Shown piece after piece: positions 1 to 64,000 of a DNA stretch of 64,000 bases. Each line of letters starts with the position of its first letter. Positions within the stretch are counted from its first letter, which is position 1. Below the pieces are notes generated by a model. That model made no database searches. It saw only the letters and a program-made list of their open reading frames with translations, and was not told where the DNA came from. Source of the stretch: Candidatus Pelethenecus sp. Lineage in GTDB: Bacteria > Bacillota_I > Bacilli_A > Acholeplasmatales > Anaeroplasmataceae. The stretch is from contig JBGVFV010000117.1 of assembly GCA_045121295.1 (NCBI GenBank), forward strand, positions 5,349 through 69,348. The letters run 5' to 3'. The position numbers were made by a program, and so were the translations under genes.

Positions 1-759
1 ACAACCAACAATTGTATTCATATTATAATCATTCAATCTGCTTCCAAAAATACCTACCGCATTACTATATTCCTTAAATGCACCTATAAAACCTGTAATG
101 GTTAAATAAGCTATCATAGGAGAAATCATAGGTACTGTAATTTTAAAGAATATTCTACGTTTGCTACTTCCATCAACTTTTGCAGCATTGTATAATTCTT
201 TATTAACATTTTGAAGTGCCCCTACAAATATTAATATTTTAAATGGCATTACATTCCATATAATATAAAGACATAATACAAACATCTTACTCCATTGTTC
301 ACCATTAAGCCAATCTATAGCATTAATCCCAAACCAACTTAAAACCGTATTTACCAAACCAATAGTATCGGGTGTTAAGTCAAACATAATCATAAATACT
401 AAACCAACGGCTAACGCATTAGTAACATATGGTAAGAAAAATATGGTTTGAAAAATTGCTCTTAAAGGTTTAATCGCATTTAAAGCAACAGCAACTAATA
501 GCGACAACACTGTCGATATAGGAACAGTTACTATAACTAAAATAAATGTATTTTTTAATGCCTGAATAAATTTATAATCATTAAAAATATAAACATAATT
601 TTCAAAACCAATGCCTGTATACATTTGAGTAGTAAATTTAAAGTTTTCTTCAAATGAGTAAATAAATACATCTATTAAAGGATAAACCATAAATGCACCA
701 ACAAAAAGTAATGAAGGTAATAAATAAAGCCAAGCTTTCCAATTATTCTTTTCAAGCAT
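1..759 (-). CDS. carbohydrate ABC transporter permease (MalF/UgpA type); C-terminal part cut by window edge
   Basis: Absent from the ORF track (no stop codon in window). My translation from the ATG at 759..757 gives MLEKNNWKAWLYLLPSLLFVGAFMVYPLIDV... It has several hydrophobic spans and an EAA-loop-like AAKVDGSSKRRIFFKITVPM. Confidence 0.8.
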   Translation of the reverse strand, partial: MLEKNNWKAWLYLLPSLLFVGAFMVYPLIDVFIYSFEENFKFTTQMYTGIGFENYVYIFNDYKFIQALKNTFILVIVTVPISTVLSLLVAVALNAIKPLRAIFQTIFFLPYVTNALAVGLVFMIMFDLTPDTIGLVNTVLSWFGINAIDWLNGEQWSKMFVLCLYIIWNVMPFKILIFVGALQNVNKELYNAAKVDGSSKRRIFFKITVPMISPMIAYLTITGFIGAFKEYSNAVGIFGSRLNDYNMNTIVGC

Positions 760-861
760 ATAATTCGCACTCCTTTCAAAAAGAACTCTATTATAATTAT
801 AACACCTTTTTTTATTTTATAAATAAATTAAAAATAAAAAACTCATGAAAATGCTTTAAAC

Positions 862-887
862 AAATAAAAACTCAGGGTAACCTGAGT
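862..887 (-). terminator. Rho-independent terminator after the ktr/trk operon
   Basis: Hairpin ACTCAGG-gtaa-CCTGAGT (870..887), followed on the minus strand by a T-run. It lies directly downstream of the stop at 889. Confidence 0.7.
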
Positions 888-888
888 A

Positions 889-1539
889 TTATTTTAATTT
901 ATTTAATTTAGTTTTGTCACAAATAACAATAAGTTTCATTTCTTCTGTCAAAGGTATAGATGGATCAATGTTAACTTCAACTATTTCATTAATTTTTATA
1001 GCAACAACGTTTAATGAATTTCTTTTTCTTAAATTTAGTTCAATTAAAGACTTACCAATCCATTCTTTTTTAACATCTAATTCAACTAATGAAACATTAT
1101 TAGCTAATTCAACCATATCAATAAAACCAGAACTTAAAATATTTTTAGCTAATCTTACACCTGATTCATATTCGGGGAATACTACTTTATCTGCACCAAC
1201 TTTACTTAATACCTTTTGATGGATTTCATTAGAACATTTAGCAATTACAGTTTTAACTCCTACTTCCTTACAAAGCATAACAGCCATAACACTAGCTTCT
1301 AAATTACTAGCCATAGCTATAATCGCAACATCAAAATTTTTAATTCCTAATTGTTTAAAAACTTCTATATCAGTAGCATCTGCACATTTACAAAATGGAA
1401 TATCAATAGATACAGCATTAACTAATTCTTCACTCGAATCAATAGCCAAAACATCAGCACCATTATTAACTAATTCTTTAGCTACTGCATAACCATATCT
1501 ACCTAAACCAAACACAACATATGATTTATTTAAACTCAT
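889..1539 (-). CDS. ktrA: K+ uptake peripheral subunit, single RCK domain (KtrA-like)
   Basis: 216 aa with Rossmann motif VVFGLGRYGYAVAKEL and an RCK_C-like tail. It is adjacent to a TrkH/KtrB-family membrane subunit. Confidence 0.75.
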   Translation of the reverse strand: MSLNKSYVVFGLGRYGYAVAKELVNNGADVLAIDSSEELVNAVSIDIPFCKCADATDIEVFKQLGIKNFDVAIIAMASNLEASVMAVMLCKEVGVKTVIAKCSNEIHQKVLSKVGADKVVFPEYESGVRLAKNILSSGFIDMVELANNVSLVELDVKKEWIGKSLIELNLRKRNSLNVVAIKINEIVEVNIDPSIPLTEEMKLIVICDKTKLNKLK

Positions 1540-1547
1540 AATTTCAC

Positions 1548-2936
1548 CTACCCAATCCTAATATCTTCCATAGGATATTTAATAATATTATCTACTTTCT
1601 TCTCAATATTAAACGCTACAGCAAGCGATATCGGTCCTACTCTACCTAAATACATTGTCACAATTATAATTATCTTACCAAAAGCATTTAAAGACATTGT
1701 TAAATTTCTAGACAATCCTACTGTAGCAGTTGCGCTAACAGTTTCATAAAGTAAATCTATTAATGTAACATCTTTCATAGCTATACTAAGTAATATAGTC
1801 GAAACAATAACTATTAAAAATGACATTGAAAAGATTGCTAATGCTTTTCTTGTTGTTTCTTTTTTAAGTGTTCTGTTAAAAATAACTGTTTCATTTTTGT
1901 TACGAATAGTTGATATAGCGCTAGCAATTAAAACAATAAATGTAACAGTCTTAATTCCACCAGCTGTCCCAACAGGTGATCCGCCAATAAACATTAATAT
2001 AATACAAATTATAGAACTTGTATTAGTTAAATTTTCTTGACCAATAGAAGCAAATCCTGCTGTTCTAGTAGTAATAGATTGGAATAAACTAACCTGTATT
2101 TTATCAAATATATTCAAATTACCAATTGTATTTGGATTATTATATTCAAAAATAAATATTAACAATCCTCCATTAATAATTAAAACAAAAGTTACAAATA
2201 AAACTATTTTACTATGTAATGTTAAAGATTTAAAACATTTAAACTTTTTATTTTTAAAATCCTTTAAAACTCTTATAACATCCCACCATACAATAAAGCC
2301 TAAACCACCTAATATAATCAACATACTTGTTATTATATTCACTAAAGGATTGGTAGCGTAATCCATTAAACTTACACTACCAATAATATCAATTCCAGCA
2401 TTACAAAATCCTGATATTGCTGTAAAAATTGAAATCCAAATACCCTTTACTCCAAAATCAGGAATAAATACTATCATATATAATAAAGCTCCAATTAATT
2501 CAATAATTAAAGAACCTATTATAACCTTTTGAACAAATCTTTTAATTCCGCCACTATCATTAATATTAAATGAATCTTGAATTAATTGACTATCCTTTAA
2601 ACTTATTTTTTTATGAAGAATAACTAATATTCCAGCAAATACCGTTATAACTCCTAATCCACCTATTTGGATTAATAATAATATAACTATTTGACCGAAA
2701 ATACTCCATGTATCTGCCGTTACTAATGTAACAAGCCCTGTAACACATGTGGAAGTAGTTGCTGTAAATAATGCATCTAAATATCCTACTTCTACATTAC
2801 TTTTATGACTAATAGGCAACCATAATAAAAAACTACCAATAAAAATAACTATCAAGAAACTCAATAAAATTATATGTGTAGTAGATATAGATAATCTTTT
2901 TTTCAAAATGGTCACCTTCTTTCCTATCGTTTCCAA
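1548..2936 (-). CDS. ktrB: TrkH/KtrB-family K+ transporter membrane subunit
   Basis: 462 aa polytopic protein with repeated pore-loop-like TGF/GGxG segments (TATTSTCVTGL, AGIDIIG, RTAGFAS, TVGLS). It overlaps the upstream trkH by 13 nt. Confidence 0.75.
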   Translation of the reverse strand: METIGKKVTILKKRLSISTTHIILLSFLIVIFIGSFLLWLPISHKSNVEVGYLDALFTATTSTCVTGLVTLVTADTWSIFGQIVILLLIQIGGLGVITVFAGILVILHKKISLKDSQLIQDSFNINDSGGIKRFVQKVIIGSLIIELIGALLYMIVFIPDFGVKGIWISIFTAISGFCNAGIDIIGSVSLMDYATNPLVNIITSMLIILGGLGFIVWWDVIRVLKDFKNKKFKCFKSLTLHSKIVLFVTFVLIINGGLLIFIFEYNNPNTIGNLNIFDKIQVSLFQSITTRTAGFASIGQENLTNTSSIICIILMFIGGSPVGTAGGIKTVTFIVLIASAISTIRNKNETVIFNRTLKKETTRKALAIFSMSFLIVIVSTILLSIAMKDVTLIDLLYETVSATATVGLSRNLTMSLNAFGKIIIIVTMYLGRVGPISLAVAFNIEKKVDNIIKYPMEDIRIG

Positions 2937-4378
2937 GTTTTAGGACTAAACAACAATAATATTGGGAATAATTCTAATCTTCCAGCAAGCATTTCTAAAG
3001 TTAAGATAAATTTAGAAAAACCACTAAATATAGAATATGATCCATATGGACCTACTAAACTTAACCCAGGACCAACATTACTTATACAAGCTAATGAGGC
3101 TGTAAAATTAGTAAGAACATCAAAATTATCAATTGAAATTAATAATGCACAAGTGATCAAAACACAAAAATATATAATAAAATAACTATTTACAGAATTT
3201 ATTTGTTCTTCTGGTAAAGGTTTTTTATCAATATGAACTGTTTCTATCGTTCTAGGATAAATAGATAACTTTATTTTTCTTATTGCTGATTTAACTAAAA
3301 TAATAACTCTACTTAATTTTAACCCACCAGCTGTAGAACCAGCACAAGCACCAAAAATCATTAAAAACAATAGTATTGTTTTAGATAAAGCTGGCCACAA
3401 ATCAAAATTAGTACTAGAATATCCAGTAGTTGATATAATAGATGCCACCTGGAACAGTGATGTTCTAAAGGCTTCTTCAAAGCTATTGTACATAGATAAA
3501 ATATTAATACATATAGCTGTAATACTTACAACTACAATACCTAAATAAACTTTAAATTCAGTATTCTTTAGCACTTCTTTCCCTTTTCCTATTAAAATAA
3601 AATAGAATAAAGTAAAATTAATACCAAAAATTAACATAAATATAGATACTACATATTGTGAATACATACCAAATGATTCTAAACTATCTGGGTGTACAGC
3701 AAAACCACCTGTTCCTGCTGTACCAAATGTATAGATTATACTATTAAAACATGTCATTTTTTTATCTGGACCTAACCATAATAACAAAAACTCAATTAAT
3801 GTAATACATATATATATAATATATAAAATTCTAGATGAGGCTTGCATCTTAGATACAAGTCTACCAACCTGTGGACCAGGGCTCTCTGCCCTTAATAAAT
3901 ATACTGCAGATCCTTCTTTACTTTCAGGAATAATAGCTAAAATAAACACTAATACTCCCATACCACCTATCCAATGCGTAAAACTTCTCCAAAATAAAAT
4001 ACTATGGCTAAGCTCTGTAACGTTAGTAACAACAGAAGCCCCTGTAGTAGTAAATCCTGAGGCAGACTCAAAAAACGCATCAAAAAAGCCTGGTATTTCT
4101 TTACTTATCATGAAAGGTATCGCACCAATCAAACTCATTAATAACCATGCTAACCCAACAATAACAGTTCCTTCTCTTACCTGCATTTTAAGATTAGTAG
4201 GCTTTTTAATATTTAATAAAACACCTAATACAGCTAACACAACAATTGGTATTAAAAATGCTAAAACATTTCTAATACCTTCTTGATAAATTAAACTAAC
4301 AATCAAAGGTAAAATCATTAAAGATGCCAACAAAATAGCTAATTTACCTAAAATAGTTCTAATAACAGAAAAATTCAT
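2924..4378 (-). CDS. trkH: TrkH-family K+ uptake membrane subunit
   Basis: 484 aa polytopic protein with motifs SASGFTTTGASV, TAGTGGF, STTGYSS and NVGPGL, typical of TrkH selectivity-filter repeats. Confidence 0.8.
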   Translation of the reverse strand: MNFSVIRTILGKLAILLASLMILPLIVSLIYQEGIRNVLAFLIPIVVLAVLGVLLNIKKPTNLKMQVREGTVIVGLAWLLMSLIGAIPFMISKEIPGFFDAFFESASGFTTTGASVVTNVTELSHSILFWRSFTHWIGGMGVLVFILAIIPESKEGSAVYLLRAESPGPQVGRLVSKMQASSRILYIIYICITLIEFLLLWLGPDKKMTCFNSIIYTFGTAGTGGFAVHPDSLESFGMYSQYVVSIFMLIFGINFTLFYFILIGKGKEVLKNTEFKVYLGIVVVSITAICINILSMYNSFEEAFRTSLFQVASIISTTGYSSTNFDLWPALSKTILLFLMIFGACAGSTAGGLKLSRVIILVKSAIRKIKLSIYPRTIETVHIDKKPLPEEQINSVNSYFIIYFCVLITCALLISIDNFDVLTNFTASLACISNVGPGLSLVGPYGSYSIFSGFSKFILTLEMLAGRLELFPILLLFSPKTWKR

Positions 4379-4381
4379 AGA

Positions 4382-5740
4382 TTACTCCAAAATCTCATTT
4401 AAATCTTTAAGATATTGATTAGTAGTAACAACAATAACATTATCATCTACACTAATAACATCATTACCAGAAGGAATAATTACTTCATTCTCATGTATAA
4501 TAGCTGCAATTAATATATTTTCTTTTAATTTTAAATCTCTTAAAGGTATATTTATTAAACGTTTGTTTTCTTTAGCTTTAAACTCTAAAGCTTCTACTTT
4601 ATTATTAACAAGCTTATATAAAGTTCTAACATTACTACCACGAGTATTATTAATAGCTCTAATATAACTTAAAATTCTTGATGTTGTAACTTCTTTTGTT
4701 GAAACAACACTAGCCAAATCAATATGATCCATTAATCCTATTAAAGATTTTCTATTAACTTTAGTTATTATCTTTTTAACATCACATTGATTTGCATACA
4801 TTGAAAGAATAATATTTTCTTCATCACGATTCGTTAAAGCGACAACAGCATCCATATCATTGATACCTTCTTCAATTAATAAATCTTGATCAGTTCCATC
4901 ACCGTGAATAATATTTGCATTAGGTAATAATTCACTTAACTCAAGGCATCTATTTTTGTTAACTTCAACAATTTTAACATTAAATTTACCTTTTTCTAGT
5001 TCTTTACCTAAATAAGCACTAATTTTTCCACCACCAATAATTAATACATTCTTTAATCTTTTTTCTACTAAAGAAACCTTATCAATAAATTTTCTTAAAG
5101 TAGCCTTACTATTAGCAGTAACATATATTTTATCCTTTGCATTAAGAATAAAAGAACCTGTAGGAATGAAAACATCATTACCTCTTTCAACTGCACAAAC
5201 TAAGACCTTAATTTGATATTTTTGATAAATAGATAATAAAGATTCACCTACTAGAGGATTATTTTCAGGAATAAATAATTCAACTAAATCAACATGACCT
5301 TTAGCAAATGTATCAACTCTTAAAGCTTCAGGGAAGTTTAGGATTTTTGTTATTTCGTTTGCTGTTTCTTTTTCTGGGTTAATAGGTAAATCAATACCTA
5401 AATCATTTTTAATAATTTTAAGTTGATTATTATATTCATAACTTCTAACACGAGCCACACTAGCCTTAGCACCCATTTTTTCACTAATTAAGCATGATAA
5501 AATATTAGTTTCATCATTAGTTGTAGTCGCAACAACTAAATCAGCCCTATCAGCACCTGCTTCTTTAAGTACATCATAACTTGCACCATTTCCACAAACG
5601 CCTAAGACATCATATGAATTAACTAATTCATCAACAGTCTCACTATCTTTATCAATTATTGTTACTTCATGGCCTTCCTTACAAATATGTTCAACAATTG
5701 TACGTCCAACCTTACCATCACCTATAACAATTATCTTCAT
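4382..5740 (-). CDS. trkA: Trk system NAD-binding subunit TrkA (tandem RCK domains)
   Basis: 452 aa with two Rossmann starts (MKIIVIGDGKVGRT and VLIIGGGKISAYLGKEL), each followed by an RCK_C-like segment. Confidence 0.85.
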   Translation of the reverse strand: MKIIVIGDGKVGRTIVEHICKEGHEVTIIDKDSETVDELVNSYDVLGVCGNGASYDVLKEAGADRADLVVATTTNDETNILSCLISEKMGAKASVARVRSYEYNNQLKIIKNDLGIDLPINPEKETANEITKILNFPEALRVDTFAKGHVDLVELFIPENNPLVGESLLSIYQKYQIKVLVCAVERGNDVFIPTGSFILNAKDKIYVTANSKATLRKFIDKVSLVEKRLKNVLIIGGGKISAYLGKELEKGKFNVKIVEVNKNRCLELSELLPNANIIHGDGTDQDLLIEEGINDMDAVVALTNRDEENIILSMYANQCDVKKIITKVNRKSLIGLMDHIDLASVVSTKEVTTSRILSYIRAINNTRGSNVRTLYKLVNNKVEALEFKAKENKRLINIPLRDLKLKENILIAAIIHENEVIIPSGNDVISVDDNVIVVTTNQYLKDLNEILE

Positions 5741-5815
5741 AGTATCACCTCGTCATTGGTTTGTATATTATTTTACCACATTTTTAAAAAAAACAATACA
5801 ATTTTAATATTTAAT

Positions 5816-5841
5816 ATTAAAAAGGAGGATTGCTCCTCCTT
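5816..5841 (-). terminator. Rho-independent terminator after msmK-like gene
   Basis: Hairpin AAGGAGG-attgct-CCTCCTT, followed on the minus strand by a T-run. It starts 4 nt after the stop at 5845. Confidence 0.7.
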
Positions 5842-5844
5842 AAA

Positions 5845-6957
5845 TTATAATCTGCTAGTTATACACTTTTCAGTTTCAACATCAAATAAATGACATTTTT
5901 CCATATCAAATGCTAATTTAATTGATTGACCCATTCTTAAATCATTACGTGGTTTAACTACTGCACAAACATTATATCCACTTACTTGTGTATAAATGTT
6001 TGTAGATGCACCTAATAATTCTGCTACATCAACTTTAACTTCTAATACTGAACCATATTTTTCAAATAATTCAACATCATCAGTAATATGTTCAGGTCTA
6101 ATACCTAAAATAATTTCTTTTCCAATTAAACCTGCTTCTTTAGCTTTTGATAATTGATATTCTGGAATATTTAAATCTGCATCTTTAGCCTTTGCAGTAA
6201 ATACACCATTTTCATCAATTTTACCATTAATGAAGTTCATTGGTGGAGTTCCGATGAAACCTGCAACGAATGCATTTGCTGGATTATCATAAATTTCTTT
6301 TGGTTCACCAATTTGTTGAATATATCCATCTTTCATAACAACGATTCTTGATGCCATTGTCATGGCTTCAATTTGGTCATGTGTTACGTATACTGTTGTT
6401 GCATTTAAGTTTGCATGTAATTTGATGATTTCACTACGCATTGTTACACGTAATTTAGCATCTAGATTTGATAAAGGTTCATCCATTAAGAATACTTTTG
6501 CATTACGAACGATTGCTCTACCTAATGCTACACGTTGTCTTTGACCACCAGATAATGCTTTTGGTTTACGGCTTAAGTATGCTGTTAAACCTAAAATTTC
6601 AGCTGCTTCTACAACTTTACGATTAATTTCTTCTTTTGGTACACGTCTTAATTGTAAACCGAATGCCATATTATCATAAACTGTCATATGTGGATATAAC
6701 GCATATGATTGGAATACCATTGCGATATTACGATCTTTTGGAGCTACATCATTCATTAATTCTCCATCAATGTATAACTCACCTGATGAAATTTCTTCTA
6801 ACCCTGCAATCATACGTAATGTAGTTGATTTACCACATCCTGATGGACCTACGAATACAATAAATTCTTTGTCAGCAATTTTTAAGTTGAAATCAAAAAC
6901 TGCTTGTACACCATTAGGGTATACTTTATTTATGTTAATTAAATCTAAACTTGCCAT
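5845..6957 (-). CDS. msmK: sugar ABC transporter ATP-binding protein (MsmK/MalK/UgpC type)
   Basis: 370 aa with Walker A GPSGCGKST, signature LSGGQRQR, Walker B FLMDEPLSNLD and a MalK-like C-terminal regulatory domain. Confidence 0.85.
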   Translation of the reverse strand: MASLDLININKVYPNGVQAVFDFNLKIADKEFIVFVGPSGCGKSTTLRMIAGLEEISSGELYIDGELMNDVAPKDRNIAMVFQSYALYPHMTVYDNMAFGLQLRRVPKEEINRKVVEAAEILGLTAYLSRKPKALSGGQRQRVALGRAIVRNAKVFLMDEPLSNLDAKLRVTMRSEIIKLHANLNATTVYVTHDQIEAMTMASRIVVMKDGYIQQIGEPKEIYDNPANAFVAGFIGTPPMNFINGKIDENGVFTAKAKDADLNIPEYQLSKAKEAGLIGKEIILGIRPEHITDDVELFEKYGSVLEVKVDVAELLGASTNIYTQVSGYNVCAVVKPRNDLRMGQSIKLAFDMEKCHLFDVETEKCITSRL

Positions 6958-7017
6958 AATAAACCTCCTAGCACATTTAATAAATTTAATTTATATAAAT
7001 TTTTAATCGCCGTTTTG

Positions 7018-7031
7018 TTAAAACGTTTTCA
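7018..7031. promoter_or_regulatory. cre-like / LacI-family operator palindrome upstream of msmK
   Basis: TTAAAACGTTTTCA contains the perfect 10-bp palindrome AAAACGTTTT. It matches the cre consensus TGWAANCGNTNWCA at 13 of 14 positions and lies about 60-75 nt upstream of the msmK start. Confidence 0.4.
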
Positions 7032-7086
7032 ATCAATATTTTATAACCTTTTTTTCATAAAGTCAATTAAAAATAATAATTAATCT

Positions 7087-7983
7087 TTAATTATTAAATA
7101 AATAACGTTTACTAAACAATTTATCGATATTTCCTGCACCTAAAAAGCATAAAACACCATTAAAATCTTCCATTTCATTTAATGTATTATCATCATATAA
7201 TGAATACCCTAATCTATTATATATCTCGTTTACTAAACAAAAATCCTCTTTTTCTCTTACACTAGTAAATACCTTATACAGATAACATTTATCAAATAAA
7301 TCTAAAGCTTTTTTATATTCTTTTTCAAATATCTTTAATCTAGAAATAGTGTGTGGTTCAAATATGCAAACTATATTTTTGTTAGGATATTCTTCTTTTA
7401 ATGAATTAAAAACATTTATAATCTCGGTTGGATGATGAGCATAATCATTAATGACTATCATATTATTATAATTAATTCTTTCATTTCTTCTTTTAGGAAA
7501 TTTATATTCTTTTAATCTATTTTTTATCAAATAATCTTTAATACCTATCATTTTACTTATTATATAGACTCCAACGAAATTATAAGCATAATTAACCCCT
7601 TTAAAAGGTAACTCATATTTTTCATCGTTTATTATAACCTCTCCACTATCATAAGTAAAAATTATATCATTATCTTTATTCATTCCATATGTAATAATGT
7701 GTTTATCTCTATAAGAAATAACATCTCCATTTATTACACATACTTTACAATTATTCATATATTTAATAAATGACACTAAATAATCATTATAATTTTTAAA
7801 ATAATCAGGGTGATCATAATCTATATTTAGCACTAATCCAAAGTCTGGTTTATAATTCAAAAAGGTATCTTTATATTCACAAGCCTCTAATATAAAATAT
7901 CCGTTTTTTCCTATATCAGATTTCCCATCTCCTATTAGATATGTAGAACCCAACATTATATCTTTTAACATACTAGAAGTCAT
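7087..7983 (-). pseudogene. murC: murC (UDP-N-acetylmuramate--L-alanine ligase) 3' portion, separated from its 5' portion by the inserted element
   Basis: The ORF starts MTSSMLKDIM and carries Mur-ligase central and C-terminal motifs (EACEYKDTF, NIDYDHPDYF, NDYAHHPTEI). The upstream in-frame codons read GKT, then run into element sequence and a stop. Confidence 0.85.
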
Positions 7984-7984
7984 G

Positions 7985-8011
7985 GTTTTACCTAAAAGAA
8001 GATTAATAGGG
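7985..8011. other. attL-type junction (murC half-site + element arm)
   Basis: GTTTTACC followed by TAAAAGAAGATTAATAGGG. That arm is the near-reverse-complement of the arm at 52577..52589. Confidence 0.75.
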
Positions 8012-8080
8012 AAAAATACCTAAATTAATCTCATTTATATATATAATAATATAAAACAAGATTAAAGGGGAAAAGAAAAA
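8006..8080. repeat. element-terminus repeat, copy 1
   Basis: ATAGGGAAAAATACCTAAATTAATCTCATTTATATATATAATAATA... recurs in direct orientation at 10644. The first ~46 nt differ by 1 indel and 1 substitution, and looser similarity runs for ~70 nt. Confidence 0.85.
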
Positions 8081-8115
8081 CATCCAATTAAGGATGCCTT
8101 CATCATTTCAGTTAT

Positions 8116-8946
8116 TTATAATAAAGTAAATATAAATAATCCTAAACCAAAAGATAGAGCATTAGCTAATAAAGGATAAAGTATTATTGTCCAACGTTTC
8201 TTTTCTTTTAGGAATATTTGATATACTGCAAATTCAATTATTAATATAATGAATTCTAAAGCAAATAATAGGAATATCGCATTTAATATACCTGAGTTAT
8301 ATAATGATATATTAATTATAACATTTAAGAATATTTGTGTTACTAAGTTTGTAATTAATACCACATTGAAATTACGTTTAGTGTATAGTCTAAATAGGAA
8401 GAATAATCCTAATTCTATTGCTAGTGTAAGTATTATTCTTATTATAAGGTTAAGTATTTCACTAAAATAATTATATGTTTTAGTTATAGTGATATCTTCA
8501 GGTGTTGTAACTGTTCCTGTAGAAAAGTCTATTTCATAATAAGTTGCGTATGCATACATTTCTAAAGCTTCAGTTGCAATTAAGAATTGATCATTTTTAT
8601 ATATTACAATTTTATATACTTCTGGGCAATAATAAGTAAATCTTATTTCTGATTCACCATTACATTTATAATATTCAGTGATCCATTTGAATCCTTCATC
8701 ATCTTTATATTCCATGATTGGATTATATTTAACATAATCTATTTCATATTCTTGCCAACGTTCATAATCATAGTTTGGCCCCCATGCTTCTTTAGCGGCA
8801 AAACATGCAACATATTCTCCTTCTATTCCTTTGATGGTAATATATGAAGCAGGTTTTGGTCCCATATCAGCTGAAACTGTTGTTGTACCAACTGAAAAGA
8901 TTAATAGAAATAATAATACACCTAATAATACTTTAATTTTCTTCAT
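8116..8946 (-). CDS. secreted/membrane protein of unknown function (signal peptide + polytopic C-terminal half)
   Basis: The MKKIKVLLGVLLFLLIF signal is preceded by GGGTGGTG, so the ATG at 8946 is preferred over the GTG at 8958. The C-terminal ~110 aa form several hydrophobic spans. Confidence 0.6.
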   Translation of the reverse strand: MKKIKVLLGVLLFLLIFSVGTTTVSADMGPKPASYITIKGIEGEYVACFAAKEAWGPNYDYERWQEYEIDYVKYNPIMEYKDDEGFKWITEYYKCNGESEIRFTYYCPEVYKIVIYKNDQFLIATEALEMYAYATYYEIDFSTGTVTTPEDITITKTYNYFSEILNLIIRIILTLAIELGLFFLFRLYTKRNFNVVLITNLVTQIFLNVIINISLYNSGILNAIFLLFALEFIILIIEFAVYQIFLKEKKRWTIILYPLLANALSFGLGLFIFTLL

Positions 8947-8979
8947 AAGTTTCACCACCCTTCTTAATTTTGTACTTTT

Positions 8980-10335
8980 CTAAGAATTTCTAATTATTTG
9001 TTCATAAGGATAATATTCGGATAAATCATCAGTAAGGAAATATTGTTTATACATTCTGGCTATATGTCTATCATCATCCTCAAAAAAGAATTGTAATAAT
9101 TCATCTTCATTAGTTTCTAGATTAACTCTATAAAAATAATATGCATAATTTTCCATCATCAAAGTAGGAACCCTTTCTATTTTAAAATAGTATTTCATTC
9201 CATTATAAGTATAGATATCTCGATACCTAATATTAAAAGTATATTCATAATCCTCAAGAATATTAGTACTTAAATTATAATAAACATATTCACTGGTGAA
9301 TTCAGTATAATATCTTGATAATAATGGTTTAGTAATTGTAATTTCAATAAATTCAAAACGATTATCTATTAACCGATTTATTTTGTATTCTTTTTCACTA
9401 TCAAACACATAAATTTCTTCTAGATATACACTATTTTCATTTGCTCGTACTTGATATAAAACATTATTCAAAACTAAATCTTCAAAAGTTATTTTAACAT
9501 CTTTAAATTTACCAGATTTATATTCAAAATATGTTTGATCTCCTAATACAAAAGTGTTTGGTTTTTGTTCAATATAATATATATATTTGTTATCTTCATA
9601 TTTAATTGGATTATATATTTTCTTACTCAAAAAATCATAATATAGTAAATTAACTTTCAAATATGTATTGTCATCTATTTTTTCAGATTTATATTGAACA
9701 ATAGATAAAATATCTCTTCCATCAATTTTCTCAATGTAATAATTGTTTGAAGATATTTCTAATTGTTCAAATTCAAACTCATCACAACTAGTAACATATA
9801 AATTATCCTTAGTTTTAGCAGTTAAATAATTATTATTTATTTCATACGAATCACAATCAAACTCTTCTAATTCATTAGTTATTAAGTTTAATTTTTGTAG
9901 TGAGCCATCTCCTTGAAATATTACATATGTATCCTTGATCAATAAAATTTTATTAAATGAGGATACTTCTTTTTCACATTTATATATATATTCTATTTTT
10001 TCTTCCCTTAAAGAATAAATAAGGAAAAATGAATGATATTCGCGTCTGTATGACCCAAAATATGTATAAAAAGTTAAATATGCTTTATCATTTTTAAATT
10101 TACTGTCTAATACTGTAGAAATATCATAAACTTCATCACCAAGTGTTACTTCACTTAAGTAAACTTCTTCATCTGTTAAATTAGTTTTGCATCTTAAGTT
10201 AGCATAATAAATATAATTACCATCCCATTCAACATATTCACTCTCATCTGGAATATAATCTTTTCTTTGTCTTCCACATGAGCTTAAACTTATTACAAAA
10301 ATAAATAGAACAATTAACATTAAAAACTTCTTCAT
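8980..10335 (-). CDS. putative lipoprotein, unknown function
   Basis: MKKFLMLIVLFIFVISLSSCG gives a lipobox LSSC. The rest is a Tyr/Asn-rich, beta-strand-like sequence. The ATG at 10335 is preferred over the upstream ATG at 10347. Confidence 0.6.
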   Translation of the reverse strand: MKKFLMLIVLFIFVISLSSCGRQRKDYIPDESEYVEWDGNYIYYANLRCKTNLTDEEVYLSEVTLGDEVYDISTVLDSKFKNDKAYLTFYTYFGSYRREYHSFFLIYSLREEKIEYIYKCEKEVSSFNKILLIKDTYVIFQGDGSLQKLNLITNELEEFDCDSYEINNNYLTAKTKDNLYVTSCDEFEFEQLEISSNNYYIEKIDGRDILSIVQYKSEKIDDNTYLKVNLLYYDFLSKKIYNPIKYEDNKYIYYIEQKPNTFVLGDQTYFEYKSGKFKDVKITFEDLVLNNVLYQVRANENSVYLEEIYVFDSEKEYKINRLIDNRFEFIEITITKPLLSRYYTEFTSEYVYYNLSTNILEDYEYTFNIRYRDIYTYNGMKYYFKIERVPTLMMENYAYYFYRVNLETNEDELLQFFFEDDDRHIARMYKQYFLTDDLSEYYPYEQIIRNS

Positions 10336-10462
10336 ATGCTTCACCATCCTTTACTTCTATAAACGATTAATTATTTATTTTTTATAATAAATAGATTTCT
10401 TTTACACTATAATTATACAATAAATATATAAAAATTTATACTAGAACATTATCTCTTAACAA

Positions 10463-10491
10463 GAGAAAAACCTCCAGTATTGTACTGAAGG
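10463..10491 (-). terminator. Rho-independent terminator
   Basis: Hairpin CCTCCAGTA-ttg-TACTGAAGG with a minus-strand T-run, downstream of the remnant ORF that ends at 10503. Confidence 0.55.
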
Positions 10492-10502
10492 TCTAATTTA
10501 TG

Positions 10503-10646
10503 TTATTTTTTCTTTCTAATAGCAAGTAAATATATAATTATCCATACTGTAGTTACTGCAGACATTATCATAAATGAAGGCATACCAGCATCTAAATCTT
10601 GTAGCATTCTTTTAAATGCTAGTCTATTAAATGTTGTACCTGCATA
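10503..10646 (-). pseudogene. remnant of a large serine recombinase gene fused to an unrelated hydrophobic tail; no start codon
   Basis: 10582..10646 matches 18380..18444 (inside the recombinase at 17095..18600) at 62 of 65 nt. It encodes YAGTTFNRLAFKRMLQDLDAG, then diverges to MPSFMIMSAVTTVWIIIYLLAIRKKK*. The upstream side is replaced by the element-terminus repeat. Confidence 0.8.
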
Positions 10647-10717
10647 GGGAAAAATACTAAATTAACCTCATTTATATATATAATAATAAGTCAAGATCAA
10701 CAGGGATAAAATAAAAA
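10644..10717. repeat. element-terminus repeat, copy 2
   Basis: Direct repeat of 8006..8080 (ATAGGGAAAAATACTAAATTAACCTCATTTATATATATAATAATA...). Confidence 0.85.
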
Positions 10718-10743
10718 GTATCAGTTTTTTAAATACTGATACT
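10708..10743 (-). terminator. Rho-independent terminator after protease gene
   Basis: Hairpin AGTATCAGT-9 nt-ACTGATACT with a minus-strand T-run, 60 nt downstream of the stop at 10805. Confidence 0.6.
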
Positions 10744-10804
10744 AGATTAATCGAAACTTTTCATACTGAAAACAGAATTTCAAAACACCTTTTTCTTAAT
10801 TATA

Positions 10805-11617
10805 TTATAAAGTAAGATTTTTGATTGTTTTTTCAAACTCAAACAACTCATATGCCTTAATATAATAACCTAAATTCATCATACTTTTCGTTTCTAAAGT
10901 CACTGATTGTTTTGTTGGTATGTCCACAACCTTGATTTCTCCATTTAAATTAATTGTTGGACCAGCGTATAAAATACCTAAAAAAATTATTCTTTGTCCT
11001 CCTAAATAAGTATTGCCATCTTTTGATGTATAACCATTTTCATTTAGAATAAAAATTGGTGATCCAGAAGAGCCTGGAAAACACGCCATATCTACTACTC
11101 CTATACCTGATTCATTAAAATCAATAGCTGGATGATTTGAAGTATAACCAGTCCTAAATAACGGTAAATTATTTTTTTTATCCCACAAACCAGTTGGATA
11201 CCCAACCATTACAACTGATTCTAATGCCGATAAAGTTTCTAATTTTTCTTTATTATAAATAATATCATTATTGATTGAGGTGTAAAAAACATTTTTACCC
11301 GTCTCTGCTTTAACTTGATTAATCAATGCTTCAATAAAAGTAAAACATAAATCTTTATTAGGATGAAAAATCCATCCACCTTCGTATTGTATTTTATAAT
11401 TTTCATCTAACAAAGTACCATTTTCATCTTTTAAATGTAAAAGGAAAGTAACTTTTTCAGATTCATTATCATTTACAACATGTTTGTTCGTTACAATTGT
11501 AGGATACTCCTTATTGTCAATATTAAATATATAAAAAAATCCAGTACCACAACTTCTATCACTTACAATTCTTACAGTACTATACATCATTTGTTCAGAT
11601 ATTGTTTTTGGTTCCAT
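10805..11617 (-). CDS. leaderless (cytoplasmic) trypsin-like serine protease (S1/Trypsin_2 type)
   Basis: 270 aa with catalytic-His context IVTNKHVV and catalytic-Ser motif CFPGSSGSPIF. There is no signal peptide. RBS AAGGAG lies upstream. Confidence 0.7.
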   Translation of the reverse strand: MEPKTISEQMMYSTVRIVSDRSCGTGFFYIFNIDNKEYPTIVTNKHVVNDNESEKVTFLLHLKDENGTLLDENYKIQYEGGWIFHPNKDLCFTFIEALINQVKAETGKNVFYTSINNDIIYNKEKLETLSALESVVMVGYPTGLWDKKNNLPLFRTGYTSNHPAIDFNESGIGVVDMACFPGSSGSPIFILNENGYTSKDGNTYLGGQRIIFLGILYAGPTINLNGEIKVVDIPTKQSVTLETKSMMNLGYYIKAYELFEFEKTIKNLTL

Positions 11618-11820
11618 TTTATTCTCCTTTTATTATCTATTAATACTCTGAGTTCATTATATCATTTTTAAATACATTTTCAAATACATGATAATTACAT
11701 TAACTTTTTAATCATTTGCATATATTTCCATTAATAATAAAAAAATATAATTGCTTAATCTATAAGGAAAATACACATTTCATCAACAAAATGAAAATAG
11801 GAATCTTCATAAGACTCCTA

Positions 11821-12222
11821 TCATTCACTTTTGCTTTCTCTTTTTTTAACAAGTTTATAATCTTGTGAAATTGGCAATTTAATCGTTTCTATTTCAGCGG
11901 TTATTCGCTCAATAACTTTTCTAAGATATGCATTTTCTAATTCTAATTCCTTTATTTGAACCATAAGGTTTTTATTAACCTTTTTATAATGAGGTTCACG
12001 TAATACATTCACTCCATCTTCTAAATAACATTTTGCTGTTTTAGGTATGATATTAATATTATAAAACTTATTTATTTTTCTTGCTGTATTTGGAGTTATA
12101 GTAATCTTACCATTTTCTAATTTTGAAATCATTGATGCACTTAATCCAACCTGACTAGCAACATAAACTAATGTCAATCCACGAGATTCTCTAAGATGCT
12201 TTAAAACTTTCCAATCATCCAA
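11821..12222 (-). CDS. XRE-family HTH protein with coiled-coil tail
   Basis: 133 aa with TTG start. HTH is GLTLVYVASQVGLSASMISKLENG; the C-terminus is heptad-like. Confidence 0.65.
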   Translation of the reverse strand: MDDWKVLKHLRESRGLTLVYVASQVGLSASMISKLENGKITITPNTARKINKFYNINIIPKTAKCYLEDGVNVLREPHYKKVNKNLMVQIKELELENAYLRKVIERITAEIETIKLPISQDYKLVKKRESKSE

Positions 12223-12224
12223 TG

Positions 12225-12665
12225 TTACTCATCCTCTTCTGCTTTGGGAAATAACCCATCAATATGTTCATGTACTTTATCCAAAAATAACTGAGCATCT
12301 GCAATAAGTTTATAAACTCTTGATAACTCTGCTAATAATACAGAATTAATTCTTTTAAGTTCTTTATTTAATACCTTATAATGATGTTCATCTAGAATAT
12401 CTTCATCCTCTACCTCTTCATTCTTATATTTCTTTTTATTTTGAGGTCCTTTTGGACGAGGAGTAGGCTTATAATCAACTTTATATGGTGATAACTCTAT
12501 ACCATATATTTCTGTTAACTTATTTGCCATAGCTGAACTTAAATTTGCATGGCCTAGTTCAACCTTACGATAATATTCATAGGTCGTTCCTATTATTGTA
12601 GCAACCTGTTCTTGAGTTAATCCCATTTCTTCTCTTCTATTTTTTAATATTTCAAAAGACTCCAT
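12225..12665 (-). CDS. XRE-family HTH protein
   Basis: 146 aa with HTH GLTQEQVATIIGTTYEYYRKVELG, a basic/acidic linker and a helical tail. Confidence 0.65.
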   Translation of the reverse strand: MESFEILKNRREEMGLTQEQVATIIGTTYEYYRKVELGHANLSSAMANKLTEIYGIELSPYKVDYKPTPRPKGPQNKKKYKNEEVEDEDILDEHHYKVLNKELKRINSVLLAELSRVYKLIADAQLFLDKVHEHIDGLFPKAEEDE

Positions 12666-12683
12666 TTTTTTCTACTTCCTTTC

Positions 12684-13082
12684 CTAGTCTACTTTATTAA
12701 TTTTAAATTCATCAAGACATATTTCTCTATCTGCAACATATGCTTCAGTTAAATCAAATTCGACTATTTTATGTTTTTCGTGAAAAACTCCTTTTACTTG
12801 ATATCTTGAGTTAGTATTCCACTTATAATGATGAAATAGCTTTCTAACAAATCTTATAGAGTTAAAAACTTTTCCCATTTTTTTAACATGTTCCGTATAT
12901 ACAATATGTAGTGAACTCCTATCACTTCTATCACTTGAAGTATAACTCACCTTGTTTTCATCAAGGTTTATTAGCAATACTATATATTTTGGATTACCTA
13001 GTAGCTCTAAAATTTTATGAGAAATCCTAAAGGTTCCAGGACCATAGCTAAATGTAGTAGTTATCTTTTTACTTATTCGCAT
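12684..13082 (-). CDS. small protein sharing a domain with the C-terminus of the 611-aa recombinase
   Basis: The ATG at 13082 is preceded by GGTGA; the track ORF starts at a TTG at 13106. The pattern IVLLINLDENKVSY...YKWNTNSRYQVKG...IVEFDLTE parallels 13069..13788 and the tail of 13781..15616. Confidence 0.5.
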   Translation of the reverse strand: MRISKKITTTFSYGPGTFRISHKILELLGNPKYIVLLINLDENKVSYTSSDRSDRSSLHIVYTEHVKKMGKVFNSIRFVRKLFHHYKWNTNSRYQVKGVFHEKHKIVEFDLTEAYVADREICLDEFKINKVD

Positions 13083-13788
13083 TATTATCACCGCTGATAA
13101 TATCAAACAATGTTGTTTGTCCAGTAGCTATATCTTCCTTTTGAACCTTTTTCTTTTTTGCCTTTCTAATTTGCTCATATTCAAGCATTTGATATCCCTT
13201 AACTATAAAATCTAAAGTCTTAGCATGTTCAATAACTGGTAATCCAAACGAATCTTTCCAATCTTGTGGATAATAAGGATTTTGTTTTTTCTTTGTACCG
13301 TCCTCATTTTTTTCAATAGGAGTATATACTTCGGTTTCTGTAAAATCAAATAGTAATAGAAACTGTCCTTCATGTTTTACTAAATTTCCTTGTAGCTTAT
13401 ATTTATAATCTGGTATCCAACCTAGTAATGAAAAAAGTTTAGCACAAAATAATCTACATAATATCTTTCTAGGAACCTTTTTTTCTTGTCGCTTGTTAAA
13501 CCTTGACCATTTTACAGCATCCTTAGCATCTGAATCACACATTTTAATTGCCATCTTTTTATCTGTTGGATTAATTAATATATGTATATAATCTGTGTCA
13601 AACTTACTAACACACGCAGTATTAAATGTTATACTATCGTATTTAAAGTTTACAGCAGCATCATATGTATGAGCATAAAATTCTCTTCTTACAACTTGAT
13701 ACCCATCATAAGAAAATTCAACTTCTTCATCAACATCGCCACCATCTTCAATGTCTTCATTTTTTAAAATAAATTCTTTCTCACTCAT
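13069..13788 (-). CDS. hypothetical protein with the same recombinase-tail-like domain
   Basis: 239 aa with RBS GGAGGG. It overlaps the recombinase stop by 8 nt. Motifs: FNTACVSKFDTDYIHILINPTDKKMAIKMCDSDAKDAVKWS...YKYKLQG...LLLFDFTE. Confidence 0.55.
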   Translation of the reverse strand: MSEKEFILKNEDIEDGGDVDEEVEFSYDGYQVVRREFYAHTYDAAVNFKYDSITFNTACVSKFDTDYIHILINPTDKKMAIKMCDSDAKDAVKWSRFNKRQEKKVPRKILCRLFCAKLFSLLGWIPDYKYKLQGNLVKHEGQFLLLFDFTETEVYTPIEKNEDGTKKKQNPYYPQDWKDSFGLPVIEHAKTLDFIVKGYQMLEYEQIRKAKKKKVQKEDIATGQTTLFDIISGDNNANK

Positions 13789-15616
13789 AAGTTCCCTCCG
13801 TTAATTTTAATAGATGCTTTTTAACAAGTTCCTTAGCTTCAGCAAGCCATTCTGTGTCATCACTTTCAATTTCAATTTCTTCAGTATTAAGATTCCACTT
13901 CTTTAATTGTTCTGTTAAATATAATCTCATTGAATATATATCTTGGTAATAATCATTACCAAAATGATTGATATAATATTCATCTAATAATGATATTAAT
14001 TTTAATCTTTTTTCTTCCTCATCATTTTCTATTTCTTCCCAATACAATGCTTCTGAATCTTTTAAATCAAACAAAACGACTGTTTTACCATTATTTTGTC
14101 TTCTAACTCCAACCATTCTATATCTATATGATTCATCCCATTCCATTTCTTTATATAAAATCCTAGAGAATCCTCCACTAGTTTTAGTAACTGGTACAAT
14201 CCTATCATTCTTTTCACTCATCCATTTAATAGCAAATGGGTCACTTGAATCACATTCAAGAATGGCTAAAAGCATTTCATTGGGTTCAAATAATAGCTTT
14301 ATATATCTAGAGTCATTCATTTTATCAATACACGCTCGATTAAAATACATTTGATTAATTTTAAACCAACACATTGGACTAGCTGTAGTGGTTCCTATAA
14401 TTTGTGAATTCACCTTTTCAAACCCTGACAAATTAAATGCTGATACTTTTCTTGAATCAATGCTTTTCACTTTAGGGAATATTATATTTCCAGCTTCATC
14501 CTTTTCATATGCAAAGCTACTAGCAAATTTATAGTTCTCTATTGTAAAGCTTGGGTAATTTACAGCCACAGGAACGAACCCTTTCAATAATCCTTCGCTA
14601 ATATATCTTAATCTTGGTATTTCAGTAAAGTTTCTATATTTTCTAGCTTTTTGAATATCTAAAGCTCTGTAGTACATATCTAAAGGTACGATAGGTTCAT
14701 GATGTTCTAATAATCTATATTTATTTCTTTGGTTAACATTCTTTACTGTTTTATGTGTTGTATAGTCTGGAGTATAAGTCTTTCGTGCAATAATCATACC
14801 TGCTCTACGTTCATTAGTAATCATATTGTTGATTACTCCAGGATTCCAATTAACATCACCTTTTTTGTTAGATTTATATCCTAAGCGAGTCATAATATCA
14901 CATATATCAGCTGGAGAATATCCGGTTACATACATCGAATAAACTAGTCTAACAATTTCAGCTTCATCTTCAACTATTGTATATCTATCTTCTTTATCGA
15001 TATCAACAGTATATCCAAATAGCTCTGGAGTTAAAAAGTTACCTCTTGAGAATCTACTTTCAATTGACCAGTTCATTATTTCACTTTTGGTATGTGATTC
15101 CTCTTGAGCAAATATGGATAGCAAGTTAAGCATAACGTCACTTGAACTATCAGCTGTATCTATATTTTCAGTTTCAAAGAATACTCGCACTGGAGGATTT
15201 AATCTTTTAAGTTGACGAATCGTATCAATACAGTCAACAACATTACGAGAAAAACGTGCAACTGCTTTTGTAACTATTAAATCAATTTTCCCTTCTTTAC
15301 AATCTCTAATCATTTTATTAAAGCCATCTCTTTTTCTTAGACTTGTACCAGAGATTCCTTCATCGCTATAGATTCCAGCATTGATCCAGTTAGGATGTTT
15401 TTCGATATATTCTTCATAATATATTCTTTGAAGTTCAAATGAAGATGCTTGTTCTACGTTATCAGTTGATACACGACAATATGCACATACTCTAAGAGTT
15501 CCTTCAGTAGACCTTAAGCTCACTGGTTCAACTGCTTGAATAACTTCAATTTCATCTTGCTTATATCCTTTTTGTCTTGCTTTTGCTCGTAAGCGAGCCT
15601 CTTCATTATTAGCCAT
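13781..15616 (-). CDS. large serine recombinase
   Basis: 611 aa with resolvase catalytic region RVCAYCRVSTDNVEQ and VARFSRN, a recombinase domain, and an extra ~190-aa C-terminal extension. Confidence 0.85.
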   Translation of the reverse strand: MANNEEARLRAKARQKGYKQDEIEVIQAVEPVSLRSTEGTLRVCAYCRVSTDNVEQASSFELQRIYYEEYIEKHPNWINAGIYSDEGISGTSLRKRDGFNKMIRDCKEGKIDLIVTKAVARFSRNVVDCIDTIRQLKRLNPPVRVFFETENIDTADSSSDVMLNLLSIFAQEESHTKSEIMNWSIESRFSRGNFLTPELFGYTVDIDKEDRYTIVEDEAEIVRLVYSMYVTGYSPADICDIMTRLGYKSNKKGDVNWNPGVINNMITNERRAGMIIARKTYTPDYTTHKTVKNVNQRNKYRLLEHHEPIVPLDMYYRALDIQKARKYRNFTEIPRLRYISEGLLKGFVPVAVNYPSFTIENYKFASSFAYEKDEAGNIIFPKVKSIDSRKVSAFNLSGFEKVNSQIIGTTTASPMCWFKINQMYFNRACIDKMNDSRYIKLLFEPNEMLLAILECDSSDPFAIKWMSEKNDRIVPVTKTSGGFSRILYKEMEWDESYRYRMVGVRRQNNGKTVVLFDLKDSEALYWEEIENDEEEKRLKLISLLDEYYINHFGNDYYQDIYSMRLYLTEQLKKWNLNTEEIEIESDDTEWLAEAKELVKKHLLKLTEGTYE

Positions 15617-15625
15617 ACATACCTC

Positions 15626-16561
15626 TTATAACTGCCAATACCAAATACCATTTTTCTTAATAGATTTGATACCTAATCTTTTCTTTATTCTGTATAATGT
15701 TCTTTCGCTAGCTAAATCACCAATCATTTCTTTGATATCAGTAAAACTTTTTTCCTCTTCTGATAGTGACTCTAATATCATATTAACTACTAAATCATTC
15801 GAACTATTAATGGTTGGTGTTTCTTCTTCATCATACTCACCAAGCCAATTTATACTTCCATCATTATTTATTCTAAATGCAATAGGATTTCCTTCTTTTG
15901 CAAGACTGTTCTTTACTTGAAATATTATTCTTATTCTAGAATCATTTTCTGACTTTTTTAAATGTAATATACTTCTAGCAATAGCACTAAAATCTACACT
16001 TCCAATTCCTCGATAAAGGTCCTTACCTCTTTCATTTTTATTTAAATGACCAACTAAAATTATTGCACAGTTTGTATCACTAGCAATTTTCGATAAGTTC
16101 TTTAATACTTGTCTAACATCAATAACATTAATTAAGGATTTACCTTTAGAAAAAAATGATTGAATAGGATCTAGAATTAATAATTTAATATTATTTTCTA
16201 AAATACAGTTTAAAAAAGAATCATCCTCTAGATTGATAATTTCATCATTTTCAATGTAAAGAATGTTGTCTTGATTAGCATTTAGCTTCTTTAATTTTGG
16301 TGAGATTGTATCTTCAGCAGAATCTTCTGCATTTTGATAAATCACCTTGTGTGGAGTTGCTATATTAAAATTGTTAATATTAAATAGGTTAATACCATTT
16401 GAAATTGTTGACGCTATAATTATTGATAAAAGACTTTTACCGTTCCCTGGATCACCTTGTAATAATGTTAGCTTTCCGTAGGCAATGTATGGATACCAAA
16501 GCCAATCAATTTCTTTAGATTTAACTGAACTATATTGTAATAGTTTAAAATTATTAGACAT
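15626..16561 (-). CDS. AAA_25/RepA-like RecA-fold ATPase
   Basis: Walker A LLQGDPGNGKS and Walker B-like LLILDPIQSF, plus VGHLNK. The ATG at 16561 has RBS GGAGGAATAGC. Confidence 0.7.
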   Translation of the reverse strand: MSNNFKLLQYSSVKSKEIDWLWYPYIAYGKLTLLQGDPGNGKSLLSIIIASTISNGINLFNINNFNIATPHKVIYQNAEDSAEDTISPKLKKLNANQDNILYIENDEIINLEDDSFLNCILENNIKLLILDPIQSFFSKGKSLINVIDVRQVLKNLSKIASDTNCAIILVGHLNKNERGKDLYRGIGSVDFSAIARSILHLKKSENDSRIRIIFQVKNSLAKEGNPIAFRINNDGSINWLGEYDEEETPTINSSNDLVVNMILESLSEEEKSFTDIKEMIGDLASERTLYRIKKRLGIKSIKKNGIWYWQL

Positions 16562-16602
16562 GCTATTCCTCCACACTGAGTCATAGATATTATAGTACTA
16601 AC

Positions 16603-16624
16603 AAAATAAAAAGCGTGAACGCTT
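16603..16624 (-). terminator. Rho-independent terminator
   Basis: Hairpin AAGCG-tgaa-CGCTT with a minus-strand T-run, after the stop at 16657. Confidence 0.55.
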
Positions 16625-16656
16625 AGGTGTAATTCGTATCACGCTATAGTATAAAT

Positions 16657-16965
16657 TTATTTCCAATCTTTTAAGCTACGAGTAAGATTTGCAATTATTA
16701 ATCTATCCCTATCATCAAGATTATTATAATCGCTTAACAATGCTAATTCATCTGGATACATAGTATCTTCACTATCAAAAAACATAGATAATGATATTTC
16801 AAATGCTTCACAAATTAATTCTATTGTTTTAAGATTAGGGACTAAATCTTTCTCATTCATTATCTTATATAAAGTAGATTGAGTAATGCCTGCTTCCATA
16901 GCAAGTTTGTTAATAGTCCAATTTTTAGCTTCTAATAATTCTTTAATTCTAGCTTGATAATTCAT
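16657..16965 (-). CDS. XRE-family transcriptional regulator
   Basis: MNYQARIKELLEAKNWTINKLAMEAGITQSTLYKIMN. The ATG at 16965 has GGAGG 6 nt upstream. Confidence 0.75.
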   Translation of the reverse strand: MNYQARIKELLEAKNWTINKLAMEAGITQSTLYKIMNEKDLVPNLKTIELICEAFEISLSMFFDSEDTMYPDELALLSDYNNLDDRDRLIIANLTRSLKDWK

Positions 16966-16991
16966 AGTTACCTCCATATACATAAATAGAT

Positions 16992-17096
16992 GTCAGTCTT
17001 GTCAGTCTTCTTTAAAAGCATTACATTAAGGCAGTTTTACCAACTTTAAGATTGCCAAAATTAAGGCTGTCATCTTTAAAATTTGGTGTCAGTCTT
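16992..17096. repeat. three copies of GTCAGTCTT (two in tandem, one 87 nt away) in the intergenic region
   Basis: Copies at 16992..17000, 17001..17009 and 17088..17096, plus TTAAGGCAGT/TTAAGGCTGT at 17026 and 17061. They lie between the stop of the 501-aa recombinase gene and the start of the XRE gene. Confidence 0.6.
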
Positions 17097-18600
17097 AGAA
17101 TTTGTATTCTATGTTATGAATTATCATTTCACCGTTTACTTTGGTAAGTACAACTTTATTAATTACTTTTTTAATTAATTCAACCTTACTTATATGCTTA
17201 ATATTCATATTAAAGATTTCCATTAAGAAATCAGATGCTTGTTTTGATGCTTGAGTCTCTTTATATTTAGAAAGCTTTAATTTATTTTCTTCTTTTGTTA
17301 AATAGTTTAAATCGTCATTTAATATTTCTAATTTTTCTTGATATTCTTCTTTAGCTAAATTTCCTTCAATATATTCTTCAAATAATGATTGAATACTATC
17401 ATCTAATTTCTTTCTTTCTAATGATAGTTCGTCCATAAACTTTTTATATTGTTTAAGGTCTATCTTTGATTCTATAATCTTTCGTTCAAATTTCTTAGGG
17501 TCAGTTTTAATCTCATTAAGATGTTTCAAAGATAATCTATAAAGAGTATCATGAATAATGTTATTATTAAAAGAAACATTACAATCGTTATGTGAATATG
17601 TAAAAGACTTACGATTTTTATTTGTGCTTGCACAATATGCTTTACCACATACTGGACAGTACAGCATCTTACTAAGTTTTTCTATGTTTAATGGTTCACC
17701 CTTATTAGTTTTTCTTGATTCTCTAATTCTTTTCACTTCTTCAAATAACTCATGGCTTATTATTGCTGGATGAGTATTCTTGATAATTAAAGGTGGATGC
17801 TTTTTATATGATGTATCACATCTTCTACGTGCATTAATAAGATTATATGCATCACCAGTATATTGCCCATTTTTTAAAATATCTCCAAGCATACTTTCAT
17901 TCCATAAAGATGAAGATTCATCTATATCTCTATTAAGATAATACCCTCTTTGTTTTTTATATAATAATGGTGTTAATATATTTCGTTCATTTAATGAATT
18001 AGCTATTTCTTTTTTAGATTTACCATTTTTATATTCGTTGAAAATAAATCTAACATTATCTACTACCTCTTCATCAATTAAGAGATTCCCATCCTTATCC
18101 TTTATATACCCATAACATCCTAAGGCTGTGATATTTGTTTCTTTAGCTTTTTTTCTAATTCTATTAAAGGTTCTTTTACTACATTCTTTAGCATAATAAT
18201 CATTTAGGAATAATCTTAATCCCATTGATTCTTCATTATTATTAGCTGCTGAATCGTATCCTTCCATTATAGAAATATATCTAATATTGTTATTGACAAA
18301 ATATTCGTCAATATATCTTCCTACACCCAACATGTTTCTTCCTAATCTTGAAACATCTTTAGTTATTACACAATTAACAATACCAGCATCTAAATCTTGT
18401 AACATTCTTTTAAATGCTGGTCTATTAAATGTTGTACCTGTATATCCGTCATCCGTATATATATTAACTAGGACCAAATTATTTTGATTACAATATGCTG
18501 TAATTATATCCATTTGATTATCGATTGAGGTTTGTTGTATTTCATCTTCACTAGATAATCTAATGTATGCAGCAACTTTTTTATTATTTATTAAGTACAT
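17095..18600 (-). CDS. large serine recombinase
   Basis: 501 aa with VAAYIRLSSEDE, VSRLGRN, a Cys-rich zinc-ribbon-like segment (CPVCGK...C) and a coiled-coil tail. Confidence 0.9.
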   Translation of the reverse strand: MYLINNKKVAAYIRLSSEDEIQQTSIDNQMDIITAYCNQNNLVLVNIYTDDGYTGTTFNRPAFKRMLQDLDAGIVNCVITKDVSRLGRNMLGVGRYIDEYFVNNNIRYISIMEGYDSAANNNEESMGLRLFLNDYYAKECSKRTFNRIRKKAKETNITALGCYGYIKDKDGNLLIDEEVVDNVRFIFNEYKNGKSKKEIANSLNERNILTPLLYKKQRGYYLNRDIDESSSLWNESMLGDILKNGQYTGDAYNLINARRRCDTSYKKHPPLIIKNTHPAIISHELFEEVKRIRESRKTNKGEPLNIEKLSKMLYCPVCGKAYCASTNKNRKSFTYSHNDCNVSFNNNIIHDTLYRLSLKHLNEIKTDPKKFERKIIESKIDLKQYKKFMDELSLERKKLDDSIQSLFEEYIEGNLAKEEYQEKLEILNDDLNYLTKEENKLKLSKYKETQASKQASDFLMEIFNMNIKHISKVELIKKVINKVVLTKVNGEMIIHNIEYKF

Positions 18601-20185
18601 TACAATTGAACTCCTCTACAAATAAATTTATATCCTTATATATAGGATTTACAGTAAGATTACTTTTACTTTTATAAACATTAATCTTATCAAATAAGCT
18701 TTGTAAATCAACAAATTCAATTTGTTCTTTTGATGCCATTAAAGATATCATTTTAAAGAATTCTTTAATTCTAAGATCTAATTCTTTATTTGATTCTTTG
18801 TTAGGTGTGGCTTTTGAATAAGTGTTCAGTTTATTTTCGATATCCTTTTGTTCTTCAGTATAATTAGACATCATTCTTTGGAATGTAGCTTTTGGTATTG
18901 TTCCATCAGCTTCTGATTCAAATAGCTTAGCAATAAGCTTATCTAATTTTAATAATCTTTGTTTTAAAACTTCTATTTCTTCAACTGGAATAGTAGCTAA
19001 TACTTCTTTTTTAGAATTACTATTTATATAATTCTTTGCATAGTTTTCAACTATCTTTTTATTATTTTTTATTAAGTCATTAAACTTAGTAATCTCAGAT
19101 TTTATAACCCCATCTAGAACATCTACTTTAATGAATGCCTTATCTTTACACTCCGGATTATGACATAAGTAATAAAAATTATTATTTCTATATTTTCTAA
19201 ATACTAATGCTTTACCACAGTTCTTACAAAAGGCAATACCTCTATACCTATTCAAATCAACTGGAGTTTGAGTTTTCACTCTTGACTCTCTAATTTTTAT
19301 AGCCTTAGCGTAAGTATCTGGATCTATTAGTGGTTCAAAAAGGCTAGGAAATACTATTCTTTCATTTGAAGAATTTATTATTGTCTTATGGTTTTTAAAT
19401 GATTGTTTACGAGTTTTTCTTAATATTAATGAACCATCATACTCGTTTTCACAAACTATTTTTTGAACCATAGCTTTATTCCATTGATATTTTTCCTTAT
19501 CCTTAAACTTGGAATATTTTGCTTGATTATAATCAAAGTGTTTGTAATACCAATATCCTGGCACATATATTTTTCTTTTAGTCAGTTCATCAGCTATTGA
19601 CCCAATTGTTTTGCCTTGAACGTATTCCTCATAAATGAATTTTACAACTCCAGCTGTTTCAATATCTGGTATTCTTCTTCTATCCTTATCATATGTATAA
19701 CCATATAATGGTAGTTTACCAGTTGGTATTATTCCTTTTTCTTGATGTAGTCTATGAGTAGTTGTAATCTTTTTAGATATGTCCTTTGCATACCATTCGT
19801 TCATGATGTTTTTAAATGGTGCAAATTCATTATCTCCTACTGATGAGTCATAGGAATCATTAATAGCAATGAATTTAACATTCTTTGCTGGAAAGTATTC
19901 TTCAAGATAATAGCCTGATTTTAAATAGTTTCTACCTAAACGTGATAAGTCCTTAACTATAACAGCATCTATAAATCCTTTTTCAACATCTGATATCATT
20001 CTTTTAAAATCAGGTCTATCGAAGTCAGTTCCGCTATAGCCGTCATCTATGTAAGTATCAAATATCTTATAGCCATTTTTAGTTGCATATTCAGTTAAAA
20101 ATTTCTTTTGAGATGCTATTGAAGAGCTTTCAATATTGTCTCCATCTTCTCTTGATAATCTACAGTAGATTGCGGCATGTTGCAT
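18584..20185 (-). CDS. large serine recombinase
   Basis: 533 aa with AAIYCRLSREDGD, DLSRLGRN, a CKNCGK...C zinc ribbon and a coiled coil. It overlaps the next recombinase gene by 17 nt. Confidence 0.9.
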   Translation of the reverse strand: MQHAAIYCRLSREDGDNIESSSIASQKKFLTEYATKNGYKIFDTYIDDGYSGTDFDRPDFKRMISDVEKGFIDAVIVKDLSRLGRNYLKSGYYLEEYFPAKNVKFIAINDSYDSSVGDNEFAPFKNIMNEWYAKDISKKITTTHRLHQEKGIIPTGKLPLYGYTYDKDRRRIPDIETAGVVKFIYEEYVQGKTIGSIADELTKRKIYVPGYWYYKHFDYNQAKYSKFKDKEKYQWNKAMVQKIVCENEYDGSLILRKTRKQSFKNHKTIINSSNERIVFPSLFEPLIDPDTYAKAIKIRESRVKTQTPVDLNRYRGIAFCKNCGKALVFRKYRNNNFYYLCHNPECKDKAFIKVDVLDGVIKSEITKFNDLIKNNKKIVENYAKNYINSNSKKEVLATIPVEEIEVLKQRLLKLDKLIAKLFESEADGTIPKATFQRMMSNYTEEQKDIENKLNTYSKATPNKESNKELDLRIKEFFKMISLMASKEQIEFVDLQSLFDKINVYKSKSNLTVNPIYKDINLFVEEFNCNVLNK

Positions 20186-20188
20186 AGC

Positions 20189-20347
20189 TTATTCCTCCTT
20201 GTTTTCTTGAATATTATTTTTAGATTCCTCTTCCTTTTTTTCCCTTAATAGGAATAAAGATAAGAGACTATCTAATGCATTTTCTGTTTTAAGATTAGTT
20301 TCCCTAATAACTTTTACAGTTACACCTGAAACTGTCATTTCAAACAT
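20189..20347 (-). CDS. small ORF (52 aa) directly upstream of the recombinase pair
   Basis: Below the track threshold. My translation is MFEMTVSGVTVKVIRETNLKTENALDSLLSLFLLREKKEEESKNNIQENKEE. RBS GGGAGGGAG lies upstream, and the stop is 3 nt before the recombinase ATG. Confidence 0.45.
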   Translation of the reverse strand: MFEMTVSGVTVKVIRETNLKTENALDSLLSLFLLREKKEEESKNNIQENKEE

Positions 20348-20448
20348 AGGCTCCCTCCCATTCTATTAATCTTATGAGATGAGCCTTTAAAAAATTATAT
20401 TTCATATAGCTCCTTTCTGTATTTTTACTAACAGAAAAGAGAAATAGA

Positions 20449-20988
20449 CTAGCTTAGATATTTTTTAACATAAAGCGATATTACTTCGTCATATGCATCA
20501 TCTGGATAATGCCAATCAATATCAAATAATATTTTTAGCATTTTCTTTTGATAACCATAAGCATCTAATTCTAGCATTGTACATAATTGAACAGATGGGT
20601 CCATGTTGTTATAATCGATGGATAATTCTTCTTTCCAATCTAGCATTAATGGTTCTTTAGTATTGTTAGTAAAAACACAATGTAATTGATATTTGTGTCG
20701 CAATTCATGAATCGCACATTTAAACATTTCTAAATCATCCATTATAAACTTATCTGAAATAGCTATATAATCTTCTTGAATATAATATCTTGAATCATCT
20801 GGTATATTTTCAACTACAACTGGGATTGGATCTATTCCTAAATCTTTACATATTTTTAATGTTAATGGGAATAGCTTACCTAGCTGTTCTTCATGATTCC
20901 ATTTTTCTTCTCCAAAGTATTGAATGAATTTTTCTTTTAATTCTTTATCACTCATATTCTTTAGACTTTCAATATACTTTGTTAACAT
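20449..20988 (-). CDS. putative HExxH metallopeptidase-like protein (ImmA/IrrE-like?)
   Basis: 179 aa with motif AIHELRHKYQLH and downstream LELDAYGY. It is divergent from an XRE gene. Confidence 0.4.
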   Translation of the reverse strand: MLTKYIESLKNMSDKELKEKFIQYFGEEKWNHEEQLGKLFPLTLKICKDLGIDPIPVVVENIPDDSRYYIQEDYIAISDKFIMDDLEMFKCAIHELRHKYQLHCVFTNNTKEPLMLDWKEELSIDYNNMDPSVQLCTMLELDAYGYQKKMLKILFDIDWHYPDDAYDEVISLYVKKYLS

Positions 20989-21003
20989 ATTATTCCTCCT
21001 TAC

Positions 21004-21050
21004 GCCACTATAGTAGCACCTACGAGTATATTATATACTACTAAAGTGGC
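21004..21050. promoter_or_regulatory. candidate operator palindrome in divergent promoter region
   Basis: GCCACTATAGTAGCA ... TACTACTAAAGTGGC: the arms match at 13 of 15 positions. It lies between the divergent genes 20449..20988 (-) and 21133..21456 (+). Confidence 0.4.
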
Positions 21051-21132
21051 ATTGTCAATATTTTTGTGCAACTTTTGTAGCATTTGTTATTTATTTTAGG
21101 ATGGTTTTGTTTTATAATGGTTTTGGTGATTA

Positions 21133-21456
21133 ATGATGAAGTATATAAGTCCAGAACAAACTGAATTAATTAGAGAAAATATAACTAAAATTATAAGTAA
21201 TAAAATAGATAATAAAGAGATTACACAAGTAGAGCTTGCTAGACTTTGTAATGTATCAAGATCTACTGTGCAAAAATGGTGTAAAGGTACTTGTCCTACA
21301 GCTGATAAGCTTCCAGTAATTTGTAAGGCATTAAATATTAATGAATATGAGCTGTTAGGAACTGAAAATCCTTTTGACTTTAATATGGATGATGTTAAAC
21401 GTATCAACAAAATTAACAATAATCCATCATTAAAAGATGTTGTTGATAAGTATTAA
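21133..21456 (+). CDS. XRE-family HTH regulator (only plus-strand gene)
   Basis: HTH ITQVELARLCNVSRSTVQKWCKG. GGTGA precedes the ATGATG start, and a terminator follows the gene. Preferred over the antisense ORF 21096..21419. Confidence 0.75.
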   Translation: MMKYISPEQTELIRENITKIISNKIDNKEITQVELARLCNVSRSTVQKWCKGTCPTADKLPVICKALNINEYELLGTENPFDFNMDDVKRINKINNNPSLKDVVDKY

Positions 21457-21459
21457 TTA

Positions 21460-21482
21460 AAGGACTTCGGTCCTTTTTTTAT
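21460..21482 (+). terminator. Rho-independent terminator
   Basis: AAGGAC-ttcg-GTCCTT followed by a run of 7 T. Confidence 0.8.
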
Positions 21483-23345
21483 TTAGTGGTTGTACCAATG
21501 GTTTCTAAAGAAGTCCATTGAATTTGCCTCATTAATTCCTGCTTCCACTAAAAAGCTAGAAGGCTTTAGTTTTGTCATATTACCATTTATAAAATGGATA
21601 ATTGAACAATATAAATATAGTTGTTGTTTGGCTCGAGTTATTGCGACATATCCGAGTCTTCTTTCTTCTTCTAGTTCCTTACCTTGTTTTTGATAACCTG
21701 GTAGGATACCTTCATTAAATCCTATAACAAATACTACTTCAAACTCCAAGCCTTTAGCTTTATGGATAGTAAGTAATGAAACTTTATTATTAGGATTCTG
21801 TTTTTGATTATCTAAAATCATTTGATTAAATGAATCTTCTAAATCATTACGTTCTAGATTTTGTATCATATCTTTTAATGCCATGATTCTAGAGTATTGT
21901 GGTTTTTGTTTATTAGATTCTTTAAGGTATTTATTGTAATGAAGAACTTCTAATAATTTTAGGAAGAAATCATAATTAGATAAATGTTCCAAATCTTTTT
22001 TTAGTTGCATAAGATCTAAGCCAAGCTTTTGAAATTTAGGATTGTATCTATAATTTGCTGCGTAGGTTATTAAATCTAATGATTGAAGTTTATAATCGTT
22101 CATAAATATCTGGTATTCGTATACTTCAATCTTATAGTTGAAATTATATATATTCATGAATGCTATTTCATTTTTAGGATTAAATAATAATCTATAGGTA
22201 TAAATAATACTTTTAACATCTTTATATTCAAAGAATGGTTTACCGCCAAATAGTTGATAAGGAATATCTAAACCATTTAACTCCTTTTCAATTGTATAAG
22301 ATTGATTATTATTACGATAAAGAATGGCAATATCTGAATACTTAAATCCACTATCTACTAATTCCTTAATCCTATATGCAACTGTTATAGCTTCATCATT
22401 AGTTGATGTAAATTCTTTATATTCAACATTTTTAATAGTTTTAATTTCAGAGAATAATTCCTTCTTTAATCTATTAGGGTTATATTCAATTAATTTATTA
22501 GCATGATTTAAGATATCTTGGTTACATCTATAATTTTGATTTAGAATTATTACTTCATCAGCGAATAATTGAAAATCTTTTAATATAGCAACATCAGATG
22601 ACCTAAAGCTATAAATTAGCTGATCTTCATCTCCTACCATAAATACATTGCCATATCTTTCAGATAGAATATTTATTAGTTCATATTGGATTTGGTTAGT
22701 ATCCTGACATTCATCTATTAATAGATATTTAGTTTGAACTAAATCTTTAAACATTTTATTAGTTTTACAAAGTTTAATGAACATAGGTATCATATCATCA
22801 AAGTCTAGCGAATTAGATGCTAGTAATGCTTCTTGGTATTCATGATATACAGTATTAAACATTAATATATCTTTTTCTTTAATACCTTCTAGTTTAGCAC
22901 CATTTTTAACTCTAGAAATATTCTTAACAAATGGAATATCAGAATAGTCTTCCTCATATTGTGATAGGATATTTTGAATTATTTTCTCTTTATCTGAATC
23001 CATTATTACTTCTGGTCTTTTAGTAAATCCTAAATCAAAGTAGAAATCTTGATATGATATGAAGCTATAACAATAACTATGAAATGTTGATATTATTGGA
23101 GGTTCTATTTCTAGACCTTCTTTTTTTATCATTGCTTCTAATCGCCACTTCATTTCTGATGCAGCTTTATTTGTAAATGTAAATGCACATATATCAAAGG
23201 TTGATGCACCTTGTTTTAGTTGATGCATAATTCTAGTTGTAAGTACTTTTGTTTTGCCGCTTCCTGCTCCTGCCATAACTAATATTTTCTTATTATTACT
23301 TGTTACAGCTCTTAATTGATTTTGATTTAAATCTTTATAAATCAT
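21483..23345 (-). CDS. UvrD/PcrA-family superfamily-1 DNA helicase
   Basis: 620 aa with MAGAGSGKT, LIDECQDTN, VGDEDQLIYSFR, TIHKAKGLEF and YVAITRAK. Confidence 0.9.
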   Translation of the reverse strand: MIYKDLNQNQLRAVTSNNKKILVMAGAGSGKTKVLTTRIMHQLKQGASTFDICAFTFTNKAASEMKWRLEAMIKKEGLEIEPPIISTFHSYCYSFISYQDFYFDLGFTKRPEVIMDSDKEKIIQNILSQYEEDYSDIPFVKNISRVKNGAKLEGIKEKDILMFNTVYHEYQEALLASNSLDFDDMIPMFIKLCKTNKMFKDLVQTKYLLIDECQDTNQIQYELINILSERYGNVFMVGDEDQLIYSFRSSDVAILKDFQLFADEVIILNQNYRCNQDILNHANKLIEYNPNRLKKELFSEIKTIKNVEYKEFTSTNDEAITVAYRIKELVDSGFKYSDIAILYRNNNQSYTIEKELNGLDIPYQLFGGKPFFEYKDVKSIIYTYRLLFNPKNEIAFMNIYNFNYKIEVYEYQIFMNDYKLQSLDLITYAANYRYNPKFQKLGLDLMQLKKDLEHLSNYDFFLKLLEVLHYNKYLKESNKQKPQYSRIMALKDMIQNLERNDLEDSFNQMILDNQKQNPNNKVSLLTIHKAKGLEFEVVFVIGFNEGILPGYQKQGKELEEERRLGYVAITRAKQQLYLYCSIIHFINGNMTKLKPSSFLVEAGINEANSMDFFRNHWYNH

Positions 23346-23580
23346 TAGTCTCTACCAACTTTATTATTTCTTCTAGGATATCCATAGAACAATCATTACT
23401 ATAATTAGTAGCTAATTGATTTAGGATTAATTCAACATTTATATCCTTATTTATATATAAAGGAATCTTTTCTGGATTCATTAATAAATAAGATATTAGG
23501 ATTCTAGGAAGCTCAGGGATTATATTATTTTTATATTTGTATTGGATGAATACATAGGTTTGTCGGTTTTTGTCGTCCAT
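23335..23580 (-). CDS. hypothetical protein
   Basis: 81 aa. It is coupled by overlaps to the rep gene (1 nt) and the helicase gene (11 nt). Confidence 0.45.
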   Translation of the reverse strand: MDDKNRQTYVFIQYKYKNNIIPELPRILISYLLMNPEKIPLYINKDINVELILNQLATNYSNDCSMDILEEIIKLVETNDL

Positions 23581-24704
23581 TAGAATGGTAATTCCCTATC
23601 TTCTACTATTCCTTTAAACTCTTCATGAAGCATTGCATATTCTGCATCATCTAAGGTTTTAAGGTGCCTTTGATCCAAATACATATTTAATCTTTGGAAT
23701 CGTTGTTTAGAAAATTTTAAGCCATCCCTCATAAACTTATATATTTCCATTTCAAATAAATATGGGTCCTTACATACGTCTAGATATTTAACTATTAACC
23801 ATGTTGATATATATGATTCAGCTGCCTTAAGGAATGTTTCAAATGTTTTAGGAATTAAATCCTCTGCCTTTGGTAGAACACCTTTTTCGACATTTTGTAA
23901 GAATGCTTTCCATTTAGAATCTGTAGGTACTCTACTCATATGTCTTCTATCTTCATTGTTATCTTCCTTAATATCTAATACTCTATACAGCTGTTCAAAT
24001 GCGAACTGTTGAAGTTTAAATTCATCCTCATTTTCATGAGCTTGTATTAATGCGAGTGCTACTTTATCAGCTATTAGATTTCTAAATCTTATCTCAAATC
24101 TTACCCAATAGGTTTTATCGCACTTTTTCTTACGATGAATTTGTTCAAGCTTTTTATCATATATTACAAGTTGAATTGGCGAATCATTAGAACCAAATTG
24201 AATTGAATAACCTGTTTCTAATGTTCCATGTGGTATGGGTGGATTTCTAAAGACTGATGTGTAAAATTTCTTTTGAAGAACCTTTTCAACAAGCCAACCC
24301 ATTGTTACATCTTTACCAGTAAAATCATCAATTGCTATATCAATACGCTTGAATCTACAATTAAGTTCTGCCATAAATAGAATGAAATTAGCCCAAGTTT
24401 TATGTGGGTTTCTAGCTTCAAAATCCCTGCATCCTTCACCCTTCATTTCCAAATGACATGTTTTTTGATAACAGTCATTCATTGGTCCATCTAATCTTAG
24501 AATTATAAACTCACCTAGATTAAATTGATAATTATAATTATTTTGTGCGTATTTACACTTTGCCACTTCAAAGTTTTGTATGCTTAAGTACGTTGAAATT
24601 AATTTTACCATCTCATGTACTTTAAACAATACCGATTCTCCAGCATCTACATCAAGTGGAAATGTAGCACTGAAATAGTCTATTTTAATTTCTATCTCGT
24701 TCAT
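23580..24704 (-). CDS. Rep_trans-family rolling-circle replication initiator / relaxase (Tn916 Orf20 / ICEBs1 NicK type)
   Basis: 374 aa with N-terminal IDYFSATFPL. Its size and context (next to a PcrA-like helicase) are typical of Rep_trans proteins. The call rests on motif memory only. Confidence 0.65.
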   Translation of the reverse strand: MNEIEIKIDYFSATFPLDVDAGESVLFKVHEMVKLISTYLSIQNFEVAKCKYAQNNYNYQFNLGEFIILRLDGPMNDCYQKTCHLEMKGEGCRDFEARNPHKTWANFILFMAELNCRFKRIDIAIDDFTGKDVTMGWLVEKVLQKKFYTSVFRNPPIPHGTLETGYSIQFGSNDSPIQLVIYDKKLEQIHRKKKCDKTYWVRFEIRFRNLIADKVALALIQAHENEDEFKLQQFAFEQLYRVLDIKEDNNEDRRHMSRVPTDSKWKAFLQNVEKGVLPKAEDLIPKTFETFLKAAESYISTWLIVKYLDVCKDPYLFEMEIYKFMRDGLKFSKQRFQRLNMYLDQRHLKTLDDAEYAMLHEEFKGIVEDRELPF

Positions 24705-24746
24705 TGAAATACTCCTTCCATAATGTTAATTACCTTTCATAATGTC

Positions 24747-24807
24747 GGTTTATGGAGCGTACAAGGGGCTATTAGTCTAGCCCCTTTGTACTTGCTTACC
24801 ATAAACC
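24747..24807. promoter_or_regulatory. GC-rich nested palindrome; candidate nick site / origin (dso or oriT)
   Basis: GGTTTATGG-agc-GTACAAGGGGCT-attagtct-AGCCCCTTTGTAC-ttgctta-CCATAAACC, 43 nt upstream of the rep start. No T-run follows on the minus strand, so it is not a plain terminator. Confidence 0.5.
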
Positions 24808-24853
24808 TGTGATCATTATATTGATAGGTAAAAAGTACAATAGTTTACTAAAA

Positions 24854-26728
24854 CTAATGATTTATTTTGTTATAGAATCTGGAATTACATTTATCTAATT
24901 CATCCTTCGGTGGTGAAAGTTGTGTAAATGTATCTAGATTCATAAATTCTTCATTTTTCTTTTCTTCATAGCTATAACTTAAGAATGTTGAATCATATAG
25001 TCTTTGATTTTTATATGATAAGTCTCTTATGTTAATACATAATGCCTTTTTAACTCCTTTTGTCGCAGTATCATTTTCATCTTCTTGGCTTATTCTAGTT
25101 ATAAGCTTAAAATACCAGAATTGGTCAAACCAATTACATACTTTAGATAAGCTATTACCTACACTTCTTAATATTGCGTAGATTAAAGTGATATCATTTC
25201 TTTTGTAATTAGATTTACCTTTTCTAAATGATTTTTTCGCTACTGTTCTTCTTCTAGATTCATAACTTTTAATTAAAGATTTTGTTAATTTAAATAATCC
25301 TAAGAATGGTAAATAATACATCATTAATAATAAGGGATATCTTTTCTTACGCTCTTTAATAGTAATGAAGTATTCGGCATTTCCTCTGATTCTAAGTGGA
25401 ACTTGTTGTCTAAGTTGATAGTCAACAAAAATTTTAGCGTGACGCTTTAAGTCATGTGATACTGTTGAAAAGAAAGTCGCCGCGCCATCTTCTCCTACAA
25501 TTTTCTTATCATCATGTGAGTTATATTCCTTATCAAATTCTGATATTGATATAACTATATATTCTTCTAGTGGATATACATCTGCAGGTTTATTTACTCT
25601 CATGTAATCAAAGTTAAATATCTTACTATAAGATTCAAATAATGGTGAGTATATAGCATAATTAGAAATAATAAACGATTTACGGTCATTTAATAAATGA
25701 TAATTATTTATGTATTCTTCATGTTCTGGAAACTCTTCTGGATTTTCTCTAATTTTAGCGAAGTTAATATATTTATGTTTCATTTCATAATCTAATAATT
25801 TTTCTTCTAATTCTTCAATAAATACTTCTTCACAAGCTAACGACATTGACATATTTAATAAAGTCTTACCAGTTCCAGGACATCCATTAATAAAGCATGT
25901 TTGAGTTAGATCATCTCTAACAAACTCTTTTAATCTTTGGTGATTCTTTTTTAATCTATAATTGGCTCTTGATACTGCACTTAAGAATATTGTTATAGTT
26001 ATAATTGGTATCCATATCCATGTAGGTATATATTTAAGTTTTGGATATATAAAAGTAAATACAGCTTGTACAAATTCAAATATTAAAAGATAAGTTTCTA
26101 GGTTAATCATCTTAACAACATAAGTTATTAAAAAGATTAAAAATTCCACTAAGAATCTATACATAATCCCTTTTCCAAATAGGAATAAGAATAGAGCTAA
26201 AGCTATCTTTCTTCTATGGATGTAAGCTTGATTTAATAACCATCTAATACCTCTTATTACATAATTCTTAATAGTTGTGATAAAGTTACCTATAGTAACA
26301 TAGAGTCCTGCAAGCGGACTTGTTTTAATAGATATTTGAGTTCCAGACATTACTTCATGAAAGAAAATATATGAAATTAAAATACCGTTTAAACCATAGT
26401 TACAAAAATAGATTATAAAGTTAAATCCCAAGTCTAATGCATCAGTTAAGAATTCTAACATGATTTCTTCAAATGGTTTATCTATTGTAGTTTCTATTGA
26501 TTCGATAAAACCATTAACTGCTTCTTCAATTTCTTTTATTGTTTCATCATAAATTACTGTTGATTTATCATTATAAACTTCAAAGATATTTTTAAGATTA
26601 GATATATCAGCTATCTCACAAAATCTATTAGTTGTTTCAATAAATGAATTTAAGTTTAATACTATTAGGAATAGTGTTAAACCTATCCCTAATAATATTA
26701 AAGTTATTTTAATTATCTTCTTAGCCAT
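24854..26728 (-). CDS. polytopic membrane P-loop NTPase (Zot/pI-like assembly ATPase or TcpA/FtsK-like coupling protein)
   Basis: 624 aa. The N-terminal ~260 aa hold about 6 hydrophobic spans. These are followed by Walker A FINGCPGTGKTLL, Walker-B-like YIVISISEFD, and another hydrophobic span PLLLMMYYLPFLGLF. Confidence 0.55.
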   Translation of the reverse strand: MAKKIIKITLILLGIGLTLFLIVLNLNSFIETTNRFCEIADISNLKNIFEVYNDKSTVIYDETIKEIEEAVNGFIESIETTIDKPFEEIMLEFLTDALDLGFNFIIYFCNYGLNGILISYIFFHEVMSGTQISIKTSPLAGLYVTIGNFITTIKNYVIRGIRWLLNQAYIHRRKIALALFLFLFGKGIMYRFLVEFLIFLITYVVKMINLETYLLIFEFVQAVFTFIYPKLKYIPTWIWIPIITITIFLSAVSRANYRLKKNHQRLKEFVRDDLTQTCFINGCPGTGKTLLNMSMSLACEEVFIEELEEKLLDYEMKHKYINFAKIRENPEEFPEHEEYINNYHLLNDRKSFIISNYAIYSPLFESYSKIFNFDYMRVNKPADVYPLEEYIVISISEFDKEYNSHDDKKIVGEDGAATFFSTVSHDLKRHAKIFVDYQLRQQVPLRIRGNAEYFITIKERKKRYPLLLMMYYLPFLGLFKLTKSLIKSYESRRRTVAKKSFRKGKSNYKRNDITLIYAILRSVGNSLSKVCNWFDQFWYFKLITRISQEDENDTATKGVKKALCINIRDLSYKNQRLYDSTFLSYSYEEKKNEEFMNLDTFTQLSPPKDELDKCNSRFYNKINH

Positions 26729-27660
26729 ACAATAATCGCTTTAAAGACTAAATATAATAAATAGATTAGTCCTATTCCGACTATAGAGCCAGTTACTATT
26801 AATATAGTTTTTATTTTAGAACTATCATTTTTTACATTTGTGTCATCTGAAGGATCTTGTGGTTGCTGATTTGGTTGTTGATTGTCGTTATTATTGTTGT
26901 TACTTTGATTATCATTATTGTTATTATCTTCTCCAGTTTGTGGAGGGTTATTGTTTTCGTTACCATCACCAGTTCCATCATCTGGTATGATTGGATCATC
27001 TAATGATGGGTCATCAGTTGGTTGATTAGTATTTGAGCCTGAACCTCCCACATCGTTGGCATTATCATCTGGGTTTTCATCTGGTGTATAATTTACATTT
27101 TCGATTATTGCATAATACATTAATTGATGTGTTCCAGCTGCATTTTCAAACGAAGTCATTACAGGATAGATGTTTTGTGTTGGTTGATCAAATACTGAAT
27201 AAGATGGTTCTTTAATACAAACAAATCTATCTCTCCAACATTCTAATAAACAGTCATTAGTTGTTTTTCCTTCTTTTAGGTCTTTTACATATATTGATTG
27301 TCTATAGTAGTTTTGAGTCATTAAAGCGGAAACATAAGTACCAGATGCATCTTCTATAATATATATAGATACTTGTCTACTATAAGTAGAACCATCTGGA
27401 TAAGTACCAGTGTATTGATATCTATTATTGCCTAGTGATTCATAATTAAATGTGTAATTTGAAGTACATGGTTGTCCATTTTGATATAGCATAAATGGTT
27501 TAATTAAATCAAAGCCTTCATCTATATCCATATCAGATGAAAAGGTAATATATGATGCAATGTCATAGCTTGATGCAGCATATGCATTTGTTATTGATAA
27601 TAAAAATAATGAGATAACAGCTAATAATAATGATGATAATTTAAGTATTTTAGATTTCAT
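26713..27660 (-). CDS. secreted protein with low-complexity linker and C-terminal membrane anchor
   Basis: Signal peptide ...SITNAYA/AS, an N/D/P/Q/G-rich linker (GSGSNTNQPTDDPSLDDPIIPDDGTGDGNENNNPP...) and a C-terminal TM plus basic tail ...FKAIIVWLRR. Confidence 0.65.
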   Translation of the reverse strand: MKSKILKLSSLLLAVISLFLLSITNAYAASSYDIASYITFSSDMDIDEGFDLIKPFMLYQNGQPCTSNYTFNYESLGNNRYQYTGTYPDGSTYSRQVSIYIIEDASGTYVSALMTQNYYRQSIYVKDLKEGKTTNDCLLECWRDRFVCIKEPSYSVFDQPTQNIYPVMTSFENAAGTHQLMYYAIIENVNYTPDENPDDNANDVGGSGSNTNQPTDDPSLDDPIIPDDGTGDGNENNNPPQTGEDNNNNDNQSNNNNNDNQQPNQQPQDPSDDTNVKNDSSKIKTILIVTGSIVGIGLIYLLYLVFKAIIVWLRR

Positions 27661-27731
27661 AATTATATTCTCCTTATCATTTATTGTTTTGAAATCTAGG
27701 AGAAGTTATCTCCTAGACTTCTTTTAATTTA

Positions 27732-30700
27732 TTAACGTCTTAACCATTTAAAGAACTTGCTGATAATTGCCCAAATACCCCAAATTAATAGGATACCTGT
27801 AATTGTTCCTAAGGTGATAGTTGCAGCTTTAAATGCTTTATTTTCTTCAAATCTTACTTTGAAGTCATCAGCAAAGTCATTAAATTTATCTGCTACTGTT
27901 TCACCAACTGGTTCTACGCCATCTACTAATACTTCATTAGTTCTAACTAAATGTTCAATATTAGCAACTTCAACGTTATATTCATATTCATAATATGAGC
28001 CATTTCCTACATGATAGATTCCATCTACATCAGCTGTTGTTGTTTTAGTGAAATCAATTGTAGTTTCATTTTCGAATGGTTTCATTAAGCCTCTAAATCT
28101 TGGTACTACATCTAACATTACATCGTTTAATGTGTATTCTGGATTAGTGATTTGCTTATCCATTAATAGATAACCATAGTCAAATTGGAAGGCTCTTGCG
28201 AAAATGTATGAATAATCAGATTCAATTAATTCTAATTCGATTGAAGTCTTTAATAGGATTGTTTCTCCTGATTTAAATACTGCATCCACCCAGTTAGAAT
28301 CTTCTTTTGTTGTATAATCAATTTCATATTCTTCAGTGTATAATTTTCCATCTTTTAATAAGATGTTTTTACCTAATGCACGTAATACTTCTTCTTTAGT
28401 AAATTCTTTAGTATACATAACTTTAGTTAAAGCTACGAAACCTTGTTTTACTTCAGTTTGGTCTACTGCTTGATTAGATGAAGAGAATCCTACATTAACA
28501 CCTGAGTTGATAATATAAACAGTACCTTGATCATATGTTGCTTCATATGTCTTAGTTTCGTTAACTGTCTTATTAGTCATTTCAAATGATTCAGTATTTA
28601 AGTTTTGATTAGTTAAGAATGCCTTAATAGCTTCTTCGATTTGTTCATTTGTATAATCTTTATTTGCATTAAATACAACAGCAATATCGCCATCACCAAA
28701 CATTACAAATCCCATATCATAATCAAAATTCATAATCTTTACACTGATATCTTTATCATAAACATAAGTATTTTCGATTCTTGTCCAAGCATTAAATGTA
28801 TAGTCTTCTTTGTTAGTTCTACCTGATGATGTTCCAATTGCGAAACCTGGGACTTCATAAGGTTCACCATCAACTGTACATAAGATATCTCTAATAGTAG
28901 ACATTAATCTTGAACCATCTACTGTTTCTGGTGTATAGATATTTGTGATTTCTTTAAAAACTACATTTGATTGTTCTTGGTTAGTGTTGTCGTTAGTTTC
29001 ATCACCATTTTCTGTGTCACCAGTGTCTGGTAATTCAGGTGTTTCTACTAATTCAACATCAGATACTACTACTTTAGCTTTACCACTAGATAGTGTAGCA
29101 GTATAAGCATTACCTGCTAAGTAACCATAACTTGCTGTATCTAATAACGGAGATTGATCATATTCAACTTGAGATTCCATTAAATGATTTTCCATTAATG
29201 GAGCCATTAAAGACGCTAATGACTTAATTTGTTCAGTTGGATTAGTAATAATATATACATCATTACCATCTAAGATATAACCAATGTTACCTTCTACATT
29301 CATTACTTTAACAGTGATATCTTTAGTGATTACTCTATTATCAGGTAATGTGATAGCAATTGGTAATGAAGCATTATATCCTACTTGATAGTTAGTTGTA
29401 TCAGCTATAATAGTTGATTCACCATCTGACATGTAACCATGATTTAATGTAACTAAAAATTCAAATCCTTCTAATACTTTAGTAGCATCCATATTATTAG
29501 GAACTACAATTGTATCGAAGTTTCTTGCAGTATAAACTGGGTTGTATTGTGTATAATCCATTAAAGGAATTTCATAATAGGCTAACATTTCATCAATGAC
29601 AGTTTCTGCTGGAACTTCTAACCCCATAGTTTGAAGTAATAATTTAGCTTGTTCCATTTCTTCAATTGAATAATTATAGTCTTTAACACCATAAATATTT
29701 CCATCTTCTGATAAGTAAGCGTTAGTTGGTTTAACATATGAATTTAAATCATAATATTCTACTAATGGAGCTAAATCTTCACGACTTGTAATAGCAGTGA
29801 ATTTATCTTTAAACGATTCTGGAATATAAATTTTTTCTAATGCTGCACCTTCATATAATGTATCTTCTGTAATTTGGAAATTAGAGATACTCTTAACAAA
29901 TCTTAATGCTTTAACTCCTGAGAAATTTGAAATATTAAATGTATCAGCTGCAGAGTAAGGTCTGATGATTAATTCATCACATACTACTCTTTCAAAATGA
30001 TAATCTTTATTTTGTGGCATATAGATTTTTCTAAATTCATGTCCTTCTGGAATCATAGTTCCAGAAGATAATTTAGTTGCATCTAAATCTACTACATTTT
30101 CAGAAATTGAGTTCAAAGAATAAGTTAAGGAACCTGATGATGTAATATCAGTATTAGTGTTTACACTATAGTAACCTAGAGATTCAAATACTTCACCATT
30201 AGGACTAAAATCACTAAGAACATAGAATATTTCTTCAGGGTATTTCCATGTTTCACACAATTCAGTCTTTAAAGTTACACCATTACGATTCGTTAGATTC
30301 AAATTATCAAAAGTTGATGGATTATTAAATGAATTATAAAAATCATTAATATAAATATGTTCTACATTTGTACTAGTAATATATGTTGTAAATGCATCAG
30401 AATCTAAATCAAAGAATGCATTTAAATAAGATGAATAAACATATATATTCTTAAATGAAGATGGTAAGCCTGTATTTAAATTACATGCACCACCTAAATA
30501 AAGGTTAATACCTGATGGTAATTGAGAAATGATATTTTGTACAAAGCCTAAATTATTACCTGTTATGATAACATCTTCAAGGTTAGTATATTTAGTCCAA
30601 TCAATTGAACTTGCATAAGTTATCTTTCCTTTATTACCCATATAATTTAGAACTAATACTTTTTCTTTAGATGGATCAGCTACTTCACTTACATCAAAGT

Positions 30701-30938
30701 ATCCACCTGAAGATACTGTATAATGTAATCCGCCATAATCAAACTGTCCCATATCTACAATTTCTTGTGGAATCATACGATAAAAGTTATTAACTCTATA
30801 TGTTTGTGTTGTTTCCTCTGCTACTACTGAAATACCATCATTAGGTAATTCAGCTGCAGATGCACTAGGTGAGGAAATTACTAGTGCACCTGATAATACT
30901 GTAACGGCAGCCAATGCCGATAAAATCTTCTTTTTCAT
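27732..30938 (-). CDS. large surface protein, BspA-type leucine-rich repeats + three ~190-aa repeats + C-terminal membrane anchor
   Basis: 1068 aa with signal peptide ...SSPSASA/AE and LRR_5-like segments (KALRFVKSISNFQITEDTLYEGAALEKIYIPESFK). Repeated modules: DITVKVMNVEGNIGYILDG / DISVKIMNFDYDMGFVMFG / SIELELIESDYSYIF. The tail is ...IWGIWAIISKFFKWLRR. Confidence 0.65.
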   Translation of the reverse strand: MKKKILSALAAVTVLSGALVISSPSASAAELPNDGISVVAEETTQTYRVNNFYRMIPQEIVDMGQFDYGGLHYTVSSGGYFDVSEVADPSKEKVLVLNYMGNKGKITYASSIDWTKYTNLEDVIITGNNLGFVQNIISQLPSGINLYLGGACNLNTGLPSSFKNIYVYSSYLNAFFDLDSDAFTTYITSTNVEHIYINDFYNSFNNPSTFDNLNLTNRNGVTLKTELCETWKYPEEIFYVLSDFSPNGEVFESLGYYSVNTNTDITSSGSLTYSLNSISENVVDLDATKLSSGTMIPEGHEFRKIYMPQNKDYHFERVVCDELIIRPYSAADTFNISNFSGVKALRFVKSISNFQITEDTLYEGAALEKIYIPESFKDKFTAITSREDLAPLVEYYDLNSYVKPTNAYLSEDGNIYGVKDYNYSIEEMEQAKLLLQTMGLEVPAETVIDEMLAYYEIPLMDYTQYNPVYTARNFDTIVVPNNMDATKVLEGFEFLVTLNHGYMSDGESTIIADTTNYQVGYNASLPIAITLPDNRVITKDITVKVMNVEGNIGYILDGNDVYIITNPTEQIKSLASLMAPLMENHLMESQVEYDQSPLLDTASYGYLAGNAYTATLSSGKAKVVVSDVELVETPELPDTGDTENGDETNDNTNQEQSNVVFKEITNIYTPETVDGSRLMSTIRDILCTVDGEPYEVPGFAIGTSSGRTNKEDYTFNAWTRIENTYVYDKDISVKIMNFDYDMGFVMFGDGDIAVVFNANKDYTNEQIEEAIKAFLTNQNLNTESFEMTNKTVNETKTYEATYDQGTVYIINSGVNVGFSSSNQAVDQTEVKQGFVALTKVMYTKEFTKEEVLRALGKNILLKDGKLYTEEYEIDYTTKEDSNWVDAVFKSGETILLKTSIELELIESDYSYIFARAFQFDYGYLLMDKQITNPEYTLNDVMLDVVPRFRGLMKPFENETTIDFTKTTTADVDGIYHVGNGSYYEYEYNVEVANIEHLVRTNEVLVDGVEPVGETVADKFNDFADDFKVRFEENKAFKAATITLGTITGILLIWGIWAIISKFFKWLRR

Positions 30939-30990
30939 TTTTTATATATCCTCCATGTTAATATTTATTTAAAAGAAGAGAAAAGAATAA

Positions 30991-32322
30991 TTACTTATTC
31001 TCATGTTCATTACTCTTTCCTATAAAGTTTTTAATACATCGAATAGCTTTTAGGATTGGTATTAAAAGTACTAAAGCTAATATTGAACATCCAACTGCAA
31101 TAATAGCTACTTTATATTTATCCCAATTAGCTTTAACGTCATTGAATAGATCGTCAATGGCGTTTTTGAATTGGTAGTAAGATGAATCAGTGTTAAGTAT
31201 TAGATCTTGGTCTAATATAAACAATGTATCACCTTCGATAGTATCCATCTTAATTGGTACATCGAATGTTTCACCATCTACTACATAATTCATTCTTAGT
31301 ATTTGAAACTGTGATACTCTTCGGTAATCTGCTTCGTAATATTCCTTACCTTCAAATATGTTCCATGCATCGTCATCATAATTTAAGTGAAGCTTATATT
31401 TATAATTGATGCTTGAATTTTTAGTTGATTGGTAAGACCCTTCAGAAAATCCTTGGAATTTGTAAAGGCCGAAGATTCCTCCACTAACTCTTTCGGTTGT
31501 AAGGGATTTAGTAATTTGGTGCTCATCGTCTGGTAAGAAGAACTGGTAGAATGGTTTATCGTCATTTAAAATCTTGTATGCCACATCTACACGATAAATT
31601 TTATCTATTTTAATACTAGTATTAAAATAGGCGAAGTGACCGTATCCACCATAAGCTAATAAATCAAAGTAACTTTGAACTTCACAAGCTTCTATAATTT
31701 CATAACCATGGGTACATAATTGCATAGAATTTTTGCCATCTAATTTAGGAATTAGACCTAAATCAAATGTAATGCTTTCTGTACATTGACCAATGGCTTG
31801 GTTAGTACCTTCATAGCCATATTTAAAGTTAGTGAAGTTATATGTCCTTTTAAGGGGTAAACCAAAGTTTTGTCCATCTTTGAAGCCAGCTATTGGCGTC
31901 ATATATAGAGTTAAATCAAAATTTGGATATGTTTTATATTCTGTAGATAGCCAGTTACCATTTAGGTTTTGCATATCAGAAACTGTTGAATATAAGTTAT
32001 AGGTTTTCCCTGATTCAACAATTTGTAATAACGTATTATTAGTTTTTGTGTAGTAAGGGCTTGTCCAACATAGGTATAAATACCCGTCTTTAGAACTGCC
32101 GCCTACAAAACTATCCCAATAAAGACCTAAATATTTATTTGGTTCTAGATACTTAATATCTATATCTACGTTATTTAAAATATAGTCCCAATTTTCTTGT
32201 TTTGTCTCTTCTGATATCTTAGGTTCTATATTCGATGCTGCTGATACTGGAGTTGTAAAACTACATAGGAACAGCATAGATAAACACAAGACGATGGCTA
32301 CTAGAATCTTTTTAATTTTCAT
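30991..32322 (-). CDS. secreted protein with C-terminal membrane anchor
   Basis: 443 aa with signal peptide ...FTTPVSA/AS and a C-terminal TM VAIIAVGCSILALVLLIPIL followed by a basic tail. Confidence 0.6.
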   Translation of the reverse strand: MKIKKILVAIVLCLSMLFLCSFTTPVSAASNIEPKISEETKQENWDYILNNVDIDIKYLEPNKYLGLYWDSFVGGSSKDGYLYLCWTSPYYTKTNNTLLQIVESGKTYNLYSTVSDMQNLNGNWLSTEYKTYPNFDLTLYMTPIAGFKDGQNFGLPLKRTYNFTNFKYGYEGTNQAIGQCTESITFDLGLIPKLDGKNSMQLCTHGYEIIEACEVQSYFDLLAYGGYGHFAYFNTSIKIDKIYRVDVAYKILNDDKPFYQFFLPDDEHQITKSLTTERVSGGIFGLYKFQGFSEGSYQSTKNSSINYKYKLHLNYDDDAWNIFEGKEYYEADYRRVSQFQILRMNYVVDGETFDVPIKMDTIEGDTLFILDQDLILNTDSSYYQFKNAIDDLFNDVKANWDKYKVAIIAVGCSILALVLLIPILKAIRCIKNFIGKSNEHENK

Positions 32323-32325
32323 AGC

Positions 32326-32499
32326 CTACTCCTTTTCTACAGCTTTCTTAGTTATAAATATTCCAAGAATTGCTGTGCCTATTGCTAGAATAAACTTCCA
32401 GCATTTTGAAGTTATAAATTTTACTATTTGCCATAAGATTTGTAATACACTTCCTAAGGTTGCAAATATGTTTTTAATGAATGCCCAGATTAAGCTCAT
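32326..32499 (-). CDS. small hydrophobic protein (57 aa), candidate coat-like/membrane protein
   Basis: Below the track threshold. My translation is MSLIWAFIKNIFATLGSVLQILWQIVKFITSKCWKFILAIGTAILGIFITKKAVEKE. RBS AGGGTGAG lies upstream, and the stop is 3 nt before the next ATG. Confidence 0.5.
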   Translation of the reverse strand: MSLIWAFIKNIFATLGSVLQILWQIVKFITSKCWKFILAIGTAILGIFITKKAVEKE

Positions 32500-32533
32500 A
32501 CACTCACCCTTTCATTAGATGAGAGGAGAGTTT

Positions 32534-33016
32534 TTACTCCCCTACTTCATCTTCAGCATTTTCTTCTTCATCCTCAACTGGATTATCTACTTTAGTAAAT
32601 TCCGCTTGAGGCTTAAATGTAGACCAAATCAATCTCGATTGAATGTCAGATAGGTAAAAGGCGCGTGGATGAGGGTTGTCCTCTGAGCCAAAGTTAATAA
32701 TAATAGCATCATATTCAGTACCGTCTTTTCTTACCGCATGAATACACTCTGCTGGCATATTTTCAATTGTTAATTTAATTGAACCATTTGAGCTATTAGC
32801 TGCTTGATCCAATTCATCTAATAATCCATAATTCGAAGCAATTAATTGGAAGGTTTCATACTTCTTAATTTCATATTTAGGCTTGATGATTAAGGCACCA
32901 GCAATTGAGCCTTTCTTATAAACCATATCTTTTTTTCTTAATAATGCACGCATTGTGACTTTTGGGTCTACCCCATAATTTGTAATATTAAATACTACAT
33001 CCATTTTAGTTTTCAT
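32534..33016 (-). CDS. hypothetical protein with strongly acidic C-terminal tail (possible ssDNA-binding role)
   Basis: 160 aa with RBS GGAGG and tail VDNPVEDEEENAEDEVGE. It overlaps the upstream gene by 4 nt. Confidence 0.45.
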   Translation of the reverse strand: MKTKMDVVFNITNYGVDPKVTMRALLRKKDMVYKKGSIAGALIIKPKYEIKKYETFQLIASNYGLLDELDQAANSSNGSIKLTIENMPAECIHAVRKDGTEYDAIIINFGSEDNPHPRAFYLSDIQSRLIWSTFKPQAEFTKVDNPVEDEEENAEDEVGE

Positions 33017-33420
33017 AATGTTTCCTCCGAGTTATTAAATATATTTTTATAATGTAGATAATGTTCTACTGTTTCACCAAAATCCGTTGTTTCAAAAGCC
33101 TCTAAATACAAATATGTAAGTTTTGCTGATGTAAACGGATTATGTGAAATAAATCTTAATAGCGTATCTAAAATAATTCCTGTATCTCTAAGTGTCATTA
33201 AATCATCTTTTTCTTCTTGAATTTTTGATACAACGTCACCAAGTAATTCAGATATATATACTGCCGGCTCATATTCCTTAGAAGCATTTGTTAATACAGT
33301 AAAGATTAAAGACTCCGCTTCTAGTGATGTTATCTTTTTATCAAGATTTTTCATCACAACCTCAGGCTTATATTTACCTGTTTTTTGTAATTCTTGAATA
33401 ATTACTTTAATGTGCTTCAT
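33013..33420 (-). CDS. hypothetical protein
   Basis: 135 aa, predicted helical, with RBS AGGAGG. Confidence 0.5.
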   Translation of the reverse strand: MKHIKVIIQELQKTGKYKPEVVMKNLDKKITSLEAESLIFTVLTNASKEYEPAVYISELLGDVVSKIQEEKDDLMTLRDTGIILDTLLRFISHNPFTSAKLTYLYLEAFETTDFGETVEHYLHYKNIFNNSEETL

Positions 33421-33678
33421 ATTGAAGACCTCCTAATGTTTTAAAGGAATTATGGAGAACCTACTTTGTACTGCTGCGCTTCAAGTTACTTCATCAATCA
33501 TCTATATATAGTGGGGAGCTAGTCACCATACAGTTCAGCTCTTCATATATCCTAATTAAATTTTCATAAGACCACCTCGCTCATGTCGTGGTTCATTGGA
33601 CTCCTTATGAACCATGAGTAAATAGTAAGTTGTACACCTTACACTTTACTGGACAGATAGAGGTGCTCTTGGGGAGCA
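33421..33678 (-). other. GC-enriched structured intergenic element A (ncRNA or ssDNA structure)
   Basis: 258 nt with no ORF. Several stem-loops are present, e.g. TGGTTCAT-10 nt-ATGAACCA. It shares the exact 19-mer TGTCCAGTAAAGTGTAAGG (minus strand) with element B. Confidence 0.45.
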
Positions 33679-34116
33679 TTATTTAAATTTTTCTGTTAAA
33701 AATTGAATTCTTTTAACAGCTAGATCGTAATCTCTACTTACAGTTTTATGGTCAATTAATAGTTCCCTACTTAATTGACGAAATGATACATCGTTCATGC
33801 AATGTTGAATAAATATATAAGCTTGTCGTTCTGGGATTAGTTTTAAAGCATCATATATAGAATTAAGTTTTTCTCTTCTTATTAATCTTTCAATTGGATG
33901 TTCGAATTCAGCAGCAGGTTCGAATGTACCTTCTACACCATCCTCATCAACACAATGATCATAAGATGTAATTCGTTTGTTAAATCTTTCTTCTGATTTG
34001 ATAAATGCTTCTGCGTCACGGTTTAATTCCTTAACCATATCAACTTCAGCTTGGTTGTCACATTCAACATAAATGAATGTTTTTTTGTTAATAATGTATT
34101 TAGTTCTTAATTTCAT
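33679..34116 (-). CDS. sigma-70 region-4-like / HTH regulator (Tn916 Orf7-like)
   Basis: PERQAYIFIQHCMNDVSFRQLSRELLIDHKTVSRDYDLAVKRIQ. The ATG at 34116 has AGGAG 8 nt upstream; the upstream ATG at 34149 has no RBS. Confidence 0.6.
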   Translation of the reverse strand: MKLRTKYIINKKTFIYVECDNQAEVDMVKELNRDAEAFIKSEERFNKRITSYDHCVDEDGVEGTFEPAAEFEHPIERLIRREKLNSIYDALKLIPERQAYIFIQHCMNDVSFRQLSRELLIDHKTVSRDYDLAVKRIQFLTEKFK

Positions 34117-34356
34117 AAGAAAACTCCTATAGATTTCACATGAATCCATAGGAGCAATACAAACTTAATCCATAGGTAGAAAGGGGGTTAAAGCACTACA
34201 GCCTTAAGCTTATATTCCAGCCCTTCTCGAGGTTCACCTATGGATTAAATATGAAATTTGCGTATTAGCCTTAGCTCGCCAGCAGATAATATTATGGTGA
34301 TTTTAACGACTTATCTGTCGAAGGGATTTGTGCCCTTACACTTTACTGGACAATTA
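34117..34356 (-). other. GC-enriched structured intergenic element B
   Basis: Perfect 12-bp stem TAATCCATAGGT...ACCTATGGATTA enclosing GC-rich sequence, plus further stems. It carries the same 19-mer as element A. Confidence 0.45.
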
Positions 34357-34533
34357 TCAGCATCTTTGGGGAACTTTTTCTTCAGTTTTTATAAATTGTC
34401 CATTTTCAAAGTGAATTCTAACAATAACTCCATCCTTTTGGATTTCAACAGTTTGTGTCTTAGGATCCGCTTTACATACTAATTTCTTAGAATCTTTTAA
34501 TCTTACTTCTGAAAACATTCGTGTCATCTCCAT
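34357..34533 (-). CDS. possible small ORF (58 aa)
   Basis: My translation is MEMTRMFSEVRLKDSKKLVCKADPKTQTVEIQKDGVIVRIHFENGQFIKTEEKVPQRC. It has no clear RBS and may be leaderless from the promoter at 34545..34572. Confidence 0.3.
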   Translation of the reverse strand: MEMTRMFSEVRLKDSKKLVCKADPKTQTVEIQKDGVIVRIHFENGQFIKTEEKVPQRC

Positions 34534-34544
34534 TTTTTTTAATA

Positions 34545-34572
34545 TTTATAGTTAGAATATTGATAAAAACAA
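34545..34572 (-). promoter_or_regulatory. candidate sigma-A promoter for the structural-module operon
   Basis: On the minus strand: TTGTTT, a 16-nt spacer, then TATAAA, about 12 nt before the ATG at 34533. AT-rich DNA gives many look-alikes. Confidence 0.35.
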
Positions 34573-34718
34573 GCTAAACATTTATCTTCATCACTAACTT
34601 TTTTAAAGCAGACTCTTCTAGCACTCTAAGTACCTTCTTTTCCACTTCAACCGAATTTTAGCATAGATATTTATTAAGCTCGACGTAGTCAGACTTCACA
34701 TTTTTTTTGTATGAATAA

Positions 34719-34765
34719 ATAAAAAAAGAGGTTAAAATCCTCAATAATAAAGGACTCTAACCTCT
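34719..34765 (-). terminator. Rho-independent terminator ending the R-M / ImmA-like operon
   Basis: AGAGGTTAAAATCCT-9 nt-AGGACTCTAACCTCT (12 of 15 positions paired) with a minus-strand run of 7 T. Confidence 0.7.
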
Positions 34766-34845
34766 TAATACACATAAATCACTACATAAATATGTTTTTA
34801 TTAATATTTTGTCTATAAAGAAACATGAAGTGCCACTTCACATTT

Positions 34846-36792
34846 CTAATAATTTTCATAAATTTTTTTTGCTATTTTTTCTTTTGGAAGACGATCTATA
34901 TTAGCAGCCTTTAACATTTCATTCCAATAATGTATGTTTTTATCGGCATGATGTGTTACCAAATCGAAAATAATCCAATTTTCTGCCCTATATAAAATTG
35001 GTAATTTGGCAGCTTTTTGAAGTAAATCAATAGTAAACATAGGCGCCAAATTCAGACCTATAGCCATTGCTAAAATAGATCCAAATTCTGGATTAGCATC
35101 TATATTATTAATATAATCACTTATTGTTTTTCTAGAAATAAGACACTGTTCTTCTAATTGGTCTTGTGTGTAACCTTTTCTATCGATATGTACTTTTAAA
35201 GTTCCACCAAATGTCATAGGTAAGCTTCTCATAATTTCAGCATATTCTTTAGCTACATCAACACTATGCTTAATATCTTCCGCTTTCTCTTTTGCTATTC
35301 TTTCAGCTTCATATAATACACATCTATTTTCATCCTTACTTAAATCGCAAGTAACTTCTTCAAAATTACATCCAGGTGCCTTACATAAATAAATAACTTC
35401 ATCATTATCACTAGGTTCTTGTACTGAACTAGATACATTAAAACATAAGCAATATTTGCTAACATCTTCTAATACATCATTTCGAAGCCATTTTACTTGA
35501 CCTATTCGAATAAATAAATTCGGATTATTTACTACTAAGAATCCATCAACATATATTATTTTATTCATGGCATAAGCACTCATCAAATCTGTGTTATTAC
35601 ACAACAATTCAACTAATGCTTCTTTGCCAATTTGATATGTTTGATTTTTACTCAATATTCCATCTGGAAAAGAATAAGGTTCACACCAATTTCCATCAAT
35701 ACAATTATATACACCTTTCGCTAAATCAAAACCTAATTGAATCGCACGAATTTTAGCAACTGTATGAGAAACCCCATAATGGTCTGCTACTGCTTCGATT
35801 ACCTTTTTTACTATTTCGGCTTTTGAATAATTCTTATATTCTTTTTGAATCAATTCATACTGTTCATAAATATAATCTCTTGCAGTCCGAGTAGGTACTA
35901 AAATATGAGGAGCAATATTATTTGCTTGCCATTCCATCCACTTCTTAGCATTTTTCTTGATGGCTGATTTTTGAATATTACTGTCAAAAACATTACAAGA
36001 AATATATGATTCAAAAACATCAGGATTTAATATTTTTTGAAGTTCAAAATACTTTCTATGTAGCCACCAGTGAACACACTCATGAATTAAAGTGTTGTTA
36101 TACACTCCAGGATATTTAGTAAAAGCTTCATCAGGATTTGCGATAATAGTTCCACATCTAACATCGCAATTAACTACATCGTTATCATCATTATAAATAT
36201 TAAATTTAGTATCACTAAAAATGGTCATCCCATAAATATTTTTTCTTAAAGATGCTTGATAATAATTTATATTCATATTTTTAATAACTTCACTAATATT
36301 AACACCAACTTGATCGAATAACGCATCAGGATAATATTCCATTAGAAATGCTTCTGCATACTTATCTAATTCATCTGAAGATATATAAGGTATAAATTCT
36401 TTAGTTAAAATTTTATCAGTATCTCTTTGTACATCTCCTGGTTGAATATCAATGACAGTTAAATCATGTAAGCCGTCTTTTAAAATACCATCCATTGTAA
36501 ATGTTGCTTTAAAACTTATTAAAGTTGATTTTTTTACATTATTCATTACTACGTATGTATCAATAACGAATCCAACAACAGCATCAAAAGACAAATGTAA
36601 ATCATCTGTATAATAGGCTGTTACTTTTTTTACCTCTGAACCAATATATGAAAACTTACTAAAATCAATTCTTCTAAGAGTATTGATTAATCTATAGATT
36701 TCATTATGATTTTTAGAATACAAAGCAGTGACAAAAACTTCTTTGTGTTCTTTATTTAAATAGTCAACAAAATCTTTATATTTCTTTGTCAC
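34846..36792 (-). CDS. large ImmA/IrrE-type (M78) metallopeptidase fused to a C-terminal XRE-like HTH
   Basis: 648 aa with GTG start and RBS AAGGAG. Motifs: HECVHWWLH ... MEWQANNIAPHILVP. The C-terminal segment is GYTQDQLEEQCLISRKTISDYINN. Confidence 0.6.
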   Translation of the reverse strand: MTKKYKDFVDYLNKEHKEVFVTALYSKNHNEIYRLINTLRRIDFSKFSYIGSEVKKVTAYYTDDLHLSFDAVVGFVIDTYVVMNNVKKSTLISFKATFTMDGILKDGLHDLTVIDIQPGDVQRDTDKILTKEFIPYISSDELDKYAEAFLMEYYPDALFDQVGVNISEVIKNMNINYYQASLRKNIYGMTIFSDTKFNIYNDDNDVVNCDVRCGTIIANPDEAFTKYPGVYNNTLIHECVHWWLHRKYFELQKILNPDVFESYISCNVFDSNIQKSAIKKNAKKWMEWQANNIAPHILVPTRTARDYIYEQYELIQKEYKNYSKAEIVKKVIEAVADHYGVSHTVAKIRAIQLGFDLAKGVYNCIDGNWCEPYSFPDGILSKNQTYQIGKEALVELLCNNTDLMSAYAMNKIIYVDGFLVVNNPNLFIRIGQVKWLRNDVLEDVSKYCLCFNVSSSVQEPSDNDEVIYLCKAPGCNFEEVTCDLSKDENRCVLYEAERIAKEKAEDIKHSVDVAKEYAEIMRSLPMTFGGTLKVHIDRKGYTQDQLEEQCLISRKTISDYINNIDANPEFGSILAMAIGLNLAPMFTIDLLQKAAKLPILYRAENWIIFDLVTHHADKNIHYWNEMLKAANIDRLPKEKIAKKIYENY

Positions 36793-36809
36793 TGCTCTTT
36801 ACTCCTTTT

Positions 36810-39725
36810 CTAATAATATTGTTCGATGTATTTGTATGCTTTATCAAAAACATCTACATCCTTAATTTTATATTTAATCCATACTACACTACGTAGAGCT
36901 TTTTTAACTTCTTGCTTACCAGCAGTAGTATTTTGCCAACCATCAAAACGAACTATTTTTACAATATCATCGATATCTTTAACAATTCTTTCAACAATGA
37001 TTGGAGTAGCTTTGTTTTTAACACTATTAAATAAATCAGTTAAAGCAGCTATACCTTTATCAATTTCTTCAGCAGGTACAACTTCTTTTTCTGCTTGTGC
37101 TGCTTCCTTTGCTAATTCTAATAATGTTTTTAAGAACTCAATACTTGTAATTAATCCTTGCTCATGTTTTTGTCTTAACGCTTCTAACTTTTCACCCAAT
37201 TTAACAAATCTAGGTTCATTAGCATGATCTAAAATTTTTGCAACTAAGTTAATTTCAATTTTTTTAGCTGCCTTTTTAGTATCACCATTTTTCTCAATAA
37301 AAGCGTCAATCATATCGGCATCTAGAGTTAAAATTTCTTCATTTTCATGAACTGTCCCAACTGATACATTACTATGTATCAATTCAATAGTTTTTGGTCC
37401 TAAAGCACTCCAAATTAATTTACCAGAACCATCAGTTGGCTTAACAGATTCATAAACTTTTGATAACCATTGATAGTCTACTCTATATGGTAATAAGAAA
37501 TCATCTGGTGATAAAGCATTCCAAACTCTATTTAACACACGATAATCCGCTGCAAATGCATCTTTTTCTTTATTTGTTGGAATACATTCTTGAGCTGCCA
37601 TTAATCCTTCCCAACCCATAACTGTTCTATCAACACCTAAGAAATAATCCAAACATTTCTTTAATAATGATGGTAATTGCTTTTTAACTTCTTGAATATT
37701 AGTAATAATTTTCTTCATTGAGCTTTCATCAAAATCTAGAGCTCTGGCAACATTATCAAAAATACCAGTATAATCAACAATTAAACCATGAGTTTTTCCA
37801 TCATCATATGTTCTATTTGTTCTACAAATAGCTTGAAGTAATGTGTGATCTTTCATAGGTTTATCTAAATACATTGCTTGAAGAATTGGAGCATCAAAGC
37901 CTGTTAATAATTTAGCGCATACTATAACCAGTTTTAAAGGATTTTTAGGATCTCTAAATTTATCTAAAAGTTTAGCTTCTTCGTCTCTATCTCTACGATA
38001 TTTTTTATATCTATCCTCTTTATCATTATTAGTATCAATAACAACTGTTGTTTCTTCTTCACCCATTAATTCATCAAGTGCTTCTTTATATCTTATACAA
38101 CATTCACGGTCATAACATACAATCTGTCCCTTATAACCATTTGCTTGAATCTTTTCACGGAAGTGTTTAACAATGTGTTCACACACTTTTCTAATACGTG
38201 ATGGGTTATAGAAGATAGCTTTAATGTTAACTCTAGATGACAATTCTGCTTTTTGTTCATCTGATAAACCCTCAGTTAATTCATCAAATGCAGCATCAAG
38301 ATTTTCTTGATCTACATGTAAATCTACTGGCACAGGTTCAAAATTAAGTGGTAAAGTTGCTTTATCTCTAATTGAATCAGCAAACGAATATTTACTCATA
38401 TAACCTGTTCTGTCTTCATTAGCGCCAAATGTCGCGAAAGTATTTCGGTCAATTCTATTAATTGGCGTTCCAGTCAAACCAAAGAAGAAAGCATTAGGTA
38501 ATGCTACACGCATCTTTTCTCCTAAGTTACCTTCTTGCGTTCTATGGGCTTCATCAACCATTAAGATGATATTATCTCTTCTATTTAATTCACCTTCTAC
38601 TTCACCAAACTTGAAGATTGTTGTAATTAAAATTTTTCTCATATCACCTTTAAAGAACGAAATTAATTCTTCTTTAGAACCAGCACTTGCCAAGTTTGGA
38701 ATATCAGATGCATTAAATGTTGCTGTAATTTGAGTTTCTAAATCAATACGGTCATCAACAATTACTACTGTAGGATTTCTTAACTCAGGAATCATACGTA
38801 ATTTTTGAGCAGCAAATACCATCAATAATGATTTACCAGATCCTTGGAAATGCCAAATTAGACCTTTCTTAGGATATCCTGCAATTACTCTTTGTACAAT
38901 CGCATTAGCTCCTTCATATTGTTGATAACGGCATATGATTTTGTATTTACGATATTTTTTATCTGTAGCAAATAACGTAAAGAACTGGAAGATATCCATA
39001 ACATTTTCAGGAGTGATCATATCTTCAATACTAACCTTAACATCAGCTAAAGTACCTTCTGTTTTATGGTCAGCAGTATGCCATGGACCCCAGTAATTTA
39101 ATGGGGCATTTACAGCACCATATCTAAAACACTTTCCTTCAGTTGCAAAGTTAAATACATTAGTTACAAACATTTGAGGAATACTTTTTTCATAATTTAA
39201 TATATCAGATGCCCCATCAACCCATGAAATAGCACTTCTTACTGGAGTTTTTAATTCACCAATTGCAACAGGAAATCCATTTACAAGTAATACGATATCT
39301 AATCTTTTACCGCCTTCTTCACATGGATATGACCATTGGTTAGTAACAACATATTCATTCTTAGCTAATTCTTCTTTAGTCATAGTTCCAAAGAATCTAA
39401 TAGGAACCATTCTACCATCTTTACCAAATGGATATGAATTTTCTTCAAAAATCCACTTCTTAAAAAGTTCATTTTGAGTTACTAAATTATGAGGTTGAAC
39501 TGAATTTATTAGTGTTCTTAATTTGTATATAACTTCATCTGCTCTAGACTGTTCTTCTGCTATTTCAGGATTTAATCTAATCAATGCTTTTTTTACCATT
39601 GATTCCACCATTACATCAGACAATTCACGTTCTAAATCATCAGGCGAAATATAATTCCAACCATTCTTTTTTAATGATGTTATAACTAATTGTTCTATTG
39701 TGTTATCTTCGTTAAAAATTGACAT
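36810..39725 (-). CDS. hsdR: type I restriction enzyme R subunit
   Basis: 971 aa with Walker A HFQGSGKSLL, the DEAH box MVDEAHRTQ, and helicase motif VI LQAICRTNR. Confidence 0.9.
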   Translation of the reverse strand: MSIFNEDNTIEQLVITSLKKNGWNYISPDDLERELSDVMVESMVKKALIRLNPEIAEEQSRADEVIYKLRTLINSVQPHNLVTQNELFKKWIFEENSYPFGKDGRMVPIRFFGTMTKEELAKNEYVVTNQWSYPCEEGGKRLDIVLLVNGFPVAIGELKTPVRSAISWVDGASDILNYEKSIPQMFVTNVFNFATEGKCFRYGAVNAPLNYWGPWHTADHKTEGTLADVKVSIEDMITPENVMDIFQFFTLFATDKKYRKYKIICRYQQYEGANAIVQRVIAGYPKKGLIWHFQGSGKSLLMVFAAQKLRMIPELRNPTVVIVDDRIDLETQITATFNASDIPNLASAGSKEELISFFKGDMRKILITTIFKFGEVEGELNRRDNIILMVDEAHRTQEGNLGEKMRVALPNAFFFGLTGTPINRIDRNTFATFGANEDRTGYMSKYSFADSIRDKATLPLNFEPVPVDLHVDQENLDAAFDELTEGLSDEQKAELSSRVNIKAIFYNPSRIRKVCEHIVKHFREKIQANGYKGQIVCYDRECCIRYKEALDELMGEEETTVVIDTNNDKEDRYKKYRRDRDEEAKLLDKFRDPKNPLKLVIVCAKLLTGFDAPILQAMYLDKPMKDHTLLQAICRTNRTYDDGKTHGLIVDYTGIFDNVARALDFDESSMKKIITNIQEVKKQLPSLLKKCLDYFLGVDRTVMGWEGLMAAQECIPTNKEKDAFAADYRVLNRVWNALSPDDFLLPYRVDYQWLSKVYESVKPTDGSGKLIWSALGPKTIELIHSNVSVGTVHENEEILTLDADMIDAFIEKNGDTKKAAKKIEINLVAKILDHANEPRFVKLGEKLEALRQKHEQGLITSIEFLKTLLELAKEAAQAEKEVVPAEEIDKGIAALTDLFNSVKNKATPIIVERIVKDIDDIVKIVRFDGWQNTTAGKQEVKKALRSVVWIKYKIKDVDVFDKAYKYIEQYY

Positions 39726-40227
39726 ATTTTAACCTCCTTGTAATTTTAAGTTGATTATATAAATGAAATTTCGATTTATCGCTTTGTTCAACAAATTGAA
39801 TAAATCTATTTTGTTCTAATATACTAGGAATAATAATTAAAGCATCAGTTAAATTTTCCATCTTAATATATTTTATTATTCCTCCTATTGCTTGTTCTTT
39901 TAAAACTGTTACATAATGTTCTAAAAAACGATAAAGGAATGGAACAATAACTTTATTTTTATCTTTAGATTCAACAATATAAGTTCTTTGATATGCATCA
40001 AACTTTCCATTATAATATTTTACATTTAATTCTCCATTACCAGCAACTAAAACACATTCACAATTATAACTATATGAATTAATTTTCAATATTTCTTTAG
40101 AACATGTAAAAAATGGATATATACCATCATTTGATGATGCATTTGCATCTAATTTGCCTGTTTGAATTTTAGTTAGTTCTCCAAGCTTATACTCTATACC
40201 TGTACCAGTTTTTTCCCAATTATCCAT
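39712..40227 (-). CDS. hsdS: hsdS half-gene / TRD2 cassette (single target-recognition domain)
   Basis: 171 aa ending with the conserved FVEQSDKSKF. The in-frame upstream codons read FKSQFISE (the central conserved repeat), starting directly after the recombinase stop codon. The RBS is weak. Confidence 0.7.
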   Translation of the reverse strand: MDNWEKTGTGIEYKLGELTKIQTGKLDANASSNDGIYPFFTCSKEILKINSYSYNCECVLVAGNGELNVKYYNGKFDAYQRTYIVESKDKNKVIVPFLYRFLEHYVTVLKEQAIGGIIKYIKMENLTDALIIIPSILEQNRFIQFVEQSDKSKFHLYNQLKITRRLKYVNF

Positions 40228-40252
40228 CTCACTGATAAATTGTGATTTGAAA

Positions 40253-41221
40253 CTATCCTATAAACTTTTTACAACTATTTTTTACGTTAATTTGGTTAAC
40301 CATTGCATATTGAAGTGTAGTATCAATACTTTGATGACCAAGTAAATGCTGCACTTGCTCTATAGGCATTCCTTTATCTATAGCCATTGTAGCTAAAGTT
40401 CGTCTAAATTTATGTGGATGGACTTTAGAAATCTTAGTTTTTTTTCCAATTTCCCTTAATCTTATCTCTACACCACTTATTAATAATCTATTATAAGGTG
40501 CTAACAAAGAAACAAATAAAGCTTCATTATTATCCTTTCGTTCAGATAAATATTTTTGCAAATGAATTTTAGTTCTGGCATCAAAATAAACTTTTCTTTC
40601 TTTATTTCCTTTTCCAAAAACAATACATTCTCTATTTTCAAAGTCAATATCCTTACGATTAAGTTTTACCAATTCTCCAACTCTCATTCCCGTTGATGAT
40701 AATAGATCAATTAATGCTAAATCACGCATATTTTCACATGAATCACGCATTATTTCTAATGATTCATCAGAATATGTTTCTTTCACTGTCCTTCCTGTTC
40801 GTATTTTATGAATTCTTCTCACAGGACTTTTAATAATATAATCCTCATCTTCCAACCACGAAAAGAAAGAAGATAGTATTCTTCGAACATTATCCATAGT
40901 AACTTTACTAACATCATTTGATGTTTGATATTGATCTAAATAATTTCTCAAATCTTCTGTAGTAATCAAATCTTCCTGTTTATTTATTTTTAATAACATA
41001 TTTCTTATAGTAGATTCATAATATCTTATAGACTTTTCAGAACATCCTTCTACTCTTTTTGCTGCAATAAAGCATTTTAATAAATCTTTACCTTCATTAG
41101 TTGAAGATTCATTTAATAATGAGATTAGGTTTTTTTCTAATACCTTTTCTACTTCTTTTATTTTGTTTTCTGAAATAATTCCAGATAATTCATTTATTAT
41201 TTTATTAATTATTTTTTTCAT
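40253..41221 (-). CDS. tyrosine site-specific recombinase (XerC/D-like) embedded in the hsdS cluster
   Basis: 322 aa with GMRVGEL, HPHKFRRTLAT and LLGHQSIDTTLQYA. Confidence 0.9.
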   Translation of the reverse strand: MKKIINKIINELSGIISENKIKEVEKVLEKNLISLLNESSTNEGKDLLKCFIAAKRVEGCSEKSIRYYESTIRNMLLKINKQEDLITTEDLRNYLDQYQTSNDVSKVTMDNVRRILSSFFSWLEDEDYIIKSPVRRIHKIRTGRTVKETYSDESLEIMRDSCENMRDLALIDLLSSTGMRVGELVKLNRKDIDFENRECIVFGKGNKERKVYFDARTKIHLQKYLSERKDNNEALFVSLLAPYNRLLISGVEIRLREIGKKTKISKVHPHKFRRTLATMAIDKGMPIEQVQHLLGHQSIDTTLQYAMVNQINVKNSCKKFIG

Positions 41222-41290
41222 AATATGCCTCCTTTTTGTTCCTCCGATGAGGTATTACCACGAGACGGAGGCACATCATGACCTATATGC

Positions 41291-42406
41291 TTATCCAAGA
41301 TTCTCTTGAATTATTTTTTTATATAATTTTTGTAGTTGTTCTAATGTTTTTTCTAATTCAAATTTCGATTTATCGCTCTGTTTAACTAGTTTAGTAAGAG
41401 AACAAACTTCTTCTTCATTAAATTCGCAAATCGAATAATCTAAAATATCACTATCTTTAATCGTAGGATACGTACTTCCTGTAGCACAATCAATCATTTT
41501 ATTTGTAAAATGATCTGTAGTAACAATAGTTCTTATTATTTCAGGTGAAATTTTTGTATTGGCTCTTAAAACACAAAATCCTGATGTACCAACTACATTG
41601 TTCTCTTCCAAATCATTAATAGTAATTTTTTTTAAATTAGGTCTAACTAATGAAACTAATACATCACCTAATTCTAAGACATATTTAGCACTACTTGGTG
41701 CATCTTTATATTTTATTTTAGTTGGAGAAACTATTTTTTTATTCACACCATCAATAGAAGATATTTCCACATAATTTATTTCACTGTCTTTATTAAATAA
41801 CTTAGAAGCATTAACTATATTATTTTCACATACGTCTCTTAATTTTAATGTTTTTTCTCTATTTGAAATCATCTCGATAAATTGTGATTTCACTAACTCA
41901 TCAGTTTTCTTAATTAAAAAACGATAGTTTTCGATTGTTTCATTCATCGACCATAATAATTCAGCTAATTTCTTTTGAGTATCAATATCTGGCAAATCAA
42001 ATTCTAATTCTTTTAAATCCTTCCAGTTTATTGTTGGAGATAAAGATCCTACAGAAATTTTAATAGCATTATCTAAGAAATAATCTGAACTAATAAATAA
42101 AGGAAAGAACTTTTCATCAATAACATCTGTTTTAGGTCTTAATACCATCCCGTGTGCAGAAAATATTCCGTCAAATGGTGCTATTGCTACTTTTTTTTGA
42201 TATGCTCTTCTTTTTCCAAAAAGAACATCACCTTTCTTCATTATTAATTTATCTCCAATTGGAGCAACTTCAGAACCATATCTAGATACTTTTAAAGTAC
42301 CAGAATCTAAATGTTCTAATCCTAAATAAGTATATTTATCTTCTTCTATAGGCTTTTTCTTTGCGGTCGAATTAATAGCAATATCTTCAAATTTATATCT
42401 TGGCAT
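41291..42406 (-). CDS. hsdS: type I R-M specificity subunit (two TRDs)
   Basis: 371 aa with LFGKRRAYQKK, the central TDELVKSQFIEM and the distal LVKQSDKSKFELEK. Confidence 0.9.
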   Translation of the reverse strand: MPRYKFEDIAINSTAKKKPIEEDKYTYLGLEHLDSGTLKVSRYGSEVAPIGDKLIMKKGDVLFGKRRAYQKKVAIAPFDGIFSAHGMVLRPKTDVIDEKFFPLFISSDYFLDNAIKISVGSLSPTINWKDLKELEFDLPDIDTQKKLAELLWSMNETIENYRFLIKKTDELVKSQFIEMISNREKTLKLRDVCENNIVNASKLFNKDSEINYVEISSIDGVNKKIVSPTKIKYKDAPSSAKYVLELGDVLVSLVRPNLKKITINDLEENNVVGTSGFCVLRANTKISPEIIRTIVTTDHFTNKMIDCATGSTYPTIKDSDILDYSICEFNEEEVCSLTKLVKQSDKSKFELEKTLEQLQKLYKKIIQENLG

Positions 42407-43427
42407 AATTGTTCACCTCCGAAAAAGTATAAAAGCATCTTTGCTTTATAATTTTCGATTTATCGCTTTGTTCAGCTAGTTTTATTATAGCATTTTGTAT
42501 TTCAATAATTGGGGTTTTAATTTCAATTTTCTCAACATAATCCTTTGAAATATGCTTAAGTCCACTACCTTTAAAACCATCTTGAAGAATCTCTAAATCT
42601 CTCCATAAATATAGATATGCGTACTTTGTTTTTATCCTGTCACCAAGAGTAAACACTATATTATCTGTTGTTGCTGAACATTTGCCAGCGTAATAATTTA
42701 TGGCTGCTTTTCCTCCAGTTGGAATAAATATAGATTCACCATCGTATAAATATTCATCAATCCATAATTTTTGTTCACCGCTACTATTAAAAAGCGGATA
42801 TTCACCTTCTATAGAACCATCTCTTGCTTGTATCTTAGATTTTGATTTATATTCTATAAAATCACCTAGACACAATGTATCATAACTATCACCTAACATC
42901 TCGATAAATTGTGATTTCACTAGTTCATCAGTTAAAGATAAAAGATTTTGATACGACTGCTTAGAATCCTCTATTGACCACAATAAATCTGCCAATTGTT
43001 TTTGCTTTTCTATTTCTGGTAACTCGAATTCAAATTTTTTTAATTGTTCCCATTTAACACGTGGTGATAAAGACCCAGCAGATTGAGCTACAGCATATTC
43101 AAATAACTTATCATTTTGAATGATAAATGGTAATAATTCAGGAAGAATTTTATCAGGTAATGCTTCTATTACTATAATATCACCTGAACATATCCCATCA
43201 AATTCAGCAAAGACCGCTTTTTTTAAATAAGCTCTTCTTCTTCCAAATAAAACATTTCCTTTTCTAAACATTTTAGTAAATGTTGTATCAACATTTACAT
43301 CATATTTTGTTAATTTTATTTGCATAGGAATTAGATGTTCTAAACCAACAATAGGCAGGTTGTCTTTATAAGTTTTTAATGATTCTTTATGTTCAATGGC
43401 AACATCGCCTAATTTAACTCTACTCAT
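42393..43427 (-). CDS. hsdS: type I R-M specificity subunit (two TRDs), second copy
   Basis: 344 aa with LFGRRRAYLKK, the central TDELVKSQFIEM and the distal LAEQSDKSKI. Confidence 0.9.
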   Translation of the reverse strand: MSRVKLGDVAIEHKESLKTYKDNLPIVGLEHLIPMQIKLTKYDVNVDTTFTKMFRKGNVLFGRRRAYLKKAVFAEFDGICSGDIIVIEALPDKILPELLPFIIQNDKLFEYAVAQSAGSLSPRVKWEQLKKFEFELPEIEKQKQLADLLWSIEDSKQSYQNLLSLTDELVKSQFIEMLGDSYDTLCLGDFIEYKSKSKIQARDGSIEGEYPLFNSSGEQKLWIDEYLYDGESIFIPTGGKAAINYYAGKCSATTDNIVFTLGDRIKTKYAYLYLWRDLEILQDGFKGSGLKHISKDYVEKIEIKTPIIEIQNAIIKLAEQSDKSKIIKQRCFYTFSEVNNYAKI

Positions 43428-44919
43428 TATAACTTACCTCCTCGCCTAATATTTTTTTTAATTTTTCATAGTTTATTCGCATTTCTTTAGATGCGTCAAA
43501 CCATAAATCATAATGTTGTTTAATAGTAAGTGTTTCACTTAACTCGTTTGAGGTGTTTTTAGTTACATAAAGAGGAATACTCAATGAGTAATTATTACAT
43601 TTTATATCTTGTATAGTTACAACCTTTGAAAACTCATCGATATCGTCATATTTTTCATATGCACTTGCAATCTTTATGATATGAGTTTCTTCTAAATAGC
43701 TTTGAGCATTCTTCCTTGTAACTTCATTTACTGCATTTATAAATAATACTTGACCTTTACGTTCATGTCTTTTCTTAGTTCTACAAATCATAATACATGC
43801 TTCCATAGGAGAATTATAAAATAAATTAGGACCAAGACCAATTATACATTCAAGTAAATCACTTTTTATAAGTTTTTCACGTATATCTTTTTCTTCATTT
43901 CTAAAAAGAACTCCATGTGGCAATAAAATAGCACACCTTCCACTTTCATCATTTAAACTTTTTAAAATGTGCTGGATAAAAGCATAATCTGCTCTGCCTT
44001 GAGGGGGGACACCTAAAAAATTTCTTCCATATTTATCGCTTTCAAAAGAAGTTCTATCCCATTGTGATATAGAATATGGAGGATTAGCTAAACACATATC
44101 AAATTTCTTTAACATACCATTTTCTATAAATGCTGGTGATCTAAGCGTGTCATCATTGACTATATTAAAATCTTTTACCCCATGAAGAAATAAATTCATT
44201 TTTCCTATTGCTGCAGTTAAAGAGTTAATTTCCTGACCGTATGCTGCTACATTTCTCCATTCCGCTCCTTTGCCCTTTAAATAAGCAATAGATGAAATCA
44301 ACATACCGGCACTTCCACATGTAGGATCATAAATAGATTCTCCGCTCTTTGGCTTTAAAATTTCAGTCATTAAATGTACAACTGTTCTATTTGTGTAGAA
44401 TTCTTGAGCTGTATGACCACTATCGTCAGCAAACTTTTTAATTAAATATTCGTAACCTTGACCTAATTCATCTTCAGGACAATTAGAAATAGACAATATT
44501 TTAGAACTAAAATGTTCTATGATATCTTTTAATAATCTATCTGGTAATCTATTCTTATTTGTCCAGGCAGCATCTCCAAATACTCCCACAAGCTTTTTTC
44601 CGTTTACTTTTTCTATTTTTCTAAATGCTGTAACAATCGCTAATCCAATGTCTGATGTAGTTTCTCTAACATCGTTCCAATGAAATCCTTTTGGAACTAT
44701 AAAAGTATGAAGCTCATCATCAGAAAAATCTAAAGCATCATTACCGTATTTTTGGAAAGCTTGTTCTGTTTCTTCATCATATACATCACAAATTCTTTTA
44801 AAAAACAATAAAGGAAATATGTATTGTTTATATGCACCTGCGTCAATATTTGTACGTAGCAATTGTGCAGAACCCCATAAATACGATTCTAATTCTTCTA
44901 ATGGTATTCTATTGTTCAT
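43420..44919 (-). CDS. hsdM: type I R-M N6-adenine DNA methyltransferase subunit
   Basis: 499 aa with IFPLLFFKRICDVYDEE, IYDPTCGSAGML and LANPPYSISQW. Confidence 0.9.
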   Translation of the reverse strand: MNNRIPLEELESYLWGSAQLLRTNIDAGAYKQYIFPLLFFKRICDVYDEETEQAFQKYGNDALDFSDDELHTFIVPKGFHWNDVRETTSDIGLAIVTAFRKIEKVNGKKLVGVFGDAAWTNKNRLPDRLLKDIIEHFSSKILSISNCPEDELGQGYEYLIKKFADDSGHTAQEFYTNRTVVHLMTEILKPKSGESIYDPTCGSAGMLISSIAYLKGKGAEWRNVAAYGQEINSLTAAIGKMNLFLHGVKDFNIVNDDTLRSPAFIENGMLKKFDMCLANPPYSISQWDRTSFESDKYGRNFLGVPPQGRADYAFIQHILKSLNDESGRCAILLPHGVLFRNEEKDIREKLIKSDLLECIIGLGPNLFYNSPMEACIMICRTKKRHERKGQVLFINAVNEVTRKNAQSYLEETHIIKIASAYEKYDDIDEFSKVVTIQDIKCNNYSLSIPLYVTKNTSNELSETLTIKQHYDLWFDASKEMRINYEKLKKILGEEVSYNE

Positions 44920-47314
44920 TTATATATCCTCCTCTCTTTAATAATTCAATCATTTTAGTTTCTGAATCAATTACCTTTTTATATGCTTCTAGAAATTGTT
45001 TTTCAACTTCAGCAGCAGATAAAGATTCTATTTTTCTTTTTTCAATATAATTATTTAAAGCTAGTGAATACCCATTTTTCTTGATTTCTGAGATTTCCAC
45101 CACTTTACATATTTCAACTTTATTTTCATAATTTTGATACACTTTAAATAAATCATCTATGTTATCTTGAGTCATAATAACTTGAGCACGTTTTGGAGTA
45201 TAAAATTTTGTTCCATCTATTAAACACACTTTTCCTTTATGTGACTCTTTTTTATTATTATTTAACAATAAAATGCATGCTGCAACTCCTGTAGAATAAA
45301 ATACGCCACTCACTAGAGAAATAACGCATTCAAGTTTATCAGATTCTATTAACTGAGCACGCATTTCTGCTTCTTTTCCACTCCTAAACAAAACACCTTG
45401 AGGAAGAACAACTGCACATCTTCCTCCTTGTTGTTTCATCGAAGAAACCATATGTTGAAGCCATGCAAAATCGCCATTTGAATCAGTTGGAGTTTCCCAA
45501 ATGTTTCTTCCGTATGGGTCATTCGAAAATTGGTCTGAGCCCCACTTATCTAAAGAAAAAGGTGGATTTGCAATTACACAATCAAATGTTCGAACTTTTC
45601 CAGCTTTTAAAAATTTTGGTTCTCTTAAAGTATCACCTTGCAAAATTTTAAAATCTTTTGCTCCATGTAAAAATAAATTCATTCTTGCAATTGCAGATGT
45701 TGCCAAATTTTTCTCTTGACCATAAATACGTCCATAAGTAAGTCTATCATTATTAATATGATGAATTGCTTCTATTAGCATTCCTCCTGTACCACATGCT
45801 GGATCGTATACATCATCACCAGGTTTAGGATCTAACAAATTCACTAATAACTTTACAATAGAACGAGGCGTATAAAACTCCCCTGCATTCTTCTTTGAAA
45901 GGTCAGCAAATTTTTTTATTAGAAATTCATATGCATCCCCCATAACATCTGCAGAATAATTATTATTACCTACCTTTATTGATGACATATGTTCGACTAA
46001 ATTTTTAAGTCTTTCATCTGATAATTTTGTTTTATCTGTCCAAGTAGCATCATCAAAACTACTAAATACACCGCTTAATGTATCAGGATTTGCACGTTCA
46101 ATACCACTCATAGCATTAACAATAGCTGTTCCAATATTAGAACTAGTATTTCTAACATCATTCCAGTGACAGCCTGAAGGAATAATAAAACTATGATTCT
46201 CAGCAAATGATGCAAATTCTACATCACCGCCAGATTCTTTTAATGCTTTTTCTGTTTCTTCATCATAAACATCTGATATTCTTTTAAAAAATAAAATAGG
46301 AGTTACATAACTTTTATACTCATCTTGGTTAATTGGACCACGTAAAATATTACATGCTTCAAATAAGTGGTTAAATAACTTAGTACTTGTAGTTTCTTCT
46401 GATGCGCCTTCAGTAGACTCTAAATCTTCATCTGCTTTGTTTAACACTTCTTCCATCATATTTTCTCTTCCTCCTGTTTTTACTTCTTTTTTCTTTGTTT
46501 TAATTTTTACCTTTCCTTTTTCCAGGTCAGGTTCATATGCATTTTCAAACTCAATTAAAAGTTTTAATAATCTTTCATCTAAATAAGTTAATATATGTTT
46601 TCTTATATCAGTTGGTATGCCATAGTAAGCTTCTGCGATACTACCTGTAATAGCTGCTAATGTATCACTGTCACCGCCAATGGATATAGCATTTCTTATA
46701 GCATCTTCAAATGAAGTTGATTCTAAGAATGCTTCTATTGCCTGCGGAACTGTATCTTGACAAGTTTCATTAAATTGATATGAATCTCTAATTTCATCAA
46801 GATTAAAGTTCATAGGATAATAATGTTTATTAATATAATCTCTAATTTCTAAAATATTACATCCAGTTCTAGCTAAATATATTGCTACTACAGTTGCTTC
46901 AGCACCCTTAATTCCTTCTGGATGATTATGCGTTACTTCAGTTACTTTTTTAGAAAGTGAAATGGCTTCATCCATAGAATTGGCTACCCAACCACAAGCA
47001 CTTACTCTCATTGCAGCACCATTACCAAAACTGTTATATGGCTGTGGATTATTTGAAAACATCCAATTATGGAAATTACCTCCATAACCAGAGTTAGGAT
47101 AATGTCTTCCTATACTTTGCATATATTCAATTGTTTTTTCACTTAAATTACTATAATCTTTTTCACACTCTAATAATGCTTTTGCAACCGCTAAAGTCAT
47201 TATTGAATCATCAGTAAAAAAGCATTTATAATCTAATAACGTGAATTCTTTTGAACGGTGATTGTTCCATTCATACTTTGAACCAACAATATCGCCTACA
47301 ATTGCACCTAACAT
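44909..47314 (-). CDS. fusion protein: N-terminal ADP-ribosylglycohydrolase (ARH/DraG family) + complete HsdM-type N6-adenine methyltransferase
   Basis: 801 aa in one uninterrupted ORF. ARH motifs: MLGAIVGDIVGSKYEW, FFTDDSIMTLAVA, IGGDSDTLAAITGSIAEAYYG. A Lys-rich linker follows. HsdM motifs: ILFFKRISDVYDEE, VYDPACGTGGML, IANPPFSLDKW. Confidence 0.8.
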   Translation of the reverse strand: MLGAIVGDIVGSKYEWNNHRSKEFTLLDYKCFFTDDSIMTLAVAKALLECEKDYSNLSEKTIEYMQSIGRHYPNSGYGGNFHNWMFSNNPQPYNSFGNGAAMRVSACGWVANSMDEAISLSKKVTEVTHNHPEGIKGAEATVVAIYLARTGCNILEIRDYINKHYYPMNFNLDEIRDSYQFNETCQDTVPQAIEAFLESTSFEDAIRNAISIGGDSDTLAAITGSIAEAYYGIPTDIRKHILTYLDERLLKLLIEFENAYEPDLEKGKVKIKTKKKEVKTGGRENMMEEVLNKADEDLESTEGASEETTSTKLFNHLFEACNILRGPINQDEYKSYVTPILFFKRISDVYDEETEKALKESGGDVEFASFAENHSFIIPSGCHWNDVRNTSSNIGTAIVNAMSGIERANPDTLSGVFSSFDDATWTDKTKLSDERLKNLVEHMSSIKVGNNNYSADVMGDAYEFLIKKFADLSKKNAGEFYTPRSIVKLLVNLLDPKPGDDVYDPACGTGGMLIEAIHHINNDRLTYGRIYGQEKNLATSAIARMNLFLHGAKDFKILQGDTLREPKFLKAGKVRTFDCVIANPPFSLDKWGSDQFSNDPYGRNIWETPTDSNGDFAWLQHMVSSMKQQGGRCAVVLPQGVLFRSGKEAEMRAQLIESDKLECVISLVSGVFYSTGVAACILLLNNNKKESHKGKVCLIDGTKFYTPKRAQVIMTQDNIDDLFKVYQNYENKVEICKVVEISEIKKNGYSLALNNYIEKRKIESLSAAEVEKQFLEAYKKVIDSETKMIELLKRGGYINEQ

Positions 47315-47461
47315 ATTGACACCTCCAACTAATTACACTTAATTTCAATTGTTAAAAATAAATCATTTAGATACAATTAAAACCATATTTTTAATCTTTT
47401 GTATCAAAAAATTTTTTTAAATATAGATAATCTACACAAGATTATCCTTACTTATATTTTG

Positions 47462-48769
47462 TTATTTGATTGAATTAATAGTTGCTATTTGTTGCAATAC
47501 TTCGTTAATTTCATCATCAATTTCACTTATATTTCTATAATTAACAATTTGTTTTTTTACAACATGTCTATTAACAACTAAACTATCATTATTTTCTCTA
47601 ATATCAAGAATATGTTTAAATGTTGAAATATTTTCAACCTCTATTTTCTTACTAACTATTTCATGAATTTTTGAAATTCCTTCGCCAGTCAAATTATTTG
47701 CATTACCATTTTTATACGTAAAATTAAAGTGATCATTATTACTTGCACTAATAAATCCTATGTATTTATCTTTTTTATTTTTTGATAAAACCAATAAGTT
47801 TGTTTGAATCGATGTGGCAGCCCACATTGGAGGAAGTTCAATGATACATTCAATTAAATTTTCGTTAACTAAGTAATTTCTTAGATATTCATAATTTCGA
47901 ACGGTTTTTGTTAAAAAACCCGTAGTTATAGTTAAAATAGCTTTACCTGCTTTGTTTAAGTTTTCTAAAGCTATAATAACATTAGCTATATTTGAATCAA
48001 TCATACCACCATTAATCATATACTTTCTAAACGAATGTTCATTACTATAAAATACCTCTTCAGGCAATTTTTGATTAATAGGACCATCTGCAAATACATA
48101 ATCATACTCAATTTCATCTAAACATTTATAAGCATCTTGACATCTGAAATAAACATTTTCTTTTTTTAATAAAATCATCCTAATTATAGCTATACATAAT
48201 GAATTGTAATTAATATCATTACCAACAGTATGTACATTTTGAGGTAATTTGCTTATAAAAACTCCGTTACCAACAAAAAGATCTAAACATTTTGTGTTTT
48301 CTTGAGGTTCAAACAATTTCACACACAAATCTGCTAAAGACTCGTTAGTAGTATTCATACCTTCTTTTCCTAAAGTTAAAGACAATTTATCTATGTACTC
48401 AATAATTGCTTTTTCTTCATTTTTTAAATCAAATTTAACTAATAATTCAAATACTTTTTCATTATTTCTAAAAATATTTTCATATTGTGCATATAATTCT
48501 CTAGAGAACGAAAATGACGAATTTTTAATATTATCAAAAGTTGTAATTAAATATTCACCAATTAAAGGCATAACATTTCTTCTATAAGTTAATGCTTCTC
48601 TTAAATCTAATAATACATTAAATTTTTCTTCATTATCTGCGAATAATCTATTATCAATAGAGTATTTCAAAAATACTAGGTATACAAATTTATTAAATAA
48701 ATCATAAGAACCTAAATTAGCTCTGATATCACCTAAAAATACATCAAACATTTTTTCTTTATTATTCAT
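47462..48769 (-). CDS. HsdM-like protein with degenerate catalytic motif (DGPI instead of NPPY/F)
   Basis: 435 aa from the ATG at 48769 (RBS GGAGG). It is collinear with the two hsdM genes: CLDLFVGNGVFI vs DPxCGxxGML; VGNDINYNS vs YGQEIN; YVFADGPINQKL vs CLANPPYSISQW; IECIIELPPMW vs LECIIGLGPNLF. Confidence 0.65.
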   Translation of the reverse strand: MNNKEKMFDVFLGDIRANLGSYDLFNKFVYLVFLKYSIDNRLFADNEEKFNVLLDLREALTYRRNVMPLIGEYLITTFDNIKNSSFSFSRELYAQYENIFRNNEKVFELLVKFDLKNEEKAIIEYIDKLSLTLGKEGMNTTNESLADLCVKLFEPQENTKCLDLFVGNGVFISKLPQNVHTVGNDINYNSLCIAIIRMILLKKENVYFRCQDAYKCLDEIEYDYVFADGPINQKLPEEVFYSNEHSFRKYMINGGMIDSNIANVIIALENLNKAGKAILTITTGFLTKTVRNYEYLRNYLVNENLIECIIELPPMWAATSIQTNLLVLSKNKKDKYIGFISASNNDHFNFTYKNGNANNLTGEGISKIHEIVSKKIEVENISTFKHILDIRENNDSLVVNRHVVKKQIVNYRNISEIDDEINEVLQQIATINSIK

Positions 48770-49331
48770 GTTGACCTCCATTAGCAATTAAAGCTTCTAT
48801 TTTTTCTTGTTGTAAATTAATTAACTTATCCAGCAATTGCTTATTTTTACTCATCTTTATAAATTCATTCCCAATTGCCTTTTGTTTTTCTAAAGGAAGT
48901 AATGGAATATCTAAAGATTTCAATTGACTAATTGATAAGATACCAATTGTATTTCCTGTTACAAGTCTTAATACTTGTTCTGAGAAAGCTTTAGAATTAA
49001 TATATGCTAATACATAGAATAAATCGTATCTAAAGTCTTTTAATCTTAAAATAGCACAGAAAGATGGAACAACTAATCCAGAAGTACTAGAATCAATTAT
49101 ACAACCGTTATATGGAGTAGATAATTTAATAATCAAATCTTTTTCCATACTCATCTTTTCTGGTTCTAAGAATACTTTCATTTTATTTTCTACTAATTCA
49201 CTTTCCACTACACTACCGAAATTAATAGCTTTTGGTAATAAAACTTTTCTTATTTCAACCTCATTTATTTCTGTAGTGATTCTTGACATTACTTGACCAG
49301 AACTTACATTAAAAATTTCATTAATTAACAT
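48762..49331 (-). CDS. single-TRD HsdS-like specificity protein
   Basis: 189 aa from the ATG at 49331 (GGAGG 9 nt upstream). It has the conserved LDIPLLPLEKQKAIGNEF plus a coiled-coil tail. Its stop overlaps the start of the downstream gene. Confidence 0.65.
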   Translation of the reverse strand: MLINEIFNVSSGQVMSRITTEINEVEIRKVLLPKAINFGSVVESELVENKMKVFLEPEKMSMEKDLIIKLSTPYNGCIIDSSTSGLVVPSFCAILRLKDFRYDLFYVLAYINSKAFSEQVLRLVTGNTIGILSISQLKSLDIPLLPLEKQKAIGNEFIKMSKNKQLLDKLINLQQEKIEALIANGGQHE

Positions 49332-49746
49332 ATAAATATTCCTCCTCATTATAGAAATAGTTATTATACTTAGAATATTTTCTAACATTTCTAACCATTC
49401 TATTTTTATATATAGTATATTCGTGTTGAATAGGATTTTCTTTCTTAGATGTATTATAATAATCCTCTTCAATTCTTTCATATAAATCTATAATTTTATT
49501 TTGTTCTTGTTTAGAGTGGCAATTAAGATACGGATCAGCTTTATTAATTGTAATTAAATCATCAAATTCTTTTTTGCTTATTACTTTTACATCAATAATA
49601 GCATCTTTATGATGATGCTTCACTCTTGGTGCGTATCTTGCTATCTCAGCTGCGTCTTTTTTATTTTCAGCTTCAATAGGCAACCAAATCTTTATACAAT
49701 TATTAATTCCTACATGACCACATTTAACATAAACCTTACAATACAT
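49321..49746 (-). CDS. hypothetical protein
   Basis: 141 aa from the ATG at 49746 (GGAGG 9 nt upstream): MYCKVYVKCGHVGINNCIKIWLPIEAENKKDAAEIARYAPRVKHHHKDAIIDVKVI... It is the first gene of a three-gene overlapping unit. Confidence 0.5.
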   Translation of the reverse strand: MYCKVYVKCGHVGINNCIKIWLPIEAENKKDAAEIARYAPRVKHHHKDAIIDVKVISKKEFDDLITINKADPYLNCHSKQEQNKIIDLYERIEEDYYNTSKKENPIQHEYTIYKNRMVRNVRKYSKYNNYFYNEEEYLYVN

Positions 49747-49930
49747 ATTATACATCCTCCTATAAAATAATGCAATAATTATTTTGTCATATTTTCTCGG
49801 TACTACCGAATGCAATTATAGTATAGCACCCAAAATATATTATGTCAACACTTTTGTCATATTTTTTTGGTACATTTTTAATATTTTATTTACATCTCTT
49901 TTAAGAGATGTTTTTTTTAAAAAAAAACTA

Positions 49931-49985
49931 TTTAAAAAAATAAAAAACCTATATTTTCAGCAATTAAGTCCAAAAATATAGGTTT
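49931..49985 (-). terminator. Rho-independent terminator
   Basis: A 13-bp stem AAACCTATATTTT / AAAATATAGGTTT with a long minus-strand T-run, downstream of the stop at 50137. Confidence 0.65.
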
Positions 49986-50136
49986 CTTGTAGAACACCTT
50001 ATTTTAATTTTTAATACATTTTTCTGGTATAATTATAGGTTTTAATTTAGTATTATCATTTTCACCTTTACCTTGTATCTGTTTAGCGCACTCTTCAGGC
50101 ACACGCATCAAAATACCTTCATTACTATACCTCATA

Positions 50137-51489
50137 TTATATAAATCTTATGATATTTTCATTTTCATCCAAAAATATCAAATATAAAACCGTTGATTCA
50201 TTTATTATAATAGAATCATTAATTTTTACAATATCCTTTTTTGAATCAAAGTTTAAAGCTGTTGGGTCTTTAATACTTAAAGCTATTTTATAATAATTAT
50301 TAGGTTTAACAAAATCAACTGAGCTAATTTCTTTTTTACTTGATGATATATAAATTTTATTTTTAATTGTTAGTAATTCACATAGATATTTCGAATTAAG
50401 ATTATTAAATTTATATTTTCCTGGTATAAAATATCTTAAATTTAAGACCAAATCTACAGTTCTATAATAATCTTTTTTTAGCCAATACTTAAAAGAATAT
50501 ATATCAGGATATCTTAAATAATTAAATGAATAATCAGGCAATAATATATTAACATAGTTGAAAGATAATTCATCTCTTAGTTTCCATTCATTTTCTACTG
50601 GAAACATATCATATAAAAAATAATCCATTAATTTATTATCGTATGCTTTTGTTTCTTCTATTAAATAATTTACAACATTTTCATCATTTAAACTAAGAAA
50701 ATATTTATTATTACTAGTTATAAATTTGTTCTTTAAATATGTTTCTTTAAAATCATTCGAATATCTAATTCTAATTTTTTTGATATATGAATAATAACCA
50801 TATACATATTCAGGAGGATTATAATCTAGAAAATATACACTCGTAATTGCAGGTGTATTTATATTAAAATCTTTCAAATTATATTTTAGATGTCTTGTAA
50901 AACCAGGCAAATAAGTTAAATTTTCTTCACTAAAACATAATTCATCTTCATTTTTGGGGATTAAAAAAGTTTGAGTATAAGGAGAAAAATAATTGATAAA
51001 AACATTCATCATTTCATTTAAAAAATTAATAGTTCTATTTCTCCAATTGCGATCTTCTATAATCAAATTAAACATAGAATCAATAAATAAAGGATTTCTA
51101 TAATCTAAGATTTTATATTTTTTAGCCCATCCAATTATCATATGTTTAACATCTAACTCTGACCATGAATTACTTATTTTAATGTTTTCTAAAAAAAGCT
51201 TCCCACATTTAGATAAATGATAAGTATCCTTATTTTTTGCTGTAGTAATGCTATACACATATTTTTTCCCTATTAAATCCAGCAAGATGTTTTTAATTTC
51301 ATCAATATCAATATCATACTTTTTAGATGAAATGTCAGGATACTGCTCATATATATTAACGAAGGGACTATTATGATTATTATTAATGAAGCTACATATC
51401 GTTCTTAAGTATGGATACATATTATTATGTTTATTTTCTTTTATATATAGTAGAACTTTTAATATATCTTTAGATAACACTTCATCCAT
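50137..51489 (-). CDS. hypothetical protein, possible N-terminal winged helix
   Basis: 450 aa with RBS GGAGGGG. It is very Asn/Tyr/Lys-rich and I recognise no catalytic motif. Confidence 0.5.
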   Translation of the reverse strand: MDEVLSKDILKVLLYIKENKHNNMYPYLRTICSFINNNHNSPFVNIYEQYPDISSKKYDIDIDEIKNILLDLIGKKYVYSITTAKNKDTYHLSKCGKLFLENIKISNSWSELDVKHMIIGWAKKYKILDYRNPLFIDSMFNLIIEDRNWRNRTINFLNEMMNVFINYFSPYTQTFLIPKNEDELCFSEENLTYLPGFTRHLKYNLKDFNINTPAITSVYFLDYNPPEYVYGYYSYIKKIRIRYSNDFKETYLKNKFITSNNKYFLSLNDENVVNYLIEETKAYDNKLMDYFLYDMFPVENEWKLRDELSFNYVNILLPDYSFNYLRYPDIYSFKYWLKKDYYRTVDLVLNLRYFIPGKYKFNNLNSKYLCELLTIKNKIYISSSKKEISSVDFVKPNNYYKIALSIKDPTALNFDSKKDIVKINDSIIINESTVLYLIFLDENENIIRFI

Positions 51490-51534
51490 AATACCCCTCC
51501 AATCTATTCTTTATTATTATAATTTAGTATCTAA

Positions 51535-52287
51535 TTAACTAGAATAAATACCAGCGCTTCCATTTCTTTTTTTATTCCATCCACTTTTTTCTTTATAATG
51601 TTCTAATGAAATATCAGGATTTTCTAATAACAACTTATAACATCTTTTAATATTCGTATTGTGACAAGACCACGATGTTACTAATTTCCACGCGTTCATT
51701 TTATCTAGAATTGGAATAATTGTTTGTTTCATTTCATAATTTGATAATCTAACAGGTTCGAAGATAGATTTATATTTTCTATTAAAAATAAAGTTAATAA
51801 TTCTATATTCTATTTCTGTCATTTCATCATAATGTTCTAATATGTGCATAATTGTATAAAATTCATCGTCATTAATAGAATGCCCTTTATAGGGTTTAGC
51901 ATATTGCACTCCTTGTCTTCCAGGATAATATTTTTTATTAACCAAATCTATAAACACCCAATTACATCCCCAGAATCCTTTTGCTGAACCAAAACCATGT
52001 TCATTTAACCATTGATATATTTCATGATTGTAATTTTCATTTTCATGGTCATAGAATCTTACTAATAGTAAAGTATTATCAATGTAAAAATCTTGAGCGA
52101 ATTTAATATAATTCATATCCATAAGATTACAATAATCCTCATATGAAATATCTGGATTTTTAACAAAAATGTTATATGCTTTTTTCCATACTGTTGTTGT
52201 AAGAGAAATAACAAGTTCTTCAGTAGGACATTGTATTTTTTCTAATTTATCAATTAAGTATTTAATTTTTTCATCTTCTACAGACAT
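51535..52287 (-). CDS. hypothetical protein with duplicated NPDIS-x-E-x-Y motif
   Basis: 250 aa from the ATG at 52287 (RBS AGGTGG). The motifs KAYNIFVKNPDISYEDY and KRCYKLLLENPDISLEHY flank a central region. Confidence 0.5.
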   Translation of the reverse strand: MSVEDEKIKYLIDKLEKIQCPTEELVISLTTTVWKKAYNIFVKNPDISYEDYCNLMDMNYIKFAQDFYIDNTLLLVRFYDHENENYNHEIYQWLNEHGFGSAKGFWGCNWVFIDLVNKKYYPGRQGVQYAKPYKGHSINDDEFYTIMHILEHYDEMTEIEYRIINFIFNRKYKSIFEPVRLSNYEMKQTIIPILDKMNAWKLVTSWSCHNTNIKRCYKLLLENPDISLEHYKEKSGWNKKRNGSAGIYSS

Positions 52288-52518
52288 ATAAATTCCACCT
52301 TTCGTCAGGCAATACATAATATAATAGTAATTGAAATAATGTTATTTTAATTATATTATAATTTCATTTATAAAACAATAAATATAGATAGACCATTTAT
52401 TTTGGTTACTGAATTCAAATATACAAATAACCTAAAATTATATAAAACGAGTAGTAGTACGTTAATGGGTGTTTTTTAATAATTTTTACCCTTTTTTAGC
52501 TATTTTGATCTATTTTTA

Positions 52519-52581
52519 GAAAAAAATAAAAAAGGGCGAATCGAAAAAACCTTGATTTTACGCCATATTTTCGTCGCCCTT
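52519..52581 (-). terminator. strong Rho-independent terminator at the element's right end, overlapping the att arm
   Basis: On the minus strand: AAGGGCGACGAAAA-18 nt-TTTTCGATTCGCCCTT (14 bp with a 2-nt bulge), then TTTTTTATTTTTT. It begins at the stop codon of the truncated murC 5' fragment. Confidence 0.7.
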
Positions 52582-52597
52582 ATAATCTCGTTTTACC
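52577..52597. other. attR-type junction (element arm + murC half-site)
   Basis: CCCTTATAATCTC followed by GTTTTACC, then murC sequence ATGAGTTCC. Confidence 0.75.
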
Positions 52598-52915
52598 ATG
52601 AGTTCCAGCTACACCAATCATAGATAACCTTTTAAAATATTTATCTATAAATTTAGGATAAGTCTCATACTTCATATTAGATTCTATTATTAAATTTGTA
52701 ATTTTATGATTGATATAAGCATTACCTATTATATAAATAAAATCATCTTTAATTGAAAAATCTTCAAACTCTATCACATTAACACCTTTTAATACTTCAC
52801 TAGTATAAAAGTCTTCTTTTACATCAACACCTTCTACAATATGTCCGTCCTTAATTAAAATATTAGCAAGTGCTGACATACCAGAACCTTTAATACCTAC
52901 TAAATAATATTTCAT
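52580..52915 (-). pseudogene. murC: murC 5' portion (N-terminal Rossmann domain up to the P-loop), truncated by the element
   Basis: MKYYLVGIKGSGMSALANIL...MIGVAGTHGKT, followed by the element-derived RL*. Confidence 0.85.
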
Positions 52916-52949
52916 AAAAAAATCACCACTTAATTATATGTAAGTGGTG
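52916..52949 (-). terminator. Rho-independent terminator after gmk-like gene
   Basis: CACCACTTA-8 nt-TAAGTGGTG with a minus-strand T-run running into the murC start. Confidence 0.55.
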
Positions 52950-52972
52950 TATTTTAAATTCAATATAATATA

Positions 52973-53509
52973 TTATATAGTTTTTAAATATTCATTATAA
53001 GCATTAATAATCTTTAAAGCTATTTCATCAATCGTCATATCTGATGTATCTATTTCTAAATTAATCTTTTCTAATTGTTCTTTACTAAATAAGATTTTAT
53101 CATTTTCTAATCTCTTATTTACATCTAACATAGAATCTCCACGATTAATCATTCTCATCTTTAATATATCTGGGTTTGTATATAAAAATACTGAATAGAT
53201 ATTTTCAACTGCTTCTAAAAATTTTTTTAATCCTTGTGGCTCTAAAATGACTACTTTATTAATTCCGGCTTCTTTTTTTAAGGTTCCATAATAATTACCA
53301 TTATAAAATACTGTTTCAATAAATTCATTATTTATATAATGTTCATTAAATTCATCTTTAGTCATAAAGTAATAATCCACTTTATCTACTTCACCAACCC
53401 TCATAGGTCTAGTTGTACAAGTAATGAATTTTTTAATTCCATATTTACTTTCTAAGCATTTTACAATAGCACTTTTTCCAGAAGCACTAGGTCCGACTAA
53501 TACTAACAT
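52973..53509 (-). CDS. guanylate kinase family protein
   Basis: 178 aa with P-loop LVGPSASGKS and TTRPMRVGEVDKVDYYF. Confidence 0.75.
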   Translation of the reverse strand: MLVLVGPSASGKSAIVKCLESKYGIKKFITCTTRPMRVGEVDKVDYYFMTKDEFNEHYINNEFIETVFYNGNYYGTLKKEAGINKVVILEPQGLKKFLEAVENIYSVFLYTNPDILKMRMINRGDSMLDVNKRLENDKILFSKEQLEKINLEIDTSDMTIDEIALKIINAYNEYLKTI

Positions 53510-53517
53510 ATAATCTC

Positions 53518-54912
53518 CTAATTTTTAGATTTAATATATTCGTCAATGCTATTAGCTGCAGTTTTACCAGCACCCATAGCTAAAATAACTGTTGCTGCAC
53601 CTGTAACAGCATCTCCACCAGCGTATACTCCTTCTACACTAGTTAATCCATTATCATCAACAATAATTCCGCCCCAAGATTCAGTATTTAATCCTTTTGT
53701 AGTTGATTTAATCAATGGATTAGGTGAAGTTCCTAAAGACATAATAACACAATCAACTTCAACGATAACTTCAGAATCAGGTTTCACAATCGGACGACGT
53801 CTACCTGAAGCATCAGGTTCGCCTAACATCATTTCAACACATTTAATAGCACAAACAGTACCTGTTTCATCGCCAATAATTTCTGTTGGATTTGTTAATG
53901 TTTTAAAAATAATACCTTCTTCAATAGCATGTTCAACTTCTTCTTTACGTGCTGGAAGTTCTGCCATACCACGACGATATACAATATATACATTTTCAGC
54001 ACCTAAACGTAAAGCACATCTAGCAGCGTCCATCGCAACATTACCACCACCAACAACAGCAACATTTTTACTCATCTTAATTGGTGTAGCAGAGTCTTGT
54101 TGATATGCTTTCATTAAATTTACTCTTGTTAAGAATTCATTCGCAGAAAATACACCTTTTAAATTTTCACCTGGAATATTCATAAATTTAGGTAAACCTG
54201 CACCACTACCTATAAATACAGCTTCAAAGCCATATTCTTCTTTAAGTTCATCAATAGATATAGTTCTACCAATAACCATATTTGTTTCTACTTTTACACC
54301 CATAGCTTTTAGTCCATCAATTTCTTTTTGAACTATGTCTTTAGGTAAACGGAATTCAGGGATACCATAAACTAATACACCACCAGCTAAATGTAATGCT
54401 TCAAATATAGTAACATCATAACCTAACTTAGCTAGATCACCAGCACAAGTTAATCCTGAAGGACCAGAACCAATAATCGCCACCTTATGTCCATTACTTT
54501 CTGGCTTAACTGGTAATTCTTTAGTATGATCATTATGCCAATCAGCAACAAATCTTTCTAATCTACCAATAGCAATACTTTCACCTTTAATACCTCTTAC
54601 ACATAAACCTTCACATTGAGATTCTTGTGGACAAACTCTACCACATACTGCAGGTAAACTAGAAGACTTGCTGATAACTTGATAAGCTTCTTCAAAATCA
54701 CCTTTAGCAACAAGTGCAATAAATTCAGGAATATGAATATGTACAGGACAACCACCCATACATTTAGGATTTTTACATTGTAAACAACGCTTAGCTTCAT
54801 CTATAGCAGTTTGTTCATCATAGCCAAGTGCAACTTCATTAAAACACTTGCCGCGTGTTTTAGGATCTAAAGAAGGCATTGGATTTTTATTTAATGACAT
54901 ATTATATTCCAT
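53518..54912 (-). CDS. nfnB: GltD-like NADPH-dependent oxidoreductase beta subunit (NfnB / glutamate synthase small-chain family)
   Basis: 464 aa from the ATG at 54912 (GGAGG upstream). It has Fe-S Cys clusters (CLQCKNPKCMGGCP, CGRVCPQESQCEGLC) and the dinucleotide motifs IIGSGPSGLTCAG and VVGGGNVAMD. Confidence 0.7.
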   Translation of the reverse strand: MEYNMSLNKNPMPSLDPKTRGKCFNEVALGYDEQTAIDEAKRCLQCKNPKCMGGCPVHIHIPEFIALVAKGDFEEAYQVISKSSSLPAVCGRVCPQESQCEGLCVRGIKGESIAIGRLERFVADWHNDHTKELPVKPESNGHKVAIIGSGPSGLTCAGDLAKLGYDVTIFEALHLAGGVLVYGIPEFRLPKDIVQKEIDGLKAMGVKVETNMVIGRTISIDELKEEYGFEAVFIGSGAGLPKFMNIPGENLKGVFSANEFLTRVNLMKAYQQDSATPIKMSKNVAVVGGGNVAMDAARCALRLGAENVYIVYRRGMAELPARKEEVEHAIEEGIIFKTLTNPTEIIGDETGTVCAIKCVEMMLGEPDASGRRRPIVKPDSEVIVEVDCVIMSLGTSPNPLIKSTTKGLNTESWGGIIVDDNGLTSVEGVYAGGDAVTGAATVILAMGAGKTAANSIDEYIKSKN

Positions 54913-54913
54913 A

Positions 54914-55756
54914 TTATTTGGCCTCCTTATTGTATAAATTACAAGCCTCATCTCTTGCGTGTTTTTCAAATTCCAAATAAGATTTACTACGACTAATTGC
55001 CTCATCAAAATCAACTAAGAATCCATCAAAATCAGGACCATCTACACAAGCAAATTTTGTCTTACCACCAACAGTTAATCTACAACCACCACACATACCA
55101 GTACCATCAATCATAATAGGATTCATAGATACAATAGTTTTAATGTTGTGAGGTTTAGTAGTTTCAACAACAAACTTCATCATAATAAGTGGTCCAATTG
55201 CGATTACTTCATCATAGTTTTCACCTGATTCAATTAATCTTTTAAGTGGTGTTGTTACAACACCCTTTTCACCAAATGAACCATCATCTGTCATAACAAA
55301 TAATTTATCAGACACTTGATCAAATTCTTTTTCTAATATAACTAAATCCTTATTTCTAAAACCAATTATAGAATGAACTTCACAACCTAATTCATGTAAT
55401 TTCTTAGCCACTGGATATGCAATAGCACAACCTACTCCACCACCAACTACAGCCACTTTCTTTAAACCTTCTGTATGAGTTGGAACACCTAATGGACCAA
55501 CAAAATCATGAATATAATCATTTTCATTTAAAGCATTCAATTTTATTGTTGAAGCTCCTACAATTTGGAAAATAATAGTAATAGTTCCAGCTTCACGATT
55601 ATAATCAGCAATAGTTAAAGGAATTCTTTCCCCTTTATCATCAACTCTTAAAATAATAAATTGACCTGGCTCTGCCTTTTTAGCAACAAATGGAGCTAAA
55701 ACTTCCATTAATGTAACTGTTGGATTTAAATCTTGTTTTCTAACAATTTTATACAT
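54914..55756 (-). CDS. nfnA: PyrK-like FAD/NAD(P)-binding 2Fe-2S subunit (NfnA-like)
   Basis: 280 aa from the ATG at 55756: MYKIVRKQDLNPTV..., GQFIILRV, and the C-terminal Cys cluster GTGMCGGCR...CVDGP. Confidence 0.7.
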   Translation of the reverse strand: MYKIVRKQDLNPTVTLMEVLAPFVAKKAEPGQFIILRVDDKGERIPLTIADYNREAGTITIIFQIVGASTIKLNALNENDYIHDFVGPLGVPTHTEGLKKVAVVGGGVGCAIAYPVAKKLHELGCEVHSIIGFRNKDLVILEKEFDQVSDKLFVMTDDGSFGEKGVVTTPLKRLIESGENYDEVIAIGPLIMMKFVVETTKPHNIKTIVSMNPIMIDGTGMCGGCRLTVGGKTKFACVDGPDFDGFLVDFDEAISRSKSYLEFEKHARDEACNLYNKEAK

Positions 55757-55772
55757 AATCTTCACTCCATTC

Positions 55773-56762
55773 TTATTTATATGCTTTTCTAATAAGATAA
55801 GCATCAGCTAAAGCAATAGCACAACAAGCTTCTAATACTACTTGAGCTCTTAAAATGATAGCAGCATCATGTCTACCATTTATAACTAATTCACTAACTT
55901 TTTCTTCTTTAAAAGAATAAGTTTTTTGTGGAATACCAATAGATGATGTTGGTTTAACAAATACATTAATATCTAACTCATTACCATTAGATATACCACC
56001 ATTGATTCCGCCATTATTATTTGTTAATGTTTTACCTTTAGAATCAATTATACAATCATTAAATTCACTACCTCTTAATCCTGCACCATCAAATCCTTTT
56101 CCAAAAGAAACACCCTTAACGCCGCCAACAGAGAATAATAAATGTGAAATAGTAGATTCTAATGAATCAAAATAAGGTTCTCCTAAACCAACCTCTAAAC
56201 CATTAACTTTTATATTTACAATACCACCAACACTATCATGTTTTTCTACAACATCTTTTAATACATCTTCGAATTTAGTTGAATCAGTTTCGCCACCTAA
56301 ATTAGTGATAGTTGTATTAAAACTTACACCTTCTAGCATCTTTTTAGCAACAACACCAGCAGCAACAATCCCTAATGTAAGACGACCAGAAAATGATCCA
56401 CCACCACGATAATCTTGATATCCATCATATTTTATTCCTGCAACAAAATCAGCATGAGAAGGTCTTGGTTGAGTAACTAAATTCGAATAATCCTTACTCT
56501 TTGTATTATTATTCAAAAATCTTAACATAATAGCCCCACCAGTTGTATAACCATTAAATACCCCTGATTCAATCATAACTTCATCTGCTTCTATTCTTGG
56601 AGTAGTACCTAGTCCGCCAGACTTACGTCTAGCTAAATCAGCATTAAAATCTTCTATACTTAATTTAATTCCTGGCTTAACTCCATCTAATAAAACTCCT
56701 ACTGAAGAACCATGACTTTCTCCAAATATATTAACTTGAAATAATCTACCTATATGGTTCAT
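55773..56762 (-). CDS. aroC: chorismate synthase
   Basis: FQVNIFGESHGSSVGVLLDG, RPSHADF and GGGSFSGR. Confidence 0.9.
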   Translation of the reverse strand: MNHIGRLFQVNIFGESHGSSVGVLLDGVKPGIKLSIEDFNADLARRKSGGLGTTPRIEADEVMIESGVFNGYTTGGAIMLRFLNNNTKSKDYSNLVTQPRPSHADFVAGIKYDGYQDYRGGGSFSGRLTLGIVAAGVVAKKMLEGVSFNTTITNLGGETDSTKFEDVLKDVVEKHDSVGGIVNIKVNGLEVGLGEPYFDSLESTISHLLFSVGGVKGVSFGKGFDGAGLRGSEFNDCIIDSKGKTLTNNNGGINGGISNGNELDINVFVKPTSSIGIPQKTYSFKEEKVSELVINGRHDAAIILRAQVVLEACCAIALADAYLIRKAYK

Positions 56763-56770
56763 AATTCCAC

Positions 56771-57523
56771 CTACATTCTCTTAATCAATTCATTTATATC
56801 TAAATCAATGGTTTTATTTTGCCAAATCTCTTCAGCCTTAAATGCTTGTAAAATAAGCATATATAATCCATTAATCTCACTATTAGCCAATTCTAATAAT
56901 TTAGTAATTTTAGGATTAGCTATAATATCAATGACAACATTACTATTATTAATAACATCTTTACTAACAGGACAAGCATCTATATTAGGATACATACCTA
57001 CAGGCGTAGTATTGACTAATATATCTATTTTTTTATCCTTTAATTCATCATAACTAATAACATCATCTTTAGGACTTCTAGACACAAATGTAACATTACC
57101 GCCAAAATCTTTTAAAACTGATTTGATGGCTAAACTAGCACCACCTGTACCTAAAACATAACAATCCTTATTATTAACATCAACATTATAATATTCTAAT
57201 GTCTTTAAAAAACCATCATAATCTGTATTAGTACCAATAATCTTATTATCCTTAACATAAATAGTATTAACACTACCAATTCTTAATGCCTTCTCATCAA
57301 TAATATCTAAATATTGCATAATAGCTTTTTTATAAGGAATAGTAACATTAAGTCCACTATATACACCTTGTCTAACAAGATTAATATATCTAGCTAATTC
57401 TTCTTCCTTACATTCAATTAATTCATATGATGCATTTATATTTAATTTTTTAAAAACATAATCATGTATAATAGGTGAATAACTATGTGATAACTTTTCA
57501 CCCAATAATCCATATTTTTTCAA
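56771..57523 (-). CDS. aroE: shikimate dehydrogenase
   Basis: TTG start. Motifs: GLLGEKLSHSYSPIIHD, NVTIPYK and VLGTGGAS. Confidence 0.85.
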   Translation of the reverse strand: MKKYGLLGEKLSHSYSPIIHDYVFKKLNINASYELIECKEEELARYINLVRQGVYSGLNVTIPYKKAIMQYLDIIDEKALRIGSVNTIYVKDNKIIGTNTDYDGFLKTLEYYNVDVNNKDCYVLGTGGASLAIKSVLKDFGGNVTFVSRSPKDDVISYDELKDKKIDILVNTTPVGMYPNIDACPVSKDVINNSNVVIDIIANPKITKLLELANSEINGLYMLILQAFKAEEIWQNKTIDLDINELIKRM

Positions 57524-57790
57524 TTAAATCAAATCCTTTTGATAATCCTTAGAAGCAGTTAATACTCCTTCTAAAAATGTTAAATAATATTTTTCTAATT
57601 CCTTATCATTTAAATAATTAACATTCTTATTAATTAAAGCTTCTTCTCTAGCCTTATCTAAAACAGGTAAATTATTTTCCTTTTTATGTTCAGCTACCAT
57701 TTTAGAAGCTTGCATTCTCTTTTTAAATAATTCAATCATCTCTAGATCAACTTCATTAATAATTAATCTAGCCTCTTCTAACTTATTCAA
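57524..57790 (-). CDS. chorismate mutase (AroQ type)
   Basis: LEEARLIINEVDLEMIELFKKRMQASKMVAEHKKENNLPVLDKAREE. The start is uncertain. I prefer the TTG at 57790, 11 nt after GGAGG. The track ORF extends to 57862, deep inside aroA. Confidence 0.7.
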   Translation of the reverse strand: MNKLEEARLIINEVDLEMIELFKKRMQASKMVAEHKKENNLPVLDKAREEALINKNVNYLNDKELEKYYLTFLEGVLTASKDYQKDLI

Positions 57791-59048
57791 AATCAACACT
57801 TCCTCCAAGCTTAATGTAATCTTCCCAGAAATGTGGGTATGATTTAGATACACATTCAGCATTTAATATTTTAACATCACCATTTGACACACTTGCCGCC
57901 ATAGCTAAAGCCATCGCAATTCTATGATCATTATGTGAATCAACTACACAACCTTTTAACTCTTTAACACCATTAATAGTCATAGTATCATAAGTCTCGG
58001 TTATACTAGCTCCCATTTTATTTAATTCTTCTAACATACATGTAATTCTATCACATTCTTTAATTCTTAAACGTGAAGCATTAACAAAATGTGATGTACC
58101 TTCTGATAAACTTGCTAAAACAGTTAATGCTGGACCTAAATCAGGAGATTGTGAAAAATCAATTGTAGAACCAATAGTGTCACTAGGATTACATTTTAAT
58201 ACTCCATTAATAAATGTAACATCCCCATTCATAGATTTAATATCTTCAATTATTTTTTTATCTCCTTGTAATGAATATTCCTTCATACCTAAAAGATTAA
58301 TATCATTACCTAAAGCCCCACCAACTAAATAAAAGGCCGTTTGTGAATAATCACCTTCAACTGTATAATTATTAGGTTTATATTTTTGATTACCTTCAAT
58401 AATAAATTCTTTATAATTATTGTTAATAACCTTAATACCAAAATCTTTTAAAACATCTAATGTAAGATCTATATAACCAATAGATTCCATATTTGTTGTT
58501 ATAACTATCTTAGAATCCCCATCTAACAAAGGAAGTGCATATAACAATCCTGTTATAAATTGAGAAGAAATATCTCCTCTCATTTCATAAATACCACTCT
58601 TTAAACCACCATTAACATGTAATGGTAAATAAGCATCTGTAGGATGAGTATATTTAATTCCTAACTTATCAAATATTTCAAAATAAGAATCTAAAGGTCT
58701 ATTAACTAAATGATTCTTTCCACTAAATGTAATAGGTTCACTTGAAACTAACGCAATAGGAATCATAAATCTAATAGTTGATCCAGATTCATTCGCATCA
58801 ATTAAATCTCCTACTCTTTTTATTTTACTACCTGTAATATAAAGAGTATTTCCTTCTTTTACCACCTTAGCACCTAAAGCTTCCATAGCCCCAATAGTTG
58901 CATTAATATCTTTAGAAAAACTAATATTAGAAATAACACTTTCTCCTTCTGCTAAACATGCAGCAATAATAGCTCTATGAGATAATGATTTAGATGGTGG
59001 TATTATTACATCACCTTTTAATTTTTTTGGATGAATTACTACATTCAT
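57783..59048 (-). CDS. aroA: 3-phosphoshikimate 1-carboxyvinyltransferase (EPSP synthase)
   Basis: LKGDVIIPPSKSLSHRAIIAA, ESGSTIRF and DHRIAMALAMA. Confidence 0.9.
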   Translation of the reverse strand: MNVVIHPKKLKGDVIIPPSKSLSHRAIIAACLAEGESVISNISFSKDINATIGAMEALGAKVVKEGNTLYITGSKIKRVGDLIDANESGSTIRFMIPIALVSSEPITFSGKNHLVNRPLDSYFEIFDKLGIKYTHPTDAYLPLHVNGGLKSGIYEMRGDISSQFITGLLYALPLLDGDSKIVITTNMESIGYIDLTLDVLKDFGIKVINNNYKEFIIEGNQKYKPNNYTVEGDYSQTAFYLVGGALGNDINLLGMKEYSLQGDKKIIEDIKSMNGDVTFINGVLKCNPSDTIGSTIDFSQSPDLGPALTVLASLSEGTSHFVNASRLRIKECDRITCMLEELNKMGASITETYDTMTINGVKELKGCVVDSHNDHRIAMALAMAASVSNGDVKILNAECVSKSYPHFWEDYIKLGGSVDFE

Positions 59049-60064
59049 ACTAAATCATCCTCCTTAATCTTATAAGAAAAAGCATTACCAATTTTATCAA
59101 CTAAAATAAAATTAACTGTACCTGCTAAATTCTTTTTATCATATAAAGTTTCCTTCAAATATTCTTTATAATCTATGTCATAAACAGGTAAATCATATAA
59201 CTCTAAGACTTGCTTAACATCTTCATAAATAGATTTATCAGTAAGTCCTAAATCAATACCAAACTTAATAGCCATAAGCATACCAACACTAACAGCTTCA
59301 CCATGCTTAAGATTCATCTTAAGTTCAATTGAGTGACCGAAAGTATGACCAAAATTTAATAACATTCTTTCTTTTTGATCATAAGGATCTAATTCAACAA
59401 CTCTCTTTTTAACAACTAAACTTTCATAAATAACATCTTCATTTATTTCTACTTTGTTTAATAAACTATCAAATAAACATTTATTACCAATAACAGCATG
59501 TTTAATTAATTCACCCATACCATTATTAAATTCTCTTTTATCTAATGTTTTATGAGTAAGTGGATCAATTAATACTAATGAAGGTTGTTTAAAACATCCA
59601 ATAATATTTTTTCTACCATAAAAATCAATTCCTGTTTTACCACCAATAGATGAATCCATTTGACTAAGTAAAGATGTTGGAATACCTACATAAGGTAATC
59701 CACGATATAAAGTTGCAGCTACAAAACCTACTAAATCTCCAATTACTCCTCCACCTAACGCAATCAATAATTCATTACGGCGAATATTCTTTTCTAATAA
59801 CTGTTCACAAACACTCGTATAAACGCTTAAACATTTAGATTCTTCACCAGCAGGAACAACTACATAATCTACAATAAAATCTTCTTCTTTTAAAGACTTT
59901 AATAATTGGTCTAAATATAACTTTTCAACATTTGTATCTGTGATAATATATACTTTTTTATTTTCATAGATTTGCTTAATATATCCTGCAGCACGTTTAA
60001 TAATTCCAGGATTAATATAAATATCATAAGCCCCATCTTTTAAAGAAATATTAAGTCTTCTCAC
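59045..60064 (-). CDS. aroB: 3-dehydroquinate synthase
   Basis: GTG start overlapping the tyrA stop. Motifs: GGGVIGDLVGFVAAT, GHTFGHSIE and HGEAVSVGM. Confidence 0.9.
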   Translation of the reverse strand: MRRLNISLKDGAYDIYINPGIIKRAAGYIKQIYENKKVYIITDTNVEKLYLDQLLKSLKEEDFIVDYVVVPAGEESKCLSVYTSVCEQLLEKNIRRNELLIALGGGVIGDLVGFVAATLYRGLPYVGIPTSLLSQMDSSIGGKTGIDFYGRKNIIGCFKQPSLVLIDPLTHKTLDKREFNNGMGELIKHAVIGNKCLFDSLLNKVEINEDVIYESLVVKKRVVELDPYDQKERMLLNFGHTFGHSIELKMNLKHGEAVSVGMLMAIKFGIDLGLTDKSIYEDVKQVLELYDLPVYDIDYKEYLKETLYDKKNLAGTVNFILVDKIGNAFSYKIKEDDLV

Positions 60065-60891
60065 TTTTCCATCTTCTTTCTAATAATTGTTGAGTTTTTG
60101 AATAACTCATTTAACTTATCTTTATCATTATTTTTTAAAGCTTCTTTTAATACATTTAATTCATCTTCAAAACTTTCTATATGAGATAATAATTCATTCT
60201 TATTTTCTAAAAATAATTCACTCCATAACTTTTCATTAATCATCGCAATTCTTGTTAAATCACGATATGAATCACCTATAAAACTCTTTGTTTCACTATC
60301 ATGATCACTATTAACTAAAGATACCGCAATAGCATGTGTTAATTGTGATGTAAAACCAATCATTTTATCATGACGTTCTGGAGTTATAACTGTAATTCTT
60401 CCAAAATTTAAATCACTACCAATATTCTTTAATAAATCAATTGCAAATTCAGGAGTATTTGCAATTGGAGTAATTAAAAAGTTAGCTCCTTCAAAAATTC
60501 TATTATCAGAATATTCTATACCTATCTTTTCTTTACCTGCCATAGGATGATGTGATAAATATACTGCTTCCCCAGATAGCAACGCTGCTTTAGATACAAA
60601 AGATGTTTTAATACCACAAACATCTGTAATAACTTGATTTTTATTAAAATAATGATTATTTTCACTTAAGAAATTTAAAATAGATTGAGGATATATAGCT
60701 AATATTATTAAATCCATTTGACTTAAAATAGAATAATCATTTACTGTACCATCTTTAATATACCCATTTTCAATAGCATAATTAATTGCATCTATATTTT
60801 TATCAATACCATAAACTTCATGATTCTTTTTAGAAAGTCCCATTGCATATGAACCACCAATCAAACCTAAACCTACAATACAAATTTTCAT
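60061..60891 (-). CDS. tyrA: prephenate dehydrogenase
   Basis: MKICIVGLGLIGGSYA, HPMAGKE, and its position in the aro operon. Confidence 0.85.
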   Translation of the reverse strand: MKICIVGLGLIGGSYAMGLSKKNHEVYGIDKNIDAINYAIENGYIKDGTVNDYSILSQMDLIILAIYPQSILNFLSENNHYFNKNQVITDVCGIKTSFVSKAALLSGEAVYLSHHPMAGKEKIGIEYSDNRIFEGANFLITPIANTPEFAIDLLKNIGSDLNFGRITVITPERHDKMIGFTSQLTHAIAVSLVNSDHDSETKSFIGDSYRDLTRIAMINEKLWSELFLENKNELLSHIESFEDELNVLKEALKNNDKDKLNELFKNSTIIRKKMEK

Positions 60892-61008
60892 AAAAAATCT
60901 ATCCTTTCAAAAGATTATTTTTAAATAATCTTATTTATTAAAACACTTATTTTTTATTTTATCATTTTTTATTAATAAATAGAATATTTTTCTTATTTTT
61001 CTAGAAAA

Positions 61009-61035
61009 ATAAAGAAAAAACGAGTAAAACTCGTT
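61009..61035 (-). terminator. Rho-independent terminator after ABC exporter pair
   Basis: AACGAGT-aaa-ACTCGTT with a minus-strand T-run; it overlaps the stop codon. Confidence 0.65.
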
Positions 61036-62804
61036 TATTTCTTATTTAATCCTTCAAATTGTGAATCATACATATCCTTATAAACTAAACAATTCTCATA
61101 TAGATAATGATGACTTCCCTTACCAACTATTTTACCATGATCTAAAACAACAATTTCATCAGCATCTTTAATAGTTGATAAACGGTGAGCGATAATAAAA
61201 GTAGTTCTACCCTTAGCAACCACATCCATAGCGTGTTTTATTCTTTCTTCTGTTTGGCTATCGATATTAGCAGTTGCTTCATCTAAAACTATAATCTTAG
61301 GTTTTCTAAGTAAGATTCTAGCAAATGACAATAATTGTTTTTCACCTAAAGATAAGTTTTCACCTTTAAATGAAACAGGTGTATAAATACCTAATTCATT
61401 TTTACTAAGCATATATCCAGCACCAACTTCATTAATAACATCGATTACTTCTTCGTCACTATATTCTCTTTCCATAGTAACATTAGACTTAATCGTACCA
61501 GCAAATAAAGCTGGATTTTGTAAAACTATTCCTAAGTTTTTACGATATGAGGCTTTATTATAAGTTTTAATATCTACATCATCAACTAATAATTCGCCTT
61601 CTTGATAATCATTATATCCTAATAATAAATTCATTAATGAAGACTTACCACTACCAGTATGACCTACAATACCAATTTTCTTACCAGCTGGCACATGTAA
61701 AGTGACATCATCTAAAACATAATTATCACCTACATAAGCAAATCTAATATTTTTAAAATGTACATCTCCATTTATTTCTTTTGGTGCTTCTAAACCATCT
61801 AGTACTCTAGTATCATTTTCTGAATCAATAAACATGAATACACGATTTGAGGCAACTAATGAATCCTCAAGTTCATTTAAGTTATTAAATATCGCATCAA
61901 TTGGATGAATCATTTTATCAAGATATGATGTAAATGTTGTGATTAAACCTACTGTAACTAAAACTCCACCAACTTGACAAGCTTCAAAGCCTAAATAGAA
62001 TAATATACCTAATTCAGCTATTCTTTTTAAAATTAATAATAATTCCCAACCAAAATAAATATTTATAGTGTTAGCTTTAACATCATTACTGTTATAACGG
62101 TTAACTAATTCTTCATATTCACCAAGCATATTCTCTTCTTGATTAAAATCTTGAATGATTAAAGCTCCACTAATAAGTTCATTAAGTTTACCAGTAATTC
62201 TAGAACCTGTTTCTCTTAATTCTAAATAATAAAATCTTACTTTTCTTCTATATACTGTTATCCAAACTAAAATTAATGGTACTATAGCTAGTACTATTAA
62301 ACCTAATACAGGTTCTAATATGATTAAACCAACATATACAGAAACAATATTAACTAACGCATTCATTATTGAATACATTGTCATATAGAAAGTTCTAACA
62401 CCACTACTATCAGAAGTGATTTTAGCAACAATCTTACCATCTGGTTCTAAAGAATAATAATCAACAGGTAAATAATCTATCTTACGTATAGCTTTTTCTC
62501 TAACATTTCTTTCAATATTCATCCCTGTTAATGTTTGGAAATATTGTAAGAAATATCTCATCAACACCATAACAACAGTAATTACACCAAATATAACTAA
62601 ATATTTGATTATAGATTCCATATCCTTATTTGGAATATGAACATCTATTATTTCTTTTGTGATTAAAGGTGTAACTGTATTTAATAAAGCAGTTGAAATA
62701 GATAATATAATTGTAACAATAACTAACTTCCATTCCTTTAAAATAAATGGCATAGTCTTTTTGAATAATTGACCTTTAGTATAAGTATCTTTAACTTTAT
62801 TCAT
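61035..62804 (-). CDS. ABC exporter, fused permease/ATPase (MsbA/LmrA type)
   Basis: It has 6 TM spans, Walker A GHTGSGKSS, signature LSLGEKQ and Walker B IIVLDEAT. The ATG at 62804 is preferred; the track starts at the GTG at 62813. Confidence 0.85.
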   Translation of the reverse strand: MNKVKDTYTKGQLFKKTMPFILKEWKLVIVTIILSISTALLNTVTPLITKEIIDVHIPNKDMESIIKYLVIFGVITVVMVLMRYFLQYFQTLTGMNIERNVREKAIRKIDYLPVDYYSLEPDGKIVAKITSDSSGVRTFYMTMYSIMNALVNIVSVYVGLIILEPVLGLIVLAIVPLILVWITVYRRKVRFYYLELRETGSRITGKLNELISGALIIQDFNQEENMLGEYEELVNRYNSNDVKANTINIYFGWELLLILKRIAELGILFYLGFEACQVGGVLVTVGLITTFTSYLDKMIHPIDAIFNNLNELEDSLVASNRVFMFIDSENDTRVLDGLEAPKEINGDVHFKNIRFAYVGDNYVLDDVTLHVPAGKKIGIVGHTGSGKSSLMNLLLGYNDYQEGELLVDDVDIKTYNKASYRKNLGIVLQNPALFAGTIKSNVTMEREYSDEEVIDVINEVGAGYMLSKNELGIYTPVSFKGENLSLGEKQLLSFARILLRKPKIIVLDEATANIDSQTEERIKHAMDVVAKGRTTFIIAHRLSTIKDADEIVVLDHGKIVGKGSHHYLYENCLVYKDMYDSQFEGLNKK

Positions 62805-64000
62805 TAGACTCACCTTCTTCCATTTGTTGAGCTATGAATTGTTCATAATACCAACCTTTTAATTTCATAAGTTCATCATGTGTGCCACGTTCAACTATTT
62901 CGCCTTCACTTAATACGATAATTAAGTCAGCGTGCATAACTGCTGATAATCTATGAGCTACAATGATATTAGTTTTATCATCACGATAATTCTTTAAAGA
63001 TTTAATAATATTTGATTCTGTTTTACCGTCTACAGCTGATAATGAATCATCCATAATCAATACATCTGCATCCTTTAAAAACGCTCTAGCTATAGCTAAT
63101 CTTTGTTTTTGGCCACCAGATAATGTTACACCATATTCACCAACAATAGTATCATAACCATCATTAAGCATTTCAATATCCTTAGCAAAATCAGCTAACT
63201 CTACAGCCTTATTTACTTCTTCTATTGTGGCGTCACTATCACCAATTAATACATTTTTTAACACACTTCTAGAGAACAACATATGTTCTTGTGGAACATA
63301 ACTTACATGTTTTCTAACATGTTCTTGATCATATGATTCTATTTCAATTCCATTTAAATAAACTGTTCCCTCATCAATAGGTAATTGACGTACCAATTGA
63401 CGTACTAAAGTAGATTTACCAGAACCTGTTTTACCAACAATACCTAAAGTTTCACCTTCATTAATTTTTAATGAAATATTCTTTAAAGTATAGTGTTCAT
63501 CACCAAGATATTTAAAAGAGAAATTCTTAAATTCTATTGATGATATTTCATTGACAGGTTTATCATCTAAATCAACAACCTTACTCTTTGAATCATAAAT
63601 CTCATTAAGTCTATCAGCAGAAATTAATGATTGATAGAAGTTATTAATCATATTACCAATCTTAGTTAATGGTCCTTGGAATAAATTTAAATAAATAACA
63701 AATTGAGCTAATTCAGGAATAGTTATATATTCTTTAATATAGAAATACCCACCTAATCCATAAGCTAAAATTTGGGCAACAGCAACAATAGATTGAAACA
63801 TCGGGAAAAATAAAACATTAATCTTTAAATTTTTCTTTTCAATATCATAAGTTTCTTTTGAATATTTTAAATTCTTTTGATAGTTTTCTTCTTCTTTTGT
63901 ATAAGCTCTAATAGTTCTAACATTAGTAATACTTTCTAAAATAACATTACCCATTTCAGATGACTTTTCTCTAACCATCTTCCAGTTTCGTTTAACTTTA
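62797..64000 (-). CDS. ABC exporter, fused permease/ATPase; N-terminus beyond window
   Basis: The reading frame stays open upstream of the track start at 63978, up to the window edge. Motifs: GKTGSGKST, LSGGQKQR and LIMDDSLSAVD. Confidence 0.85.
   Translation of the reverse strand, partial: KVKRNWKMVREKSSEMGNVILESITNVRTIRAYTKEEENYQKNLKYSKETYDIEKKNLKINVLFFPMFQSIVAVAQILAYGLGGYFYIKEYITIPELAQFVIYLNLFQGPLTKIGNMINNFYQSLISADRLNEIYDSKSKVVDLDDKPVNEISSIEFKNFSFKYLGDEHYTLKNISLKINEGETLGIVGKTGSGKSTLVRQLVRQLPIDEGTVYLNGIEIESYDQEHVRKHVSYVPQEHMLFSRSVLKNVLIGDSDATIEEVNKAVELADFAKDIEMLNDGYDTIVGEYGVTLSGGQKQRLAIARAFLKDADVLIMDDSLSAVDGKTESNIIKSLKNYRDDKTNIIVAHRLSAVMHADLIIVLSEGEIVERGTHDELMKLKGWYYEQFIAQQMEEGESNE

Follow-up and report, generated by a model that had tools for sequence, protein, structure and literature searches.

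An integrative element with paired large serine recombinase genes splits a murC-like gene at its ATP-binding-loop codons in an Anaeroplasmataceae genome

A murC-like gene on the minus strand of the 64-kb window (the whole stretch of DNA analysed here) is interrupted directly 3' of its ...GTHGKT codons by a 44.6-kb element. The preferred reading, to which a probability of roughly 60% is given, is that this is an integrative, probably mobilisable element carrying defence genes, whose paired recombinases would knock out murC, and which would remain excisable under its own control while the host tolerates the loss. A second split exists in the same genome, where murD is interrupted by a syntenic sister element.

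The two parts of the murC-like gene flank the element. The N-terminal fragment (52580..52915, minus strand) consists of 108 native residues up to GTHGKT, followed by RL and a stop encoded by element DNA; the open reading frame closes with IGVAGTHGKTRL before this stop, matches Pfam Mur_ligase and corresponds to positions 1-112 of the TIGR01082 model. The C-terminal fragment (7087..7983, minus strand, 298 aa) starts at the native Met after GKT, opens with MTSSML, matches Mur_ligase_M and Mur_ligase_C, and corresponds to model positions 117-400. A core copy, GTTTTACC, is present at each junction, at 52590..52597 between the N-terminal fragment and the element and at 7985..7992 between the element and the C-terminal fragment. 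This 8-mer occurs 10 times on the plus strand of the window, and is therefore not rare in itself. The probable crossover dinucleotide is the CC at 52596-52597, which reads GG on the coding strand. When the flanks are joined, they yield a 407-aa frame with GTHGKTMTS that aligns without gaps, over residues 1-400, to contiguous genes of 411-445 aa in 11 genomes of the same genus.

Naturally empty sites confirm this arrangement. Protein P0001 (407 aa, 99% identical), whose uninterrupted gene carries GTHGKTMTSSML, is encoded on five independently assembled Logan metagenome contigs of the same species, and in blastn comparison with the window these contigs break at exactly 52590 and 7992, with 8 nt shared. 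A preliminary description of this DNA, made from its letters, had recognised the MurC N-terminus ending in GTHGKT and RL, the remaining Mur ligase opening with MTSSML, the 8-nt repeat at both junctions and the in-frame rejoining of the outer flanks, and had reconstructed attB from the latter; these observations hold, and the attB is correct as judged by the natural empty sites. Its proposal of a palindromic attP is likewise borne out, as 15 of 19 positions of the reconstructed murC attP are symmetric when CC is taken as the centre, compared with 2-7 of 19 for the remaining six possible centres in the core. In the window as a whole, 2 of 63,940 positions reach this symmetry (3e-5). The attP of the murD element is also symmetric at 15 of 19 positions around its dinucleotide, and in both elements attP forms an imperfect inverted repeat with the crossover at its centre. 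The 8 nt common to the murC junctions contain the GG/CC dinucleotide, and attP and attB share a 2-nt exchange with no further target duplication. The earlier suggestion of a precise insertion, made by a serine recombinase, is supported.

The sister element cuts murD at the same GKT codons. The empty murD site of a sister MAG overlaps the two murD junctions by exactly 2 nt, GG, which assigns the crossover to bases 1 and 2 of the Gly codon. The intact murD allele, P0121, is a full-length MurD (269 bits against an equivalog cut-off of 212), and the C-terminal fragment of the split gene has no start codon at the junction or for 67 codons. The two elements are syntenic in their recombinase pair and backbone. 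A further candidate split, in murD of genome G010, was rejected because its short open frame reflects a scaffold gap.

Large serine recombinase A (18584..20185, minus strand, 533 aa), the candidate integrase subunit, has Resolvase, Recombinase and Zn-ribbon domains and a YCRLS motif, and is 45% identical to its counterpart in the murD element. Recombinase B (17095..18600, minus strand, 501 aa) shares 17 nt with the end of A; the two form a conserved pair, and four such pairs are found in the genome. A third serine recombinase of 611 aa (13781-15616, minus strand) belongs to a variable region of the element. PF00239 and PF07508 match all three proteins, PF13408 matches A, and Y-x-R-x-S motifs are visible, in keeping with the large serine recombinase architecture. 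By its conserved association with the target in the murC, murD and other-genus elements, the A and B pair is the candidate catalyst of the attP x attB reaction.

The recombinase operon begins, in all four sibling elements, with a gene for a conserved 179-aa protein with a HELRH motif (20449..20988, minus strand), which has no match in Pfam, PHROGs, NCBIfam or PDB and might, as a guess, be ImmA-like. A predicted consensus promoter, TTGACA-17 nt-TATAAT (21030..21058, minus strand), precedes this gene and recombinases A and B, and a divergent XRE-type HTH gene (21133..21456, plus strand; HTH_3 match), with homologues in the sibling elements, is a candidate repressor of the operon. No sporulation promoter is obvious in the sequence at the operon, and no directionality factor was identified in the element. 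A palindrome scan for the att sites of the other two sibling elements, on contigs C100 and C34, recovered the murC pair, but noise scored equally.

The element body (7993..52589, minus strand), delimited by the empty-site alignment breaks, measures 44,605 bp with one core copy, and nearly all of its genes are co-directional with murC. The backbone common to the murD, C100 and C34 elements encodes a UvrD/PcrA-like helicase (620 aa), an 81-aa ORF and a Rep_trans rolling-circle initiator or relaxase (374 aa), together spanning 21483..24704 on the minus strand. A conserved block at 24854..32322 (minus strand), which may serve transfer or morphogenesis, encodes a membrane-anchored P-loop protein (624 aa) and three secreted, C-terminally anchored proteins (315, 1068 and 443 aa), and profile searches of Pfam, PHROGs, NCBIfam and PDB matched none of the four to a described family. 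The murD element has a 67%-identical counterpart of the 624-aa protein. The structure model of the 624-aa protein has a pLDDT of 63.5, falling below 50 over the ATPase part, and a PDB profile search gave only Walker-A-level matches, including one weak match to chain 2r2a.

The defence cargo (34846..49481, minus strand) comprises an M78-peptidase/HTH protein, a type I HsdR, hsdS cassettes with a tyrosine recombinase, HsdM, an ADP-ribosylglycohydrolase-HsdM fusion and a further methylase-like/S-like pair. The variable region, missing from the murD element (10805..16983, minus strand), encodes a trypsin-like protease (PADLOC PDC-S45, 328 bits), two XRE regulators, the third recombinase, an AAA_25 ATPase and an HTH protein. 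A fossil end lies inside the element at 10582..10717, where 65 nt left over from the recombinase B gene lie directly beside a second copy of the element's terminal sequence. No large ORF of the element matches the VirB4 or VirD4 families, and from the set that characterises a self-transmissible ICE (relaxase, coupling protein and VirB4 ATPase) just Rep_trans, alongside UvrD, was recognised; the element is possibly mobilisable or equipped with a new transfer system. In the PHROGs search, only the Rep protein matched a phage family.

Interruption of murC at the same GG recurs in at least three other species, one of them in another genus. In the other-genus case, recombinase A is 89% identical, yet the host MurC is just 41-43% identical; two further species show the same murC junction. 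In the family survey, murC is split in 2 of 54 murC-bearing species genomes. Within the species studied here, the presence of the element is polymorphic, with both occupied and empty contigs, and strains with the empty site are found in different samples from the same series of runs. The occupied site is found on two different murC alleles, both gene fragments being intact, and relative to the empty allele these alleles carry no changes beyond 8-9 synonymous and 4 conservative ones. The two occupied alleles, the intact fragments and the promoter with its divergent XRE gene suggest that the element is active or was recently so.

The host assembly is a MAG of 132 contigs (95% complete, 2.8% contamination) from a gut-dwelling member of the Anaeroplasmataceae related to Anaeroplasma. 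A search of this assembly revealed no second murC or Mpl candidate, so the alternative raised in the preliminary description, that the host has another murC, fails, although 95% completeness does not fully exclude a copy on unassembled DNA. The intact allele scores 228 bits, below the TIGR01082 cut-off of 335.1, and the gene is therefore named MurC-like and its exact substrate is presumed; murC is by far the best family for it (Mpl scores 95). Other wall genes of the host are intact, namely those for MurE, MurF, a MurG-like protein, MraY and three penicillin-binding proteins, suggesting that wall synthesis is, or was until recently, under selection. With Spo0A at 321.7 bits (curated cut-off 200) and SpoIVA at 472 bits (cut-off 460), the host is, by its gene content, a spore-former.

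The Anaeroplasmataceae include walled, sporulating species alongside wall-less species, and many members lack murC (PMC10868615). In the genomes surveyed, murC is absent from 52 of 106 species, 99-100% complete genomes included; about half of the family is without murC or murD, and murC and spo0A co-occur almost genome by genome. In one relative, G087, both murC and murD are pseudogenes full of stop codons. The view of murC as a normally essential gene, taken in the preliminary description, does not hold in this family because about half of its species have none (PMC10868615).

In the proposed mechanism, the A and B pair would recombine the palindromic attP, with arms ending ...TTTTA, a GG centre and then TAAAAC..., with the Gly-Lys-Thr codons of the Mur-ligase ATP-binding loop, with the Gly-codon GG as the crossover point. 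Integration would divide murC into a head of 108 residues and a body of 298 and switch off the sole MurC-type ligase of the genome, and the sister element would act likewise on murD. Loss of murC function is probable, given the lack of an alternative MurC or Mpl candidate in the assembly and of a junction start codon in the murD C-terminal fragment. The host, presumably wall-deficient in this state, would tolerate the knock-out because its family has lost peptidoglycan synthesis many times, and the insertion strain dominates in at least one sample. Excision would restore murC exactly. Given intact recombinases and junctions, a polymorphic site and past movement between genera, the element should be capable of excision, most likely under its own repressor-type switch.

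Several other explanations can be set against this reading. An assembly chimera or wrong binning, with the element not truly located in murC, might be suspected in a MAG of 132 contigs with 2.8% contamination, but it is effectively refuted by identical junctions in independent assemblies: two Logan runs, SRR25030054 and SRR25030067, and a second NCBI MAG, GCA_045127575.1. The SRR25030054 contigs run through both junctions without a branch, which also speaks for tolerance of the insertion by the host. The SRR25030067 contig ends 30 nt (k-1, k=31) into sequence shared with the empty site, which fits a graph branch and weakly hints at occupied and empty forms in one sample. It is also highly improbable that nothing is lost because the head of 110 aa and the body of 298 aa are both produced and combine into a working MurC. 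Read-through transcription from the co-directional element genes is possible, the C-terminal fragment has an ATG exactly at the junction, and an AGG created by the element end lies 7 nt upstream. However, the cut falls within the nucleotide-binding fold directly behind the P-loop, and the murD fragment lacks a start codon over a stretch of 67 codons. The junction ATG, to which the preliminary description had drawn attention, is indeed native because the empty allele also reads GKTM, but it is not conserved, since other occupied sites lack either the ATG or the AGG.

A skin-type developmental role, suggested in the preliminary description, would mean that the vegetative cell needs neither MurC nor MurD, and that excision, confined to the sporulating mother cell, rebuilds both genes for spore-cortex peptidoglycan. 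Both are housekeeping genes in walled bacteria, but a species with wall-less vegetative cells could need them for the cortex alone. Such a role would suit the endospore-forming nature of the host, known here from its Spo0A and SpoIVA genes, as well as the co-occurrence of murC and spo0A across the family, the preservation of both fragments and the use of large serine recombinases in known precedents (PMC4191935, PMC5595907, PMC5025042). Stable inheritance and mother-cell sigma control fit poorly with a polymorphic rather than fixed site, occupied on two murC alleles and in just 2 of 54 murC-bearing species genomes, and with a vegetative-type consensus promoter beside a divergent repressor gene, with no obvious sporulation promoter. 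Moreover, the element carries replication and mobilisation genes and has moved between genera, and murC is not sporulation-specific, which makes this role distinctly improbable. Another possibility is a dead insertion that no longer excises, in a strain heading to permanent wall loss as one more independent loss in the family. It would agree with the frequency of wall-less relatives, with the decayed murC and murD of G087, and with the fossil end and accreted modules as signs of decay at the element edge. Among the assembled contigs on record, no circular attP form or excision product was found, and none has the 250-aa end gene following the 276-aa end gene, as a circle junction would. Nevertheless, a dead insertion is unlikely, as the three recombinase genes, the two junctions and the two murC fragments have all stayed intact, the occupied alleles have changed so little, and the 89%-identical recombinase A in another genus indicates recent mobility.

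Known integrative systems share some features with the excisable, self-controlled element proposed here. SPbeta in spsM (SprA/SprB) and skin in sigK (SpoIVCA) of Bacillus subtilis, gin in gerE of B. cereus and skinCd of C. difficile are established examples (PMC4191935, PMC5499854, PMC5595907, PMC5025042). Like these, the murC element is a serine-recombinase element positioned precisely within a protein-coding gene of a spore-former, with an imperfectly palindromic attP and a 2-nt crossover, and its exact excision would rebuild the gene. Unlike them, it targets a housekeeping wall-precursor ligase rather than a mother-cell gene, is polymorphic and recently mobile, has paired recombinases and a vegetative-type promoter, and has a sister inserted in a paralogous gene at the same motif. 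The pairing of neighbouring large serine recombinase genes on an integrative island recalls CcrA/CcrB of SCCmec in Staphylococcus. NCBIfam ranks CcrB first for each of the three recombinases, but at 70-103 bits against cut-offs of 900 they are not Ccr family members. SCC inserts at the 3' end of rlmH and spares the gene, whereas the murC element cuts its target mid-way.

Elements of the ICEBs1/Tn916 type in Firmicutes combine a Rep_trans relaxase, a PcrA-type helicase, a repressor divergent from the excision operon and defence cargo. The murC element has a Rep_trans initiator/relaxase, a PcrA/UvrD-type helicase, a divergent repressor-type HTH gene and defence cargo as well, but it uses serine instead of tyrosine recombinases, and profile searches recognised no VirB4/ConE, coupling-protein or wall-hydrolase families in it. 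In active lysogeny at comK, precise excision of the Listeria phage phi10403S/A118 acts as a reversible gene switch. By analogy, the murC element could serve as a reversible on/off switch, although, unlike that phage, it is no recognisable phage, PHROGs having matched the Rep protein only.

A broader and rather unlikely extension is that this element family, by landing on the Gly-Lys-Thr codons of Mur ligase genes, forms a reversible switch between walled and wall-less states in spore-forming Anaeroplasmataceae, and that failed excision is a direct cause of the repeated peptidoglycan losses toward Mollicutes. If so, integration would shed the wall and could help the host to evade phages and wall-targeting antibiotics, alongside the defence cargo, while excision would bring the wall back, for example for the spore cortex. 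The literature search found no paper tying Mur ligase genes to serine-recombinase attachment sites.

Because murC and murD are both cut at the same codons, mobile DNA could switch off wall-precursor synthesis in this lineage, which stands at the boundary of walled and wall-less bacteria, and the two sister elements offer a concrete agent of murC and murD inactivation for the old question of Mollicutes-type wall loss. The insertion strain is abundant enough to assemble, and occupied and intact strains of the same species provide a natural near-isogenic pair for studying growth without peptidoglycan and its reversibility. For recombinase biology, the elements contribute a family of paired serine recombinases whose attB is constrained by a protein motif, the Walker A codons, with the same attB in two paralogous genes and across genera. 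Separately, in the rabbit-gut Bacilli MAG L035, a distant recombinase pair adjoins a truncated penicillin-binding-protein gene at the head of a murE-mraY-murD cluster, the other junction lying outside the locus.

The minus-strand murC-like gene of the host is divided into two open reading frames by an insertion of 44.6 kb. ORF 52915..52580 encodes a Mur ligase N-terminal domain that runs for 108 residues to IGVAGTHGKT and ends with RL and a stop codon, and ORF 7983..7087 (-) starts with MTSSML and bears the middle and C-terminal domains. Both parts of the split ligase are present as the preliminary description reported, and so is the 8-nt core, GTTTTACC, at the two junctions (7985-7992 and 52590-52597). 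The genome has a G+C content of 27.9%, and the plus strand of the AT-rich window has ten copies of this 8-mer, so its repetition at the junctions alone is no proof. Joining the outer flanks produces a frame of 407 aa, and the claim that this restores an in-frame gene holds: residues 1-400 align without gaps with contiguous genes of 411-445 aa from eleven same-genus genomes (46-50% identity), with GTHGKT-MTSSML of the joined frame opposite GT(S/H)GKT-TTTKML. The occupied form is no artefact, because its junctions recur elsewhere: contigs of SRR25030054 cross both at 100% identity, SRR25030067 contains the one where the N fragment meets the element, and a second NCBI MAG, GCA_045127575.1, has both.

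The empty site also exists in nature. A protein search retrieved P0001, an uninterrupted murC-like protein (407 aa, 99% identical) that carries GTHGKTMTSSML and is encoded on five Logan contigs (runs SRR25030035, 36, 47, 52 and 72), which answers the earlier call for a contiguous gene matching the joined flanks. Like the split gene, it has guanylate kinase as its upstream neighbour and an ABC ATPase as its downstream one. Blastn alignments of the five contigs with the window (98.6-99.8% identity) break off exactly at 52590 and 7992, both pieces including the 8 nt GGTAAAAC; the element therefore measures 44,605 bp (7993-52589 and a single core copy), and the attB predicted from the flanks is correct to the base. 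The proposed palindromic attP is likewise upheld, as the joined ends of the element match symmetrically about CC at 15/19 positions, compared with 2-7 of 19 for the six alternative centres in the core, and 15/19 is attained at only 2 of 63,940 window positions. The murC attB is barely symmetric (4/19); low symmetry is usual in serine-integrase attB sites.

Classification of the paralogues revealed a second gene of this genome, murD, that is likewise cut at its P-loop. The murD element spans two contigs, C86:~16260-53334 and C80:1-902 (loci L029 and L004). On C86 the N fragment ends with SASNGKT, followed by QCYD..., and on C80 the C fragment opens with NCVL-GKTTTV after foreign DNA. In GCA_045127575.1, a sister MAG of the same species, the murC element is present and murD is intact (P0121, 410 aa, 99% identical), which indicates that the two elements are independently polymorphic. 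Alignment of this intact murD to C86 and C80 gives an overlap of exactly two bases, GG. To the right of GG at the N-side junction, the element reads TAAGACG and attB reads CAAAACC, which places the exchange at GG, the opening two bases of the codon for Gly in GKT. The murD attP is symmetric around GG at 15/19 (20/25) positions, and the pattern ...TTTTA-GG-TAA(A/G)ACG... is common to the murC and murD attP sites.

The same site is used in other genomes. Anaeroplasma sp. fecal_MAG_287, from another genus of the family, carries an element whose recombinase A is 89% identical to that of the window; its MurC is only 41-43% identical, and the element adjoins a murC C-terminal fragment beginning ...TCT-GG-TAAAACT. 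An ENA contig from a species with a 75% identical MurC contains the junction ...TTCT-GG-CAAGACCATG, and a JGI contig from a distant species has an element arm nearly identical to that of the window (CCCTAGTAATCTTCTTTTA), followed by GG-TAAGACC. Several more database proteins are MurC C-terminal fragments that begin just past the site. Few species-representative genomes have a split gene (murC 2/54, murD 1/50). A literature search found no paper tying Mur ligase genes to serine-recombinase sites. In uncultured Bacilli from rabbit gut (L035:16800-21593), a distant A+B pair (37% identical) is followed by a truncated gene for a penicillin-binding protein, which resumes near its K-T-G motif, directly before intact murE, mraY, murD and ftsW; this gene may be another wall-gene target.

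The structural claims on the insertion are secure, and the favoured interpretation is that an active element which targets the Walker A codons of Mur ligases has knocked the gene out, a loss that is tolerated and in principle reversible. A second murC in the host, raised earlier as an alternative, was not found in the assembly (2.12 Mb, 132 contigs, 95.2% complete): the murC model matches the two fragments best, and the remaining Mur-domain proteins are MurE, MurF, MurD, FolC and one weak MurE-like paralogue, with no Mpl among them. The intact allele scores 228 bits against TIGR01082, below the cut-off of 335, and the gene is therefore called MurC-like. The preliminary description treated murC as normally essential, which does not hold reliably here, since it is missing from 52 of 106 family species genomes and found in 54, and some of those lacking it are 99-100% complete. 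murD was found in 50 of the 106, and in one family genome both genes are pseudogenes full of stop codons. The form assembled from SRR25030054, with no branch, was a strain that has neither MurC nor MurD. The window's genome encodes three penicillin-binding proteins and a MurG-like protein.

Three other explanations are considered, in order of interest. The first is a sporulation-coupled rearrangement. The distribution of spo0A tracks that of murC almost genome by genome in the Anaeroplasmataceae genomes searched; in genus g18, murC occurs in 15/40 and spo0A in 14/40, the same genomes bar one that is 64% complete. Spo0A and SpoIVA of the window's genome score above curated cut-offs. A 2024 study reported mur genes kept in 40-60% of Anaeroplasmataceae genomes and spo0A in most (PMC10868615). 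The second is a dead insertion, and the third is a split enzyme that still works. The window murC differs from the empty allele by 8-9 synonymous and 4 conservative changes, and the second occupied MAG has the empty-type allele at 3 of 4 variable residues of the C-terminal fragment and at the one variable residue of the N-terminal fragment, which places the insertion on two allele backgrounds. Neither occupied copy has decayed. Both facts are consistent with integration that was recent or happened repeatedly, or with selection that continues through excision.

The genome contains eleven large serine recombinase genes, eight of which are arranged as four A+B pairs with overlapping genes (A 533-545 aa, B 481-501 aa). 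The window pair, A at 18584-20185 and B at 17095-18600, is closest to that of the murD element (45% and 35% identity, respectively). The backbone genes of the two elements are syntenic and encode, with murC/murD sizes, secreted proteins of 443/513 and 1068/1124 aa, a membrane P-loop protein (624/620 aa, 67% identical), a Rep_trans initiator, a UvrD-type helicase, an XRE gene product, a small protein (179/183 aa) and recombinases A and B. Smaller relatives at C100:14827-31000 and C34:12855-20322, whose insertion sites were not found, are without the large surface-protein block and retain only Rep, the helicase, the small 179-aa-like protein, A and B. Uncharacterised relatives of the 624-aa protein number in the hundreds, with more than 200 close ones in gut metagenomes, and the protein occurs in 19 of 106 family genomes, some without murC, which implies that the element family also uses other sites. 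Together with three proteins bearing a signal peptide and a C-terminal anchor, this protein forms a conserved block (24854-32322) with no family match in Pfam, PHROGs, NCBIfam or PDB, which may represent a novel apparatus for transfer or morphogenesis. The operon that comprises the 179-aa gene and the genes for A and B is preceded by a putative promoter (TTGACA-17 nt-TATAAT) that faces the divergent XRE gene; as in many integrative elements, this layout suggests regulation by a repressor.

A third window recombinase (611 aa) and an AAA_25 ATPase lie in a variable region absent from the murD element. Cargo genes of the window include those for a PDC-S45 protease, an M78-HTH protein and a type I restriction system; its hsdS cassettes and a tyrosine recombinase (39712-43427) lie next to a gene that fuses an ADP-ribosylglycohydrolase domain to a type I HsdM (44909-47314). 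At 10582-10717, a 65-nt remnant of recombinase B (95% identical to 18380-18444) adjoins a second copy of the terminal sequence of the element (about 8010-8080), and the 2.6 kb between the two terminal copies encode a membrane protein and a lipoprotein. Such an arrangement points to a past insertion, tandem or nested, and a subsequent deletion.

Follow-up and report, generated by a model that had tools for sequence, protein, structure and literature searches.

Inoviruses are recognised by a pI-like ATPase of the PF05707 type, structural proteins of 30–90 aa with a single transmembrane (TM) segment, a compact genome with short genes, a rolling-circle Rep, and a filamentous virion with circular ssDNA that is released without lysis (Roux et al., 2019, PMC6813254). 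The Dulem and bajarodino viruses are circular Inoviridae of 5.7–8.1 kb, and in the two Dulem genomes examined (Dulem virus 68, PP511664, and Dulem virus 51, PP511381) the ZOT gene precedes rep, directly so in Dulem 68, and follows genes for small TM proteins and a C-terminally anchored protein of 512–545 aa. Small gut Inoviridae, among them the stand-alone-Zot inoviruses of Firmicutes (Sugimoto et al., 2021, PMC8530359), have genomes of 5–8 kb, a Zot of about 200 aa and at least three small TM proteins. The Gram-positive filamentous phage B5 of Propionibacterium (Bifilivirus, Paulinoviridae; 5.8 kb) encodes a 57-aa coat protein, a 485-aa anchored protein, a small TM pVI-like protein, a Zot-like ATPase and a Rep of the Rep_1 family. 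The Dehalococcoides IME1 elements (Chloroflexota), integrative elements of 21–28 kb once taken as mobilisable, have been linked to filamentous particles, and non-lytic filamentous or budding viruses with a dsDNA genome have been proposed (bioRxiv 10.64898/2026.09.15.751708). Two further systems bear on the comparison: Acholeplasma phage L2 (Plasmaviridae), an integrating, non-lytic dsDNA virus with an envelope, whose host lacks a wall and whose genome has no annotated Rep_trans, and the Tn916/ICESt3/ICEBs1-type ICEs and streptococcal IMEs (PMC6499999, PMC5357655), in which a membrane P-loop NTPase of the FtsK/TcpA type directly precedes Rep_trans with a hairpin site nearby.

The block described here (21483–34533; 13 kb, longest gene product 1068 aa) forms the core of a mobile element that is integrated in the genome of a gut Bacilli bacterium and lies in an island at about 10.8–52.5 kb of the window, i.e. 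of the whole stretch of 64,000 nt that was analysed (Candidatus Pelethenecus sp., contig JBGVFV010000117.1). It resembles the Dulem genomes in the order of anchored protein, ATPase and Rep, but differs from small gut Inoviridae in having the Zot-like domain buried in a 624-aa polytopic protein and in its three large anchored proteins; Dulem 68 and 51 also lack the helicase, the paired serine recombinases and the defence cargo, although Dulem 51 has one 307-aa recombinase. With IME1 it shares large size, an ATPase of the pI-like kind and proteins that are hydrophobic or carry a signal peptide. IME1, which has no tailed-phage genes, carries its hydrophobic genes downstream of the ATPase and was found by an inovirus pipeline, whereas standard Zot models miss the family of the present element.

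Gene order and replication genes

All 12 of the ORFs listed in the original prediction were found on the minus strand at the expected sizes (58, 156, 135, 160, 57, 443, 1068, 315, 624, 374, 81 and 620 aa); features below are on this strand unless stated otherwise. That prediction had compared their order with inovirus- or plectrovirus-like morphogenesis genes, and the order does parallel that in the Dulem viruses and phage B5; nothing tied the block to plectroviruses specifically. A core of two to three proteins with signal peptide and C-terminal anchor, then the NTPase, then Rep_trans is conserved down to 27% NTPase identity: NTPase homologues at 27–32% identity still come after two to three signal-peptide proteins, usually anchored at the C-terminus, and before Rep_trans. 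Some relatives have no Rep and helicase next to the module.

The 374-aa rolling-circle initiator (23580–24704) carries Rol_Rep_N and, as predicted, Rep_trans (Pfam E 2e-22), and matches PHROG 453 (replication initiation protein). Its closest phage relatives are Inoviridae Reps, those of Dulem virus 68 and Dulem virus 51 (28% identity; E 1e-16 and 2e-10, respectively) and of the bajarodino viruses. Between the NTPase gene and rep lies the predicted GC-rich palindrome, located precisely at 24763–24786, which can form the hairpin AAGGGGCTA-GACTAA-TAGCCCCTT. It is conserved in seven relatives with 92% of cells paired, compensatory changes at four of nine pairs and a conserved loop, and its score was reached by none of 500 shuffles. 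This hairpin is a candidate for the double-strand origin and nick site. The 620-aa UvrD/PcrA-like helicase (21483–23345; Pfam UvrD-helicase E 1e-62), also recovered as originally called, is syntenic in relatives and is probably the partner of Rep in rolling-circle replication. In the gap between rep and helicase is an 81-aa acidic protein (23335–23580); ORFs of 82–88 aa occupy the same place in relatives L001, L005–L008, L020 and L037, with sequence similarity detectable in L001, L020 and L037. As in inoviruses, then, a rolling-circle Rep (here Rep_trans and Inoviridae-like) and a covarying hairpin adjoin the putative morphogenesis genes; the compactness of inoviruses is not found in this element, with its 13-kb core, long genes and large overall size.

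The membrane NTPase and its neighbours

Directly upstream of the hairpin and rep is the gene for a 624-aa polytopic membrane NTPase (24854–26728), in which the predicted P-loop is GCPGTGKT (residues 282–289) and the preceding ~270 residues are helical with four to five hydrophobic segments. A divergent Zot/pI-like ATPase domain spans approximately residues 272–530 and contains an insertion of ~55 aa and a C-terminal extension. The protein has no match in Pfam, PHROG or NCBIfam, the Zot model (PF05707) matched neither it nor 26 relatives at E values up to 10, and scanning the genome with PF05707 did not pick it up, so that the Zot-model-recognised ATPase of inoviruses has a counterpart here by remote homology (profile–profile and fold) only. 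When the NTPase family profile was aligned by hhalign with a profile of 35 PF05707 proteins the probability was 96% (P 4.4e-9), a Zot profile built from three sequences gave the same result, and the Zot family that matches is that of the small circular gut Inoviridae and the stand-alone-Zot gut inoviruses of Firmicutes. The greedy alignment covers 181 columns and runs through Walker A, an NF/NY strand, Walker B, FFS..H/RH and Q...R motifs. Controls with FtsK, an FtsK-like protein and an FtsK-like profile gave 0.4%, 0.1% and 4.1% (the P-loop only), and single inovirus pI proteins (M13, B5) also align with the profile at the P-loop only. The AlphaFold2 model (pLDDT 90.4) agrees in Foldseek: several proteins named 'Zonular occludens toxin [Inoviridae sp.]' were among the top viral matches (9e-5 to 4e-3) and the Zot N-domain structure 2r2a was found in the PDB with probability 1.0. 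FtsK-like proteins came up in the viral library at no better than E 0.03, behind these, and no FtsK/VirD4-type ATPase was among the top 50 PDB fold matches. Across 27 members of the NTPase family there was no Pfam match to FtsK_SpoIIIE, VirD4 or TraG. The original prediction had left the choice between Zot/pI and FtsK/TcpA/VirD4 families to such a comparison, and the outcome favours Zot/pI and with it the filamentous-prophage-like reading. Judged by profile and predicted fold, the NTPase is a very distant relative of the filamentous-phage assembly motor and not a conjugation protein, and because of this the element is probably virus-like and non-lytic, of unusual size and so far unrecognised.

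The three proteins encoded before the NTPase were predicted to be secreted and anchored, and each indeed has an N-terminal hydrophobic signal segment with an AxA-type site (VSA/AS, ASA/AE and AYA/AS for the 443-, 1068- and 315-aa proteins, respectively) and one C-terminal TM segment. The 443-aa protein (30991–32322) gave no match in fold and family searches; homologues in relatives are 32–93% identical, which makes it the most conserved structural candidate. About 16 of the 21 full-length matches to its family are on the contig of the NTPase, the remainder being on fragmented contigs. Because this family occurs almost only adjoining the NTPase (19 genomes among 201 from the order), it does not behave as a set of chromosomal orthologues apart from mobile elements, an outcome that would have spoken against a phage-like origin. 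The 1068-aa protein (27732–30938) has a variable ectodomain (84% identity in L001 but only 23–29%, mostly over partial length, in more distant relatives), and it is a candidate adsorption protein. The 315-aa protein (26713–27660) has the expected low-complexity linker, rich in G/N/P/D/Q, and its gene runs 16 nt into the start of the NTPase gene. Both of these latter proteins end in WLRR, as had been noted, and their C-terminal anchors are 35% identical over 48 aa.

Upstream, the 57-aa basic hydrophobic protein (32326–32499; pI 9.9) consists of an amphipathic N-helix, a TM helix and a KK-rich end. Homologues of 50–61 aa with a common SK.WKFIL motif are conserved directly 3' of the 160-aa gene in relatives, and these features make it a candidate for the major coat or a virion membrane protein. 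It should be noted that it has two hydrophobic segments, where the inovirus pattern is a single TM in 30–90 aa (PMC6813254), and that it is the single conserved protein of this kind, in the expected place, whereas inoviruses usually have at least three; the gaps in the block are too small for additional small ORFs. The likeness to the inovirus pattern is partial, and the low number and the two segments speak to some extent against a filamentous interpretation. The 160-aa protein (32534–33016) is the conserved first gene of the core, has the acidic C-terminal tail that was predicted (VEDEEENAEDEVGE) and has acidic-tailed homologues of 142–160 aa at the same position in six relatives (L001, L002, L005, L020, L037 and L038). 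PDB and Pfam searches with it were without signal, and it is a candidate for an ssDNA-binding or packaging role. Before it stands a 135-aa acidic protein (33013–33420), a variable accessory gene product with no family match and no homologue detected in any relative compared; in L001 a WapI-domain protein takes its place. The sigma/HTH assignment of the 156-aa protein (33679–34149) stands in part: matches to Sigma70_r4_2 (E 1.2e-3) and NCBIfam sigma70-ECF (E 1.3e-6) exist, but both are below threshold. A 160-aa Sigma70_r4 protein lies at this position in L002 and L047, and the 156-aa protein probably activates the morphogenesis operon. The block opens with a 58-aa ORF (34357–34533) without a match in a family search, and Rfam gave no match at the sites of the proposed promoter and two structured elements.

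Flanks, other copies and distribution

Beyond the helicase lies a divergent pair (20449–21456) of an XRE regulator (plus strand, 21133–21456) and a 179-aa protein (minus strand), with counterparts at the same place in a second genomic copy; this pair is probably the lysogeny and induction switch. It is followed by a 52-aa ORF and two overlapping large serine recombinases of 533 and 501 aa with Resolvase and Recombinase domains (17095–20347). In the second copy, on contig C86, the same recombinase pair stands last and is followed by host genes; the pair would serve integration and excision at the end of the element. Pfam matches on the other arm (34846–47314) identify defence cargo, an M78-HTH protein and a type I R-M system, and the equivalent place in the second copy is occupied by AIPR, two C5 methylases and a kinase.

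This second copy is full but diverged (its NTPase is 67% identical), and the same genome has a third NTPase locus, which is distant. The family is patchily distributed across the class Bacilli with several diverged copies per genome, named homologues come from Acholeplasmatales and Anaeroplasmataceae MAGs, and decayed fragments are common in related genomes. Scans of IMG/VR gave no relative of the family, the NTPase was not found in phage and plasmid records and no circular contig was seen.

Alternative readings and a proposed cycle

It is somewhat more probable than an even chance that the block serves replication and morphogenesis as the core of a filamentous-phage-like element, derived from Tubulavirales, that is integrated in a low-GC gut Bacilli bacterium and is non-lytic. 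A conjugative or mobilisable element that works independently of a T4SS, with the NTPase as coupling protein pumping Rep-nicked ssDNA into a recipient and the three surface proteins as mating adhesins, is unlikely. In Tn916/ICEBs1-type elements the coupling protein is followed by the relaxase, and the order of NTPase and Rep_trans here equals this; large variable surface proteins would suit adhesins, and the family is not found in virus collections. The Rep also aligns with most of the NCBIfam MobT model (E 3e-19), but with a score of 69 bits where the cut-off is 600, and with a Rol_Rep_N N-terminus as in plasmid initiators, and it was not accepted as a MobT-family relaxase. An FtsK/TcpA/VirD4-type coupling protein was likewise rejected, as the NTPase profile matches Zot while FtsK-type hhalign probabilities were about 4% or less and the 27 members have no corresponding Pfam match. 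The predicted absence of VirB4, VirB6 and hydrolase genes, which the ICEs possess, was borne out by Pfam for the proteins of the block; moreover AAA_10 (VirB4-type) has no match anywhere in the 95%-complete host genome, so that no such system was found there to hijack. We know of no conjugation system that uses a Zot-like ATPase.

A pleomorphic enveloped (plasmavirus- or pleolipovirus-like) or vesicle-borne element, in which the anchored proteins would be spikes, the 57-aa protein an internal membrane protein and the NTPase a loader of DNA into buds, is distinctly unlikely. L2 ORF3 (37.2 kDa) is among the top fold matches of the NTPase (E 1.7e-4), signal-peptide envelope proteins are encoded shortly before it, L2 infects a related host group, named homologues come from MAGs of Acholeplasmatales and Anaeroplasmataceae, and a single small membrane protein with large spikes suits an envelope better than a filament. 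The likeness to L2 is, however, at the fold level and to ORF3 only, since neither ORF3 (hhalign 7%) nor ORF1 gives a sequence-profile signal beyond the P-loop; the Rep and the Zot–Rep adjacency point instead to Inoviridae; and the host encodes penicillin-binding transpeptidases and is for this reason probably walled, which would hinder budding. By its lack of profile-level likeness to L2 and its probably walled host, the element does not qualify as a Plasmaviridae-like virus. That the module is a domesticated or defective remnant which no longer moves DNA, kept for surface-protein display or in a defence island, is very unlikely: decayed fragments in related genomes and intact modules without adjacent Rep and helicase would fit it, but in this copy every gene is intact and the genes lie close together, with a translational overlap, the origin hairpin is conserved with covariation, and the second full copy, third NTPase locus and patchy distribution also argue against it.

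For the filamentous-phage-like element, homology and synteny are what we observe, and from them we infer every functional step of the following cycle. Relief of the XRE switch would allow the paired serine recombinases to excise a circle. By analogy with the pT181 and inovirus paradigms, Rep_trans would nick the conserved hairpin loop and, with the element's own UvrD/PcrA-like helicase, drive rolling-circle replication to ssDNA circles. The sigma-like protein would switch the operon on; the 57-aa protein and the three signal-peptide/C-terminal-anchor proteins would enter the membrane; and the polytopic Zot/pI-like NTPase would assemble them around the DNA, which the 160-aa acidic-tailed protein may have coated beforehand, and extrude the particle while the cell stays unlysed. 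On the opposite arm, the defence genes would be cargo that pays the host. More tentatively, and with the balance of probability against it, the element may represent a so far unrecognised, family-level lineage of viruses, large and non-lytic, that infect Anaeroplasmataceae-like and other families of gut Bacilli and in which the assembly ATPase is fused to a polytopic membrane domain that perhaps takes over pVI/pXI-type functions, the virion tip or envelope would bear three large exchangeable anchored proteins, and the virus, with a PcrA-like helicase of its own, would serve as a vehicle for anti-phage defence systems.

Gene content of the block and of the larger element

Every ORF listed in the original prediction was found on the minus strand, and the particulars claimed for the products held up. 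The 443-, 1068- and 315-aa proteins all begin with a hydrophobic signal segment that has an AxA site, and have one C-terminal TM segment each; WLRR is the terminal sequence of two of them (315-aa and 1068-aa). An acidic tail closes the 160-aa protein, and the 57-aa protein is basic as well as hydrophobic. Clear family matches were confined to three genes (Rep_trans, together with Rol_Rep_N; UvrD; and a sigma-70 region-4 protein, this last one weak), the remaining block proteins having no family in Pfam, PHROGs or NCBIfam. The last 16 nt of the 315-aa gene, stop codon included, overlap the start of the NTPase gene. The C-terminal anchors of the 315-aa (26713–27660) and 1068-aa (27732–30938) proteins are homologous (35% identity over 48 aa) but their ectodomains are unrelated, which suggests a common docking module with exchangeable heads. 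Inside the UvrD-like gene (21483–23345, minus strand) there is a sub-threshold match (21601–21698, minus strand; 48.6 bits against a gathering threshold of 65.2, E 1.2e-5) to Rfam RF03531, ‘Clostridioides difficile sRNA included into helicase gene’, which may reflect no more than coding conservation with the helicase of a related mobile element.

Host genes resume to the left of ~10.4 kb and to the right of ~52.9 kb in the window. These bounds are approximate, as the att sites of serine recombinases are too short for repeat-based detection. One arm of the element carries a type I restriction-modification system and an M78-HTH protein (Pfam), and the other end an XRE/179-aa pair, a 52-aa ORF and two overlapping serine recombinases. 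Between this recombinase pair and the host genes lies a cluster (12225–16983) that encodes three HTH proteins (one of them an XRE regulator), two proteins without assigned function, an AAA_25 ATPase and, at 611 aa, a third large serine recombinase; the cluster may have integrated in tandem as a small element of its own. The contig holding the window is 86.8 kb long and belongs to a genome of 2.12 Mb (27.9% GC, 132 contigs, 95% complete); named homologues of the window genes trace to MAGs filed under Acholeplasmatales, Bacilli and Anaeroplasmataceae. Transpeptidase-type PBPs are encoded in the genome, which makes a walled host probable.

Family and fold of the 624-aa NTPase

The NTPase (24854–26728, minus strand) belongs to a family of more than 200 members of ~620 aa, for which an exhaustive search gave 108 representatives at 50% clustering and in which no member has a Pfam domain for the ATPase part. 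Searches with the NTPase and the orphan proteins against Pfam, PHROGs and NCBIfam returned P-loop noise only, and an HMM search of PDB sequences gave the same result. The original prediction had proposed comparing the NTPase with the Zot/pI and the FtsK-type families. As an independent sequence test we used a profile of PF05707 (canonical Zot) proteins, taken from metagenomes and from genomes of the host's class, which matched the NTPase profile with 96% probability (P 4.4e-9). The greedy alignment runs from Walker A (GxPGtGKT in the NTPase, GTPGSGKS in Zot) through the NY/NF strand, Walker B (ISEFDKE, IDEAQ) and FFS..SH/HRH to the Q...R motifs, the NTPase and Zot differing by an insertion of ~55 residues behind the P-loop helix. 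The FtsK side of the comparison was negative: the host FtsK reached 0.4% and a host FtsK-like protein 0.1%, at the P-loop only, and an FtsK-like profile of 26 sequences reached 4.1%, again at the P-loop only. The 571-aa FtsK-like protein that served as control (locus L030, 11491–13206 of contig C119 of the same genome) is a second FtsK paralogue, separate from the 745-aa FtsK; it is kept in Anaeroplasmataceae MAGs and has relatives with FtsK_4TM. Comparisons of single sequences were uninformative, M13 pI, B5 Orf8, L2 ORF3 and L2 ORF1 all aligning at the P-loop only.

A first AlphaFold model, built from 27 close sequences, was discarded because pLDDT was below 50 in the ATPase core, making a fold search meaningless. 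With an alignment of 51 sequences that added relatives at 20–35% identity, pLDDT rose to 90.4. In this model residues 1–273 form about 10 long helices, including four or five hydrophobic segments, followed by a P-loop α/β domain with a helical insertion and by a C-terminal helical hairpin with a β-sheet. When viral models were searched with Foldseek the top match was an unnamed protein (E 1.2e-6), and several ‘Zonular occludens toxin [Inoviridae sp.]’ entries (9e-5 to 4e-3) and ORF3 of Acholeplasma phage L2 (1.7e-4) were also found, while FtsK-like proteins scored no better than E 0.03. Against the PDB no match passed 1e-3; the list of folds was headed by the Zot N-domain 2r2a (probability 1.0, TM 0.49 on target), STIV2 B204, HerA and T7 gp4, and FtsK, TrwB and VirD4 were absent from the top 50. 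From the Zot profile and fold matches, together with the negative FtsK controls, the NTPase is identified as an ATPase of the Zot/pI type, strongly diverged and set within a polytopic membrane protein, and not as a coupling protein.

Relationship to known phages and distribution of the family

The closest phage relatives of the Rep (374 aa, 23580–24704, minus strand) are the Reps of Dulem virus 68, Dulem virus 51 and the bajarodino viruses, which have circular genomes of 5.7–8.1 kb and are filed under Inoviridae. In both Dulem genomes a ‘ZOT protein’ gene lies upstream of Rep (directly so in Dulem 68), preceded by small TM proteins, by a protein of 512–545 aa with a TM segment at either terminus and by a pVI-like protein; the genes of phage B5, which has a 57-aa coat, are arranged in the same way. 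The order in the window (160 aa, 57 aa, three anchored proteins, NTPase, hairpin, Rep) follows this plan on a larger scale. PDB-sequence and Pfam searches with the 160-aa and 443-aa families were empty, as was comparison with the Dulem 512-aa protein; the ssDNA-binding and adsorption roles are therefore putative. The palindrome previously noted is a hairpin (24763–24786) kept in seven relatives, with 92% of cells paired, compensatory changes at four of the nine pairs and none of 500 shuffles reaching the observed score. Its loop, CTAnACTAATAG, is conserved and may resemble the pT181-type nick region. The block had been called inovirus- or plectrovirus-like: the Zot profile and the Dulem Reps support the inovirus half, and no specific link to plectroviruses was found, the record of the plectrovirus Acholeplasma phage MV-L1 being too thinly annotated to be of use.

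Metagenome contigs and genomes share the order 155–160 aa, 57–61 aa, two or three anchored proteins, NTPase, Rep_trans, ~83 aa and UvrD, and even at 27–32% NTPase identity the anchored signal-peptide proteins are still upstream and Rep_trans downstream. The 443-aa family is found almost exclusively adjoining the NTPase. A second full copy of the element lies on contig C86 of the host genome (loci L020, 5749–17279, and L021, 540–3630). Its NTPase is 67% identical, it too terminates in paired serine recombinases directly followed by host genes, and its cargo position holds AIPR, two C5 cytosine methylases and a Ser/Thr kinase. A third, very distant homologue (713 aa, profile E 3e-53; locus L059, 354–6827 of contig C118) has three signal-peptide proteins upstream, one of which is anchored at its C-terminus, and the contig (10.7 kb) gave no Rep_trans homologue. 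The family is patchily distributed: 35 of the 201 genomes from the host's order have it, with many decayed fragments, as do 21 of the 399 sampled across class Bacilli, these in several families. Of 300 genomes of the class sampled for canonical Zot, only 3 had it. In some variants there is no Rep or helicase next to the NTPase, or the integrase is of the tyrosine type. At locus L002 (11958–18706) the NTPase is followed not by Rep but by an agr-like quorum-sensing set (LytTR regulator, histidine kinase, AgrB) and a C39 bacteriocin ABC exporter, and at L047 (11461–13963) by a 497-aa protein without assigned function, on the opposite strand, and a tyrosine integrase.

Scans of IMG/VR, phage records and plasmid records, with a motif pattern shown to work by control matches, gave no NTPase relatives, and none of five whole contigs had the terminal overlap expected of a circular episome. 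Contigs of 14.2 kb were considered as episomes and rejected; their ends fall at the place where a type I specificity-type gene follows on a longer contig of this element, so that they appear to be breaks in the assembly. Stand-alone Zots have been described in Firmicute gut inoviruses (PMC8530359). We collected 728 such proteins of ~200–260 aa at E up to 1e-5 (loci L040–L042; proteins P0229–P0348). Nearly all of the 120 listed are on contigs shorter than ~15 kb (most 1–9 kb) from gut-type metagenomes, and these contigs probably represent small inoviruses infecting Bacilli or Mollicutes-like hosts.

Proposed mode of DNA export and significance

The reading we favour, with moderate confidence, is that the element is integrated, non-lytic and derived from a filamentous phage. 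It would replicate by a rolling circle with its own PcrA-like helicase, and its DNA would be exported via the Zot-like membrane motor along with membrane-inserted structural proteins. Counting against this are the blindness of standard Zot models to the NTPase, the presence of just one small hydrophobic protein, the length of the genes and the negative database and circularity results. A conjugation-like system working without a T4SS seems unlikely; the NTPase does not resemble a coupling protein. An enveloped, plasmavirus-like particle is slightly less probable still, as the host is probably walled and there is no profile similarity to L2. Least probable is a domesticated remnant. The favoured, filamentous-phage-derived reading has a parallel in Dehalococcoides IME1, 21–28-kb ‘mobilisable elements’ with a pI-like ATPase proposed to be filament-forming viruses (bioRxiv 10.64898/2026.09.15.751708), IME1 having been linked to filamentous particles.

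pI is the sole conserved marker of inoviruses (PMC6813254), virus databases are largely without gut inoviruses (PMC8530359) and filamentous phages with Gram-positive hosts have very rarely been characterised (PMC10061712). The NTPase family is common and yet missed by every standard phage, conjugation and Pfam model; the profile from this analysis would allow annotation of such elements, which now appear as runs of hypothetical proteins. If particles are made, Tubulavirales-like viruses would gain in size range and host range, the assembly motor would have a novel architecture, and restriction-modification and abortive-infection genes would have a way of spreading between gut Bacilli without lysis.

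Follow-up and report, generated by a model that had tools for sequence, protein, structure and literature searches.

Why should the methyltransferase subunit of a type I restriction-modification (R-M) system carry an ADP-ribosylglycohydrolase (ARH) domain? This question is raised by a single open reading frame (ORF) in the window, by which we mean the whole 64,000-nucleotide stretch of Candidatus Pelethenecus sp. DNA analyzed here. The initial annotation of this DNA had suggested that the ARH part might strip ADP-ribose from incoming DNA, protect the R-M complex, or couple methylation to an ADP-ribose signal.

Results

The fusion ORF spans positions 44909 to 47314 on the minus strand (read 47314→44909) and consists of 801 uninterrupted codons; the plus-strand translation of the same interval is riddled with stops. 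Reading of the sequence places the start at an ATG (47314-47312) with a Shine-Dalgarno sequence, GGAGG (47322..47326, minus strand), 7 nt 5' of it. All motifs quoted in the initial annotation were located in the translation, namely, GAIVGDIVGSKYEW, FFTDDSIMT, GNGAAMRVS, and GGDSDTLAAITGSIAEAYYG on the ARH side, the linker KGKVKIKTKKKEVKTGG, and ILFFKRISDVYDEE, VYDPACGTGGML, and IANPPFSLDKW on the HsdM side. Pfam, fold, and motif evidence agree on a complete type I M subunit preceded, in the same protein, by an ARH domain in which the metal-site motifs are intact. A frameshift artifact is excluded, since the identical 801-amino-acid protein was called on two contigs, one of which is an independent Logan assembly, and the best 120 database clusters matching the protein are all full-length fusions. 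The fusion is a real gene.

The methyltransferase part of the fusion (residues 311 to 801; 44909..46384, minus strand) comprises an HsdM_N domain, a catalytic domain, and a C-terminal tail. Pfam matched HsdM_N to residues 315 to 442 (E = 3e-25) and the gamma-class N6_Mtase domain to residues 454 to 763 (E = 2e-96), and both motif I (DPxCGTGG, within VYDPACGTGGML) and motif IV (IANPPFSL) of an HsdM protein are present; against TIGR00497, the fusion scored 221 bits, below the equivalog cutoff of 243, and the product of the next gene was likewise below the cutoff. This next gene (499 codons; 43420..44919, minus strand) overlaps the fusion ORF by 11 nt, in agreement with the overlap reported previously, and had been taken for a conventional hsdM paralogue, which proved to be a misreading. 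In the M1M2S class of type I systems, known from PacII, BceNI, Sen483I, and others (Morgan et al. 2016, PMC5100572), two hsdM genes, one with NPPF (M1) upstream and one with NPPY (M2) downstream, adjoin hsdS. M1 produces m6A on one half-site and M2 produces m4C on the other, with a single S subunit holding both and HsdR carrying out restriction, and structures of the PacII M1M2S complex with DNA are available (7VRU and 7VS4; Zhu et al. 2022, PMC9613975). Neither of these two papers mentions an ARH domain. The defining motifs are NPPF and AGEF for M1 and NPPY, AAEF, an NSPME loop, and a conserved arginine for M2 (PMC5100572, PMC9613975). The fusion contains NAGEFYTP and NPPF. The downstream protein contains NPPY, YNSPMEAC, and an arginine (R22) that aligned with R29 of PacII M2, and it has AQEF where AAEF is expected, a one-residue deviation also seen in its relative P0271. 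The best PDB match of the fusion's methyltransferase part was PacII chain A (464 bits, versus 409 bits for chain B) and that of the downstream protein was chain B (549 bits, versus 417 bits for chain A), the assignment of chain A to M1 and of chain B to M2 being based on NPPF/AGEF and NPPY/AAEF, respectively, as seen in these alignments. The top four Foldseek matches were 7vru and 7vs4, and the downstream protein is 43% identical to the methyltransferase part of the fusion. The NPPY motif, the NSPME loop, and the chain B match led us to reject a redundant second hsdM gene. Judged by these motifs and matches, the locus is predicted to encode a two-methyltransferase type I R-M system of the M1M2S heterotrimer kind, in which the fusion is the m6A-type M1 and the next gene product is the m4C-type M2.

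The hsdS and hsdR partners expected in a type I operon are present in overlapping or closely spaced genes, and the reported order after M2, i.e., two hsdS genes, a recombinase, an hsdS cassette, and a single hsdR gene, was confirmed by Pfam. All lie on the minus strand. The first hsdS gene (344 amino acids; 42393..43427; Pfam Methylase_S, PADLOC Specificity_I) overlaps the M2 gene by 8 nt, and the N-terminal target recognition domain (TRD) of its product is 60 to 72% identical across related loci; the second (371 amino acids; 41291..42406), also recognized by Pfam and PADLOC, encodes a protein whose residues 1 to 206 are 41% identical to the first. The tyrosine recombinase (322 amino acids; 40253..41221; Pfam Phage_integrase with a SAM-like N-terminal domain) has copies with 64 to 75% identity in many related loci. 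The cassette is a half hsdS (171 amino acids; 39712..40227; Pfam Methylase_S) oriented like the other hsdS genes, with which it shares direct repeats and nothing else. The hsdR gene (971 amino acids; 36810..39725) matched Pfam HSDR_N, SWI2_SNF2, and T1R_D3-like and TIGR00348 (492 bits). Among the hsdS genes, direct repeats of 31 to 60 nt were found, and no inverted repeats were found. An hsdS inverton was rejected because all hsdS genes lie on one strand and the repeats are direct only, although a recombinase is present.

Genes of possible accessory function flank the system on both sides. Located 17 nt after hsdR is a gene for a 648-amino-acid ImmA/IrrE-like peptidase and helix-turn-helix (HTH) protein (34846..36792, minus strand; weak Pfam matches to Peptidase_M78 and HTH_3), which matched phrog_4031 (E = 4e-109) and is followed by a terminator-like hairpin (34766-34726). 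Its homologues come after hsdR in L003, L004, L007, L033, and L035, with weaker matches elsewhere in L031 and L094. On the other side, 147 nt 5' of the fusion ORF and on the same strand, lie a gene for an S-like protein (239 amino acids; 49481..48762; weak Pfam Methylase_S) and one for a methylase-like protein (441 amino acids; 48787..47462; Pfam N6_Mtase, E = 3e-23), which lack a canonical NPPY/F motif and for which the best PADLOC matches, all weak, were Specificity_I and mad5 and mad2, respectively. As no terminator was predicted between this pair and the fusion ORF, the earlier view that the fusion heads the operon is unproven. About half of the related loci encode an analogous methylase-like/TRD protein of about 535 amino acids at this position, for which no homology to the pair was detectable.

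The ARH domain (residues 1 to 260; 46535..47314, minus strand) was claimed from motifs, and this claim is supported by three lines of evidence. Pfam matched ADP_ribosyl_GH (PF03747) to residues 1 to 233 (E = 4e-36; 125.5 bits versus a cutoff of 26.2), the AlphaFold2 (AF2) model of the domain alone is all-alpha (pLDDT, 89; pTM, 0.90), and all 50 PDB matches listed by Foldseek are ARH-family proteins (TMq, 0.65 to 0.76), including MJ1187, ARH3, TTHA0132, DraG, Lmo0067, Tri1, and ARH1. The closest relatives are ARH3, MJ1187, DraG, and the Listeria ART-ARH immunity protein; the domain also matched phrog_6572 (E = 6e-58). The ligands of the binuclear metal site (T/S-D-D, D-x-D-T, and an N-terminal acidic residue) are all present, with FFTDDS aligning with YTDDT and GGDSDT aligning with GGDTDT of ARH3. 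Residues D8, E15, T34-D35-D36, H129, and D215-x-D217-T218 are invariant in 39 aligned fusions, and D8, E15, T34, D35, D36, D215, D217, and T218 are at least 90% conserved in 97 members of the ARH subfamily. The ARH domain is therefore predicted to be catalytically intact. By alignment, it is also conserved as strongly as the methylase domain, with a mean pairwise identity across fusions of 77%, versus 74% for the catalytic methylase domain. It is acidic (pI of about 5; net charge, -11), as are its stand-alone relatives.

Between the two domains lies a tether (residues 261 to 310; 46385..46534, minus strand) whose basic patch, KGKVKIKTKKKEVKTGGR (net charge, +4.6), gives way to an acidic stretch (net charge, -6.6). 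Its mean pairwise identity is only 46%, but its basic and acidic character is kept across fusions. In the AF2 model of the fusion, the tether forms a small hairpin (residues 263 to 272) and a helix (residues 283 to 300), residues 302 to 335 have a pLDDT below 50, and no confident ARH-methylase interface was seen (pTM, 0.46). The model suggests a flexible charged tether of about 50 residues.

The uninterrupted ARH-M1 fusion was found in about 45 species loci, which belong to bacteria of several phyla and to one archaeon, and in every complete species locus, it is followed directly by M2. It is intact in 58 of 60 metagenome loci. A frame-disrupted copy (L120) and a closely related M1 without the ARH domain (L176) were observed, and a separate ARH gene beside M1 was never seen in the species or metagenome loci. 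The fusion is obligately paired with M2 and widely spread horizontally, and its single origin followed by horizontal transfer means that its conservation counts as one evolutionary event. The initial annotation knew of no description of this architecture. None was found in a full-text literature search of limited extent; however, the fusion is not rare, and sequence databases commonly list it, with no other name than "N-6 DNA methylase." What is new is the ARH domain on M1, the M1M2S class itself being already known. Since M1M2S systems without an ARH domain are fully functional (PMC5100572), the domain is an accessory that is dispensable for core M1M2S function.

The ARH subfamily (about 260 residues) comprises 1930 representative clusters at E values below 1e-30. 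Its members also stand alone, occur on phages and plasmids, or are fused to many unrelated partners, such that the subfamily is promiscuous; partners include SseB as well as defense-like proteins other than M1 (PD-T4-6-like kinases, PDC-M09A, and mad6). Stand-alone relatives with 62 to 77% identity lie in unrelated housekeeping neighborhoods, with no conserved neighbors found. By Pfam, no member of an ADP-ribosyltransferase (ART) family and no DarT (DUF4433) were found among the 36 window ORFs scanned (about 20 to 60 kb), and neither these ORFs nor those related loci whose genes were listed with Pfam matches yielded a writer enzyme (ART, sirtuin, or TIR) as a partner. With no ART among the scanned ORFs, the substrate would come from an outside enzyme. 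PADLOC returned no DarTG family among the best 25 families for each of ten locus proteins. A DarTG toxin-antitoxin system was rejected, as no DarT was found among the scanned ORFs and the eraser has an ARH fold, not that of a macrodomain or NADAR protein.

Discussion

We tentatively propose that the tethered ARH domain is an eraser of protein ADP-ribosylation imposed by invaders. The adenine subunit M1 has acquired the domain at its N terminus on a flexible charged tether, and the domain would hydrolyze ADP-ribose from proteins wherever the M1M2S(R) complex sits. The marks would be set by a phage- or plasmid-encoded ART of the invader, and the first candidate targets would be the R-M subunits themselves and neighboring proteins, such that restriction and methylation would be kept working during the first minutes of infection. 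We infer the hydrolysis of ADP-ribosyl-protein bonds, the invader origin of the marks, and the R-M complex as the protected target. This proposal is consistent with a fusion that is real and maintained, with an acidic domain of confirmed ARH fold that is as constrained as the methylase and has invariant predicted metal ligands, and with the presence of the same module on other defense-like proteins. Moreover, the known substrates of biochemically studied ARH relatives are ADP-ribosylated proteins or O-linked ADP-ribose (PMC9503650). The lack of an ART among the scanned ORFs also fits, and the same logic was used in PMC9503650 to predict host ARG-centric systems directed against viral ARTs. On the other hand, the promiscuity of the module and the unrelated neighborhoods of its stand-alone relatives mean that the fusion may not imply a physical partnership, and the single evolutionary event behind its conservation and the lack of a confident AF2 interface also count against the proposal. 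To our knowledge, and from a literature search, no type I R-M subunit has been reported to be ADP-ribosylated. The class of substrate is not readable from sequence; the data mildly favor protection of proteins over stripping of ADP-ribose from DNA and lend little support to a signaling role.

It is conceivable, though somewhat unlikely, that the ARH domain works just as its relatives do when they stand alone, e.g., in the clearance of ADP-ribose adducts such as O-acetyl-ADP-ribose or in general immunity against ART toxins, and is merely co-expressed with the R-M genes, the physical link being mechanistically meaningless. The size of the subfamily and its many unrelated partners, the stand-alone copies without conserved neighbors, the flexible tether with no predicted interface, the functional ARH-less systems, and the ARH-less relative L176 would all fit, but the fusion is unbroken across phyla in 58 of 60 metagenome loci and all complete genome loci, a separate ARH gene is never seen beside M1, the character of the tether is retained, and the module recurs on defense-type proteins. 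We consider it unlikely that the tethered domain instead frees DNA bases or ends near the recognition site from ADP-ribose, on phage DNA with a protective mark or on DNA struck by DarT-type toxins, whereby the site could be read, methylated, or restricted. ARH3, a close structural relative, can strip nucleic acid ends of phosphate-linked ADP-ribose, and the domain is tethered, via a conserved basic patch, to a complex that clamps DNA; however, M1M2S clamps duplex DNA, whereas DarT targets single-stranded DNA, and we know of no phage that ADP-ribosylates its own DNA against restriction. The ARH domain is, furthermore, strongly acidic and not more basic than its stand-alone relatives, and the scanned ORFs include no DarT. 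Type I R-M operons often contain inserted DarT/DarG modules for DNA ADP-ribosylation (PMC8883491), and phages carry orphan DNA ADP-ribosylglycohydrolases such as the NADAR protein AdfN (PMC11825919). An ARH-fold protein, DarG3 of DarHTG, has been proposed as an antitoxin to DarT (PMC13069673), but this is based on structural similarity only, and the DarG enzymes described are macrodomain or NADAR proteins (PMC11825919). That the domain is a DNA de-ADP-ribosylase stripping a protective or toxic mark at or near the recognition site is, in our view, improbable; if true, this would be the first R-M enzyme to have "de-modification" built in, and among Firmicutes of gut and soil, ADP-ribosylated DNA would be a genuine weapon against restriction or between genetic elements.

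We think it very unlikely that ADP-ribosylation of Hsd proteins or an ADP-ribose-derived small molecule sets the balance of restriction and methylation, for instance in restriction alleviation, with the ARH domain resetting or sensing this state. Type I systems do need restriction alleviation control, and the catalytic residues are conserved. ARH enzymes such as DraG are regulatory erasers (PMC9503650), but no ART, sirtuin, or TIR was found in the genes scanned, M1M2S systems that lack the ARH domain manage without a switch of this kind, and nothing in our data points to ligand sensing.

Compared with known systems, the locus resembles PacII-type M1M2S systems in its gene order, M1(NPPF), M2(NPPY), S, and R, and in that each subunit is closest to one PacII chain, with an M1/M2 identity of 43%, versus 45 to 55% in the M1M2S literature. 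It differs in the extra 310 N-terminal residues of M1 (ARH domain and tether), in its several hsdS genes and tyrosine recombinase, and in the AQEF of M2. Multiple hsdS genes, shared repeats, and an adjoining tyrosine recombinase are also found in phase-variable hsdS loci (SpnD39III-type invertons and SpnIV-type excision/reintegration); the arrangement resembles the rarer SpnIV or Sphaerochaeta type (PMC7672463) and not an inverton.

The ARH domain shares with the ARH/DraG superfamily (ARH3, ARH1, DraG, Tri1, MJ1187, and Lmo0067) the PF03747 match, an all-helical fold (TMq of about 0.7), the T-D-D and D-x-D-T metal motifs, an N-terminal GD...E motif, and a TH motif. However, with about 260 residues, it is a minimal form, is only 20 to 24% identical to any solved structure, has no adjoining cognate ART, unlike DraT-DraG, Tre1-Tri1, and Lmo0066/67, and is joined to a DNA methyltransferase. 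With DarTG modules in type I operons (PMC8883491), the locus has in common an ADP-ribose eraser genetically coupled to type I R-M, and with DarHTG (PMC13069673), it shares an ARH-fold eraser, proposed there as the partner of a DNA ART; unlike both, it lacks DarT, its eraser is fused to HsdM and is not a separate antitoxin, and action of the ARH domain on DNA is hypothetical. Host ARG-centric conflict systems, for which a role against viral ADP-ribosylation has been predicted (Iyer, Burroughs, Anantharaman, and Aravind 2022, PMC9503650), differ in being regulated operons that include genes for Nudix or WYL regulators, phosphatases, and chaperones, and the terms "R-M," "HsdM," and "methyltransferase" are absent from that text. 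The locus nevertheless resembles them in having an ARH domain without a cognate writer, in the variable partner domains, including SseB, and in the inferred logic of erasing marks that would be set by an invader's ART.

RESULTS

An ARH domain fused to a type I methylase in a tightly coupled operon

The initial annotation described an ADP-ribosylglycohydrolase (ARH) domain fused to a type I methyltransferase subunit at 44909..47314. The ORF is real and has 801 codons, but it is encoded by the minus strand, and translation of the plus strand is full of stops; read from the minus strand, it starts with an ATG preceded by GGAGG, and all of the peptide motifs originally quoted are found in its translation. 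Pfam places ADP_ribosyl_GH at residues 1-233 (E 4e-36, 125 bits versus a cut-off of 26), HsdM_N at residues 315-442, and N6_Mtase at residues 454-763. The 11-nt overlap with a second hsdM gene (44919..43420, same strand) was confirmed, as was the order downstream of it: two hsdS genes, a tyrosine recombinase gene, a half hsdS gene, and hsdR, all on the strand of the fusion. The first hsdS gene overlaps the second hsdM gene by 8 nt, the two hsdS genes overlap each other by 14 nt, and hsdR overlaps the half hsdS gene by 14 nt, and the genes 3' of the fusion are tightly coupled. Located 17 nt past hsdR, on the minus strand (34846-36792), is a gene for a 648-aa ImmA/IrrE-like and HTH protein with weak M78 peptidase and HTH matches. 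This protein matches phrog_4031 over its full length (E 4e-109). Counterparts of ~640 aa also follow hsdR in Listeria, Anaeroplasmataceae, and other loci, and the protein may serve the cassette as a conserved accessory or as a regulator; a strong terminator-like hairpin (34766-34726) is located just past the end of its gene.

While the operon stands, the claim that the fusion heads it is unproven. Directly upstream, 147 nt away and on the same minus strand (47462-49481), an S-like gene (239 aa) overlaps a methylase-like gene (441 aa), and no terminator was predicted between this pair and the fusion. A promoter scan was of no help in this AT-rich DNA, giving fewer hits than were obtained in shuffles, and the window yielded no match in tRNA or Rfam scans. 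The methylase-like gene has no canonical NPPY/F motif, and the best PADLOC matches of the pair are weak: the methylase-like gene matches mad2, and the S-like gene matches Specificity_I/mad5. At the equivalent position, about half of the related loci encode a ~535-aa protein (for example, L003:8367-9986, L087:973-2580, and about 24 other loci) that combines a degenerate methylase-like domain (motif IV S-x-P-x-F) with a single TRD. With 24 of these proteins as the basis of an HMM, the methylase-like gene gave no match and the S-like gene showed only weak TRD-level similarity; membership of the window pair in the family was rejected, and we regard the two as analogous but not detectably homologous.

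The two methylases belong to the M1M2S class

Morgan et al. 2016 set out a class of type I systems in which the upstream methylase, M1 (NPPF), produces m6A and M2 (NPPY), downstream and adjoining hsdS, produces m4C, with M1, M2, and one S subunit forming a heterotrimer (PMC5100572). Zhu et al. 2022 described AGEF (M1) and AAEF (M2) as diagnostic motifs, together with a conserved M2 arginine (PMC9613975). A Foldseek structure search with the full-length model of the fusion returned the PacII M1M2S-DNA complex (7VRU/7VS4) on top. The methylase part of the fusion scored 464 bits against PacII chain A versus 409 bits against chain B, and the downstream methylase scored 549 bits against chain B versus 417 bits against chain A; chain A was taken to be M1 and chain B to be M2, based on the NPPF/AGEF and NPPY/AAEF motifs in these alignments. 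The window M1 resembles the class in having NAGEF and IANPPF, and the window M2 does so in having LANPPY, an NSPME loop, and an aligned Arg22. The sole deviation from the published M2 signature is AQEF in place of AAEF (residues about 170-175), which is common to relatives such as P0271. Robertmurraya has two methylases and a single hsdS gene, as expected for a heterotrimer. From the PacII matches, the motifs, and this single hsdS gene, the second hsdM, initially described as unfused and conventional, is no redundant paralogue but the cytosine-methylating partner M2. By every sequence criterion examined, the operon belongs with the two-methyltransferase type I systems already described.

An intact and constrained ARH domain on a permanent tether to M1

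Modelled alone, the ARH domain is predicted with confidence as all-helical (pLDDT 89, pTM 0.90), and the 50 Foldseek PDB matches listed are all ARH-family proteins (MJ1187, ARH3, TTHA0132, DraG, Tri1, ARH1, and Lmo0067, an ART-ARH immunity protein of Listeria). In the HMMER alignment, FFTDDS falls on the T-D-D motif of ARH3 and GGDSDT falls on the D-x-D-T motif. These residues, and likewise D8, E15, and H129, do not vary among 39 fusions (69-87% identity) and hardly vary among 97 further members of the subfamily. The annotation had left the ARH fold and the metal-binding residues to be checked; the PF03747 profile and the predicted structure agree on the former, the alignment contains the latter, and by profile, modelled fold, and active-site residues the domain belongs to the ARH superfamily. 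Across fusions, mean pairwise identity is 77% for the ARH domain, 46% for the tether, 84% for HsdM_N, and 74% for the methylase catalytic domain. The charge pattern of the tether is kept, its basic patch carrying net +4.6 and the acidic stretch after it net -6.6; the tether is partly disordered in the full-length model, in which the inter-domain arrangement is unreliable (pTM 0.46). Overall, the ARH domain is intact, under constraint, and permanently joined to M1.

The fusion is widespread

A frameshift or assembly artefact, a concern raised with the initial annotation, was excluded: the identical 801-aa protein is present on two contigs, one of them from an independent Logan assembly, and almost every related locus has the fusion unbroken. 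In a search against a 5.8-billion-protein collection, the best 120 clusters all had 100% query cover, a length of about 800 aa, and the proposed combination of PF03747, PF12161, and PF02384, under no names other than "N-6 DNA methylase" or "type I restriction enzyme M protein." Among the carriers are Listeria innocua, Anaerosphaera, Robertmurraya, Acholeplasma, Mycoplasmopsis bovirhinis, and Lachnospiraceae. Two 90%-identity clusters comprise 3891 and 1730 sequences, the one sampled also pooling M2 paralogues; its 499-aa ARH-less members, considered as unfused M1, are the M2 paralogue lumped in by clustering. An ARH-domain scan of one genome per species identified about 45 fusion loci in Bacillota, Spirochaetales, an alphaproteobacterial MAG, Akkermansiaceae, Synergistaceae, and a Methanomethylophilaceae archaeon. 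Every complete locus has a ~805-aa fusion followed directly by a ~499-aa second methylase and then hsdS, often with a recombinase and extra hsdS pieces, and with hsdR either downstream or upstream. Among 60 metagenome loci retrieved by way of the second methylase, 58 contain an uninterrupted fusion, one is frame disrupted, and one (L176) has an ARH-less M1 of 513 aa. The latter locus (L176:1133-5524) is a close relative of the cassette, with an M2 that is 72% identical; its M1 gene is overlapped by the preceding AAA_14/DUF4143 ATPase gene and is also preceded by a gene for a 507-aa ankyrin-repeat protein.

The whole cassette is 70-80% identical at the protein level across bacterial phyla and a gut archaeon (L017, L028, L031, and the Methanomethylophilaceae locus L021), which points to recent inter-phylum and inter-domain transfer, and a few predicted viral contigs carry it whole. 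In human-gut variants (L087-L089, about 11.7-15.5 kb), two further genes come after the hsdS genes, one for type IV restriction of the GmrSD type and one for a 653-aa protein without Pfam hits, so that a small defence island is formed.

Related ARH domains form a mobile module

An exhaustive ARH-domain search yielded 1930 representative clusters (E < 1e-30), comprising ~260-aa stand-alone proteins and many longer ones with the module at either end. Most partner regions of 97 longer representatives had no Pfam match; annotated partners included SseB, DUF6508, protein kinase, HD_4, GNAT, patatin, and RecA, and a few regions matched the defence models PD-T4-6, PDC-M09A, and mad6. HsdM fusions account for 2 of these 97, consistent with one fusion lineage. 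Stand-alone copies that are 62-77% identical to the fused domain lie in unrelated housekeeping neighbourhoods: the 142 neighbouring ORFs at 39 loci were scattered housekeeping genes with no recurring partner or transferase, and guilt by association was discarded as a guide to their function. Related copies are also carried by phages, both those of Porphyromonas and Bacteroides and very large uncultured ones (records of 462-735 kb), and by plasmids, including those of Clostridium botulinum. In the Porphyromonas and Bacteroides phages (L085:5001-6102 and L086:5001-6090), a stand-alone ARH gene is followed by an overlapping ~108-aa hypothetical gene, the pair ending a block of small early-type genes; as the two phages are unrelated, this pairing suggests that the small gene encodes a partner protein.

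The hsdS array and the surrounding element

The three hsdS genes (39712-43427) lie on one strand and adjoin the tyrosine recombinase gene. The repeats that they share, in their conserved regions, are all direct (31-60 nt), and no inverted repeats were found between them. The array resembles the rarer SpnIV/Sphaerochaeta type, in which hsdS switching occurs by excision and reintegration, and not an inverton. The Listeria ST8 phase-variable hsd locus (PMC4783014) was considered and set aside, being a different system with a single hsdM. The cassette has the appearance of cargo carried by an integrated mobile element that spans roughly 13-52 kb, a reading based on three large serine recombinases, an AAA_25 ATPase, a UvrD-like helicase, and a Rep_trans rolling-circle initiator encoded at 13781-24704 and on shikimate-pathway genes from 55.8 kb onward. 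Between 24.8 and 32.3 kb are large proteins without a family match, two of which have signal-peptide-like N-termini.

DISCUSSION

Few bacterial defences are as common as type I R-M systems, and phages, toxins, and defence systems all make wide use of ADP-ribosylation as a weapon. To our knowledge, a link that joins an R-M enzyme to an ADP-ribose eraser has not been characterized. The fusion is such a link, abundant and intact, with a role that we infer from the following considerations.

ARH-less M1M2S systems methylate and restrict (PMC5100572), and the close relative L176 has no ARH domain, so the domain is an accessory. With one M1 per complex, the asymmetric M1M2S methylase would bear exactly one ARH domain, on the side of the adenine half-site. 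No ADP-ribosyltransferase families were found by Pfam in 36 window ORFs (about 20-60 kb) or in those related loci for which Pfam hits of the called genes were tabulated, and hence any substrate must be the product of an enzyme whose gene lies elsewhere. The likeliest source would be an invader, a logic that Iyer et al. 2022 applied to host ARG-centric systems (PMC9503650). Phage or plasmid transferases would put ADP-ribose on proteins, the R-M complex first of all, and the M1-tethered ARH domain would erase it. Given an intact, constrained, and tethered domain, no local transferase, and an invader as the likeliest source, we tentatively favour such an eraser of invader-made protein ADP-ribosylation, a reading that is plausible though short of probable.

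The ARH domain could instead erase ADP-ribose from DNA. It is conceivable in light of the association of DarTG with type I R-M (PMC8883491), the proposed ARH-type DarG3 (PMC13069673), the orphan DNA-ADP-ribose hydrolases of phages (PMC11825919), and the basic patch in the tether. However, the ARH surface is acidic and no different from that of stand-alone relatives, an ARH-fold enzyme with demonstrated DNA activity was not found in the cited literature, and DarT did not appear among the window ORFs scanned, all of which makes a DNA-directed role unlikely. A DarTG-like module was rejected, as neither DarT, a macrodomain, nor NADAR was found (Pfam, 36 window ORFs at ~20-60 kb; PADLOC matches listed, ten proteins). 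The promiscuity of the module would fit a mere passenger, yet the physical link to M1 is retained near-completely, and we consider this null explanation rather doubtful. A regulatory switch acting via the ARH domain would be without a writer and seems very improbable.

Returning to the tethered eraser, the fusion raises the question of whether invaders ADP-ribosylate restriction complexes or DNA and whether hosts reply with an eraser fixed to the methylase. Since the fusion occurs in the culturable Listeria innocua and Robertmurraya massiliosenegalensis, this question is directly testable. The combination of ARH with M1 is absent from both M1M2S papers (PMC5100572, PMC9613975), and an ARH-HsdM fusion is absent from the NAD/ADP-ribose survey (PMC9503650); full-text literature searches found no description of it, in line with the earlier statement that none was known. 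Of the two counts on which novelty could have failed, the architecture is common in databases, where it stands under generic names, and no earlier characterization of it was found. Taken together, what is known is the M1M2S operon class, and what is new is the accessory ARH domain on M1, overlooked so far.
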